Made by a program: the position numbers and the translations under genes
The notes under the pieces: generated by a model
Databases searched by the model: none
What the model saw: the letters and a program-made list of their open reading frames with translations, nothing else
What the model was told of the DNA's origin: nothing
Assembly (NCBI GenBank): GCA_030390025.1
Contig: CM059431.1
Location: 159,156,001 to 159,220,000 of the forward strand
DNA: 64,000 nt
Reading direction: 5' to 3'
Origin: Squalus acanthias
Taxonomy: Eukaryota
Shown here: one piece after another, positions 1 through 64,000 of the stretch
Layout of the letters: each line of letters begins with the position of its first letter
How positions within the stretch are numbered: position 1 is the stretch's first letter

Positions 1-200
1 AGGCACTGCAATGGAGTATTGTAAGAAAAAAATTTGACACTGAGCCACATAAAGATAAATTAGGGTGGGTGACCAAATGCTTCGTCAGAGAGGTAGGTTT
101 TAAGGTGCATCTTAATAGAGGGAAGTGTGGTAGCGCGGCGGAACGGTTTAGGGACGTATTTCATTGGCTTTGGCTAGAGGCAACAGTGAGCGATTAGAAA
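1..200 (-). mobile_element. L2 LINE 3' region fragment
   Basis: Reverse complement of the L2 3' end seen at ~23100-23430 (…aaaacctacctctttgaccaagc… motif). Similar fragments occur at ~10390-10770, 14100-14480, 25105-25325 and in each 6.9-kb unit (e.g. ~30880-31150). Confidence 0.7.
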
Positions 201-202
201 TA

Positions 203-300
203 GGTTTATAGTCCAACAGTTTTATTTGAAATCACGAGCTTTCGGAGCGCTGCTCCTTCGTCAGGTAGAGTGAAGGAATACCAATCAGCAAAGCATATAT
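203..300 (-). mobile_element. Penelope-like element terminal-repeat remnant with a minimal hammerhead-ribozyme-like motif
   Basis: Minus strand reads ctac-CTGACGA-A-GGAGC-AGC-GCTCC-GAAA-GCTC-GTGA…AATAAA…: hammerhead core boxes, stem II and a downstream polyA signal, as typical of PLE termini. Confidence 0.65.
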
Positions 301-519
301 AGAGAGAGAACAATGTGTAGCGTACAGTGTCAGACGACTACAGTAAATCTTACTGACTGCCCTCCATCTCACCTCGGCAGAGATACAATCAAGGATGGCA
401 TTACATCAAAGACACAGCAAAATACCGCTAAGACAATGAGCTGAGGTAACAAGGGGTCTAACGTGCCAACAAAAAACCTGTGCCCCACATCATTTTCTTA
501 GAGTTAGAGACTATTCTGC

Positions 520-1239
520 AGGGATACATGGAGCGGGTGATCATTGATGAATTAAATGATCCTTCACAAGGTTTAACAAAGTCTGGCGGTATAATATTAT
601 ACTTGCTCACAGATTTTTGTTTAATATTTTGGATTTGTTGTGTTTTGATGTTAAATTCTGGTAGTTTATGACTGTGATATCTATCCACACACAAGATATA
701 GCTGGGAGTGATCTCTCAGTTCTCTATGGTAAGTGACATTGTCCGTGTTTCCATGGAGCTGTGATCTGGTTGGTGATTCTATTTTAATATCTTGACCATA
801 TCTCTCCTGGTTGCAGCACTGACTGATGAGCACTGCAGGAGGTGAGGAAATTTTCCACTGTTCCACTAATATACACACTAATGCATAATGTCACGTCACT
901 TTAAACAGTGAGATGATGCACAGCATTGATTAGTGGAATATATTTTGGGCTGACAATCTCAGAATTGTCCATAAATATGCAAGTGGTAGATTTGCCTGCA
1001 GTTTTACAAACACAATTCTCCACTTGTGCGCGTGTCTCGCTGTGTGTGTGTCCACACACGTGCGTCCAATCAAACACTTAGTCGCATCCTTTCCTTACCC
1101 AACTGGAAATGTAAAAGCGATTCAGTCTCGGATCAGTAACTTCTCCAAATTAAGGTCCAAGATCTTTGATAAAATTAATTTAGAACTGAGTTTGAGACCT
1201 TGTAAAATTCAGTTATCTGCTGTTTCATCTTCTTTTTAC
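520..1239 (-). pseudogene. Terminal coding exon plus 3'UTR (copy 1) of the transmembrane-protein gene family; upstream exons not found adjacent
   Basis: Clearly homologous to 23560-24272. Acceptor tattctag| at 1240-1241. Phase-1 reading is (G)KKKMKQQITEFYKVSNSVLN* (1175-1239). Homology to copy 2 stops at ~1249, where the RTE begins. Confidence 0.5.
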
Positions 1240-1249
1240 CTAGAATAAC

Positions 1250-3285
1250 GGGTGGGGCAGACAGTGGTTGAAGGGGCGGGTGGGTGGGGTGCTTGTGTTG
1301 ACGTGCGCTCCTTGCGCTGTTTGTGCTTGGCTTCCACTTGCTCCCGGCGAAGTGACTCGAGGTGTTCGGCGCATTCCCGGATGCTTCTCCTCCACTTTGT
1401 GCGGTCTTGGGCCAGGGATTCCCAGGTGTCGGTGTGGATGTTGCACTTTTTCAAGGAGGCATTGAGGGTGACCTTGAAGCGTTTCCTCTGCCCACCTGGG
1501 GCTCTCTTGCCGTGTCCGAGCTCCGAGTCCAACGCTTCTTTTGGGAGTCTCGTATCAAGCATACGGACGATGAGACCCATCCATCGGAGCTGATCGAGCT
1601 TGGTCTAAGCTTCGATGCTGGGGATGCTGGCCTGAGCGAGAGCACTGACGTTGGTGCACCTATCCTGCCAATGGATTTGCAGGATCTTGTAAGGTAGCGT
1701 TGGTGGTACCGCTCCAGTGCTTTGAGGGGCCTGCTGTACATAGTACATGTCTCTGAGCCATACAGGAGGGCGGGTATTACTACTGCTCTGTAGACCATGA
1801 GCTTGCTGACGCAGTTTGAGGTTCTGGTCTTCAACACTCTCTTCCTCCTGCCCTGGCACACTGAAGGCTGCGTTGGACTTCATCATCAACGTCTCCCCTT
1901 GTTGACAGTAGGCTCCCGAGGTCTGGAAAGTGTTTCACGTTGTCCAAGGCGTTGTCGTGGATTGTGATAATCGGGGGGCAGTACTGTGTGGCGGGGGCAG
2001 GTTGGTAGAGGACCTTTTTCTTACAGATGTTTAGTATAAGGCCCATGCTCTCTTACGCTTCGGTGAAGGAGATAACAATGGTTTGGAGTTCGACCTCCGG
2101 TTGTGCGCAGATGCAAGCGTCGTCTGCACACTGTAATTCGATGACAGAGGATGGGATGACCTTGGATCTGGAATTGAGACGACGGAGTTTGAAAAGTTTC
2201 CCATTTCTTCTGTAAATTAACTCCACTCCAGCAGTACTTACTGATGGTGAAATGGAGCATTGCAGCAAGGAACACCGAGAGCGCGTTGGTGCGATTACAC
2301 AGCCTTGCTTGACCCAGTTCCGTACGTGAATTAGGTCTGTGGTGGAAACGTTGGTCAGGATCACGGCTTGCATGTAGTCCTGAAGCAGGCGGAGGATGGT
2401 GACAAACTTTGGAGTGCAGCCGAATTTGAGGAGGACACTGCCTAATCCCTCACGTTTGACAGTATCAAATGCCTTTGTTCGTTCAAAGAAGGCCATGTAC
2501 AGCGGTTGGTTCTGTTCCCTGCATTTCACTTGTAATTGGAGAGCTGTGAAAATCATGTCCATTGCACCACTTACTGGTCGGAATCTGCATTGCGACTCTG
2601 GGAGGAGATCTTCAGCCACTGGGCGAAGGCGATTGAGGAGGATTTTTGCGATGACTTTCCCTGTGGCTGATTGCAGCGAAACTCATCTGTAATTTGCGAA
2701 ATCGGACTTGTCACCTTTCTTGAAAATGGTCACAATTACGGCGTCTCTGAGATCCCCTGGCATGCTCTCCTCCTTCCAGATAAGCTAAGTGAGTTCATGA
2801 ATTCGCACCAGCAGTGCTTCTCCGCCATGCTTTCGTGCCTCGGCAAGGATTCCATCTGCTCCTGAGGCCTTGTTGTTCTTCAGTTGTTGGTGGGCCTTTT
2901 CAACCTCATGCCGGGCTGGGGTTGTGCTGAGATGGTTTTGGGGTGCATGTTGCGAGATGGAGTTGAGGACACTAGCGTTGAAGACAGAGTCTCGGTAAGG
3001 AGTTGTTCGAAGTGCTCCTTCCAGCGGGCACTGACTGCCTCCTTGTCCTTGATGAGTACCTCCCCGTTCTTGGCCAGCAGTGGGTTAGGACCTTGGGTGA
3101 TTGGGCCGTAGGTGGTCTTGACTGCGCTAAAGAATCCACCCACGCCGTGTTTGTCGGCGACCTGCTGGATCTCCTGCGCTTTCTCCAACAACCTTCTGTT
3201 CTTTAGATCGCGAGTTTTTTGTTGGACCTAAGCCTTAAGGCATCTGTAGAGCTGCTTTCTTGCTCTCGAGTTCTGTTGCTGGGTA
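1250..3285 (-). mobile_element. RTE-clade LINE, degenerate reverse-transcriptase fragment
   Basis: Frameshifted ORF pieces with RTE RT motifs: LLPESQCRFRP…DMIF…KAFDTV…VKQGCVIAP, ELQCADD, KLMVYRAVVIPALLYGSET, RMLDTRLPK…GKRAPGGQRKRFK…WESLAQDRTKWR. Confidence 0.92.
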
Positions 3286-3289
3286 AAAG

Positions 3290-3570
3290 TGCAACCAAGC
3301 GAGGGCAGTCCCACTGAACTAGACAACGGGGGAGAGGTGTTGGATGATGTTGTGCTCGACCGTGTAAAGGCTGCAGAGGTCAAGTAGAATGAGGAGGGAT
3401 AGTTTACCACGGTCACAGACATAGAACGTTTCATTTGTGACTTTCATTATTGTCAACTTAGTGCTGTGGCAGTAGCGGAAAGAGATTCAATCATGTCCTT
3501 GTGTGAAAGATGGGCAGAGATTCGAGAGCTGGCAAAACATTGTTGGGAAAGTGAGGCTAGAGATGGAGGT
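3290..3570 (-). mobile_element. L2 LINE RT fragment (degenerate)
   Basis: Reverse complement resembles the L2 RT segment at ~20590-20760 (HSTETAL…KVTND…DLSAAFDT region). Confidence 0.6.
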
Positions 3571-3859
3571 AAACATGTCTAACTCTTCACCCACGTGTTA
3601 AACTGGGCACATCCCTGTGTTCAAACTCCCTCCTCTGAAATACACAAGTCTCATTTGTGGTTTAATGGTAGAGAGATTGTTAAACTCATTACACTTTCAC
3701 AGATCATTCCACCTGCTCTCACTGGGCGACTGGAATCTCCCAGTTCCACGGAGGGGTTTGCGAGCTGCAGGTTACAGAATTAGAGCAAAGCTTTCGATAT
3801 CCTTGTTTTACAAAACTGCTTCAGAAAATGCAGTGCCGTCACTTCACTTTTGTTAATAC

Positions 3860-4035
3860 ACAGAATTACACAGAATGTAAAGCTCAGAAAGAGTCAATTC
3901 CATTCAACTGGTCCATGCCTGTGTTTATACATCAAATGAAAATCCTACCATTCCTCTTCATCTAACCCTATCACAAACTCTTCTAATTCCTTTCTTCCTC
4001 TTGTTTATCTCGCATACCCTTAAATGCATATCTTC
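3860..4035 (-). mobile_element. CR1 LINE 3' end fragment
   Basis: Similar to the CR1 3' termini at ~15240-15390 and 42530-42720 (…ccattc…ttaaatgcatct). Confidence 0.55.
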
Positions 4036-4109
4036 ATTGCAGTGAGGCTCTGTAACCTGGAGCTTGCCCTATCATTGACCCAATACAGAACACGTGCTGT
4101 TGTTCATAT

Positions 4110-7100
4110 GTCCAACTGACCCGACCCCGTCCCCCCAACGACTCAGCCCGCCCCCCAACCGAAACAGCACTACCCCCACTGACCCAGCCCCAACAATCCC
4201 ACTGATCCATCCCCGCCAAGCACCGACCCAGCACTGCCCCCCACAACGACCCAGCCCAACTCCCAATGACCCAGTTCCAACAGCCACATTGATCAAGCCC
4301 CGCCTCCCACTAACCCAGCCCCGAAACCAAAAATGAACCAGCCCAGACACACTCACGGACCCAGACCCGACACCATCACTGACCGAGCCCCAACACCTAT
4401 CACCGACCCAGCCCCGACACGATTAACTGACCCAGACCTGACACCTTCACTGACCCAACCCCGACACCCTCACTGACCCAGCCCCGACACCCTCATTACC
4501 CAGCCTCTACACCCTCAATGATCCAGCCCCGACACGCTCATGACCCAGCCCCGACACCCTCACTGACCCAGCCCCGACACGCTCACTGACCCAGCTCCGA
4601 CACGCTCACTGATCCAGCCCCGACACCCTCACTGACCCAGCCCCGACACCCTCACTGTACCAGCTCCGACACCCTCACTGACCCAGTCCCGACACCCTCA
4701 CTGACCCAGCTCCGACACCCTCACTGACCCAGCACCGACACCCTCACTGACCCTGCCCCGACACCCTCACTGACCCAGCTCCGACACCCTCACTGACCCA
4801 GCCCCGACACCCTCACTGACCCAGCTCCGACACCCTGACTGACCCAGCCCCGACACCCTCACTGACCCAGCTCCGACACCCTCATTACCCAGCCTCGACA
4901 CCCTCACTGACCCAGCCCCGACACCCTCATTACCCAGCCTCTACACACTCAATGATCCAGCCCCGACACCCTCATGACCCAGCCCCGACACCCTCACTGA
5001 CCCAGCCCCGACACGCTCACTGAACCAGCTCCGACACGCTCACTGATCCAGCCCCGACACCCTTACTGACCCAGCCCCGACACCCTCACTGTACCAGCTC
5101 CGACACCCTCACTGACCCAGTCCCGACACCCTCAATGACCCAGCTCCGACACCCTCACTGACCCAGCTCCGACACCCTCACTGACCCTGCCCCGACACCC
5201 TCACTGACACAGCTCCGACACCCTCACTGACCCAGCCCCGACACCCTCACTGACCCAGCTCCGACACCATCACTGACCCAGCCCCGACACCCTCACTGAC
5301 CCAGCTCCGACACCCTCATTACCCAGCCTCGACACCCTTACTGACCCAGCTCCGACACCCTCACTGACCGAAACCCGACACCCTCACTGACCCAGCCCCG
5401 ACACCCTCACTGATCTTGCCCTGACACCCTCTCTGAACAAGCCCCAACACACTCACAGATCCAGCCACGACACCCTCATTTACTCTGCCCCGGCACCCTC
5501 ACTGAACAGGCCACCATCACCCTCACTGAAGCAGCCACTACACATTCACTGACCCAGCATCGACATCCTCACTGAGAAAGCTCTGACATCCTCACTGAGC
5601 CAGCTCTGACAGCCTCACTGATTTACCCCGACAGCCGCACTGACCGAGTCCCAACATCCTCCCTGACCCAGCCACGACACCCACACTGACCAAGCCCCGA
5701 CACCCTCACCGACCCAGCCCCGATAGCCTCACTGACACAGCCCCGAAACTCTCACTGACCCATCCCCGACACCGTAACTGACTCAGCACTGACACCCTCA
5801 CTTACCCCGCCCCGACACCCTCACTGACCCAGCCCCGACAACCTCACTGAACCAGCTCCGACACCCTCACTGACCCATTCCCGACACCCTCACTGACCCA
5901 GCTCCGACACCCTCACTGAGCCAGCCCCAACACACTCACTGACCCAGCTCCGACACCATCACTGACCCAGCCCCGACACCCTCACTGACCCAGCTCCGAC
6001 ACCATCACTGACCCAGCCCCGACACCCTCACTGACCCAGCTCCGACACCCTCACTGACCCAGCTCTGACAGCCTCACTGACCCAGCCCCGACACCCTCAC
6101 TGAACCAGCTCCGACACCCTCACTGACCAAGCCCCGACACCCTCACTGACCCAGCTCCGACACCCTCACTGACCCAGCCCCGACACCCTCACTGACCCAG
6201 CTCCGACACCCTCACTGAACCAGCTCCGACACCCTCACTGACCAAGCCCCGACACCCTCACTGACCCAGCTCCGACACCCTCACTGACCCAGCCCCGACA
6301 CCCACACTGACCCAGCTCCGACACCCTCACTGACCCAGCCCCGACACCCTCACTGACCCAGCTCCGACACCCTCACTGACCCAGCTCCGTCACCCTCACT
6401 GACCCTGCCCCGACACCCTCACTAACCCAGCTCCGACACCCTCACTGACCCAGCCCCGACACCCTCACTGACCCAGCTCCGACACCCTCACTGACCCAGC
6501 TCCGACACCCTCACTGACCCAGCTCCGACACCCTCATTACCCAGCCTCGACACCCTTACTGACCCAGCTCCGACACCCTCACTGACCGAAACCCGGCACC
6601 CTCACTGACCCAGCCCCGAAACCCTCACTGATCTTGCCCTGACACCCTCTCTGAACAAGCCCCAACACACTCACAGATCCAGCCACGACACCCTCACTTG
6701 CTCTGCCCCGGCACCCTCACTGACCAGGCCCCCATCACCCTCAATGAAGCAGCCAATACACCTTCACTGACCCAGCATCGACATCCTCACTGAGAAAGCT
6801 CTGACATCCTCACTGAGCCAGCTCTGACAGCCTCACTGATTTACCCCGACAGCCCCACTGACCGAGTCCCAACACCCTCCCTGACACAGCCACGACACCC
6901 ACACTGACCCAGCCCCGACACCCTCACCGACCCAGCCCCGATAGCCTCACTGACACAGCCCCGAAACTCTCACTGACCCATCCCCGATACCTTAATTGAC
7001 TCAGCACTGACACCCTCACTTACCCAGCCCCGACACCCTCACTGACCCAGCCCCGACACCCTCACTGAACCAGCTCCGACACGCTCACTGATCCAGTCCC

Positions 7101-9154
7101 GACACCCTCACTGACCCAGCTCCGACACCTTCACTGACCCAACCCCGACACCCTCACTGACCCAGCCCCGACACCCTCATTACCCAGCCTCTACACCCTC
7201 AATGATCCAGCCCCGACACCCACATGACACAGCCCTGACACCCTCACTGACCCAGCCCCGACACCCTCACTGAACCACCTCCGACACCCTCACTGACCCA
7301 GCTCCGACACCCTCACTGACCCAGCTCCGACACCCTCACTGACACAGCCCCGACACCCTCACTGACCCAGCTCCGACACCCTCACTGACCCAGCCCCGAC
7401 ACCCACACTGACCCAGCTCCGAAACCCTCACTGACCCAGCCCCGACACCCTCACTGACCCAGCTCCGACACCCTCACTGACCCAGCTCCGACACCCTCAC
7501 TGACCCTGCCCCGACACCCTCACTGACCCAGCTCCGACACCCTCACTGACCCAGCCCCGACACCCTCACTGACCCAGCTCCGACACCCACATTACCCAGC
7601 CTCGACACCCTTACTGACCCAGCCCCTACACCCTCACTGACCCAGCTCCGACACCCTCACTGACCCTGCCCCGACACCCTCACTGACCCAGCTCCGACAC
7701 CCTCACTGACCCAGCCCCGACACACTCACTGACCCAGCTCCGACACCCTCATTACCCAGCCTCGACACCCTTACTGACCCAGCTCCGACACCCTCACTGA
7801 CCGAAACCCGACACCCTCTGTGACGCAGCCCCGACACCCTCACTGATCTTGCCCTGACACCCTCTCTGAACAAGCCCCAACACACTCACAGATCCAGCCA
7901 CGACACCCTCACTTGCTCTGCCCCAACAACATCACAGCCCCAGCCGCGAAACCCCCACTGACTCAACCCCAACAGCCAAACTGAACCAGCCCCGACATCT
8001 CCAAAGACCCAACACCGTAACCATCACAGCCCCAGCCCCGAAACCCCCACTGACCCAAGCACGGTATCCTCACTGACCCAGCCGCGAAACCCTCACTGAT
8101 TCAGCCGGACACCTCCACTAAGCCAGTCCCGACACCCTCACAGACCCAGGCCCGACACGCTCTCTGACCAAGGCCCGACAGCCTCACTGTCCCAGGCCCG
8201 ACACCCTCACAGACCCAGAAGCGACACCCTCTCTGACCCAGCCCCGAAACCCTCACTGAGCCAGCCCCGACACCGTCATTGACCCAGCCCCTTCACCCTC
8301 ACTGACCCAGACACATCACCCTCATTGACGAAGACCCGCACCGCCCTCCAATGAAACAGCCTCGACCCGACACCACCACTGACCAAGCCCACGACAGATG
8401 CCCAACTGATCCAGCCTCGACACGCTCACTGACTTAGTATCGAATCCCTCACTGACCTTGGCAAGCCCCGACATCCCACTAACCCAGCCCAACACCGGCT
8501 CCCTCACTGACCCAGCCGCGACACCTCCCTGACCCAGCGCCGAATCTCTCACTGACGTAGTATCGAATCCCTCACTGAGCCAGCCCAACACGGATACCCC
8601 ACTCACCGAGCACAAAACCGACACCCTCACTGATCCAGCCCAACACCGTCACCCTCACTGACCCAGCCCCGACAACCCACTGACCTAGCCCAACACCGAC
8701 ACCGCACTGACCCAGCCCAACACCGACACCCCACTGCCCCAGCCCAACACCGAAACCCCACTGACCCAGCACAACACCGAAACTCCACTGACCCAGCCCA
8801 ACACTGACAACCCCCTGACTCAGCCCTACAAAGGAACCCCACTGAACCAGCCCAACACTGACAACCCCCCTGACTTAGCCTTTCACCGACACCCCGCTGA
8901 CCAACCCATACACCGATACCCTCATTGACCCAACAGCGACATCCCACTGACCCAGCCGAACACCGTCACCCGACTAACGAATTCCTTCACCGACACCCCA
9001 CTGACACAGCCCAACACCGAACACGCACTGACCGAGCCCTAAACCGACACCCCACTGACACAGCCATACATCAACATCCCACTGAACCGTCCGAAAGAGA
9101 TACGCCACTGACACAGCCCTACAACGACACCCCACTGAACAAGCCCAACACCGA
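4110..9154 (+). repeat. C-rich minisatellite, 23-bp unit CCCTCACTGACCCAGC(C/T)CCGACA, with degenerate flanks and a ~27-bp variant at ~8600-9150
   Basis: Directly visible tandem array, most homogeneous at ~4430-7900. Related degenerate tracts continue at 10017-10145 and 13335-13855. Confidence 0.97.
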
Positions 9155-10016
9155 TGTAGGATACGGTGCATCTGTATGATTTAGTAAACATTATTAAGAT
9201 TCTAAAATCAGTTTTGTATAACTATAATATCTGAAAATGTATGTTAAAAACCTAGAAACATGTAGAAAATGGCGCTTGGCTGAGAACAAGGCAGGAGGGG
9301 GAAATTATGCCAACCTGACTAGAAACCTTTGTTTTCAATTACTGAAGTAATGAAATGTAGTGCTAAGTCTACGGAGACTGTCAGGGACGTGGTAATCGGT
9401 AACGTTATGGGAAAGAGTTAAGAGTTAGAGAAGAGAGAATGGGATTGGGGGCATCCCTCAGTAATACCACTATAAGATGGACAGACTGCTTCGACAAAAT
9501 CTTGAGAAATGATCTTTGAAAAGAGAACATCTAAAGCTAAGGGCACTTTGTTATGCAGAAAGGGAGACCTAGAGGAATCAACAAGGTCAATAAATGTCCT
9601 ATGGAGACTGACCAGGAAAGCAGGGATATTTACCAGGAGTCAGAGAGCTGATTACTGTCAGGTAGGCAAAAGGAAGAGAAAGGGTATAAAGATACAGATG
9701 TTGGTCACTGAAAGCAGCTCGCACCGCTTAATCAGAGTTGAAGAAGCTTCAGTTAACAGAACACAGCAAGAACCAAGAGAAGCGAGCTTCAGTCAACAGA
9801 ACACAACAAGATAATTAAGAGACCGCGCCACAGTCACTCGGAAGCAACGCCGAGGCTCAAACGAACAAGACTGTGACCGTCTCCTTGTTAATTATGACTT
9901 CTTTGTACTGGATGCTTAATGCTTAATAGACCTGTTTTACTTATACACAATATACCTGTACCAAAGTGCTTTGTGCAGTCACGGACAAATTATTCTAAGA
10001 GCTTTTGAAAGATACA
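9155..10016 (+). mobile_element. Solo LTR (862 bp) of an LTR retrotransposon/ERV
   Basis: TGTA…TACA termini, 4-bp target-site duplication CCGA (9151-9154 and 10017-10020), TATA-like GGGTATAAAG at ~9682, and the minisatellite resumes in register on both sides. Strand inferred from the TATA box. Confidence 0.88.
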
Positions 10017-10232
10017 CCGACACCCCACTAAGCAGCCAGACACCTACACCCCACTGACACATCCCAACATCTGCACCCCACTCACCCAGACCAACCCTGC
10101 ACTCACCCAGCCCAACACTGACAATCCACGGACCCAGCCCCACCCCACAGATGGCATTGCACCGTGTCTGGCACAAGATGGCGGGCAGAGTATTCTAGTG
10201 CACCGAGCCCACATGATGGCACATTAGCTCAC

Positions 10233-10328
10233 CTGGCAGAAGATTGTGGACATGCTGAAAATACTGTAAAGTTTCTGCAGGATCCAGGGATTGATTTGGA
10301 ATGAGATAACTTGCAGAAAAGATCCTGG
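10233..10328 (-). CDS. Candidate 96-nt phase-1/1 exon 'Y1': (x)RIFSASYLIPNQSLDPAETLQYFQHVHNLLP
   Basis: Acceptor tattctacccag|, donor CAG|GTGAGC, open frame; same length and frame as paralog 13941-14036. Confidence 0.6.
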
Positions 10329-11317
10329 CTGGGTAGAATAGCCGAATTACCCGATTTATCGGTTTGATGAGGCAAGATTACAGTCTCCGCAACAACAGAT
10401 TTAATTTATATAGCTTTTTTAACGTAATAAGATGTTCCAAGGAACTTCGCAGGAGCGTTATCAAACAATATTTGATACCGAGCCACATATTAGGACAGGT
10501 GACCAAATGCTAGGCCAAGGAGGTAGGTTTTAAGGAGCGTCATAAGGAGAGAGAAGGAATTCCAGACTTTATGGCAGTAGAAGGTATGATCACCAATGAC
10601 GGAGTTATTCAATTGGGGGGTGCGCAAGAGGCCAGAATTAGAGAATTACAGAGATTTCGAGGTTTAGGGATTGGCGAGGCCATGAAGGGTTTTGAAAACT
10701 AGGTTGAGATTTATTAAATCGAGGTGCTGCCGAATCGTGAGCCAATGTAGTTCAGAAAGCACATGTGTGAGGGGTGCTTTCTATTTCAAATCTATACAGA
10801 CACGTCTCAGAAAAGCTGCATCAAATAGGTCAAATACGACTTGTCTACAGCTAATCTGTTCCAGGCTCGGCTTTATCTCTAAATGTTTACTGATTCAACC
10901 TGGAATTACAGATTCGAACAGCTTAATCACAAATAACAGTCTAACTGGTCTGCAGTTACCCGGCTGATCCTCTCTGTCTCCATTTTAACAGAGATATTGT
11001 TTGGGCTCTATCAGTCTAGATGTACATTCATGATATTATATGAGGATTGAACAACTGTGTTCAGAGTCCCTTTTATTTACCCTATGATTTCCTTTAACAA
11101 TATGGGGTGCATTATCTCTGGGTCGAGTGACTTATCCACCTCAGCTATTTTACTCAGATTCAAATCCTTCCTTACACTAATCTCCAACCATGGACCCACA
11201 TCCCACTTCATTACATCAACATTTTCACTTCCACCATCAAAGGAATTATTTTGTATCTACTCAAACCTTCACCCTCCACGAGTTTCCCCCAGCTCCCCCT
11301 CTATCTCACCTCCACTG

Positions 11318-11482
11318 TAACGTTCCCGCTAAGCTGCACGAACGCGCAGTTATCTGGAGATCCCGCGCAGGCCGCTTACCGGTTTTTCTATGTTAGATTT
11401 GGCACAAGCGTGAAATTGTGAATGGGCCCCGCAGATCGTTATAGGCAGATGCATCCCAAAAAAAAAAATAGCGGGAACATTG
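11318..11482. mobile_element. Short non-autonomous DNA element (hAT-like MITE); second copy at 15015-15177
   Basis: Terminal inverted repeats CAACGTTCCCGCTAA / TTAGGGGGAACATTG (13/15 match in the 15-kb copy). No clear TSD. Confidence 0.5.
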
Positions 11483-11639
11483 CTTTTTCACTTCTTATTG
11501 CTTATCTGTGTACATATGTATTACATAGAAATACAAATATACAGCACAGAAACAGGCCATTTGGCTATCCCAACCTAAAATTATATCAGTTGATCCCCTT
11601 CCCGCTGCTCCATTCACCTATACTTTAAAACAATTGTTG

Positions 11640-12320
11640 GTGGGTTGAGTTCGTAGCCGTCCCTTCCCTTCTCCGTGAACCCATTCTAGGGCCCCAACAA
11701 CGTGAATCCTTCCATCTCACTCCAGACAAGGAGTCCCACATTGACTTGACACATATTTCCTCATTAAGCAGCCCAGTGCAAAACAATACAGAGCACCACC
11801 TTGAGACCTTGTCTTTAGTCTAGTGCCTCAGTATCAATATTCCTTCTATAAACGTATTTCTATTCGTGTTACTGATTCCGACCTTTGGTAATTTTGCTCT
11901 CCTTTCCTTCCCAGAGATGTTCCCACCTGTTCCAGGATGTTCTTCCCTCTGGCAACAGGGAGGCAACTTATCATTTTGCACCAGCTCAGGGCTGCAGACG
12001 AGTCTTTATATTCCCCTGACTATAGAATCTCCCACCACTATTGATTTGCTTTTCCTGTGCACCACCTGCCTCTCACCCCACTTGGGGTGGCCTCCTGCTC
12101 CCTGCTACCACACTGTTGCTCAGGAAGACACTCCTCTGAGTCACTGTCTCTATCCAACTTACATTCCAAAATACCAGATAACTATTGGACTGTTCCAGTA
12201 CGCAATGCCTCCCTCCAACTTTGACTGCGATGTCCCTTTAGATGATCACTCACTTCCCTCTTTCTACTCAGCCCCTGTCCAGTTCCCTCTTCATGTGTGA
12301 GCTGCAGGTTCTTGCACGAG
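11640..12320 (-). mobile_element. Degenerate CR1 ORF1 (esterase) fragment; paralog at ~17440-18140
   Basis: Reverse complement contains a CLPGAR-like segment matching CR1 ORF1 at ~32140-32640. Confidence 0.55.
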
Positions 12321-12375
12321 ATCTGGACCCTATGTCAGGACAGAAATTATATTTTAAAGTATTTTCTGAACCTAC

Positions 12376-12471
12376 CAGTGTCCTTGCTCCTGCTCAGGCT
12401 TCTGGAAAAAATGTCTCCCCTGTTTGGATCTTCAACCATTGTGATGACAGGCGTTCTCAGTCGCTGACGCA
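12376..12471 (-). CDS. Candidate 96-nt phase-1/1 exon 'X1': (x)RQRLRTPVITMVEDPNRGDIFSRSLSRSKDT
   Basis: Acceptor ttttatatttattacag|, donor CTG|GTAGGT, open frame; same length and frame as paralog 18186-18281. Confidence 0.65.
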
Positions 12472-12639
12472 CTGTAATAAATATAAAATTAACAGGAGGG
12501 ATAGATGGAAATATTAAAATGAGAAGGAGAACGTTGCCTTGTTAAAAAATATATCAAGTCGCTATTAGCTATGAGATCGAGCATTTCCCGAGTGTTACGA
12601 TCAACTCTCCACATCAGGTGTGACACAAACAGCTGCCCA

Positions 12640-13332
12640 GTAAAATCCAGTGATGCCCGCTGATCGTGTGTGTGCATGTTGGCTGGCGCTGCGGACCCGA
12701 ACCGTTCACTTTTATTTCCACGTTTTTCTCCACTTTTCCTTTTCTCTCTATCCCTCCCTGATCGCTCTCTTTTGTCATCATGCCTCCTTTCATCTCTTCT
12801 TCTGGCACACACTGCTCTTCCAAATCCAAACACCAACGCTTCATTACTCTTCGAACTTCCTACTTTCCTGTTGACATCCCAGGTTTGACACCCTCTTAGA
12901 TAAGTCTACAGCTTCCCTCTGTGTCTCTCTTGGCATCCTCCGAAATTCCCACCGTGGCACTCGGTGCTGCTTCCTCACGAGCAGCAATCCCAACTGTATT
13001 ACCCTACTCTTTCGTCAAGCTTCCCGCCTAGCCCATTCGCTGTGGTCTAATCTTGTCAATCTCCTTCCCGTCTAACTCAGCCCTCCCAGTGCTGAACCTT
13101 TGGACACTGGCAGTGGATTAGACATCACCGAATCTCTCCGCATCTACCTCCAGAATGTTGATTCTTGCCATCCATGAGCATATCGTGGATGTTTGCATCG
13201 AACACATGGCCCTGACGGAAACTTGGCTGAGGGGTGATGACACCTTACCCTTAAATGAAGCCTCTGCGCCGAGCTATAGGTTCTTCCAATTGCCCAACAC
13301 AGACAGGCATGGCGGGAATGTGGCTCTCATTA
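12640..13332 (+). mobile_element. L2 5' portion, truncated duplicate of 18470-19185
   Basis: ORF 13155-13382 has the endonuclease motif MALTETWL…HGGNVALI and is collinear with the longer L2. Confidence 0.8.
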
Positions 13333-13940
13333 ACACGCCCAAACAACCCCACTGTTCCAAACCCACACTAATACCCCACTAACCCAGCCAACACCGACAC
13401 CCCACGGACCTAGCACCGACCCACCCACTAACCCAGCCCCACACTGACAACCCACTGACCCTGCCCCGACACCATCACTGACCTAGCCCCGAAACCCTCA
13501 CTGACCCAGCCCCGAAAACATCACTCACCCAGCCCCGGCACCCTCACTGACCTAGCTTCGACACCCTCACTGACCCAGCCCAACCCCGACACCCCACTGA
13601 CCCAGACTGACACCGACACCCTCACTGACCCAGCGCATCACCGACACGCCACTGACCTAGCCCAACACAGATACCTCACTGACCCAGCCCAAAACCGACA
13701 ACTCACTAACACAGCCCATCGCTGACACACTCAGTGACCCAGCCCATCACCGATACTCCACTGACCCAACCCAAAACCGAAACCCCACTCACACAACCGA
13801 ACACTGCACTCACCCAGCCCGACACTGACAATCCACGGACCCAGCCCCACCCCACAGGATGGCTGCACACCATGTCTGACACAAGAGGTCGGGCTCAATA
13901 TTCTAGGGCTCCGAGCCCACAGGATGGCACTGTAGCTTCC

Positions 13941-14036
13941 CTGGCAAAAGGTTGCGGACAAGATGAATGTGCTTTAAAGTATCTGCAGCATCCAGGGACT
14001 GATTCCGAATGAGATGGCGTACAGCAAAGGTCATGT
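13941..14036 (-). pseudogene. Candidate exon 'Y2' (x)MTFAVRHLIRNQSLDAADTLKHIHLVRNLLP with mutated donor
   Basis: Acceptor tattctatccag|, open 96-nt frame, but the donor reads CAG|GGAAGC where the paralog has GTGAGC. Confidence 0.55.
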
Positions 14037-15231
14037 CTGGATAGAATAGCCAAATACCGGACTTACCCGGTTGATGAGGCAAGATTACAGTCTCCACAGC
14101 AACAGCTTTCATTTATAAAACTTTTTTAATGTAATAAGATGTTCCAAGTTACATCGCAGGAGCGTTATCAAACAAAATTTAACACCGAGCTAAATATTAG
14201 GACAGGTGACCAAAAGCCTGGCTAAAGAGCTATGTTTTAAGGAGCGTCATAAGGAGAGAGATGGATTTCCAGACTTTATGGCAGTTGAAAATTCGGGGAT
14301 GCGCAAGTGGCCAGAATTACGGGATCGCAGAGATCTCGACGGTTTAGAGTTGGAGGAGGTGACACAGATTGGGAGTGGCGAGCCATGGAGGGATTTGAAA
14401 ACACTGATGAGAATTTTTAAATCGAGGTGTTGCCGGATCGTGAGCCAGTGTAGGTCAGAATGCACATGGGTGATTGATACTTTCAATAGATCTATACAGA
14501 CATGTCTCAGAAAAGGTGCATCAAAAACGTCAAATACAAGTTGTCTACAGCTAATCTGTTCCAGCCTCGGCTTTATCTCTAAATGTTCATTAATTCAACC
14601 TGGAATTACATGTTCGAACAACTTTCTCACAAACAACAGATTAATTGGTCTTCAGTTACCCGCAGATCATCTCTCCCCATTTTAACAGAGACATTGTTTG
14701 GGCTCTTTCAGTCCGCCTGTACTTTTCCGATATTACATGAGGATAGAAAAATTGTGCTCAGAGTTCCTTTTATCTCCCCAGTGATTTTTCTTTAACAGCC
14801 TGAGGTGCATTATCTCTGGGTCCAGTGACTTATCCACCTCAGCTATTTTTCTCAGATCCAATTCCTTCTGTAATGTTATCTCTAACGGTGGACCCACATC
14901 CTCCTCCATTACATCAACATTTTCACTTCCTCTATCAATGGAACTCTTTTTTACCTGCAAAACCTTCACCCTCCACGAGTTTCCCCCAGCTCCCCCTCTA
15001 TCTCACCTCCACAGCAACGTTCCCGCTAAGCTGCACGACCGCGCAGCTATCTGGAGATCCTGCTCAGGCCGCTTACCGACTTTTCCATGGCAGATTTTTT
15101 CTCATGCGCGAAATTGTGAATGGTCCGCTCAGCTCATTAAAGGGTGCCGCACCTAAAAAATATTAGGGGGAACATTGCTTTTTCCCTTCTTAATGCTTAC
15201 CTTTGTACATATAGATTACTTGGAATTACAA

Positions 15232-16735
15232 ACAATATAAAGCACAGAAACAGGCCATTCGGCCCAACCAGTCCATTTATGTTCCACTCCAGCCTCCTCC
15301 CATCTTTCCTCATCAAACTATCAGCATAACCCTGTATTCCCTTCTCCCTCATAGGCTTATCAAGCCTCCCCTTAAATGCATCTATAATATTCGCTTCAAC
15401 CACTCCCTGTTGTAGCGAGTTTCGCATTTTCAGCACTCTCTGGCTAAAGATGTTTCTCCTGAATTCCCTATTTTATTTCTTGGTGACTATCTTATATTGA
15501 TGGCCTCTAGTTTTGCTCTTCACCACAAGTGGAAACACTCTGTCTACTGTATCAAAACCTTAAGAATTTTAAAGACTTGTAATATGTCACTCCTAAATCC
15601 TCTCTTTTCACGAGAAAAGTGACCAAGCCTGTTCAAACTTTCCTGATATGTAGAACCGCGCAGTTTTGGTATCATCCTTGTAAATCCTTTTAGCACCTAC
15701 TCCATTGCCTCTATATGCGTTTTCCATAATACAGCGACCAGAACTGTACACATTACTCCAAGTCTGGTCTAACCAAGGTTCGATACAAGTGTATCATAAC
15801 TTCCCTACTTTTCAATTCTATCCCTCTACAAGGGAATCCCAGTGCTTGTTTTGCTCTTGTTATGTCTTTATTAACCTGCGTTGTAACTTATAATGATTTG
15901 TGTATTTTTAATCCGAGATCACTTTGTTCCACTACCCCATAAAGATTCTTATTTCTAAATAATTTGTGAACTCCTCACTTTTCTAACCAAAATGTGATAA
16001 AACACATGTATCTATGTTGATATTTATTTGCCAATGATATGCCGATTCTGCAAGTTTATTAATGGCTACCTGTAAATTATTGAAGTCCTCCTCAGTGTTG
16101 ACTATCCGTCCTTATTTGAGGTTGTCCACGAATTGAGTAATTTTATATTTGATTCAAAATTCTAAATCGTTCATGTAAATTGTGAACAACAGTGGTCTCA
16201 GCACTGATGCTTGTGGAGCAGCACTATCCACCTTCTGCCACTCTGAATAGCTACCCTTTACCCCTACTCTCTGATTTTTGTCCTGCAGCCACCAAGCTAT
16301 CCATTCTGCTACGTGTCCCCTGACTCTTCATGCTCTCACCTCATTCATTAGTTTATTATGTTGCACCTTATCAAAGACCTTTTAGAATTCCACAGAGATT
16401 ACATCTACCACATTACCCCTGTCTACTCTCTCTGTTCCCTCGTCAAAGAATTCAATGAAGCTGCTCAAGCAAGAATTTCCCATTGAAATCCATGTTGAGT
16501 ATTCATTATTATATCTTTGCTTGCTAGATTTTTTTCTATTTTCTCTTTCAGTACAGTTTGCATTATTGTTCCTACTACTGATTTAAGCTGACTGGTCTTT
16601 AGTTTCCTTGATATGTTCTATCCCCCTTCTTAAATATAGGTATAACGTCAGACATCCGCGAGTCCTCTGGCATGACACCTGTATCGAACGAATTATTCAA
16701 CATGTGTAACAGTGCCTTTTCACTATTTTACTTTA
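15232..16735 (-). mobile_element. CR1 LINE, 5'-truncated and degenerate (RT plus 3'UTR)
   Basis: Collinear with the young minus-strand CR1 at 42529-44050 (3'UTR hairpin aggccattcggccc, RT motifs), with many stops. Confidence 0.85.
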
Positions 16736-18185
16736 AAATGCACGGATTCTACCTTAATATAGCGCCCAGGAAGAGCCTTTTCTTCAAAACATCTCTCTCT
16801 TCCTTTGAGACGCTCCTGAAAACCTCCCTCTCTGACGAAGCTTTTTGTTCACCTGTCCGAATATCTCCTTATGTGGCTCGCTATCACATTTTGTTTGATA
16901 ACGCTCCTGTGAACAGCCTTAGGACGTTTTACTACGTTAAAGATGCTATAGAAATAAAAGTGTTTTATTGTTCTTCTAGCCCTGTCCTGGAACCCTTTAT
17001 TGTTTATGGCGTCCACAATTATTTTTCTCCTCCTCAAAATGTTATGACCAGGAACATATCTCTGAATCCAGTGAAATCCCAGGCCCTGTAGTTTCGATAC
17101 TAAATCACATCATCTCTCATGCTTCTGACTTTCCAAATGTCATTGGAATGATTTGTACATTTACAGGCATAACAGTCAATCCACAATCCAACTCTTTGTA
17201 ATGTTGATCCTATTTTAACTTGAATTTTGTTAACACCTAGTCAACTCATCTCAAACTACACGAAAACAGTCTTCCATTTTCCTGCTAGTAATTTTTAACT
17301 ATTTCATAAATATTCTGTTTCAGCTCCAACAGTTTTATAAATTCCGCTCTTTCATCTCAGATGTGGATTATTGCCCCCCTACATTCATATCAGTTGATAC
17401 ACTTCCCACTGCACCATTCAACTATTCTGTAAAACCATTGTTGTTGGTAGGTTCAGATCGCCAACGTCCCTTCCGTTCTCCCCGAACTCACTGTAGTGCA
17501 CCAACAACCCGAATCCTTCTCTCCTGCTCCAGCCAAGTAGCCCCACATTGACTTGACTCATAATTCCCTTAATAAGCGTCCCAGTGCAAAACAATCCAGA
17601 GATAAACTCTTTGAGACCATATTTTTATTCAAGTGCCTGAGTCTTAATATTCCCTCTATAAATGCTTTTCTATCCGTGTTACTGATTCCGAGCATGGGTA
17701 ATTTCTGCTCTCCTTTCCTTCCCAGAGATGTTCCCACCTGTTCCATGATGTTCTTCCCTCTGGCACCGGGGAGGCATTTTAAAATTCGGCACCTGCTCTG
17801 GGCTGCATAGGAGTCGGTCTATTCCCCTGAATATTAAAAGTCCCAACACGATAGATCTCTTTTTCCTGTGCATCACATGCCTCTCATCCCACTATGGTAG
17901 CATCCTGCTCCCTGGTACCACACTGTTGCACAGGAAGACTCTCCTCTGAGTCACTGTGTCTATCCACATTACAGTCCCCAATACCAGGTATCTAATGAAC
18001 AGTTCCAGTACTCAGTGGCTCCCTCCACCTGTGACTGTGATGCCCCTCTAGATGGTCACTCACATCGCTTTTTCTACTCAGCCCCTGTTCTCTTCCCTCT
18101 TCCTGTGTGAGCTACAGGTTCTTGCACGTGATCTGGACCTTTTGTAAGGACAGGAATTTTATGTTAAAGCATTTTCTGAACCTAC

Positions 18186-18281
18186 CTGTGTCTTTCCTTA
18201 TCCTTTTTGAAGATGCAAGATCTTCTCCCCTGTTTGGACCTTCAGCCATGGTCGGGACAGGCGTTCCAATATTCTGATGCT
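18186..18281 (-). CDS. Candidate 96-nt phase-1/1 exon 'X2': (x)HQNIGTPVPTMAEGPNRGEDLASSKRIRKDT, with a Kozak ATG
   Basis: Acceptor aatgtttacag|, donor CAG|GTAGGT, ACCATGG context (ATG at 18247-18249). From recollection it resembles N-termini of shark NLR-like predicted proteins; unverified. Confidence 0.65.
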
Positions 18282-18469
18282 CTGTAAACATTATAATATT
18301 AACAGGAGTGTTAGAAGGAAGTATTAAAATAAGAAGGAGAACGCTGCCTTGTGAAACATGATATCAAGACCCTCCTCCCCCATCAGTTCAACAGATGTTA
18401 GCTCTGGGTGTGAACATTTCCCGACTGTTATGATCAACATGTCACATCAGGTGTGACAAAGACAGCTGC

Positions 18470-21400
18470 CCAATGAAAACCAGTGAGTTCTGCTGATCTT
18501 GCGTGTGCGTGTTGGCTGGCGCTGCGGATACGAACTGTTCACTTCTATTTACCACTCTTTTCTCTCCTTTACCTTATCTCTCTATCGCTCCCTGATTGCT
18601 CTCTGCTCTCATTATGCCTCCTTTCATCTTTCCTCTCTCGGATACACTGCTCTTCCAAATCCCTACACCAACCCTTCATTACTCTTCGACCTTCCTAATC
18701 TCCTGTTGACTTCCCAGGTTGAAACCCTCTTAGATAAGTCTACAGCCTTCCTCTGTGCCTGTCTTTGCATTCTCCGAACGGCCCACGGTGGCATTCGTTG
18801 CTGCCTCCTCACGAGCAGCAATCCCAAATGTATGATCCTACTCTTTCGCCGACCTTCCCGCCCAGCCCGCACGCTGATTGCTAACCTTGCCAATCTCCTT
18901 CCCGTCGAACTCACCACTCCCAGCGCTAAACGTGTGGACACTGGCAATGCGTTAGCCATCACCGAACCTCTCCCCATTTCTCTCCAGAATGTCCTTTCGC
19001 CATCGAACAAGGTCCTTGCCATCCATGAGATTATCATGGATGATTGCATCGACATCATGGCCCTGATGGAAACGTGGCTGAGGGGTGATGACACCTTACA
19101 CTTAAATGAAGCCACCCCACCTGGCTATACCTTCCACCACTTGCCCAGCCAAGACACCCATGGCGGCAGTGTGGCTCTTATCACCAAATCTCACCTTGGT
19201 CTGTCTCCCTACTCCTCCACCACTTCATCCTCCTTTGAGCATCACACATTATTCCACAAATCTCACCACATTTAAAATTCTCGTTCTCTATCCCCCACCC
19301 AAGTAACATTATAATTTTATCACCGAGATAGCTTCACTGATCTCTTCCCTCAGCATCTGCACCGAGCGACTTCTCATCCTCGGTGATTTCAACCTTCATC
19401 TCAATTCATGATGCTCTCTCTCCTCTGAGTTCACTGCCCTGCAAACTCCCTTAATCTCTCCCTCCACGTAAACGCCCAAACCCATATTAAGGGCCACAAC
19501 CTCGACCTTACCATCTCTCGTGGCCTCGCTACATCCATCGTGTCAATTGCAGATAAAGCCTTCTCCTACCATTTGCTTCTGTCACTCTCCTCCCACCTCC
19601 ACTTTCTCTCCAAACCCTACTACAATCTGTTTCCTCCCCTCTAAAAAAAATCTCTCCCAACTCTCTTACAACTGCACTTATGAAATCCCAAAAACCAGCC
19701 TTTGGCCCTCCATTCACAACAACATTTCTGCAGCTACCGATCTGTTCAACCACACCCTCACCACCACCTTCGATGCCGTAGTCCCTATTAAATCAATTAC
19801 ACTGTCTCACCCTGGCTGTTCCAACAGGTATGGTTCTGATCTTAGCTCCCTTAAGTCCAAGAGACGCAGACTTGAACAGATATGGCGGACAACTGGTTTA
19901 GTCTTTCGTCATCACATCTGGCTGGATCACATAAAGCATTATGGGTTCTTGCTCTCGTCTGCCAAAAATGCTCACTATTCCAGAATCATTATTGGAATGC
20001 AGAGCTAAACCCTGGCTTCTATTCTCCACGGCTAACCAACTTCTTATACCCCTATTCCCTGCCTCCTCCACTCTCACCTCAAATAACAAGAGCGTGGAGC
20101 TCATGAACTTCTTTGTTTCTAAGATTGACACCCTACTATCAGCTGCCTCTGCCACTTCTCTTCCTTCCCTTAGCCCTCCAGGCCAAACTTCCCCTAAGTC
20201 TCGCCCCTACCCCACCCCTGAACTCGCATTTTTCTCCAGTTTCTCTCCGATCTCCGCTCCTGACTTCGCCGAGCTCATATGAGACCCACGTGCTGCTCCC
20301 TCGACCCTATTCCCAACAAACTGCTGAAAACTCAACTTCCTTGTCTGGCTCCTTTCTTAGCTGACATTGTTAACGGTTCTCTCTCCTCAGATACTGTGCC
20401 CCTCTCCTTCAAACCTGCCTTCATCACCACTATCCTCAAAAAAACAACCCTCGACTCCTCCGTCCTTGCAATCTATCGCCCCATTTCCTACCTTCCTTCC
20501 CGCTCCAAAGTCTTTGAACATGTTGTCACCTCCCAAATCCATGCCCATCTTTCCCGGAACTCCATGTTTGAATCCCACCAATCAGGTTTCCGCCATTGCC
20601 ACAGTACCGAAACGGCTCTCATCGAAGTCACAAATGACACCGTTTGCGACTTTGACAAAGACAAAATATCCCTCCACGTCCTTCTCAACTTCTCCGCAGC
20701 CTTTGACACGTTTGACCACTCCACAGTCCTCCAGCGCCTTTCCACCGTCGTACAGCTGGGGGGTGGGGGGGTGGGTGGGACTGTACTCGTCTGGTTCCAC
20801 TCTTACCTGTCGTAGCCAGAGACACAACTGGAATGACTTCTCTTCCCGCTCCCACATGGTTACGTCTGTTGTTCCACAAAAATCTATCCTTGGCCCCCTG
20901 CTATTCCTCATCCACATGCTGCCCCTTGACGACATCATCGGAAAACACAGCGTCAGTTCCCACATTATACGCTGACGACACCCAGCTCTACATCATCGCC
21001 ACTTCTCTCGACCCCTCCACGGTCTCTAAATTGTCAGACTGCTTGTCCGACATCCAGTTCTGAATGATCAGAAATGTTCTCCAGTCAAATATTGCTAAGA
21101 TATTGTTTTCATTCCCGCCACCGACTCCATCCCTCTCCTTAACATCTGCCTGAGGCCGAACCACACTCTTGGCAAACATATAGTAATTTTCGACACTGAA
21201 CTAAGCTTTCTACCACCTATCTGCGGCATAACTAAGACCGCCTATTTCCACCTCTGTAACATCGCCCGTCTCCGCCTCTGCCTCATCTCATCTGCTGCTG
21301 GAACCCTCATCCATGCCTGTGTTACCACTAGACTTGAATATTCCAACGCACTCCTGGCTGGCCTCCCACAATCTACCCTATGTAAACCTGACGTCATCCA

Positions 21401-23430
21401 TATCTCGGATGCACGTGTCCTAACTCACACCAAGTCCCGTTCACCCATCACACCTGTGCTCGCTGACATACATTGGCTCCTGGTTAAGCAACGCCTCGAT
21501 TTCAAAATTCTCACCCTTGTTTTCAATTCCCTCCATGGCCTCGACCCTCCCTACCTCTAATGTCTTCCAGCAAATGCTATGGGCCCCGACAACATCCCAG
21601 CTATCGTGCTGAAGACTTGTGCTCCAGAACTAGCCGCGCCTCTAGCCAAGCTGTTCCAATACAGCTACAACACTGGCATCTATCCGACTGGTAAACTGCC
21701 CAGGTATGTCCTGTCCTCAAAAAGACTAACAAATCCAACTCAGCCAGTTACCGCCCGATTAGTCTGCTCTCAATCATCAGCCATGTGATTGAATGTGTCA
21801 TCGATAGTGCTCTCAAGCGGCACGAACTCACAAATAACCTGCTCACTGTTTCCCAGTTTGGGTCCACTCAGCTCCCGAACTCATCATAGCCTTGTTTCAA
21901 ACATGGACAAATGAGCTGAATTCCAGAGGTGAGGTGAGAGTAACTGCCCTTGACATAAAGGCAGAATTTGACTGGGTGTGGCTTCAAGGAGCCCTAGTAA
22001 AATTGAAGTCATATGGGAATCGGGGGGGGGAACGCTGCATTGCTGGAGACATATCCAGCACAAAGGAAGATGGTTCTGGTGGTTTAAGCTCAATCATCAC
22101 AGCCCCAGGACATCGCTGCAGGAGTTCCTCAGGGCAGTGTCCTAGACCCAACCATCTTCAGCTGCTTCATCAATGAACTTCCCTCCAACAAAAGGTGAGA
22201 AATGGGGATCTTCGCTGATGACTGCACAGTGTTCAGCGCCATTCACAATTCCTAATATAATTTAGCTGTCCATGCCCGCATGCAACAAGACCTGGACGAC
22301 GTTCAGGCTTGTGCTGATAATTGGCAGGTAACATTCGTGCCACAGAAGTGCCCGGCAATGACTATCTCCAACAAGTGAGAGTCTAACCATCTCCCCTTGA
22401 CATTCAACATCGAATCTCCAACCATCAATACCCTGGGGGTCACCGTTGACCTGAAACTTAACTAGATCAGCCACATAAAAACTATGGCAACAAGCGCAGA
22501 TCAGAGGCTAGGTATTCTGCGGCGAGTGTATCACCTCCTGATTCCCCAACACCTTTCCATCATCTGCAAATCACAAGTAAGGGGCGTGATGGAATACTCT
22601 CCATTTGCCTGGATGAGTGCAGCTCCAGCAACACTCAAGAACCTCGACAAAATCCAGGACAAAACAGCCCGCTTGATTGGCACCACATCCACCACGTTAA
22701 ACATCCACTCCCTCCGCCACCGGCGTACCGTGGCTGCAGTGTGTACCATTGAGAAGATGCACTACAGCAACTCGCCAAGGATACTTTGGCAGCACCTCCC
22801 AAACCCGCGACCTCTTCCACCTAGAAGGACAAGGACAGCAGGCGCATGGGAACACCACCACCTCCAGGTTCCCCTTCAAGTCACACACCATCCTGACTTA
22901 GAAGTATATCGCTGATCCTTCATCGTCGCTGGATCAAAATCCTGGAACTCTGTAAATAAAAGCGCTATGGGAGTATCTTCACCACACAGACGGCAGCTTT
23001 TCAAGAAGGCAGGTCACCAACACCTTCTCAAGGGCAATTAGGGATAGGTAATAAATGCTGACCTTTCCAGCGACACCCACATCCCGTAAACGAATAAGAA
23101 GTCCCACCCCCACGCGAGATAAATGCTCTCCTATAATTCTGCCCTCTTGATCATCCCTGATAATAATCGCTCAAGCATTGGTGGCCGTGCCATCTGTTGC
23201 CTAGGCACTAATTTCTGGAAATCCCTCCCTAAACCTCACCGACTCTCGACTTCACATTCCTTCTTTAAGTCGCTCCTTAAAACTTACCTCTTTGACCAAG
23301 CTTTTAGTTATCTAACCTAATTTCTCCTTACCTGGCTCGGTATCAAGTTTTTGTCTTATAATACACCTGTGAAGCGCATTTGGGACGTTTTACTCCTATC
23401 GACGCGCTATATAAATACAATTTGTTGTTG
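18470..23430 (+). mobile_element. L2 LINE (APE endonuclease + RT, frameshifted), interrupted by a nested LINE at ~21571-23100
   Basis: Motifs IMALMETWL…HGGSVALI, CSLDPIP, YRPISYLP, QSGFRHCHSTETAL, SAAFDT, LYADDTQLY. The 3' end resumes at ~23101 and ends in …gctatataaatacaatttgttgttg. Confidence 0.92.
21571..23100 (+). mobile_element. 5'-truncated CR1/L2-group LINE nested in the L2
   Basis: MGPDNIPAIVLKTCAPELAAPLAKLF, LDIKAEFDWVW, GVPQGSVL, FADD, VRGVMEYSPFAW motifs. It splits the host L2 between …ccagc and …cccacccc. Confidence 0.85.
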
Positions 23431-23559
23431 ATCTCCACAACCGAGTTCCAGATGTGCTCCCGTCGGCCGGGACTCCGCACTGAGAGTGCCCGTTTGTAAG
23501 CTTTACTCACGGTGCACGCCAAAACCAGCCTTATTCCTGAGGTAGAGAATATTCTGTAG

Positions 23560-24272
23560 CGAAATTTGGAGCTTGTGATTATTGATAAATTAAATGATCC
23601 TTCACTAGGTTTTACACTCTGGCGGTATAATATTATATTTATTCACCGATTTTTGTTTAATATTTTGCATTTGCTGTATTTTGATATTATTTCTTGTAGT
23701 TTATGACTATGATATCGATCCACACACAAAATATTTCTAGATGTGATCCCTCTGGTCTCTATGGGCTGTGACATTGTCCGTGTGTTACTGGAGATGAGTC
23801 CTGATTGGTGCTTCTATTTGAATATATTGACCATATCTCTCATGGTGTCAGCAGCTGAGGAATCAGCACTGTAGCAGGTGAGGTCACTTACCACTGTTCC
23901 ACTAATATTAACACTTATGAATAATATTATCAATCATGTAAACTTTAAACAGTGAGATGATGCACAGCATTGATTTCTGGAATATATTTAGGGGTCTGAC
24001 AATCTCAGAATTGGCCATTAATATACAAGTGGTAGATTTAACTGCTGTTTTACAATCACAATTCTCCACTTGTGCTCGTGTCTCGCTGTGTGTGTTCACA
24101 CACGTGCGTCCAATCAAACTCTCAGTCAGTGTCCTTTCCTTTCCCCACTGGGGAAAAATAGTTTCAGTTCCGGATAAGTAATTTCTCCAAAATATAGTTG
24201 AAGTTATATTTCGGAATTAATTTAGAACTAAGTTTGAGACCTTGTAAAACTCAGTTATCTGCTGTTTGATAC
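23560..24272 (-). CDS. Terminal exon plus 3'UTR (copy 2) of a transmembrane-protein gene
   Basis: Acceptor tatttctttgttatactag|. Phase-1 reading is (G)IKQQITEFYKVSNLVLN* (24217-24272); phase-0 reading is VSNSR*. AATAAA on the minus strand at 23638-23643. Paralogous to 520-1239. Confidence 0.5.
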
Positions 24273-24593
24273 CTAGTATAACAAAGAAATAAGTCACATA
24301 AGTCACAACAACAACTTGCATTTCCACAGCTTGAGTGGAGCACAAACGCCGGCATGGTCTGGTTGGGCGGAATCGCCTGTTCTTTGAGGTATCTCCTATG
24401 TAATCGTATGTAATTCACATTTCGCACTCCATACTTTTCTCGCATCGTGCTCTACTTCATCCGGGCATCTGCCTACTTCATTTTTTGTTAATTCTGCCTC
24501 CCATGTTTTACTAACTCCTTACGGTTCACATGTATTTCGTTATACCCTCTATTCCCCCCGCCGACAAAGATACTTCCTCTTGACGTTGCTTAC

Positions 24594-24619
24594 TGAACCG
24601 GCATCCTGCTGTGATTTAC
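24594..24619 (-). CDS. Candidate short cytoplasmic-tail exon (G)KSQQDAGS
   Basis: Acceptor aattaatttcag|, donor TCA|GTAAGC; 26 nt, phase 1->0. Confidence 0.4.
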
Positions 24620-25423
24620 CTGAAATTAATTTAGCAGATAATAAACGAGTTCTCTTCCTTTTATTGGCAGGGATGCGGCGTTGGCAGTTTGCGGGGGCGT
24701 CCGACTCGAAACCAATCGATTGATGAATGTTACATTCATTTATTTCCCTTAACTCCAAGATCAAGCGGGTGCTCAAAATGAACAAGACATACCATTGAAC
24801 AGCGAAAGGAAACGGTGAACGGGTTAACAAGTGAAAAGGGAATATTGTGAACTCAATTGCAATCACACTAATTTTTGTGGATATCACTACAATGAGTAAT
24901 AAGGAAATAATTTTGGGAAAACAGTTTGCGATATGAATAGAAAATAATCAGGCAGTCATCAATAATTTAGCCAATACATGACCGTAGCTGGTATAATTAA
25001 AGAACTGAAGGTACATCACTATAAAACTCAGAGGGATTTGCGGGAGTCGGGTCGGAGAAAGGCGTGAGAGTTATCTCTGTTAATAAAGACAAAACCTCAT
25101 CATCAACAACTTGCATTTGTACGGCGTCTTTAACGTGGAAAATAAATATTCCAAGGCGCCTAACGGAAGTTTTACAGATATAAGAACGCACACATCCGGG
25201 ACAACGAAAATGATAAAAAGGGTTCAAAAGATGTAGATGAAGTGCAGTCAAAAAAGTAGGTTTTTGAGCATAAGTTTAATGATTACCAGGGGACGTAGAG
25301 GTGGATAATTTAGGGAGAGAATAACAAAGTGAGTAGTGTATTTCTTTTTCTCCACCAAAAATGCAACTGGTTATTTCACTATTTGTATTTCCTGCATCTT
25401 TACTGTCGGCGGTGCAATCTTAC

Positions 25424-25552
25424 CGCGATTTTTCCGGTTTTGCCAACAACACGTCACCAGAACTCCTACGGCTCCCACCAGTATTGCAACTAAGACTGCA
25501 ACCGTGACGATTATCTTGCCTTTTTCGTCCATTATTGCAGTATCGTCAATCT
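25424..25552 (-). CDS. Transmembrane exon of a single-pass membrane protein (MHC/Ig-superfamily-style): (E)IDDTAIMDEKGKIIVTVAVLVAILVGAVGVLVTCCWQNRKNR
   Basis: Acceptor ttctttaatttacag|, donor GCG|GTAAGA, 129 nt, phase 1/1. A ~23-residue hydrophobic stretch is followed by CC and a basic stop-transfer sequence (RKNR). Confidence 0.8.
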
Positions 25553-28500
25553 CTGTAAATTAAAGAATATGTTTAAGATTTGTTTTTCAAGTATTCATTG
25601 ACAGGCCAAATAGTCTCAAACAATTAGAAAAGCTGCTGTTATTTCATAACATTCAGTGAAAAAAAAACTCTAAGCGAAAGATGAACCATCCGTGAATATG
25701 TAAGAAAGTAAAGGATGGTGTGAACTTGAGAATAAAAGCATATAATGTTGCGAAGAATAGCAGCTCTTCTTTAGAGCCTTTCAAACATTGAGACGGCCAT
25801 TGGCGCCTCACAGATCAGGAATTTAGAGTTAAACTGCCTCTTTTCCGTAGAGTTAAGAGAAACGACCTAGTATTTGCAACATGTGGAGGTTGTTTAAAGT
25901 AAGTAGGAAGTAAAGAGTGGAAGCCCAAGGCAACGGATTACCGTTGGCCCTATTATCCCAGAGGATCAGGCAGATTACAGGGTGCCTGGGATCATGTGGG
26001 CCATGGGGAGCCAATCAAAGTAGGAAAACTGCATTCATACACTTGACAGGAAAACCTGTCAAATATATGAATGGAGATCACCCCAAAAACATATTGGCGA
26101 AGAAATTCCTTTCGCAGGCCGCCCGCGGGCGGAGGACTGCGATCTGGAAAAATCTGTGACTGGATTGGAGTGCTCCCGGGAGGCGCAGAGTTCCGTTGCT
26201 TGGTCTCTCCAAACTTCCGGTGCGCAGGGCCCACGTATCCCAGAGGCGCTTGCGGTTCGCAGCGTCCCTGGGATCACGTAGGGAGCCAATCAGAGAAGTG
26301 AATCTCCCTCCATACACTTGACAGGAAGACCTGTCCAATATATGAATGGAATTCACCCCGAAAACATAGTAAAAGCTAGCCTTAGCCCTGCTTTTAGCAG
26401 GCATACAATTTCTAATGGTTTTCTGCAGGCGGGGGTTCTCCAGAAAGCGGAACTATCCGTCCGCAGAAGACCTTCTCCAGGCTTGGCGTCCAATCTGTCA
26501 AGAGCATTCTTGATAGATCGGAAATTACGGATTTGAGCGCATGCGCTTGGCATGCCTGAAACCGGTATTTCCGATGTCCCTGCGGTTGTGTACACAGCGC
26601 GTACACACCCATAAGCATCGGAAAATACCGGCCCATCAACGCCAAGCTCCCAGACGTGCGCTTACATTAACCATGTCTTCATATCATAACTTCCTAGAGC
26701 ATCATCAGACAATCGCAACCTTCAACTAATCAGCTTTATTCAGCATCCTTTATTAATATGTGTTATATAACTTCAGGAAATATTGGAAAATAGATCAGAT
26801 AGACACCAAGGATGCGATTCGGAATTTTATTTTAAAGAGGACATGATGGCTGTCGTGACAGTAGATGCCGGTAATGTTGATGTCCCTGAGCATTGGGCAG
26901 AAGAATGAATGTGAAGGCTTAAAGTTGCCTAACCCATGGACTGGATGAATTTTGCGAGTGCTTGGTGAGACGTAGAAAAATGCAGATTTTTTGAGGTTGT
27001 TAATTATAAGTAATAACTGTGGCAGGGAAGATGGTAGATAGGCAGGTAGAATCCGCCATGCAGTTAAGTTGGAAGGAAAAAGAAATGGAAGCAACGACTT
27101 GAATATGTTCAGTAGAAAGTTCTAGAAATTGGTGCCACGGGCAGTGACTCACACGAATCGACTCGTTTAATTAAAATGCTCGTCTGCTTTGCTAAAGAAC
27201 GGACAGAATTTCTCGGCCGTGAGCGACAGCTTATTTTAAATATGTCTGTTAATTTCTTTTCCTGAGATTAGATATATGTGGCTATTAGATGTTCTATCTA
27301 GCTCCAGGATATCCATTGGGTCTTTGCTGAGGACGCGTGATGGTTGTGCTGCCAATGGTATCTTATTCAAATATTCATTACAATATTTGGCCCGTAATTT
27401 CCTTTAGGAGGCTGCCTGCGTGCGGTTGACTCCTATCGGGAATAAATCTACGCCCTTACCTGAGTGCTCCCGAGGAATAGCCATTTCCGATCCTGGGCCT
27501 GTCCACAGTAGAAATGCGCAGGGCCCACCTGATCCCAGGGACGCTTGCGATGCTCGTGAGCCCCTGAGATTGGTGGACAGGCGAGAGAATAGAAGGGAAT
27601 CTCCCTTCATATCCTTGACAGATAGAGCTGTCAAAGGTATGAATAAAGATCACCCGAAAAACAAATTAAAACAATAAATACATTTTTCAAAAGCATCGCG
27701 TTTTTAAAATGAGTAACATTTAAATTAATTTAAATATTTTAAACAAAAATTTAATGTTTTGAAAAAAATTATTATAGATTTTTACGGATCTAAAATTAAA
27801 CTTACCTTATTTAGAAGTTCTTAAAAATTATAAATGAGCGAAAAAATATGTATTTTTTTACTTTTTTAAACTCTGGTGCTCTGAAAAGCAAGCCTTACGC
27901 CTGCTTTTACCAGGAGTACGATTTGTAACTGTTTTCAAGACCGGATGTCCTGCAGCAAGCGTAAATCTCCACCCGCAGAGGCCCTTCTCTGGGGCAAGCG
28001 TCCGATCTGTCAAGATGATTCTTGACAGATCGGAAATGCCGGTTTTAGCGCATGCGCTTCGCATGCCTGAAACCGGCATTACCGATGTCCCTCCCGGTGT
28101 GTACACAGCGCGTACTCACACGTAGGCATCGGAAAATACGAGCCATTGTGACTTGGCGTGTTCCTTGCAATCCTGAAATTTGAATTAATTGCTCCTTGGA
28201 TAGGATGCCATTTATGTCCGATTACAGAAACAACAGTAACCCGAATCCCTGCAGAAATACGGCCAAGGTAAATAGCTTAACTGCAAGACGTTTTCCAGTG
28301 AAGTATCAGTTGATTAGAGAGTCTCTTTCTGCAGATGGTTTTTGCATGTCACTTATGCGGCACAAATGTTACTTGCTAATTATCCACCAAAACTGGCATG
28401 TTGACCAGATCTTGTTGCATACGGGCATGGACTGTTTAGTTACCTGAGGAATTGGGAATGGAATTGAACACTGTAATCATCAGTGTACAGCACAAATTCT

Positions 28501-28890
28501 GACCGTATGACAGAAAAAAATGAATTGATGATGCAGCTGACGATATTTGGGTCGAGGATTCTTCCACGATGAACTCATGGTTATAACATGAGATGCTGCT
28601 CTCTTATTATTTAACGCATTAAAAACCTCAAGTTCTGTTTCCTTTGAGACGATATTAGCTGTAATCTAAGAGCACGTAAAAGGGTGGGCCGTGAGAAGGC
28701 TGTTATCATTCACCCCATGGCTTTCAAGTCCTCGCAACACCACACCTACGACGCGAACATAAAGTCGACAGGGAATACCACCTTTAAACCATCAAAGCCA
28801 TGCCGTTCCAGACCGACTTGAACAATCGCCCAACAACTCGTCTCAAATTTAGGAGGCCATTTAGACAATACAAACATATATGTAGCATAC

Positions 28891-29060
28891 CTTATGAATT
28901 GTTTCAGTAAACACGTTTGCATCTAAGAGCGATTGACTAACAGCTTCCACGAATTCTTCAATTGACGATTCTAGTCTCTGACGGTAGCAGCCGATAATTC
29001 TTCCAAGATGGATATCGTTGTAGATCGCCAACATTAGTAACTTTTTAGTCTCTGAATTTT
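28891..29060 (-). CDS. Exon A1, N-terminal half of a CARD-like death-fold domain: (E)NSETKKLLMLAIYNDIHLGRIIGCYRQRLESSIEEFVEAVSQSLLDANVFTETIHK
   Basis: Acceptor catttacacttttacag|, donor AAG|GTATGC, 170 nt, phase 1->0, open. Its downstream partner exon B is deleted. Confidence 0.75.
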
Positions 29061-30602
29061 CTGTAAAAGTGTAAATGAGAACAGGTTACAATACTATGTT
29101 TGCTTTGAGGTAATGAATAATTTGAACTAACTTTTAGAGCAGCAGCTTATCTTTAGAGCCTTTCAAACAGTGAGACGGCCAATGGCGCCTCACAGAGCAG
29201 GAATTTAGAGTTAAAGCTGCCTCTTTTTCGTAGAGTTAAGAGAAAATACCTAGATCTTGCAACATTTGGAGGTTGTTTAAAGTAAGTAGGAAGTAAAGAG
29301 TGGAAGCCCAACGCAACGGATTACAGACAGTGGTGCTAACGACTTTGTTGGAGTCCGGAGCAGAGGAACCAATAATCTGGAGAAAACAGCAAAGGGAGAG
29401 GATGGACCAGAAATAAAAGAGGGTTTCTGAAGAAGACTGTAAAATTAAGACGCTCGAGACCGTAAAGGGATTTGTAGATGAGTAGGAGTCTTTCACAAAT
29501 TGTCTGGGATAGGAAGTGAATGTAGGTAACCGACGAATGGGATTATGGATAAGTGGAAATGAGGGTGAATTGATGAATTGAAGCAGTCGAGCTCTGGAGA
29601 TTCTATCTGGCAGAGCCCAAAAGTAGTTTAAGGAATCGAGTCTAAACCTAACAAAAGCGTATCTAAAACACGAGAAAATATTCATATGTTATCAGCGCGA
29701 AGCAAAGGCATTTGCTGCGGCCACAAAGTAAGCTTGACACAAAGATCTCGCAATCAGGTTTTCCGAAGTGTAATTTAAATCAACGGAGCATCATTGGCAA
29801 ACCCGAGTGCAAGCTTCTGTGAAGTCAACAGGCTGTCTAAGCATCCAACCAAAACGCAGAATTCTCACAGACAGCGAACAAGGAAGTCAATAAGCTGTTA
29901 AACTTCTGACATTTAAAAAAAATGAATGAGAGAACTAAACAAATATTGGGGCTCTAACATGGGGAAAATGCAAAGCAGAACTAAGGAGGAAAAATCCTTT
30001 AAATTAATTACATTTTCAGAATAATGTTAATTTTTATTTAAATGAATAAAGTTGTCTCTGCACAAAATTTAAATTAGATTTTCTGGCCATCACATTTGTT
30101 TAGAATTCATAACGCTGTTGCAATCCAGTTACACCCTTCCCTTTCAGTCAAACTTTTAGTGGGGAATTCAAGAGCGCAATTACTGTGAAAGAGCCGAAGA
30201 TTGCATCGGTTTCGCTAATTTGAGAGATTTCCCTGATTACCGGCTCTGGGTGGGCACAGCGCAGCCTCTGCAATTTTATTGGAGTCAAAGGATGGGAACA
30301 TAGGACCGAGCGAACAACGGGCAGCAGATGCAATACCGGCCGTTTTTCGGCGAGAACAAAACACAGGCCGTATCGCATCCATCGCCTATTATATGTTGCG
30401 CGCGAATAAACTTGAATTGAGCTGAATATCGGCCGTATGTGTAACTATCGGCTAATGTGATTCCGGCCATTGTGTGTCCCCGACAATTAGAATTTCATCC
30501 TCCTGGACATTAACTTAAAATAAGTTCCTCGACATAAATAATGAACTCTCTTACTCTGAAAGTAAACGAGATCTTTTGCAATTAGATGTTGACATCGCCT
30601 AC

Positions 30603-30801
30603 CTTCTAGATAATATTTTCTCCCTGTATCTCTGTTCTGTATCTCTGACAATGTCGCTTTCAGTTTGGGTTTTGTATTCTGCAGTTGAAGAAATATGTTC
30701 CACATTGTTCTTTCTCCCCGAGCCCCCTTTTCCAGCACGGTATCGAAAATGCGTTGGGAAGCATCGTTTCTGCGCTGACTTTCAGCAAGTGTACTGATTT
30801 C
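30603..30801 (-). CDS. Exon B1, C-terminal half of a CARD-like domain: EISTLAESQRRNDASQRIFDTVLEKGARGERTMWNIFLQLQNTKPKLKATLSEIQNRDTGRKYYLE
   Basis: Acceptor atgtttttag|, donor AAG|GTAGGC, 199 nt, phase 0->1. The FDTVLEKG…F…L…P.L pattern matches CARD helices 4-6. Confidence 0.8.
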
Positions 30802-31775
30802 CTAAAAACATATTACAATCATATTGAACACAGTATTTTACAAAATCAGCTAAGAAACGTCGGTTTTGTTTCTCCCTCTCTTTATGGGAGGAATGAATAG
30901 AAAAGCTCGCAATCAGGTGACCAATATCTGTGTGAACGAGATAAGTAATAAGGAGCGTCACGAAAGAGCAGAGAATGGCAGACGGCCGGAGAGGATTACA
31001 GAGTTAATTCCAGAGTTTAGGCCGAGGCAGCACAACGCACGGCTACCAATGGTGGCGTGAAGAGAATCCGGGTTGCGCAATGGTTCAGAATTTGATGAGC
31101 ACAGAGATCACGGAGGATTGTACGGCTGGAGGATGTTGCAGAGATAGAGAGGACCAGCGTTGAGTCAACGAGGGAAGCTGAATTTTCTCAACTGATATGA
31201 AAAAATGTAAAGTGCCAAATAAAAAGGGAAAAGTCAGATTTCAGGAATATGGTTCGTGCAAAATGAATCATTATTTGTTGTTAGTAACAGCAATGCTCTG
31301 GAAAGCTCACAACGTGCTTTTAGAAACTCAAACTGCACAGATTATAAAACAATGCGGGTGAAATTGGAATCGGCCAGTCGCATGACAGGTGCTGATAGCG
31401 AATGGGAAGCTCGTGTTACACGCGTCCGTATTTCTTTCCCATTGATTGCAATTAGAATTCCGTTCATTTCAAGTATCATTCATCGAAACAGCAGCACAAG
31501 CTTATCAGTCAATCCTTCATCTTCTATATGAACCATTTGCTTTGAATACCTGAATAGTCCTGTCTTATGAGTAATTATTTTATTTGAAGTGTTTATGAAA
31601 TGTGATCATTGTCCCGAATTCTGCCTCATGCCAATCACCAAATTCTTAAACTTTAAACGTTTTACCTTCTGCTGGTTAACCACTATGTTTCTTTGATTTG
31701 ATTTATATAATCAACCACTACATTCAATTTGTTAATCTCCATTTCATTTCCTTTTCTATGCACATCCAAGTAATT

Positions 31776-34700
31776 GGCTGCTCGAGGAACTCCGGCTCCG
31801 TGTTGATGAGCTGGAGTCCGAGCTTCAAACACTGCGACACATCAGGGAGGGGGAGAGTTACCTGGACTCCGTGTTTCAGGAGGTAGTCACACCAATTAGA
31901 GTAACTAATTCAGAAGTAGCCCGTGGTCAGGGACAGGAAGGTGTGACTACGAGTGAGGCAGGTACAGTAATCCAGGAGGTAGTGTTGGAGGAGACGCAGC
32001 CCTTGCTCTTGTCGGACAGGTTCGAGGCTCTTACTCCCTGTGTGGATAGGAGCGGGGACTGCAGGGAGGATGAGCAACCTGGCCACAGAACCGTGGTAAG
32101 GGGGGCCATTCAAGTGGGGGAGTAAAAAGAAATGTTGTTGTGGTAGGGGATAGTATCATTAGGGGGATAGATAGGGTTCTTTGCAGCCAAGAGCGAGAGT
32201 CCCGAAGGCTGTGTTGCCTGCCCGGTGCCAGGGTTAAGGACATCTCCTCTGGGCTGGAGAGAAACTTGGAGTGGGAGGGGGAGGATCCAGTTGTCGTTGT
32301 CCATGTTGGTACCAATGACATAGATAGGATAAGGAAAGAGGTTCTGCTGAGGGAGTTTGAGCAGCTAGGGGCCAAATTAAAAAGCAGAACCTCGAGGGTA
32401 ATAATCTCTGGATTACTACCTGAGCCACGAGCAAATTTGGCTAGGTTAAATAAAATCAGGGAGTTGAATGCGTGGCTCAAAGACTGGTGTGGGAAAAATG
32501 GGTTTTGCTTCTTGGGACACTGGCACCAGTACTGGGTCAGGAGAGAGCTGTTCCGTTGGGACGGACTTCACTTGGCCATTGCTGGGACTAGTGTCCTGGC
32601 GAATCGAATAACTAGGGCTTTGGAGAGGGCTTTAAACTAATTAGTGGGGGGGAGGTTTCAAGAGAGCAAAAAATAAAAATGACAACAGAGAGGGTCATAG
32701 ACATAGGTAGCAGTAGGGGAATCACAAATCAGAGCGTGGCAGGAAGGGACAGAGTGTGTGGAGTAAAAGGTAAAGTGGTAAAAAGTGAAAAAGCAGGAAC
32801 TAAGTGCCACAAAGCATATTTGAAAGTTCTTTATCTGAATGCACGTAGCATTCGTAACAAAATAGACGAGTTAATAGCACAAATAACTATATATGGTTAT
32901 GATATTGTGGCCATTACAGAAGCATGGCTGCAGGGTGACAATGCCTGGGAATTAAACATACCAGGTTGTTTAACGATCAGGAAGGACAGGCAGGAAGGAA
33001 GGGGAGGTGGGGTGGCTATGTTAATAAATGAAGGAATCACTGTAATACAGAGTAATGATATTGGGTCAAAAAATCATGATAATGAAACAGTTTGGGTGGA
33101 GCTAAGGAATAATAAGGGGAAAAAACACTAGTGAGCGTAGTCTATAGGCCTCCGAACAGTTGCAACTCTGTGGGACGGAGTATCAATCAGGAAATGGTTG
33201 AGGCATGTAATAAGGGAATATGTATAATTATGGGGGATTTTAAATATCATATTAATTGGACAAATCAAATGGGGCAGGGCTGCCTTGAGGATGAGTTCAT
33301 TGAGTGTATTAGGGATGGGTTTCTTGAGCAGTATGTAACTGAACCGACCAGGGGGCAAGCAACCTTAGATCTGGTTCTGTGTAACGAGACAGGATTAATT
33401 AAAAATGTACTAGTAAAGGATCCCCTTGGAATGAGTGCCCATAACATGGTTGAATTCCATATTCAATTAGAGGGTGAGAAGGTTGGATCTCAAACAAGCG
33501 TCCTAAGCTTGAATAAAGGAGACTATGAAGGTATGCGAGCGGAATTGAGCAGAGTGGATTGGGAAAATAGATTAAAGGGTAAGACGACACATGATCAGTG
33601 GTGTACATTCAAGGAGTTATTTTACAACTTCCAAAAAATATATATTCCACTGAAAAGAAAAGGGTGTAAAAGAAAGGACAGTCATCCGTGGCTAAGTAAA
33701 GAAATTAAGGATTGTATGCGACTAAAAACAAGGGCATATAAGGTAGCAAAATCTAGTGGTAGGACAGAGGATTGGGAAATCTTTAAAAGGCAGCAAAAAA
33801 TAACAAAAACATTGATTAAGAAAGGGAAGATACATTATGAAAGTAAATTAGCAAAAAATATAAAAACAGATAGTAAGAGTTTTTATAGTTATATAAAAAG
33901 AAAAAGGGTGGCTAAAGTAAATGTTGGTCCCTTAGAGGATGAGACCGGGAAATTAATGGTGGGAAATATGGAGATGGCAGAAACACTGAATGAATATTTT
34001 GTATCAGTCTTTACAGTAGAGGACACTAAGAATATCCCAACACTGGACAAACAGGGGGCTATAGGGGGAGAGGAGCTAAACACGATCAAAATCACTAAGG
34101 AAGTGGTACTCGGTAAAATAATGGGACTCAAGGCGGATAAATCACCTGGACCTGATGGCTTGCATCCTAGAGTCTTGAAGGAAGTGGCGGTAGGGATTGT
34201 AGATGCATTGGTAATAATTTTTCAAAACTCCCTGGATTCCGCTAAGGTCCCGGCAGACTGGAAAACTGCTAATGTAACACCCTTATTTAAAAAGGGCAGT
34301 AGACAGAAGGCTGGTAACTATAGACCGGTTAGCCTAACATCTGTGGTAGGTAAAATTTTGGAGTCCATTATTAAGGAAACAGTAACAGGACATTTGGATA
34401 ATCATAATTTAATAGGACAAAGTCAGCATGGTTTTACGAAGGGTAAGTCATGTTTGACAAATTTGCTGGAGTTCTTTGAGGAAGTAACATATAGAGTGGA
34501 TAAAGGGGAACCAGTGGACGTAGTGTATTTAGACTTCCAAAAGGCATTTGACAAGGTGCCACACAAAAGATTATTGCTTAAGGTAAAAAATCGCGGGATT
34601 GGGGGCAATATTCTGGCATGGATAGAGGATTGGCTATCTAACAGAAAGCAAAAAGTTGGGATAAATGGTTCATTCTCAGACTGGCAATCAGTAACTAGTG

Positions 34701-35868
34701 GTGTTCCACAGGGGTCAGTGCTGGGTCCCCAACTCTTTACAATCTATATTAACGATTTGGAGGAAGGGACCAAGTGTAACATATCAAAATTTGCAGATGA
34801 TACAAAGATGGGAGGGAAAGTAGTGAGTGAGGAGGACATAAAAAACCTGCAAGGGGACATAGACAGGCTAAGTAAGTGGGCAGAGATTTGGCAGATGGAA
34901 CACAACACTGGAAAGTGTGAGGTGATGCACTTTGGCAGGAAAAATCCTAGAGCAATTTATTATCTTAATGGCAAGAAACTGGAGAGTACTGAAGTGCAAA
35001 GGGATCTGGGGGTCCTGGTGCACGAAACTCAAAAGGTTAGTATGCAGGTGCAGCAAGTGATTAAGAAGGCAAATGGAATGTTGGCTTTCATTGCTAGGGG
35101 GATAGAATATCAAAATAGGGAGGTATTGCTTCAGTTGTACAAGGTATTGGTGAGACCGCACCTGGAATACTGCATACAGCTTTGGTGTCCTTACTTAAGG
35201 AAAGACATCCTTGCACTCGAGGCAGTGCAAAAAAGGTTCACTCGGTTAATCCCGGGGATGAGGGGGTGGTCATATGAGGAGAGGTTGGGTAGATTGGGAC
35301 TCTACTCATTGGCGTTCAGAAGAATGAGAGGCGATCTTATTGAAACATATAAGATTGTGAAGGGGTTGGATCGGGTGGATGCGGGGAGGATGTTCCCGAT
35401 GACGGGTGAGACTAGAACTAGGGGACATAGTCTTAGAATAAGGGGCTGCTCTTTCAAAACTGAGATGAGGAGGAACTACTTCACTCAGAGGGTGGTAGGT
35501 CCATGGAATATGCTGCCACAAAAAGCTGTAGAAGCTACATCTTTAAATAAATTTAAAACATAAATAGACAGTTTACTAGAAGTAAAGGGCATTAAGGGTT
35601 ACGGGGAGCGGGAAGGAATTTGGACATGAGTATAGGTTCGGATCGGTCATGGCCCTGTGGGTAGTGGAGCGGGCCCAGGGACTGTGTAGCCTGATTCTGC
35701 TCCTATTTCGTGTGTGCAATTCTGTTAGATGCAGGAGATGGTTCTGTGATAGATAGTAGATTGGCGGTTAGGATCAGATCAGCCATGATCTTATTGAATG
35801 GCGGAGCAGGCTCGAGGGGCCGATTGGCCTACTCCTGCACCTATTTCTTATGTTCTTATGTTCTTATG
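31776..35868 (+). mobile_element. Young near-full-length CR1 LINE (ORF1 coiled-coil + SGNH esterase; ORF2 APE + RT)
   Basis: ORF1 VGDSIIRG…CLPGARVKD…VHVGTND…DGLHL. ORF2 YLNARSIRNK…, YLDFQKAFDKVPH, GVPQGSVLGP, FADD. (TTCTTATG)n tail. Absent from the other units at the equivalent site. Confidence 0.97.
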
Positions 35869-36349
35869 CTCCACCCGTTTTATTATCGTGTAATTCCTAT
35901 AAATCGTATCGCAATCATTTCCTACTTGGTACCTTCGTATTGCTTCCCGACGGAATTATCTGATCCATTCCGTCCCAATATATCTGTGCTCGTGTGTTCT
36001 TGATTTGTTGCAATTGGTTATCCTGTACTTATATATTGCTTTGATTTACTGTTCTTCTGAATTCTAATGATATCACTGCTTCTTAGATATCCGTTATCCG
36101 TTTGCAGTAATTGATCCAATAGCCATTCCTTCCCTGTTGTTCTGGAACCGTACCCATCTATCACACGTCCTGGATACGTGGCAGATAGCACACTCCCTCT
36201 TGCACCCGTACATCACTTCTATACTTTAGATATTTTAAGTCCCCCATATCTCTGATACCCTCGCTAAAATGTCTCCATTTTTTCAATATATCGCTTCCTC
36301 AATTCGTGACCCACCACTTGTGAATGAAAATTAACTCCTCTTAGTTAAT

Positions 36350-37168
36350 GGCCAAGTTTTTCGATCGCAGGAATCCCGGGACCGCAGGTCTGCAATCGAG
36401 AAAAATCTACGCCCTTACCTTCGGGATCCCGGGACGCACACGATTCCGATCCTGGGCCTCTCCAATCTCCACTTGCGCAAGGCCCTATTATCCCAGAGGC
36501 ACAGGCAGATTACAGGGTGCCTGGGATCATGTGGGCCATGGGGAGCCAATCAAAGTAGGGAAACTGCATTCATACACTTGACAGGAAGACCTTTCAGATA
36601 TATGAATGGAGATCACCCCAAAAACATAGTGGCCCAGAAATACCTTTCGCAGGCCGCCCGCGGGCGGAGGACGACGATCTGGAAAAATCTGTGCCTGGAC
36701 CGGAGGGGTCCCGGGAGGCGCAGAGTTCCGTTGCTTGGTCTCTCCAAACTTCCGGTGCGCAGATCCCACGTATCCCAGAGGCGCAGGCGGTTCGCAGCGT
36801 CCCTGGGATCACGTAGGGAGCCAATCAGAGAACGGAATCTCCCTTCACACATTTGACAGGAAGACCTGACAAATATATGAATGAAATTCACCCCCAAAAC
36901 ATAGTAAAAGCAAGCCTTAGCCCTGCTTTTAGCAGGCATACGATTTCTAATGGTTTTCTGCAAGCGGGGGTTCTACAGAAAGCGGAATTATCAGTCCGCA
37001 GAGGACATTCTCCAAGCTCGGCGTCCAATCTGTCAAGAGCATTCTTGACAAATCGGAAATTACGTATTTCAGCGCATGCGCTTGGCATGCCTGAAACCGG
37101 CATTTCCGCTGTCCCGACGGTTGTGCACACAGCGTGTACACACCAGTAAGGATCGGAATATCCGGCCC
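36350..37168. mobile_element. GC-rich MITE-like element E1, one per unit (also ~25946-26635 truncated, ~46309-47129, ~53248-54069, ~60184-61001)
   Basis: Imperfect TIRs ggccaagtttttcgatc / gatcggaatatccggccc, an internal ~280-bp tandem duplication and internal hairpins. Non-coding. Confidence 0.7.
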
Positions 37169-37924
37169 ATTAACGCCAAGCTCCCAGCCGTGCGCTTACA
37201 TTAACCATTTCTTCATATAATAACTGCCTAGAGCATCATCAGACAATCGCTACCTTCATTTAATCAGCTTTATTCACCATGCTTTATTAATATATGTGTT
37301 ATATAACTTCAGGAAATATTCGAAAAGAGATCAGATAGACATCATGGATGAGACTCGGAATTTTATTTTAAATAGGACATGATGGCTGTCATGACTGGAG
37401 ATGCCGGTAATGTTATGTCTCTGAGTGATGGGCAGAAGAATGAACGTGAAGGCTTAAAGTTGCGTAACCCATGGACTGGATGAATTTTGCGAGTGCTTGG
37501 TGAGACGTAGAATAATGCAGATATTTTGAGGTTGTTAATTATAAATAATAACTGTGGCAGGGAAGTTGGTAGATAGTCAGGTAGAATCAGCCATGCAGTG
37601 AAGTTGGAAGGAGAAAAGAAATGGAAGCAACGACTTGGATATGTTCAGTAGAAAGTTCTAGAAATTGGTGCCACCGGCAGTGACTCAAATGAATCGTCTC
37701 GTTTAATTAAAATGCACGTCACCTTTGCTAAAGAACGGACAAAATTTCTCGGCCGTGAGCGACAGCTTATTTTAAATATGTCAGTTAATTTATTTTCCTG
37801 AGATTAGATATATGTGGCTATTAGATGTTCTATCTAGCTCCAGGATATCCATTGGGTCTCTGCTGAGGACGCGTGATGCTTTTGCTGCTAGTGGTATCTT
37901 ATTCAAATATGCATTACAATATTT

Positions 37925-38682
37925 GGCCCGTAATTTCCGTCAGGAGTCTTCCTGCGTGCGCATGCCTCCGATCGGGAATAAATCTACGCCCTTACCTGAG
38001 GGCTCCCGAGGAGGAGCCATTTCCGATGCTGGGCCTGTCCCGAGGAGAAATGCGCAGGGCCCACCTGATCCCAGGGACGCTTGCGAAGCTCGTGAGCCCC
38101 GGAGATAGGTGGACAGGCGAGAGAATAGAAGGGAATCTCCCTTCATACATTTGACAGATAGACCTGTCAAAGGTATGAATGTAGATCACCCGAAAAACAA
38201 ATCAAAACAATAAATACATTTTTACAAAGCATCGCGTTTATAGAAATGAGTAACATTTATACTAATTTAAATAATTTAAACTAAAATTTAATGTTACGAA
38301 AAAAATAATTAAAGATTTTTACGGAGCTAAAATTAAACTTACCTTATTTAGAAGTACTTTAAAATTATAAATGAGCGAAAAAATATGTATTTTTTTACTT
38401 TTTTAAACTCTTGTGTGTGGGAAAAGCAGGCCTTACGCCTGCTTTTACCAGGAGTACGATTTTTAAGTGTTTTCAGGAGCGAATGTCCTGCAGCAAGCGG
38501 AAATCTCCACTCGCAGAGGCCCTTCTCTGGGGCAAGCGTCCGATCTGTCAAGATGATTCTTGACAGATCGGAAATGCCGGTTTTAGCGCATGCGCTTCGC
38601 ATGCCTGAAACCGGCATTACCGATGTCCCTCCCGGTGTGTACACAGCGCGTACTCACACGTAGGCATCGGAAAATACGAGCC
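37925..38682. mobile_element. GC-rich MITE-like element E2, related to E1, one per unit (also 27389-28144, ~47887-48643, ~54838-55592, ~61757-62511)
   Basis: TIRs ggcccgtaatttccg / cggaaaatacgagcc (2 mismatches), an AT-rich core, and sub-terminal sequence shared with E1. Confidence 0.75.
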
Positions 38683-39413
38683 ATTGTGTCTTGGCGTGTT
38701 CCTTGCAATCCTGAAATTTGGATTAATTGCTCCTTGGATAGGATGCAATTTATGTCCGATTGCAGAAACAACAGTAACCCGGATCCCTGCACAAATAGCT
38801 TAACTGCAAGACGTTTTCCACTGAATTATCAGTTGATTGGAGACTCTCTTTCTGCAGATGGTTTTTGCATGTCACTTATGCGGCACAAATGTTGTTTGCT
38901 GATTATCCACCAAAACTGGCATATTGACCTGATCTGGTTGCATACGGGCATGGACTGTTTAGTCACCTGAGGAATTGGGAATGGAATTGAACACTGCAAT
39001 CATCAGTGTACAGCCCAAATTCTGACCGTATGACAGAAAAAAATGAATTGATGATGCAGCTGACGATATTTGTTTCGAGGATTCTTCCACGATGAACTCA
39101 TGGTTATAACATGAGATGCTGTTCTCTTATTATTTAACGCATTAAAAACCTCAAGTTATGTTTCCTTTGAGACGATATTAGCTGTAATCTAAGAGCACGT
39201 AAAAGGGTGGGCCGTGAGAAGGCTGTTATCATTCACCCCATGGCTTTCAAGTCCTCGCACCACCACACCTACGACGCGAAAATAAAGTCGACAGAGAATA
39301 CAACCTTTAATCCAGCAAAGCCATGCCGTTCCAGACAGACTTGAACAATCTCCCACCAACTCTTCTCAAATTTAGGAGGCCATTTAGACAATACAAACAT
39401 ATATGTAGCATAT

Positions 39414-39583
39414 CTTATGAATTGTTTCAGTAAACACGTTTGCATCTAAGAGCGATTGACTAACAGCTTCCACGAATTCTTCAATTGACGATTCTAGTCT
39501 CTGACGGTAGCAGCCGATAATTCTTCCAAGATGGATATCGGTGTAGATCGCCAACATTAGTAACATTTTAGTCTCTGAATTTT
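39414..39583 (-). pseudogene. Exon A2 (CARD-like N-half) with splice donor mutated GT->AT
   Basis: Open 170-nt frame (ORF 39384-39566), but the boundary reads AAG|ATATGC. Confidence 0.75.
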
Positions 39584-41606
39584 CTGTAAAAGTGTAAATG
39601 AGAACAGGTTACAATACTATGTTTGCTTTGAAGCAATGAATAATTTGAACTAACTTTTAGAGCAGCAGCTTTTATTTAGAGCCTTTCAAACAGTGAGACG
39701 GCCAATGGCGCCTCACAGAGCAGGAATTTAGAGTTAAAGCTGCCTCTTTTTCGTAGAGTTAAGAGAAAGGACCTAGATCTTGCAACATTTGGAGGTTGTT
39801 TAAAGTAAGTAGGAAGTAAAGAGTGGAAGCCCAAGGCAACTGATTACAGACAGTGGAACTCACGACTTTGTTGGAGTCCTGAGAAGAGGAACCAATAATC
39901 TGGGGACCACAGCAAAGGGAGAGGATGGACCAGAAATAAAAGAGGGTTTCTGAAGAAGACTGTAAATTTAAGACGCTCGAGACCGTAAAGGGAACTGTAG
40001 ATGAGTAGGAGTCTTTCACAAATTGTCTGGGATACGAAGTGAATGTAGGTCACCGACGAATGGGATTATGCATAAGTGGAAATGAGGGTGAATTGATGAA
40101 TTGAAGCTGTCGAGCTCTGGAGATTCTATCTGGCAGTGCCCAAAAGTCGTTTAAGGAATCGAGTCTAAACCTCACAAAAGCGTATCTAAATCACGCGAAA
40201 ATATTCATATGTTATCATATATCCAGAAAATTTAAATATGATGGTTGCGGACGGTGATCTGAGAATCCATTCGAAATTTATTGCTTGGAATCACCAGATG
40301 CTGCTGAGCAATTAGAAATAGTCGTGACTGTCGCTTGTTAGCCTAAAGAGCTAATAAATAATGCACAGATAGTTAAAGAAAGTAACAGTAAATACAAGCT
40401 CATTCCTTCTTTCTTGGGAAAACTAAACTGCGATACGGACCGGAGAAATTGAAATACTGTGAATCTAAATGTACTCAAAATAAATTTGATAGATATCAAT
40501 ACAACAATTACAAGAACACACCATTGGGATAATGTTATTGATATCAAATTGAAATAATAATTAAATCTCAAATACCACATCTGAAACATGACAATAGCTG
40601 GTAGGAATCATAATTGAATGTACCTGATTCTACAATGCCTATCGATGGAAGTAGAAAGACCTGAGAGATACTAAATAAAGAACGGCCCGGTATTAGCGGT
40701 CAGCGCGAAGCAAAGACATTTGCTGCGGCCACAAAGTAAGCTTGACACAAAGATCTCGCAATCAGGTTTTCCGAAGTGTAATTCAAATCAACGGAGCATC
40801 ATTGGGAATCCCGAGTGCAAGCTGCTGTGAAGTCAACAGACTGTCTAAGCATCCAACCAAAACGCAGAATTCTCACAGACAGCGAACAAGGAAGTGAATA
40901 AGCTGTTAAACTTCTAACATTTAAAAAAATGATTCAGCGAACGAAACAAATATTGGGGCTCTAACATGGGGGACATGCAAAGCAGAAATAAGGAGGAAAA
41001 ATCCTTTAAAATAATTACATTTTCAGAATAATGTTAATTTTTATTTAAATGAATAAAGTTGTCTCAGCACAAAATTTAAATTAGATTCTCTGGCCATCAA
41101 ATTTGCTTAGAATTCAATACGCTCTTGCAATCCAGTTACACCCTCGCTTTCAGTCAAACTATTAGAGGGGAATTCAAGAGCGCAATTACGGTGAAAGAGC
41201 CGAAGATTACATCAGTTTCCCTGATTTGAGAGATTTCCCTGATTACCGGGTCTGGGTGGGCACAGCGTAGCCTCTGCAATTTTATTGGAGTCAAAGGATG
41301 GGAACACAGGACCGAGCGAACAACGGGCAGCAGATGCAATACCGACCGTTTTTCGGCGAGGACAGAACACAGGCCGTGTCGCATCCATCGCCTATTATAT
41401 GTTGCGCGCGAATAAACTTGACTTGAGCTGATTATCGGGCGTGTGTGTAACTGTCGGCAAATGTTACCGTCCATTGTGTGTCCCCGACAATTAGAATTTC
41501 ATCCTCCTGAACATTAACTTAAAACAAGTTCCAAGACATAAATAATGAACTCTCTTACTCTGAAAGTAAACGAGATCTTTTGCAATTAGATTTTGAAATC
41601 GCATAC

Positions 41607-41805
41607 CTTCTAGATCATGTTTTGTCCCTGTATCTCTGTTCTGCATCTCAGACAATGTCGCTTTCAGGTTGGGTTTTGTATTCTGCAGTTGAAGAAATAT
41701 GTTCCACATTGTTCTTTCTCCCCGAGCTCCCTTTTCCAGCACGGTATCGAAAATGCGTTGGGAAGCATCGTTTCTGCGCGAACTTTCAGCAAGTGTACTG
41801 ATTTC
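41607..41805 (-). CDS. Exon B2 (CARD-like C-half)
   Basis: Acceptor atgttttcag|, donor AAG|GTATGC, open (within ORF 41491-41835). Confidence 0.8.
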
Positions 41806-42528
41806 CTGAAAACATATTGCAATCATATTGAACAATGTATTTTACAAAATCAGCTAAGAAACGTCGGTTTTGTTTCACCCTCTCTTTACGGGAGGAATGA
41901 ATAGAAAAGCTCACAATCAGGTGACCAAAATCTATGTCAACGAGATAAGTTATAAGGAGCGTCACTAAAGATCAGGGAATGGCAGATTGCCGGAGAGGAT
42001 TCGAAAGTTAATTCCAGAGTTTAGAACCGTAGCAGCACACCGCACTGCTACCAATGGAGGCGTGAAGAGAATTGGGGTTGCGCAATGGTTCAGAATTTGA
42101 TGAGCACCGAGATCACGGAGGATTGTAGGGCTGGAGGATGTTGCAGAGATAGAGAGGACCAGCGTTGAGTCACCGAGGTAAGCTGAATTTTCTCAACTGA
42201 TATGGAAAAATGTTAAGTGCCAAATAAAAGGGTAAAAGTCAGATTTCAGGAATATGGTTCGTGCAAAATGAAGCATTATTTGTTGTTAGTAACAGCAACG
42301 TTCTGGAAAGCTCACAAAGTGCTTTCAGAAACTCAAACTGCACAGATTGCAAAACAATGCGGTTGAAATTGGAATCGGCCAGTCGCATGACAGGTGCTGA
42401 TAGCGAATGGTCGGCTCGTGTTACAGGCGTCCTTATTTCTTTACCATTGATTGCAATAAGACTTCCGTTCATTTCAAGTAACATTCATCGAAACAGCAGC
42501 TCAAGCTTATCAGTCAGTCCTTCATCTT

Positions 42529-45500
42529 ACATAGAAACATAGAAACATAGAAAATAGGTACAGGAGTAGACCATTCGGTCCTTCGAGCCTGCACCGCCAT
42601 TCAATGCGTTCATGGCTGAACATGCTACCTCAGTACCCCATTCCTGCTTTCTCGCCATACCCCTTGATCCCCTTAGTTGTGAGTGTTATATCTAACTCCA
42701 TTTTGAATATATTTAGCGAACTGGCCTCAACAACCTTCTGTGGAAGAGAATTCCATAGATTCACCACTCTCTGGGTGAAGAAGTTCCTCCTCAGCTCAGT
42801 CCTAAATGGCTTCCCCTTAATCCTTAGACTGTGACCCCTGGTTCTAGTTTTCCCTACCATTGGGAACATTCTGCCCGCATCTAATTTGTCTAAACCAGTC
42901 AGGATTTTAAATGTCTCTATAAGATCCCCCCTCATTCTTCTGAACTCCAGAGGATACAAGTTCAGTTGACCCAATCTTTCTTGATATGTCAGTCCGGCCA
43001 TCCCAGGAATCAATCTAGTGAACCTTCGCTGCACTCCCTCAATAGCAAGAATGTCCTTCCTTAAGTTAGGAGACCAAAACTGCGCACAATACTCCAGGTG
43101 TGGCCTCACCACGGCCCTGCACAACTGTAGCATCACCTCCCTACTCCTGTACTCAAATCCCCTTACTATGAAGGCCATCATTCCGTTTGCTTTCTTGACT
43201 GCCTGCTGCACTTGCATTCCCACCTTCAGTGACTGATGTACCATGACGCCCAGGTCTCGTTGCACGTCCCCTTTCCCTAATCTGCCACCATTCAGGTAAT
43301 AGTCCGCCTCTCTATTTTTACCACCAAAGTGGATAACCTCACATTTATCCACATTGTACTTCATCTGCCATACATTTGCCCATTCACCCAACCTGTCCAA
43401 GTCACTCTGTAGCCTCCTAGCATCCTCCTCATTGTTCACACTGCCTCCCAATTTAGTGTCATCCGCAAATTTGGAGATATTACATTTAATCCCTTCGTCC
43501 AAATCATTAATATATAATGTAAACAGCTGGGGTCCCAGCACCGAACCCTGCGGTACCCCGCTGGTCACTGCCTGCCATTCTGAAAAGTACCCATTTACTC
43601 CTACTCTTTGTTTCCTGTGTGCCAACCAGTTCTCAATCCACGTCAACACATTACCCCCAATCCCATGTGCTTTAACTTTGCTCACCAATCTCTTGTGTGG
43701 GACCTTGTCGAAGGCCTTCTGAAAGTCCAAATACATCACATCTACTGGTTCCCCCCTGTCCACCCTATTGGAAACATCCTCAAAAAATTCCAGAAGATTT
43801 GTCAAGCATGATTTCCCTTTCACAAATCCATGCTGACTTGGACCTATCATGTCGCCACTTTCCAAATGGTCTGTTATGACATCTTTAATAATTGCTTCCA
43901 TCATTTTACCCACGACCGATGTCAGGCTGACCGGTCTATAATTCCCTGCTTTCTCCCTCCCTCCTTTTTTAAAAAGAGGGGTTACATTGGCCACCCTCCA
44001 CTCCATCGGAACTGATCCAGAGTCTAAGGAATGTTGGAAAATTATCGTCAATGCATCCACTATTTCCAAGGCCACCTCCTTAAGTACTCTGGGATGCAGA
44101 CCATCAGGCCCCGGGGATTTTTCAGCCTTCAGTCCCATCAATTTCCCCAATACCTTTTCCCGACTAATAAGGATTTCCCTCAGCTCCTCCCTCTTACCAG
44201 ATCCTCTGACCCCTTTTATTTCCGGCAGGTTGTGTGTGTCCTCCACAGTAAACACCGAACCAAAGTACTTGTTCAATTGATCTGCCATTTCCTTGTTCCC
44301 CATTACGACTTCCCCTGTTTCCGACTGCAGGGGACCTACGTTTGTTTTTACTAACCTCTTTCTTTTTACATATTTATAGAAGCTTTTGCAGTCCATTTTA
44401 ATGTTCTCTGCAAGCTTCCTTTCATATTTTATTTTCCCTGCCCTAATCAAACCCTTCGTCCTCCTCTGCTGAGTTTTGAAGTTCTCCCAGTCCCCGGGTT
44501 TGCTGCTACTTCTGGCCAATTTGTATGCAACTTCCTTGGTTTTAATACTATCCCTGATTTCCCTTGTTAGCCATGGTTGAGCCACCTTCCCTTTTTTATT
44601 TTTACGCCAGACCGGGATGTACAATTGTTGTAGTTCATCCATGCGATCTCTAAATGTCTGCCATTGCCCTTCCACTGATAGCCCCTTAAATATCGCTTGC
44701 CAATTTAACCTCGCCAATTCACGCCTCATACCCTCAAAGTTGCCCTTATATAAGTTCTGGACCATGGTCTCTGACTTAACTGTTTCCTTCTCCATCCTAA
44801 TGTAGAACTCTACCATACTATGGTCACTCTTCCCCAGGGGGCCTCGTACCACAAGATTGCTGATTAGTCCCTCCTCATTACACAACACCCAGTCCAGGAT
44901 GGCCTCCCCTCGAGTTGGTTCCTCAACATATTGGTTTAGGAAACCATCCCTTAAACACTCCAGGAAATCCTCCTCCACCGTATTGCTTCCAGTTTGAGTA
45001 GCCCAATCTATATGCATATTAAAGTCACCCATGATAACTGCCGTGCCTTTTTTGCACGCACCTCTGATTTCCTGTTTCATACCCTCCCCCACCTCACTAC
45101 TGCTGTTTGGAGATCTGTACACAACTCCCACTAACGTTTTCTGCCCTTTGGTGTTCTGCAGCTCAACCCATATTGATTCCACATCCTCCAAGCTGATGTC
45201 CTTCCTAGCTATTGCATTAATCTCCTCTTTAACCAGCAATGCTACCCCACCCCCTTTTCCTTTTATTCTATCCTTTCTGAATGTTGAATACCCCTGGATG
45301 TTCAGTTCCCAGCCTTGATTGTTCTGGAGCCACGTCTCTGTAATCCCAATCACATCGTATCCGTTAACATCTATTTGCACAGTCAATTCATCCACCTTAT
45401 TACGGATACTCCTTGCATTAAGACACAGAGCCTTTAGGCTTGTTATATTAACATCCTTTGTCCTTTTAGACTTATGATTTAGTATGGCCCTTTGTGTTTC

Positions 45501-45566
45501 TTGCCTATGTTTACTCGGCCTTCCCCTATTGTTTCTCACCCTTCTAACATTTGTTTCTGACTGCAA
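42529..45566 (-). mobile_element. Young 5'-truncated CR1 LINE
   Basis: (TTTCTATG)n tail at ~42529-42553. Other units show the empty site ttcatcttctatatgaac. Confidence 0.97.
42630..45566 (-). CDS. CR1 ORF2 protein (APE endonuclease + reverse transcriptase), uninterrupted 978 codons
   Basis: LCLNARSIRNK, GITETWL, MGDFN, SDH, YRPVSLTS, YLDFQKAFDKVPH, GVPQGSVLGP, FADDTKL, and complete C-terminus. The frame is open up to the 5' truncation; the listed start is a TTG. Confidence 0.95.
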   Translation of the reverse strand: MQSETNVRRVRNNRGRPSKHRQETQRAILNHKSKRTKDVNITSLKALCLNARSIRNKVDELTVQIDVNGYDVIGITETWLQNNQGWELNIQGYSTFRKDRIKGKGGGVALLVKEEINAIARKDISLEDVESIWVELQNTKGQKTLVGVVYRSPNSSSEVGEGMKQEIRGACKKGTAVIMGDFNMHIDWATQTGSNTVEEDFLECLRDGFLNQYVEEPTRGEAILDWVLCNEEGLISNLVVRGPLGKSDHSMVEFYIRMEKETVKSETMVQNLYKGNFEGMRRELARLNWQAIFKGLSVEGQWQTFRDRMDELQQLYIPVWRKNKKGKVAQPWLTREIRDSIKTKEVAYKLARSSSKPGDWENFKTQQRRTKGLIRAGKIKYERKLAENIKMDCKSFYKYVKRKRLVKTNVGPLQSETGEVVMGNKEMADQLNKYFGSVFTVEDTHNLPEIKGVRGSGKREELREILISREKVLGKLMGLKAEKSPGPDGLHPRVLKEVALEIVDALTIIFQHSLDSGSVPMEWRVANVTPLFKKGGREKAGNYRPVSLTSVVGKMMEAIIKDVITDHLESGDMIGPSQHGFVKGKSCLTNLLEFFEDVSNRVDRGEPVDVMYLDFQKAFDKVPHKRLVSKVKAHGIGGNVLTWIENWLAHRKQRVGVNGYFSEWQAVTSGVPQGSVLGPQLFTLYINDLDEGIKCNISKFADDTKLGGSVNNEEDARRLQSDLDRLGEWANVWQMKYNVDKCEVIHFGGKNREADYYLNGGRLGKGDVQRDLGVMVHQSLKVGMQVQQAVKKANGMMAFIVRGFEYRSREVMLQLCRAVVRPHLEYCAQFWSPNLRKDILAIEGVQRRFTRLIPGMAGLTYQERLGQLNLYPLEFRRMRGDLIETFKILTGLDKLDAGRMFPMVGKTRTRGHSLRIKGKPFRTELRRNFFTQRVVNLWNSLPQKVVEASSLNIFKMELDITLTTKGIKGYGEKAGMGY

Positions 45567-48500
45567 ATATGAACCATTTGCTTTGAATACCTGAATAGTC
45601 CTGTCTTATGAGTAACTATATTATTTGAAGTGTTTATGAAATGTGATCATTGTCCCGAAAATTGTCTCATGCCAATCACCAAATTCTTAAACTGTCAACG
45701 TTTTACCTTCTGCTCGTTAACCTCTATGTTTCTTTGATTTGATTTATATAATCAACCCCCTACATTCAAGTTGTAAATCTACTTTCCATTTCCTTTTCTA
45801 TGCACATCCAAATAATTCTTGTATGTGCACCAGTCCTTTTATTATCGTGTAATTCCTTTATATCGTATCGCAATCATTTCCGACTTGGTACCTTCGTATT
45901 GCTTCCCGACGGAATTATCTGATCCATTCCGTCCCAATATATCTGGGCTAGTGTGTTCTTGATTTGTGGAAATTGGTTATCCTGTACATATATATTGCGT
46001 TGATTTACTGTTCTTCTGAATTCTAATGATATCATTGCTTCTTCGATATCCGTTATCCGTTTGCAGAAATGGATCCAATACTCATTCCTTCCCTGTTGTT
46101 CTGGAAACGTACCCATCTATCTCACGTCCTGGATACGTGGCAGATAGCACACTCCCTCTTCCACCCGTACATCACTTCGATACTTTAGATATTTAAAGTC
46201 ATCCATATCTCTGATACCATCGCTAAAATGTCTCCATTTTTTCAATATATCGCTTCCTCAATACGTGACCCACCACTTGTGCATGATAATGAGCTCCTCA
46301 TAGTTAATGGCCAGTTTTTTTCGATCGCAGGAATCCCGGGTGCGCAGTTCTGCAATCTGAAAAAATCTACGCCCTTACCTTCGGGATCCAGGTACGCACA
46401 GGATTCCGATCCTGGGCCTCTCCAATCTCCACTTGCGCATGGCCGTATTATCCCAGAGGCACAGGTAGATTACAGGGTTCATGGGATCATGTGGGCTATG
46501 GGGATCCAATCAAAGTAGGGAAACTGCATTCATACACTTGACAGGAACACCTGTCAAATATATGAATGGAGATCACCCCAAAAACATATTGGCCCGGAAA
46601 TTCCTTTCGCAGGCCGCCCCCGGGCGGAGGACTGCGATCTAGAAAAATCTGTGACTGGATTGGAGGACTCCCGGGAGGCGCAGAGTTCCGTTGCTTGGTC
46701 TCTCCAAACTTCGGGTGCGCAGCGCCCACGTATCCCAGAGGCGCAGGCGGTTCGCAGCGTCCCTGGGATCACGTAGGGAGCCAATCAGAGAAGGGAATCT
46801 CCCTTCATACACCTGACAGTAAGACCTGTCCAATATATGAATGGAATTCACCCCGAAAACATAGTAAAAGCTAGCCTTAGCTCTGCTTATAGCAGGCATA
46901 CAATTTCTAATGGTTTTCTGCAGGCGGGGGTTCTCCAAAAAGCGGAACTATCCGTCCGCAGAGGACCTTGTCCAGGCTTGGCGTCCAATCTGTCAAGAGC
47001 ATTCTTGACAGATCGGAAATTACGGATTTCAGCGCATGCGCTTGGCATGCCTGAAACCGGCATTTCCGATGTCCCTGCGGTTGTGTACACAGCGCGTACA
47101 CACCCGTAAGGATCGGAAAATACCGGCCCATTAACGCCAAGCTCCCAGACGTGCGCTTACATTTACCATGTCTTCATATCATAACTTCCTAGAGCATCAT
47201 CAGACAAACTCTACCTTCAACCAATCAGCTTTATTCACCATCCTTTATTAATATATTTGTTATATAACTTCAGTAAATAATCGAAAAGAGACCAGATAGA
47301 CATCAAGGATGCGACTCGGAATTTTATTTTAAATAAAACATGATGGCTGTCATGACAGGAGATGCCGGTAATGGTGATGTCCCTGAGCATTGGGCAGAAG
47401 AATGAACGTGAAGGCTTAAAGTTGCGTAACCCATGGCCTGGATGAATTTTGCGAGTGCTTGGTGAGACGTAGAATAATGCAGATATTTTGAGGTTATTAA
47501 TTATACGTAATAACTGTGGCAGGGAAGTTGGTAGATAGGCAGGTAGAATCAGCCATGCAGTGAAGTTGGAAGGAGAAAAGAAATGGAAGCAACGAATTGA
47601 ATATGTTCAGTAGAAAGTTCTAGAAATTGGTGCCACCGGCAGTGACTCACACGAATCGTCTCGTTTAATTAAAATGCTCGTCTGCTTTGCTAAAGAACGG
47701 ATAGAACTTCTCGGCCGTGAGCGACAGCTTATTTTAAATATGTCAGTTAATTTATTTTCCTGAGATTAGATATATGTGGCTATTAGATGTTCTATCTAGC
47801 TCCAGGATATCCATTGAGTCTTTGCTGCGGACGCGTGATGGTTGTGCTGCTAGTGGTATCTTATTCAAATATTCATTACAATATTTGGCCCGTAATTTCC
47901 TTTAGGAGGCTTCCTACGTGCGGTTGACTCCTGTCGGGAATAAATCTACGCCCTTACCTGAGTGCTCCCGAGGAGGAGCCATTTCCGATCCTGGGCCTTA
48001 CCACAGCAGAAATGCGCAGGGCCCACCTGATCCCAGGGACGCTTGCGAAGCTCGTGAGCCCCTGAGATAGGTGGACAGGCGAGAGAATAGAAGGGAATCT
48101 CCCTTCATACCTTTGACAGATAGAGCTGTCAAAGGTATGAATGGAGATCACCTAAAAAACAAATCAAAACAATAAATACATTTTTCAAAAGCATCGCGTT
48201 TTTAAAATGAGTAACATTTAAATACATTTTAAATAATTTAAACAAAAATTTAATGTTTTGAAAAAATGGATTATAGATTTTTACGGAGCTAAAATTAAAA
48301 TTACCTTATTTAGAAGTACTTAAAAATTATAAATGAGCGAAAAGATATGTATTTTTTTACTTTTTTAACCTCTTGTGCTCTGAAAAGCAGGCCTTACGCC
48401 TGCTTTTACCAGGAGTACGATTTTTAGGTGTTTTCAAGACCGGATGTCCTGCAGCAAGCGGAAATCTCCACCCGCAGAGGCAATTCTCTGGGGCAAGCGT

Positions 48501-49389
48501 CCGATCTGTCAAGATGATTCTTGACAGATCGGAAATGCCGGTATTAGCGCATGCGCTTCGCATGCCTGAAACCGGCATTACCGATGTCCCTCCCGGTGTG
48601 TCCACAGCGCGTACTCACACGTAGGCAACGGAAAATACGAGCCATTGTGTCTTGGCGTGTTCCTTGCAATCCTGAAATTTGAATTAATGGCTCCTTGGAT
48701 AGGATGCCATTTATGTCCGATTACAGAAACAACAGTAACCCGAATCCCTGCAGAAATACGGCCAAGGTAAATAGCTTAACTGCAAGACGTTTTCCAGTGA
48801 ATTATCAGTTGATTAGATAGTCTCTTTCTGCAGATGGTTTTTGCATGTCACTTATGCGGCACAAATGTTACTTGCTAATTATCCACCAAAACTGGCATGT
48901 TGACCAGATCTTGTTGCATACGGGCATGGACTGTTTAGTTACCGGAGGAATTGGGAATGGAATTCAACACTGCAATCATCAGTGTACAGCCCAAATTCTG
49001 ACCGTATGACAGAAAAACAGGAATTGATGATGCAGCTGACAATATTTGGGTCGAGGATTCTTCCACGTTGAACTCATGGTTATAACATGAGATGCTGTTC
49101 TCTTCTTATTTAACGCATTAAAAACCTCAAGTTCTGTTTCCTTTGAGACGATATTAGCTGTAATCTAAGAGCACGTAAAAGGGTGGGCCGTGAGATGGCT
49201 GTTATAATTCACCCCATGGCTTTCATGTCCTTGCACCACCACACCTGCGCCGCGAACATAATGTCGCCAGAGAATACAACCTTTACACCAGCAAACCATG
49301 CCGTTCCAGACCGATTTGAACAATCTCCCACCAACCCGTCTCAAATTTATGAGGCCTATTTAGACAATTCCAACATATATGTAGCATAC

Positions 49390-49559
49390 CTTATGAATGG
49401 TTTCAGTAAACACGTTTGCATCTAAGAGCGATTGACTAACAGCTTCCACGAATTCTTCAATTGACGATTCTAGTCTCTGACGGTAGCAACCGATAATTAT
49501 TCCAAGCTGGATATCCGTGTAGCTCGCCAACATTAGTAACATTTTAGTATCTGAATGTT
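49390..49559 (-). CDS. Exon A3 (CARD-like N-half), intact
   Basis: Canonical AG and AAG|GTATGC; open frame HSDTKMLLMLASYTDIQLGIIIGCYRQRLESSIEEFVEAVSQSLLDANVFTETIHK. Confidence 0.8.
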
Positions 49560-51584
49560 CTGTAAAAGTGTAAATGAGAACAGTTTACAATACTATGTTT
49601 GCTTTGAAACAATGAATAATTTGAACTATCGTTTAGAGCAACAGCTTATCTTTAGAGCCTTTCAAACAGTGAGACGGCAAATGGCGCCTCACACAGCAGG
49701 AATTTAGAGTTAAACTGCCTCCTTTTCGTAGAGTTAAGAGAAACGACCTAGTACTTGCAACATGTGGAGGTTGTTTAAAGTAAGTAGGAAGTAAAGAGTG
49801 GAAGCCCAAGGCAACGGATTCCAACCAGTGGTGCTGACGACATTGTTGGAGTCCGGAGCAGAGGAACCAATAATCCGAGGACCACAGCAAAGGGAGAGGA
49901 TGGACCAGAAATAAAAGAGGGTTTCTGAAGAAGACTGTAAAATTAAGACGCTCGAGACCGTAAAGGGAATTGTAGATGAGTAGGAGACTTTCACAAATTG
50001 TCTGGGATAGCAAGTGAATGTTGGTCACCGACGAATGGGATTATGGATAAGTGGAAATGAGGGTGAACTGATGAATTGAAGCAGTCGAGCTCTGGAGATT
50101 CTATCTGGAAGTGCCCTTAAGTCGTTTAAGGAATCAAGTCTAAACGTCACAAAAGCGTATCTAAATCACGAGCAAATATTCATATGTTATCATATATCCA
50201 GAAAATTAAAATATGATGGTTGCGGACGGTGATCTGAGAATCCATTCGAAATTTATTGCTTGGAATCACCAGATGCTGCTGAGCAATTAGAAATAGTCGT
50301 GACTGTCGCTTGTTCGCCTAAAGAGCTAATAGATAATGCACAGATAGTTAAAGAAAGTAACAGTAAATGCAAGCTCATTCCTTCTTTCTTGGGAAAACTA
50401 AACTGCGATACGGACCGGAGTAATTAAAATACTGTGAATCTAAATGTACTCAAAATAAATTTGATAGATATCAATACAACAATTACAAGAACACAACATT
50501 GGGAAAAAGTTATTGATATCAAATTGAAAAAATAACTAAATCTCAAATACCACGTCTGAAACAAGGCAATAGCTGGTAGGAATCATAATTGAATGTAAGT
50601 GATTCTAAAATGTCTATCGATGGAAGTAGAAAGACCTGAGAGATACTAAATAAAGAACGGCCCGGAATCAGCGGTGAGCGCGAAGCAAAGGCATTTGCTG
50701 CGGCCACAAAGTAAGCTTGACACAAAGATCTCGGAATCAGGTTTTCCGAAGTGTAATTCAAATCAACGGAGCATCATTGGGAATCCCGAGTGCAAGCTGC
50801 TGTGAAGTCAACAGGCTGTCTAAGCATCCAACCAAAACGCAGAATTCTCACAGACAGCGAACAAGGAAGTGAATAAGCTGTTAAACTTCTAACATTTAAA
50901 AAAATGATTCAACGAACGAAACAAATATTGGGGCTCTAACATGGGGAAAATGCAAAGCAGAAATAAGGAGGAAAAATCTTTTAAAATAATTACATATTCA
51001 GAATAATGTTAATTTTTATTTAAATTAATAAAGTTGTCTCTGCACAAAATTAAAAAATAGATTTTCTGGCCATCACATTTGTTTAGAATTCAATACGCTG
51101 TTGCAATCCAGTTACACCCTTCCCTTTCAGTCAAACTTTTAGTGGGGAATTCAAGAGCGCAATTACTGTGAAAGAGCCGAAGATTACATCAGTTTCCCTG
51201 ATTTGAGAGATTTCCCTGATTACCGGCTCTGGCTGGGCACCGCGCAGCCTCTGCAATTTTATTGGAGTCAAAGGATGGGAACATAGGACCGAAGGAACAA
51301 CGAGCAGCAGATGCAATACCGGCCGTTTTTCGGCGAGGACAAAACACAGGCCGTATCGCATCCATCGCCTATTATATGTTGCGCGCGAATAAACTTGAAT
51401 TGAGCTGAATATCGGGCGTGTGTGTAACTGTCGGCAAATGTCATCCGGCCATTGTGTGTCTCCGACAATTAGAATTGCATCCTCCTGGACATCAACTTAA
51501 AATAAGTTCCAAGACATAAATAATGAACTCTCTTAATCTGAAAGTAAATGAGATCTTTTGCAATTAGATTTTGACATCGCCTAC

Positions 51585-51783
51585 ATTCTAGATCATGTTT
51601 TGTCCCTGTACCTGTCTTCTGTATCTCTGACAATGTCGCTTTCAGTTTCGGTTTTGTATTCTGCAGTTGAAGAAATATGTTCCACATTGTTCTTTCTCCC
51701 CGAGCTCCCTTTTCCAGCGCGGTATCGAAAAAGCGTTGGGACGCATCGTATCTGCGCTGACTTTCAGCAAGTGTACTGATTTC
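51585..51783 (-). CDS. Exon B3 (CARD-like C-half) with an extra in-frame proximal donor at 51612
   Basis: Acceptor tttttttag|. Donors CAG|GTACAG (exon end 51612) and AAT|GTAGGC (exon end 51585). Open frame. Confidence 0.75.
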
Positions 51784-54700
51784 CTAAAAAAATATTGCAA
51801 TCATATTGAACAAAGTATTTTACAAAATCAGCTAAGATACGGTTTTCTTTCTCCCTCTCTTTATGGGAGGAATGAATAGAAAAGCTCACAATCAGGTGAC
51901 CAAAATCTATGTCAACGAGATAAGTTATAAGGAGCGCTTCGAAAGAGCAGAGAATTGCAGACGGCTGGAGAGCATTTGAGAGTTAATTCCAGAGTTTACG
52001 ACCGAGGCAGCACAACGCACGGCTACCAATGGTGGCGTGAAGAGAATCGGAGTTGTGCAATGGTTCAGAATTTGATGAGCACAGAGATTACGGAGGATTG
52101 TACGGCTGGAGGATGTTGCAGAGATAGAGAGGACTAGCGTTGAGTCACCGAGGGAATCTGAATTTTCTCAACTGATATGAAAACATGTTAAGTGCCAAAT
52201 AAAAGGGGAAAAGTCAGATTTCAGGAATATGCTTCGTGCAAAATGAAGCATTATTTGTTGTTAGTAACAGCAATGTTCTGGAAAGCTCACAACGTGCTTT
52301 TAGAAACTCAAAACTGCTCAGATTGTAAAACAGTGCGGGTGAAATTGGAATCGGTCAGTCACATGACAGGTGCTGATAGCGAATGGTCGGCTCGTGTTAC
52401 ACGCGTCCGTATTTCTTTACCACTAATTGCAATTAGACTTCCGTTCATTTCAAGTATCACTCATCGAATCAGCAGCACAAGCTTATCAGTCAATCCTTCA
52501 TTTTCTATATGAAACATTTGCTTTGAATACCTGAATAGTCCTGTCTTATGAGTAACTATTTTATTTGAAGTGTTTATGAAATGTGATCATTGTCCCGAAT
52601 TCTGTCACCTGCCAATCACCAAATTCTTAAACTGTCAACGTTTTACCTTCTGCTCGTTAACCTCGATGTTTCTTTCATTTGATTTATATAATCAACCCCC
52701 TACGTTCAATTTTTAAATCTACATTTCATTTACTTTTCTATGCACATCCAAGTAATTCTTGTATGTGCTCCACCCGTTTTATTATCGTGTAATTCCTATA
52801 TATCGTATCGCAAACATTTCCTACTTGGTACCTTCGTATTGCTTCCCGACGGAATTAACTGATCCATTCCCTCCCAATTTATCTGGGCTAGTGTGGTCTT
52901 GATTCGTTGAAATTGGTTATCCTGTACATATATTTTACTTTGTTTTACTGTTCTTCTGAATTCTAATGTTATCTTTGCTTCTTAGATATCCGTTATCCGT
53001 TTGCAGAAATGGATCCAGTACTCATTCCTTCCCTGTTGTTCTGGAAACATACCCATCTATCTCACGTCCTGGATACGTGGCAGATAGCCCACTCCCTCTT
53101 CCACCCGTACATCACTTCTATACTTTAGATATTTAAAGTCATCCTTTTCTCAGATAGCCTCGCTAAAATGTCTCAATTTTTTCAATATATCGCTTCCTCA
53201 ATCCGTGCCCCACCACTTGTGCATGATAATGAACCCCTCATAGTTAATGCCCAGTTTTTTCGATCGCAGGAATCCTGGGTGCGCAGGTCTGCAATCTGGA
53301 AAAATCTACGCCCTTACCTTCGGGATCCTGGGACGCACACGATTCCGATCCTGCGCCTCTCCAATCTCCACTTGCGCAGGGCCCTATTATCACAGAGGAT
53401 CAGGCAGATTACAGGGTGCCTTGGATCATGTGGGCCATGGGGAGCCAATCAAAGTAGGAAATCTGCATTCATATACTTGACAGGAAGACCTGTCAAATAT
53501 ATGAATGGAGATCACCCCAAATACATAGTGGCCCAGAAATTCCTTTCGCAGGCCGCCCGCAGGCGGAGGACTGCGGTCTGGAAAAAATCTGCGCCTGGAC
53601 CGGAGGGCTCCCGGGAGGCGCAGGGTTCCGTTGTTTGATTATCTCTAAACTTCCGGTGCGCAGGGCCCACGTATCCCAGAGGCGCAGGCGGTTCGCAGCG
53701 TCCCTGGGATCACGTAGGGAGCCAATCAGAGAATGGAATCTCCCTTCATACATTTGACAGGAAGACCTGTCAAATATATGATTGAAATTCACCCCCAAAA
53801 CATAGTACAAGCAAGCCTTAGCCCTGCTTTTAGCAGGCATACAATTTCTAAGGGTTTTCTGCAGGCGGAGGATCTCCAGTAAGCGGAAATATCCGTTCGC
53901 AGAGGACCTTCTCCAGGCTAGGCGTCCAATCTGTCAAGAGCATTCTTAACAGATCGGAAATTACGGATTTCAGCGCATGCGCTTGGCGTGCCTGAAACCG
54001 GCATTTCCGATGTTCCTACGGTTGTGTACACAGCGCGTACACACACGTAAGGAACGGAATATCCGGCCCATTAACGCCAAGCTCCCAGCCGTCCGCTAAC
54101 ATTAACACGTAGTTGTTAATGTCTTCATATCATAACTTGCTAGAGCATCATCAGACAATCGCTACCTTCAATTAATCAGCTTTATTCACCATACTTTATT
54201 AATATATGTGTTACATAACTTCAGGAAATATTCGAAAAGAGATCAGATAGACATCATGAATGAGACTCGGAATTGTATTTTTAATAGGACATGATGGCTG
54301 TCATGACAGGAGATGCCGGTAATGTTGATGTCCCTGAGGATTGGGCAGAAGAATGAACGTGAAGGTTTAAAGTTGCGTAACCCCTGGACTGGATGAACTT
54401 TTCGAGTGCTTGGTGAGACGTAGAATAATGCAGATTTTTTGAGGTTGTTAATTATAAGTAATAACTGTGGCAAGGAACTTGGTAGATAGGCAGGTAGAAT
54501 CAGCCATGCAGTGAAGTTGGAAGGAGAAAAGAAAAGGAAGCAACGACTTGGATATGTTCAGTAGAAAGTTCTAGAAATTGGTGCCACCGGCAGTGACTCA
54601 CACGAATCGTCTCGTTTAATTAAAATGCACGTCTGCTTTGCTAAAGAACGGACAGAATTTCTCGGCCGTGAGCGACAGCTTATTTCAAATATGTCAGTTA

Positions 54701-56325
54701 ATTTATTTTCCTGAGATTGGATATATGTGGCTATTAGTTGTTCTATCTAGCTCCAGGATATCCATTGGGACTTTGCTGAGGACGCGTGATGCTTGTGCTG
54801 CTAGTGGTATCTTTTTCAAATAATCATTACAATATTTGGCCCGTAATTTCAGTTAGGAGGATTCCTGCGTGCGGATGCCTCCTATCGGGAAGAAATCTAC
54901 GCCCTAACCTGAGGGCTCCCGAGGAGGAGACATTTCCGATCCTGGGCCTGTCCACAGTAGAAATGCGCAGGGCCCACCTGATCCCAGGGACGCTTGCGAA
55001 GCTCGTGAGCCCCTGAGATAGGTGGACAGGCGGGGGAATAGAAGGGAATCTCACTTCATACCTTTGACAGATAGACCTGTCAAAGGTATGAATGGAGTTC
55101 ACCCCAAAAACAAATCAAAACAATAAATACATTTTTAAAAAGCATCGCCCTTTTAAAATTAGTAACATTTAGATTAATTTAAATAATTTAAACAAAAATG
55201 TAATGTTTTGAAAAAAAATTAAAGAAATTTACGGAGCTAAAATTAAACTTACCTTATTTAGAAGTACCTTTTAATTATAAATGAGTGAAAAAATCTATAT
55301 TTTTTTACTTTTTTAAACTCCTGTGCTGGGAAAAGCAGGCCTTACGCCTGCTTTTACCAGGAGTACGATTTTTAAGTGTTTTCAAGAGCGGCTGTCGTGC
55401 AGCAAGCGGAAATCTCCACCCGCAGAGGCCCTTCTCTGGGGCAAGCGTCCGATCTGTCAAGATGATTTTTGACAGATCGGAAATGCCGGTTTTCAGCGAA
55501 TGCGCTTCGCATGCCTGAAACCGGCATTACCGATGACCCTACGGGTGTGTACACAGCGCGTACTCACACGTAGGCATCGGAAAATACGAGCCATCGTGTC
55601 TTGGCGTGTTCCTTGCAATCCTGAAATTTGGATTAATTGCTCCTTGGATAGCATTGCATTTATGTCCGATTACAGAAACAACAGTAACCCGAATCCCTGC
55701 AGGTAAATAGCTTAACTGCAAGACGTTTTCCAGTGAATTATCAGTTGATTAGAGAGTCTCTTTCTGCAGATGGTTTTTGCCTGTCACTTATGCTGCACAA
55801 ATGTAACTTGCTAATTATCCACCAAAACTGGCATTTTGACCAGATCTAGTAGCATACGGGCAGGGACTGTTTAGTTACCTGAGGAATTGGGAATGGAATT
55901 GAACACTGCAATCATCAGTGTACAGCCCAAATTATGACCGTATGACAGAAAAAAATGAATTGATGATGCAGCTGACGATATTTGGGTCGAGGATTCTTCC
56001 ACGATGAACTCATGGTTATAATATGAGATGCAGTTCTCTTCTTATTTAACGCATTAAAAACGACAAGTTCTGCTTCCTTTGAGACAATATTAGCTGTAAT
56101 CTAAGAGCACGTAAAAGGGTGGGCCGTGAGATGGCTGTTATCATTCACCCCATGGCTATCAAGTCCTCGCACCACCACACCTACGCCGCGAACATAAAGT
56201 CGACAGAGAATACAACCTTTAAACAAGCAAAGCCATGCCGTTCCAGACCGACTTGAACAATGTCCCAAAAACCCGTCTCAAATTTATGAGGCCATTTAGA
56301 CAATTCCAACATATATGTAGCATAC

Positions 56326-56495
56326 CTTATGAATTGTTTCAGTAAACACGTTTGCATCTAAGAGCGATTGACTAACAGCTTCCACGAATTCTTCAATGGA
56401 CGATTCTAGTCTCTGACGTTAGCAGCCGATAATTCTTCCAAGCTGGATATCCGTGTAGATCGCCAACATTAGTAACATTTTAGTATCTGAATTTT
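56326..56495 (-). pseudogene. Exon A4 (CARD-like N-half) with premature stop
   Basis: Splice sites are canonical, but TAC->TAA at 56419-56421 (GC*RQR). Confidence 0.78.
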
Positions 56496-58516
56496 CTGTA
56501 AAAGTGTAAATGAGAACAGGTTACAAAGCTACGTTTGCTTTGAAGAAATGAATAGTTTGAACTAACTTTTAGAGCAGCAGCTTTTCTTTAGAGCCTTTCA
56601 AACAGTGAGACGGCCAATGGCGCCTCACACAGCAGGAATTTAGAGTTAAACTGCCTCTTTTTCGTAGAGTTAAGAGAAACGACCTAGATCTTGCAACATG
56701 TGGAGGTTGTTTGAAGTAAGTAGGAAGTAAAGAGTGGTAGCACAAGGCAACGGATTCCAGACATTGGTGCTAACGACTTTGTTGGAGTCCGGAGCAGAGG
56801 AACCAATAATCTGGGGACCACAGCAAAGGGAGAGGATGGACCAGAAATAAAAGAGGGTTTCTGAAGAAGACTGTAAAATTAAGACGCTCGAGACCGTTAA
56901 GGGAATTGTAGATGATTAGGAGTCTTTCACAAATTGTCTGGGATAGGAAGTGAATGTAGGTCACCGACGAATGGGATTATGCATAAGTGGAACTGAGGGT
57001 GAATTGATGAATTTAAGCAGTCGAGCTCTGGAGATTCTATCTGGCCGTGACCAAAAGTCGTTTAAGGAATCGAGTCTAAACCTCACAAAAGCGTATCTAA
57101 ATCACGAGAAAATGTTCATATGTTATCATATATCCAGAAAATTAAAATATGATGGTTGCGGACGGTGATCTCAGAATCCATTCGAAATTTATTGCTTGGA
57201 ATCACCAGATGCTGCTGAGCAATTAGAAATTGTCGTGACTGTCGCTTGTTAGCCTAAAGAGCTAATAAATAATGCACAGATAGTTAAAGAAAGTAACAGT
57301 AAATGCAAGCTCATTCCTTCTTTCTTGGGAAAACTAAACTGCGATACAGACCGGAGAAATTGAAATACTGTGAATCTAAATGTACTCAAAATAAATTTGA
57401 TAGATATCAATACAATTACAAGAACACACCATTGGGATAAAGTTATTGATATCAAATTGAAATAATAATTAAATCTCAAATACCACATCTGAAACATGAC
57501 AATAGCTGGTAGGAATCATAATTGAATGTACCTGATTCTAAAATGCCTATCGATGGAAGTAGAAAGACCTGAGAGATACTAAATAAAGAACGGCCCGGAA
57601 ATAGTGGTCAGCGCGAAGCAAAGGCATTTGCTGCGGCCACAAAGTAAGCTTGACACAAAGATCTCGCAATCAGGTTTTCCGATTTGTAATTCAAATCAAC
57701 GGAGCATCATTGGGAATCCCGAGTGCAAGCTGCTGTGAAGTCAACAGGCTGTCTAAGCATCCAACCAAAACGCAGAATTCTCACAGACAGCGAACAAGGT
57801 AGTGAATAAGCTGTTAAACTTCTAACATTTAAAAAAATGATTGGGCGAACGAAACAAATATTGGGGCTCTAACATGGGGAAAATGCAAAGCAGAAATAAG
57901 GAGGAAAAATCCATTAAAATAATTACATTTTCATAATAATGTTAATTTTTATTTAATTGAATAATGTTGTCTGTGCACAAAATTTAAATTAGATTTTCTG
58001 GCCATCACATTTGTTTAGAATTCAATACGCTGTTGCAATCCAGTTACACCCTTCCCTTTCAGTCAAACTTTTAGTGGGGATTTGAAGAGCACAATTACTG
58101 TGAAAGAGCCGAAGATTACATGACTTTCAATGATTTGAGAGATTTCCCTGATTACCAGCTTTGGGTGGGCACAGCGCAGCCTCTGCAATTTTATTGGAGT
58201 CAAAGATTGGGAACTTAGGACCGAGCGAACAACGGGCAGCAGATGCAATACCGGCCGTTTTTCGGCGAGGCCAAAACACAGGCCGTATCGCATCCATCGC
58301 CTGTTATACGCTGCGTCCGAATAAACTTGAATTGAGCTGAATATCGGGCGTGTGTGTAACTATCGGCAAATGTGATCCGGCCATTGTGTGTCCCCGACAA
58401 TTAGAATTTCATCCTCCTGGACATTAACTTAAAATAAGTTCCTCGACATAAATAATGAACTCTCTTACTCTGAAAGTAAACGAGATCTTTTGCAATTAGA
58501 TTTTGACATCGCCTAC

Positions 58517-58715
58517 CTTCTTGATCATGTTTTGTCCCTGTATCTCTGTTCAGTATCTCTGACAATGTCGCTTTCAGTTTGGGTTTTGTATTCTGCAGTT
58601 GAAGAAATATGTTCCACATTGTTCTTTCTCCCCGAGCTCCCTTTTCCAGCACGGTATCGAAAATGCGTTGGGAAGCATCGTTTCTGCGCGAACTTTCAGC
58701 AAGTGTACTGATTTC
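58517..58715 (-). CDS. Exon B4 (CARD-like C-half), intact
   Basis: Acceptor atgtttttag|, donor AAG|GTAGGC, open (overlaps ORF 58401-58652). Confidence 0.8.
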
Positions 58716-61700
58716 CTAAAAACATATTGCAATCATATTGAAAAAAAGTATTTTACAAAATCAGCTAAGAAACGTCGGTTTTGTTTCTCCCTCTCTTTAT
58801 GGGAGGAATGAATAGCCAAACTCACAATCAGGTGACCAAAATCTATGTCAGCCAGATAAGTTATAATAAGCGTCACTAAAGAGCATTGAATGCCAGACGG
58901 CCGGTGAGGATAACAGAGTTCATTCCACAGTTTAGGACCGAGGCAGCACAACGCACGGCTACCAATGGTGGCGTGAAGAGAATCGGGGTTGCGCAATGGT
59001 GCAGAATTTGACGAGCACCGGGATCACGGAGGATTGTAGGGCTGGAGGATGTTGCAGCGATAGAGAGGACCAGCCTTGAGTCACCGAGGGTAGCTGAATT
59101 TTCTCAACTGATATGAAAAAATGTTAAGTGCCAAATAAAAGTGGAAAGGTCAGATTTCAAGAATATGGTTCGTGCAAAATGAAGCATTATTTGTTGTTAG
59201 TAACAGCAATGTTCTGGAAAGTTCACAACGTGCTTTTAGAAACTCAAACTGCACAGATCGTAAAACAATGCGGGTGAAATTGGAATCGGCCAGTCGCATG
59301 ACAGGTGCTGATAGCGAATGGGCGGATCGTGTTACACGCATCCGTATTTCTTTACCATTGATTGCAATTAGAATTCCGTTCATTTCAAGTATCATTCATC
59401 GAAACAGCAGCACAAGCTTTTCACTCAATCCTTCATCTTCTATATGAACAATTTGCTTTGAATACCTGAATAGTCCTGTCTTATGAGTGACTATTTTATT
59501 TGAAGTGTTTATGAAATGTGATCATTGTCCCGAATTCTGTCTCATGCCAATCACCAAATCCTTAAACTGTTAACGTGTTACCATCTGGTCGTTAACTTCT
59601 ATGTTTCTTTGATTTGATTTATATAATCAACCCCCTACATTCAATTTGTAAATCTCAATTTAATTTCCTTTTCTGTGCACCTCCAAGTAATTCTTGTATG
59701 TGCTCCACCCGTTTTATTATCGTGTAATTCCTATATATCGTATCGCAATCATTTCCTTCTTGGTACCTTCGTATTGCTTCCCGACGGAATTATCTGATCC
59801 ATTCCGTCCCAATATATCTGGGCTAGTGTGTTCATGATTTGTTGAAATTTGTTATCCTGTACATATATATTGCTTTGATTTACTGTTCTTCTGAATTCTA
59901 ATGATATCATTGCTTCTTAGATATCCGTTATCCGTTTGCAGTTATGGATCCAATACTCATTCCTTCCCTGTTGTTCTGGAAACGTACCCATCTATCTCAC
60001 GCCCTGGATACGTTGCAGAAAGCACACTCCCTCTTCCACCCGTACATCACTTCTATACTTTAGATAATTTAAATCCCCCATATCTCTGATACGCTCGCTA
60101 AAATGTCTCCATTTTTTTAATATATCGCTTCCTCAATTCGTGACCCACCACATGTGAATGAAAATAAACTCCTCATAGTTAATGGCCAGGTTTTTCGATC
60201 GCAGGAATCCCGGGTGCGCAGGTTTGCAATCTAGAAAAATCTACGCCCTTACCTTCGGGTTCCGGGGACGCACACGATTCCGATCCTGGGCCTCTCCAAT
60301 CTCCACTTGCGCAGGGCCCTAATATCCCAGAGGCACAGGCAGATTACAGGGAGCATGGGATCATGTTGGCCATGCGGAGCTAATCAAAGTAGGGAAACTG
60401 CATTCATACACTTGACAGGAAGACCTTTCAAATATATGAATGGAGATCACCCCAAAAACATAGTGGCCCAGAAATTCCTTTCGCAGACCGTCCCCGGGCG
60501 GAGGACTGCGATCTGGAAAAATCTGTGCCTGTACCGGAGGGGTCCCGGGAGGCGCAGAGTTCCGTTGCTTGGTCTCTCCAAACTTCCGGTGCGCAGGGCC
60601 CAGGTATCCAAGAAGCGCAGGCGGTTCGCAGCGTCCCTGGGATCACGTAGGGAGCCAATCAGAGAAGGGATTCTCCCTTCATACATTTGACAGGAAGACC
60701 TGTCAAATATATGAATGGAATTCACCCCCAAACATAGTAAAAGCAAGCCTTAGCCCTGCTTTTACCAGGCATACGATTTCTAATGGTTTTCTACAGGCGT
60801 GGGTTCTCCAGACAGCGGAAATATCCGTCCGCAGAGGACCTTCTCCAGGCTAGGCGTCCAATCTGTCAAGAGCATTCTTGACAGATCGGAAATTACGGAT
60901 TTCAGCGCATGCGCTTGGCATTCCTGAAACCGGCATTTCCGATGTCCCTGCGGTTGTGTCCACAGCGCGTACACACCCGTAAGGATCGGAATATCCGGCC
61001 CATTAACGCCAAGCTCCCAGCCGTGCGCTTACATTAACCATATCTTCATATCATAACTTCCTAGAGCATCATCAGACAATCGCTTCCTTCAACTAATCAG
61101 CTTTATTCACAATGCTTTATTAATATATGTGTTACATAACTTCAGAAAATATTCGAAAAGGGATCAGATAGACATCATGGATGAGACTCGGAATTTTATT
61201 TTAAATAGGACATGATGGCTGTCATGACTGGAGATGCGGGAATGTTATGTCCCAGAGTATTGGGCAGAAGAATGAACGTGAAGTCTTAAAGTTGCGTTAC
61301 CCATGGACTGGATGAATTTTGCGAGTGCTTGGTGAGACGTAGAATAATGCAGATATTTGGAGGTTGTTAATTATAAATAATAACTGTGGCAGGGAAGTTG
61401 GTAGATAGGCAGGTAGAATCAGCCATGCAGTGAAGTTGGAAGGAGAAAAGAAATGGAAGCAACGACTTGGATATGTTCAGTAGAAAGTTCTAGAAATTGG
61501 TGCCACCGGCAGTGACTCACACGAATCGTCTCGTTTAATTAAAATGCTCGTCTGCTTTGCTAAAAAACGGACAGAATTTCTCGGCCGTGAGCGACAGCTT
61601 ATTTTAAATATGTCAGTTAATTTCTCTTCCTGAGATTAGATATATGTGGCTATTAGATGCTCTATCTAGCTCCAGGATATCCATTGGGTCTTTGCTGAGG

Positions 61701-62514
61701 ACGCGTGATGCTTGTGATGCTAGTGGTATCTTATTCAAATATTAATTACAATATTTGGCCCGTAATTTCCGTTAGGAGGCTTCCTGCGTGCGCATGCCTC
61801 CTATCGGGAAGAAATCTGCGCCCTTACCTGAGGGCTCCCGAGGAGGAGCCATTTCCGATCCTGGGCCTGTCCACAGTAGAAATGCGCAAGGCCCACCTGA
61901 ACTCAGGGAAGCTTGCGAAGCTCGTGAGCCCCTGAGGTAGGTGGACAGGCGAGAGAATAGTAGGGAATCTCCCTTCATACCTTTGAAGATAGACCTGTCA
62001 AAGGTATGAATGGAGATCACCCCAAAAACAAATCAAAACAATAAATACATTTTTAAAAAGCATCGCGTTTTTAAAATGAGTAACATTTATATTAATTTAA
62101 ATATTTTAAACAAAAATGTAATGTTTTGAAAAAAAAATTAAAGATTTTAACGGATCTAAAATTAAATTTACCGTATTTAGAAGTACTTTAAAATTATAAT
62201 TGAGTGAAAAAATGTATATTTTTTTACTTTTTTAAACTCTTGTGCTGGGAAAAGCAGGCCTTACGTCTGCTTTTACCAGGAGTACGATTTTTAAGTGTTT
62301 TCAAGAGCGGATGTCCTGCAGCAAGCGGAAATCTCCACCCGCAGAGGCCCTTCTCTGGGGCAAGCGTCCGATCTGTCAAGATGATTCTTGACAGATCGGA
62401 AATGCCGGTTTTCAGCGCATGCACTTCGCATGCCTGACACCGGCATTACCGATGTCCCAACGGGTGTGTACACAGCGCGTACTCACACGTAGGCATCGGA
62501 AAATACGAGCCATT

Positions 62515-63249
62515 TTCCCAGAAATTAAACATCGATGGTTCCCGCGGGGGTAAGGATTCCCCGCGAAATCGCACTCCTCGCCTACCTTTTTGTTTCGGGC
62601 CCACAGGAAGTTCAGTTTCAGGGACTCTCCCTGTTGCAACCGAGCAGTGCTTGCGTGTCCCTGAGGCGCAATTAGTTCGTACGAGCTCTGGAATCACGTG
62701 ATTCAGTTAGAGCCAATGGCAGCACACCATCTTTCATTCATAGTTTTGACAGCAAGGGCTGTCAAAGCTATGAATACTACAAGACCCCAAAATAACAGCT
62801 AAACCTCAATTAAATTTTAAAAAAGCCATCACTTTAATAAAATAACGATAGTTAAATAAATTAAACATCTTAAAAAAAAATTAAATTTTGAAAAAATTTA
62901 AAATCTTTTTAAAAGTTATAAAAATAAACTTACCTTTCTTTAAATTCTCGAAAAAAGATAAACCTGTTGAAAAAAATTTAAAATAACACTTAATGAACTA
63001 CTTACCGTTTTAAAAGGGGGTCTTGCGCCTGCTTTCTTTATGTGTAAAATCTTCACCACTTACCTGCGCGTTCAAACCGGAAAAAAAAACTAAGTGCACT
63101 GTTCCCTTAGGAACCGCCCCCTTTGCAATACACGAAGTGCCGTTTTCCCGCGTATGCGCAGTGCACACAGGAAATCGGAAATTCGGGACCTAATACGCGA
63201 GAGTGCACAGTGCGTACTCTCGCGTATTAGGTCTAACTTTCGTGCCAAT
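62515..63249. mobile_element. 735-bp MITE-like element E3, present only in the last unit
   Basis: Other units read gagcc-att-gtgtc; here 735 bp intervene, flanked by att/aat. It shares the TTGACAG/CTGTCAA hairpin and AT-rich core with E2. Confidence 0.7.
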
Positions 63250-63991
63250 GTGTCTTGGCGTGTTCCTTGCAATCCTGAAATTTGGATGAATTGCTCCTTG
63301 GATAGGATGCCATTTATGTCCGATTACAGAAACAACAGTAACCCGAATCCCTGCAGAAATACGGCCAAGGTAAATAGCTTAACTGCAAGACGTTTTCCAG
63401 TGAATTATCAGCTGATTAGAGAGTCTCTTTCTGCAGATGGTTTTAGCATGTCACTTATGCGGCACAAATATTATTTGCTAATTATCCAACAAAACTGGCA
63501 TGTTGACCAGTTCTTGTTGCATACGGGCATGGAATGTTTAGTTACCTGAGGAATTGGGAATGGAATTGAACACTGCAATCATCAGTGTACAGCCCAAATT
63601 CTGACCGTATGACAGAAAAAAATGAATTGATGATGCAGCTGACGATATTTGGGTCGAGGATTCTTCCACGATTAACTCATGGTTATAACATGAGATGCTG
63701 TTCTCTTGTTATTTAACGCATTAAAAACCTCAAGTTCTGTTTCCTTTGAGACGATATTAGCTGTAATCTAAGAGCACGTAAAAGGGTGGGCCGTGAGAAG
63801 GCTGTTATCATTCACCCCATGGCTTTCAAGTCCTCGCATCACCACACCTGCGCCGCGAACATAACGTCGCCAGAGAATACAACCTTTAAACCAGCAAACC
63901 ATGCCGTTCCAGACCGACTTGAACAATCTCCCACCAACACTTCTCAAATTTATGAGGCCATTTAGACAATTCCAACATATATGTAGCATAC

Positions 63992-64000
63992 CTTATGAAT
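63992..64000 (-). CDS. 3' tip of exon A5 (runs out of the window)
   Basis: ATTCATAAG|GTATGC at the position expected from the unit periodicity. Confidence 0.7.

Follow-up and report, generated by a model that had tools for sequence, protein, structure and literature searches.

An array on the minus strand of a 64,000-nucleotide stretch of Squalus acanthias DNA (the window, here analysed at its full length) is probably the decaying pseudogene arm of a shark multi-CARD NLR: a two-exon CARD-like module, tandemly amplified without a NACHT of its own, that gives no long in-frame poly-CARD protein because of stop codons, a missing exon and a dead splice site. The repeat unit represents the CARD module of a subfamily of multi-CARD NLRs residing in a 6-Mb cluster, and it is amplified in sister blocks as well.

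Organization of the array

Two CARD-module exons, A (170 nt, phase 1 to 0) and B (199 nt, phase 0 to 1), are repeated head to tail in the order A5-B4-A4-B3-A3-B2-A2-B1-A1 along the window. These sizes, phases, strand and order had been described in an earlier, sequence-only reading and were confirmed by coordinates and splice sites; the nine window exons have AG acceptors (9/9) and GT donors (8/9). More units beyond position 64,000 were looked for, as that reading had suggested, and the full array was found to comprise 7 A and 6 B exons. Repeat units are 92.6 to 94.4% identical to one another, far above chance. The claim that every complete unit measures 6.94 kb did not hold, as a single A-to-A spacing of the six in the whole array is 6,936 bp and the other five are 7.6 to 10.5 kb; in the window, the longer spacings are due to insertions. 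No NACHT, LRR or start exon was found inside the repeat unit, in line with the earlier view that a domain, and not a whole gene, was amplified. Neither Rfam nor tRNA scanning gave a match in the window. The features are as follows:

64161-63992, minus strand: exon A5, of which only 9 nt (63992..64000, 3' end) lie in the window; receives a junction stop from B5
58517..58715, minus strand: exon B4, C-terminal CARD half plus linker; open, AG/GT
56326..56495, minus strand: exon A4, N-terminal CARD half; TAG at codon 25 (56421-56419)
51585..51783, minus strand: exon B3, open; final base T (51585)
49390..49559, minus strand: exon A3, open, AG/GT
45567..52507: uninterrupted 6.94-kb unit (B3, 2.0-kb intron, A3, most of the A-to-B intron)
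42540..45567, minus strand: LINE insertion between units; 991-aa frame, endonuclease and reverse transcriptase
41607..41805, minus strand: exon B2, open, AG/GT
39414..39583, minus strand: exon A2, open frame; donor AT (39413-39412), not GT
31775..35867, plus strand: second LINE insertion, in the A2-to-B1 intron; 815-aa frame
30603..30801, minus strand: exon B1, open, AG/GT
28891..29060, minus strand: exon A1, open, AG/GT; orphan, B partner missing
25939..25945: array end; terminal B exon lost in a 3.56-kb deletion when compared with the sister block
18186..18281, minus strand: 96-nt start-type "E" exon, symmetric phase 1-1; ATG, open; 5' part of the downstream NLR
12376..12471, minus strand: second 96-nt E exon, diverged; open

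The deletion was mapped by the correspondence of window 15000-25939 to C7:158822470-158833404 and of window 25946 to C7:158836965.

The module resembles CARDs of chondrichthyan NLRs

The joined A+B module corresponds to the N-terminal domain of shark and ray NLRs, as the sequence-only reading had proposed: A1+B1 matched 116 of 120 chondrichthyan NLRs. It is 46 to 54% identical to the domains of P0124, P0125 and P0171 and at most 41% identical to other NLR domains, and its repeats are of the type found in multi-CARD chondrichthyan NLRs such as P0125. Two or three domain matches were detected in 18 of the 120 long homologues, some of which are fused multi-NACHT models. In contigs from related organisms, both the A-B and the B-A junctions are spliced, as had been proposed.

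The fold was assessed on predicted structures of two homologues, 36 to 54% identical, standing in for the joined A+B. The P0171 domain (54% identical; pLDDT 91.7) matched the SP100 CARD (Z 12.2, rmsd 2.0, 96 residues aligned), and the P0042 domain (36 to 37% identical; pLDDT 92.7) matched the NLRC4 CARD (Z 12.2, rmsd 3.0, 89 aligned), a Z of about 12 being near the caution level of the structure-comparison tool for helical proteins. CARDs occupied nearly all of the 34 top-ranked places, with death domains at Z of 8 or less. The best Foldseek match of the P0042 domain was the NOD1 CARD (TM 0.71, E 0.18). Both models have an additional N-terminal helix ahead of the CARD core. These predictions support the earlier proposal of a CARD or death fold and indicate that the module would adopt a six-helix death fold closest to CARDs.

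Sequence profiles gave mixed results. A family profile recovered the Pfam-CARD proteins P0199 (E 2.7e-18), P0229, P0230, P0234 and P0235, and the top Atlas match, a lead only, was a CARD cluster at 0.87. None of six full NLR homologues matched Pfam PF00619; P0121 reached 23.4 bits (E 5.9e-5) against a cut-off of 23.9. None of four single exons, which are half domains, matched a Pfam CARD, Death or PYD family. Against PDB sequences, the family profile gave nothing at E < 0.01 among 34 matches, which included ICEBERG (E 0.21; Foldseek TM 0.58) and CARD11 (E 1.2). Exon B alone as a homologue query gave 22 candidates, none significant, and the three-CARD region of P0125 recovered itself alone among 8,000 scored.

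Lesions and coding capacity

Consecutive splicing had been predicted to keep the frame and add 123 aa per unit. The frame is indeed kept; it is not open. When the exons were joined in the order E-E-A7 to A1, the chain contained four stops, two of which are TAA codons created at junctions. B3 ends in T and therefore reads TAA when joined to any A exon, so that the B3-A3 junction is T|AA; B5-A5, just outside the window, does likewise. Added to these are the TAG in A4, the AT donor of A2 and the absence of a B exon after A1. Consecutive splicing of this array yields at most two CARDs, and by our reading of the exon table, skipping of exon pairs could give up to three. Eleven of the 13 array exons remain open with intact splice dinucleotides.

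The proposal that the array is the multi-CARD arm of a gene starting outside the window was borne out in part. Start-type E exons exist upstream of the array, beyond the window, but they are damaged (ATG to ACG in one, TAG in the other). The NLR 57 kb downstream is frameshifted, exon B' being 171 nt versus 172 nt in the sister, and this exon precedes the NACHT exon, which lies 62 kb downstream of A1. The frameshifted B' means that the downstream NLR yields no receptor in the window's block, and with the array stops it leaves the window copy without an effector domain, NACHT and LRRs in one open frame. The B' lesion, a single base in a run of A, may stem from an assembly error.

Sister blocks and the NLR cluster

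Copy number varies among loci (1, 5, 6-7, 7 and 9), as had been proposed. Five of the six window B-A segments have a sister-block partner at 97.8 to 98.3% identity and the sixth at 97.1%; among themselves they are 93 to 95% alike. The 9-unit sister 330 kb away (C7:158.84-158.94 Mb) was considered as a fully intact copy and rejected, since its joined exons also reveal two junction stops. Among the B-to-A joins, the three large arrays have junction TAA codons in 2/6, 2/8 and 2/6; the loci at 155.25 Mb (0/4) and 154.65-154.71 Mb (0/9) have none.

Elsewhere in the cluster, A/B exons do sit directly ahead of the NACHT type that belongs to them. An open NACHT follows three stop-free A-B pairs with AG/GT ends at 157.23 Mb, where CARD, NACHT and LRR share an open frame at the sequence level. 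The NLR at C7:154.6-154.7 Mb (70 kb examined) has 9 A and 10 B exons that run into an open cognate-type NACHT; one A acceptor is TG, with an in-frame AG 9 nt downstream. It too consists of tandem copies of the two-exon cassette, about 80% identical at the DNA level, but differs from the window array in its spacing of about 4.6 kb, its nine joins free of junction stops and its run into an open NACHT. The cluster holds at least two separate amplifications, with units of about 4.6 kb and 6.94 kb.

Cognate-type NACHT matches of at least 89% numbered six (157.23, 154.06, 154.89, 158.61 and 155.68 Mb, and C1065). None lay in the 223 kb around the window or near the array among the matches listed, and no cognate NACHT exon directly follows the last B of the window array. 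Alignment of the NACHT-less arrays (158.83, 158.32 and 155.02 Mb) revealed one common 3' breakpoint after a B exon. By this breakpoint, they are CARDs without a sensor or enzyme domain that derive from partial gene duplication, as with COP and ICEBERG.

Selection on the exons

We compared 23 A and 23 B copies from four loci, with the junction codon left out and intron rates as the expectation; the figures are pairwise and allele counts against these rates, without a tree, and non-homologous flanks around B were masked. Amino-acid-changing alleles were depleted (58 observed versus 98 expected, P = 9e-6), and synonymous alleles were not (28 versus 30.5). The sequence-only reading had named dN/dS near 1 as a mark of neutral amplification of a dead fragment; we obtained an omega of about 0.65 (p = 0.04), and the exons retain a partial purifying signal. 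With the junction codon added, there were 4 stop alleles versus about 8.4 expected (P = 0.08). Before masking, 369 exonic nt contained one indel, compared with 41 gap blocks over 2,433 columns of intron.

Private changes of the window array (10 nonsynonymous plus one stop to 5 synonymous) did not reject neutrality (p = 0.27). The nonsynonymous share was not higher in private than in shared changes (Fisher p = 0.48); a simple history of selection followed by release would predict more nonsynonymous private changes. The omega, the rare exon indels, this private-to-shared ratio, the 11 intact exons and the possible assembly error in B' speak against decay.

Alternative readings of the array

Could the NACHT-less arrays be functional CARD-only genes? 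The sister would then make a five-CARD protein, E-E-(AB)5-stop, and the window copy one of at most two or three CARDs, and these products would serve the CARDs of the cluster's NLRs as decoys or seeds. The junction TAA falls exactly behind a complete CARD and linker; in the sister, both upstream E exons are open with ATG, the first five A-B pairs are all open with AG/GT ends, and AATAAA/ATTAAA hexamers lie 321 and 563 nt past the terminal B donor. The sister's private changes (5 nonsynonymous to 6 synonymous) also depart from neutrality at p = 0.027, one of three uncorrected tests, but constraint does not weaken past the first stop (3 to 3 ahead of it, 2 to 3 behind it). Human ICEBERG and COP, which arose by partial duplication, provide a precedent. 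However, a stop followed by many exon junctions normally leads to nonsense-mediated decay, and the start exons of the window copy are damaged. We regard this reading as unlikely.

A single giant chimeric NLR, in which the array forms a variable 5' arm, would require splicing from B through the 96-nt E exons to A'-B'-NACHT-LRR, with damaged units skipped pairwise and CARD number varying accordingly. All phases are compatible with it. The 32 exons of the sister from the first E to LRR2 all have AG/GT ends, their sole stops being the two junction TAAs, with no further NACHT between array and A'; tandem E-type exons also occur within the database shark NLR models P0010, P0011 and P0014. Such a gene would nevertheless demand a 250-kb transcript and specific pair-skipping. 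Moreover, an 8-kb stretch preceding the first E exon occurs again right behind the array, suggesting a second gene start, and the B' frameshift denies the window's block a receptor. This makes the giant gene distinctly improbable.

It is very improbable that the block is an assembly artefact, in which the sister's second haplotype would have been assembled in tandem and base errors would mimic lesions. Its flanks do match those of the sister at about 98.4% and lie near a contig end. However, the mutual identity of about 98% extends to three blocks, which two alleles could not account for; the NACHT exons diverge by 5%; six copies carry the junction-stop allele; and the blocks are unlike in the order of their units and in their LINE insertions.

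Discussion

Under the preferred reading of a decaying arm, unequal crossing-over would have added CARDs to A+B cassettes repeatedly within the cluster, which can occur without a frame break because A+B is a phase 1-1 cassette. One rearrangement may then have severed a CARD arm from its NACHT, leaving it upstream of a different NLR; the unit would have been amplified, to about 6 to 7% divergence, and the whole block later duplicated (flanks about 98% identical), with units gained, lost and shuffled between blocks. Read-through constraint appears to have lapsed, because the junction-stop allele spread to six B copies. By analogy with NOD and inflammasome families, live members may be NLR sensors that present several CARDs together and recruit a CARD-bearing partner.

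The closest known relatives are chondrichthyan models annotated as "NACHT, LRR and PYD domains-containing protein 3-like": P0125 (Mustelus asterias; 3 copies plus NACHT and LRR) and P0124 (4 copies). Their domains belong to the same subfamily and are likewise arranged in tandem, and their NACHT type is the one found after A/B exons at other cluster loci; the window array differs in its 7 A and 6 B exons, young 6.94-kb unit, lack of a cognate NACHT and several lesions. Although the database name refers to PYD, the predicted fold of the homologues is nearer to CARDs (Z 11 to 12) than to the AIM2 PYD (Z 6.4). ICEBERG (CARD18), COP (CARD16) and INCA (CARD17) likewise go back to CARD exons that were duplicated without the catalytic part of a parent gene, but they are single caspase-1-derived CARDs with demonstrated expression, whereas the shark array is multi-copy, NLR-derived and known from sequence. 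The sensors NOD2 and RIG-I/MDA5 also have an N-terminal effector arm made of CARDs in tandem. Theirs is a fixed pair, ancient and divergent, in contrast to the 1 to 9 near-identical copies with ongoing turnover seen here. The RIG-I and MDA5 CARD duplications are given as independent in PMC8455134. That source also reports lineage-specific expansion and birth-death turnover of NLRP-related NLRs in the whale shark (Tan et al. 2021), a turnover that the S. acanthias cluster shares; it is not known to cover the N-terminal domain or CARD arms in tandem, and its Supplementary file 12 may list domain content. Our literature search, thin on subscription journals, yielded no publication that deals with tandem CARD arms of chondrichthyan NLRs. 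The window array is a birth-and-death by-product of a real CARD-number expansion that is apparently undescribed.

For analyses of this kind, the array carries a caution, as an "in frame" call made from exon phase can conceal junction stops. The window probably holds no working gene; it represents the decaying end of a CARD-expansion process and is informative on its mechanism and timing. It is a quite unlikely idea that CARD number tunes shark NLR cluster signalling. In that scenario, amplified cassettes would furnish receptors with anything from 1 to 10+ CARDs, and the NACHT-less arm, truncated, amplified anew and provided with a junction stop, would encode proteins of several CARDs (five from the sister) that serve those receptors as multivalent decoys or as seeds assembled in advance. 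The cluster also contains an arm detached from its NACHT, a route by which CARD-only regulators could emerge. Because CARD signalling depends on clustering several CARDs, a receptor family whose CARD count shifts as cassettes duplicate provides a natural experiment in valency.

Structure and lesions of the array

Self-alignment revealed a tandem unit of 6.94 kb, with 92.6-94.4% identity, from window position 25,945 onward; two LINE insertions break it up, as do smaller indels. The unit carries a pair of minus-strand exons, A (170 nt) and B (199 nt), that encodes one CARD-like domain; the coordinates and phases that the sequence-only reading had given for both exons were borne out. With flanking DNA included (positions below zero or above 64,000), the array reads A7-B6-A6-B5-A5-B4-A4-B3-A3-B2-A2-B1-A1, numbered from its 3' end, and starts near 81,076. 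The B expected after A1 was lost through a 3.56-kb deletion relative to the sister block, a nine-pair array on the same contig. Consecutive splicing had also been proposed to yield an in-frame poly-CARD chain, which the lesions below contradict: starting at A7, it runs into a stop after two CARDs. In our reading of the exon table, ideal pair-skipping recovers at most three CARDs from the window array.

Lesions and LINE insertions in the window array
A4, codon 25: TAG
A2, donor: AT
B3 and B5, last base T instead of G: TAA on joining, since A exons begin with AA
42633-45605, minus strand: LINE insertion, 991-aa open frame, Pfam endonuclease and RT
33116-35560, plus strand: LINE insertion, 815-aa open frame, Pfam endonuclease and RT

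Because of their long open frames, both LINE insertions, which we take to be CR1-type, are probably young. Each unit also holds several 250-290-bp interspersed repeats (70-80% identity; 46325-47123, 48383-48646 and equivalents), probably SINE/MITE-like and densely covered by contigs of related organisms. A C-rich minisatellite (23/27 bp, about 196 copies) occupies 4172-9154 and 13373-13825, and similar arrays lie upstream of start-type exons in sister blocks. Open frames resembling an LTR-type retroelement were seen at about 158,000-162,100 (plus strand).

Identity of the module

Pfam returned no match for single A or B exons. As a local query, the joined A1+B1 peptide matched the N-terminal domain in 116 of 120 chondrichthyan NLRs, and was closest to the database homologues P0124, P0125 and P0171 (46-54% identity); P0125, from Mustelus asterias, is a gene model that combines three copies of the domain with a NACHT and LRRs. 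A profile of the domain gathered 125 representatives at E <= 0.001, and 12 of 20 scanned hits matched a Pfam CARD at E <= 0.01; of these, 7 exceeded the cut-off. Structures were predicted for two homologous domains (pLDDT 92-93), through which the window's joined peptide was assigned. Both matched CARDs best (Z 12.2 to the NLRC4 and SP100 CARDs; TM 0.71 to the NOD1 CARD), and both have an extra N-terminal helix. The module is thus predicted to be a CARD transitively, through the folds of homologues. Shark NLR models with 2 to 4 copies of the domain exist in databases; literature searches found no published description of multi-CARD arms in sharks. More distant profile hits (P0199, P0229, P0232, P0234, P0236 and P0243) include one protein with eight CARDs and a death domain, and proteins combining a TNFR cysteine-rich region with a CARD match.

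Gene context and related arrays

Symmetric, start-type exons of 96 nt (E) flank the array.

E exons around the window array
118,768: upstream of A7, ATG changed to ACG
100,244: upstream of A7, TAG
18,281; 12,471; -3,554; -17,082: four downstream copies

Beyond the downstream copies follow another CARD pair, more distant than those of the array (A' and B'), then a NACHT exon with a 577-aa open frame (Pfam NACHT, WH and HD2) and LRR exons. B' is 171 nt near the window versus 172 in the sister, a frameshift within an A-run. All but one of the named homologues of this NACHT exon were shark or ray proteins, and its type differs from the module's own. The four downstream copies, like seven copies at 158.754-158.826 Mb, form a run of ATG-bearing E exons (96 nt, phase 1-1) that no CARD exon interrupts and that lies ahead of a single NLR body; such a run could be a repeat kept in frame, or a set of alternative first coding exons.

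At 157.23 (3 pairs), 154.03 (3) and 158.56 Mb (5), A/B exons run straight into the cognate NACHT type (48-49% identity to P0125 where measured); its frame is open at 157.23 Mb, and it is broken at 154.03 and 158.56 Mb. A genome search (3.7 Gb) listed 40 places with this type, 36 of them at 153.8-159.6 Mb of this contig, so that the window (159,156,001-159,220,000; the 159.8-Mb contig ends about 0.56 Mb further on) sits in a dense NLR cluster. For whale shark, an NLRP-related expansion with birth-death turnover has been published (PMC8455134). A-exon fragments in inverted orientation occur within the three-CARD NLR and upstream of it (157,254,861-157,255,575 and 157,299,230-157,299,949), as signs of local inversions.

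Arrays lacking a NACHT of their own
158.83 Mb: 9 pairs (sister)
158.32 Mb: 6 A + 7 B
155.02 Mb: 1 pair

These three, which the end-point alignment covered, share one end point just before the next A's expected start, which suggests a single truncation, with amplification and block duplication coming after it. In the 155.25-Mb array (5 pairs), an E exon follows at a similar distance. Between blocks, flanking sequence shows about 98% identity, versus 93-95% for units within a block, and the best partners of window units (97-98%) occur in either of two sister blocks. At the single-unit locus, an insertion of some 2.7 kb interrupts the NACHT exon (155,067,013-155,070,281).

In the sister block (158.69-158.94 Mb), AG/GT ends and an open frame were seen for 32 of 32 exons. 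Even so, the sister is not intact either: two of its B copies end in T, as B3 and B5 do, so consecutive splicing ends after the fifth CARD. A CARD-only product from the sister is an unlikely reading of these five CARDs. The terminal T occurs in 6 of 23 B copies compared, two per large array; none of the joins observed in NACHT-linked arrays has it.

Selection

Alleles were counted in 23 A and 23 B copies from four loci against expectations from masked intron rates; the counts are approximate because of gene conversion. Non-synonymous alleles numbered 58 (98 expected), synonymous 28 (30.5) and in-exon stops 3 (8.2), giving an omega of about 0.65. The exons are therefore not neutral debris overall, as they would be under neutral amplification of a dead fragment, the outcome named beforehand as refuting the poly-CARD proposal. 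Changes private to one copy appear neutral for both the window array (10 non-synonymous and 1 stop to 5 synonymous, p = 0.27) and the 158.32-Mb array (17 + 1 to 3), and suggest mild constraint in the sister (5 to 6, p = 0.027 uncorrected). A clean history of selection and then release is weakened, since no overall difference separates private from shared changes (p = 0.48).

Splicing in relatives

Contigs were taken from four public runs, which cover two organisms and two studies and are presumed to be RNA, and were aligned to window 49,300-56,600. The proposed A-to-B junction was found in all four runs and B-to-A in three, the latter 9 nt off the predicted position and in frame; in three runs, one contig of 383-390 nt has the order B-A-B. 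At 85-88% identity to the window, these contigs appear to show that relatives splice the cassette of some subfamily member in tandem; they say nothing about the window locus.

Amplification and probable decay of the cassette

Together, these data show a phase 1-1 two-exon cassette that was repeatedly amplified, separated from its cognate NACHT and hit by lesions. Unequal crossing-over would be the amplifier, and the window block has probably lost function. A giant chimeric NLR produced by skipping is unlikely, slightly more so than the CARD-only product. An assembly artefact is very improbable.

In NOD1/2 and inflammasome NLRs, a CARD partner is recruited or nucleated after NACHT oligomerisation. 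By analogy, the several CARDs of live members of the amplified family may act likewise once their NACHT oligomerises; the teleost nodosome is treated in PMC9680067.

An NLR 4.46 Mb from the window has, within the 70 kb examined, 9 A and 10 B exons (about 80% identity) leading to a NACHT frame open for 609 codons, with no junction stops. In one of its A exons (154,676,110) the acceptor reads TG, and an in-frame AG lies 9 nt downstream of it. The surprising object of the cluster is this long poly-CARD NLR rather than the window array, which represents a second, separate amplification and has probably decayed.
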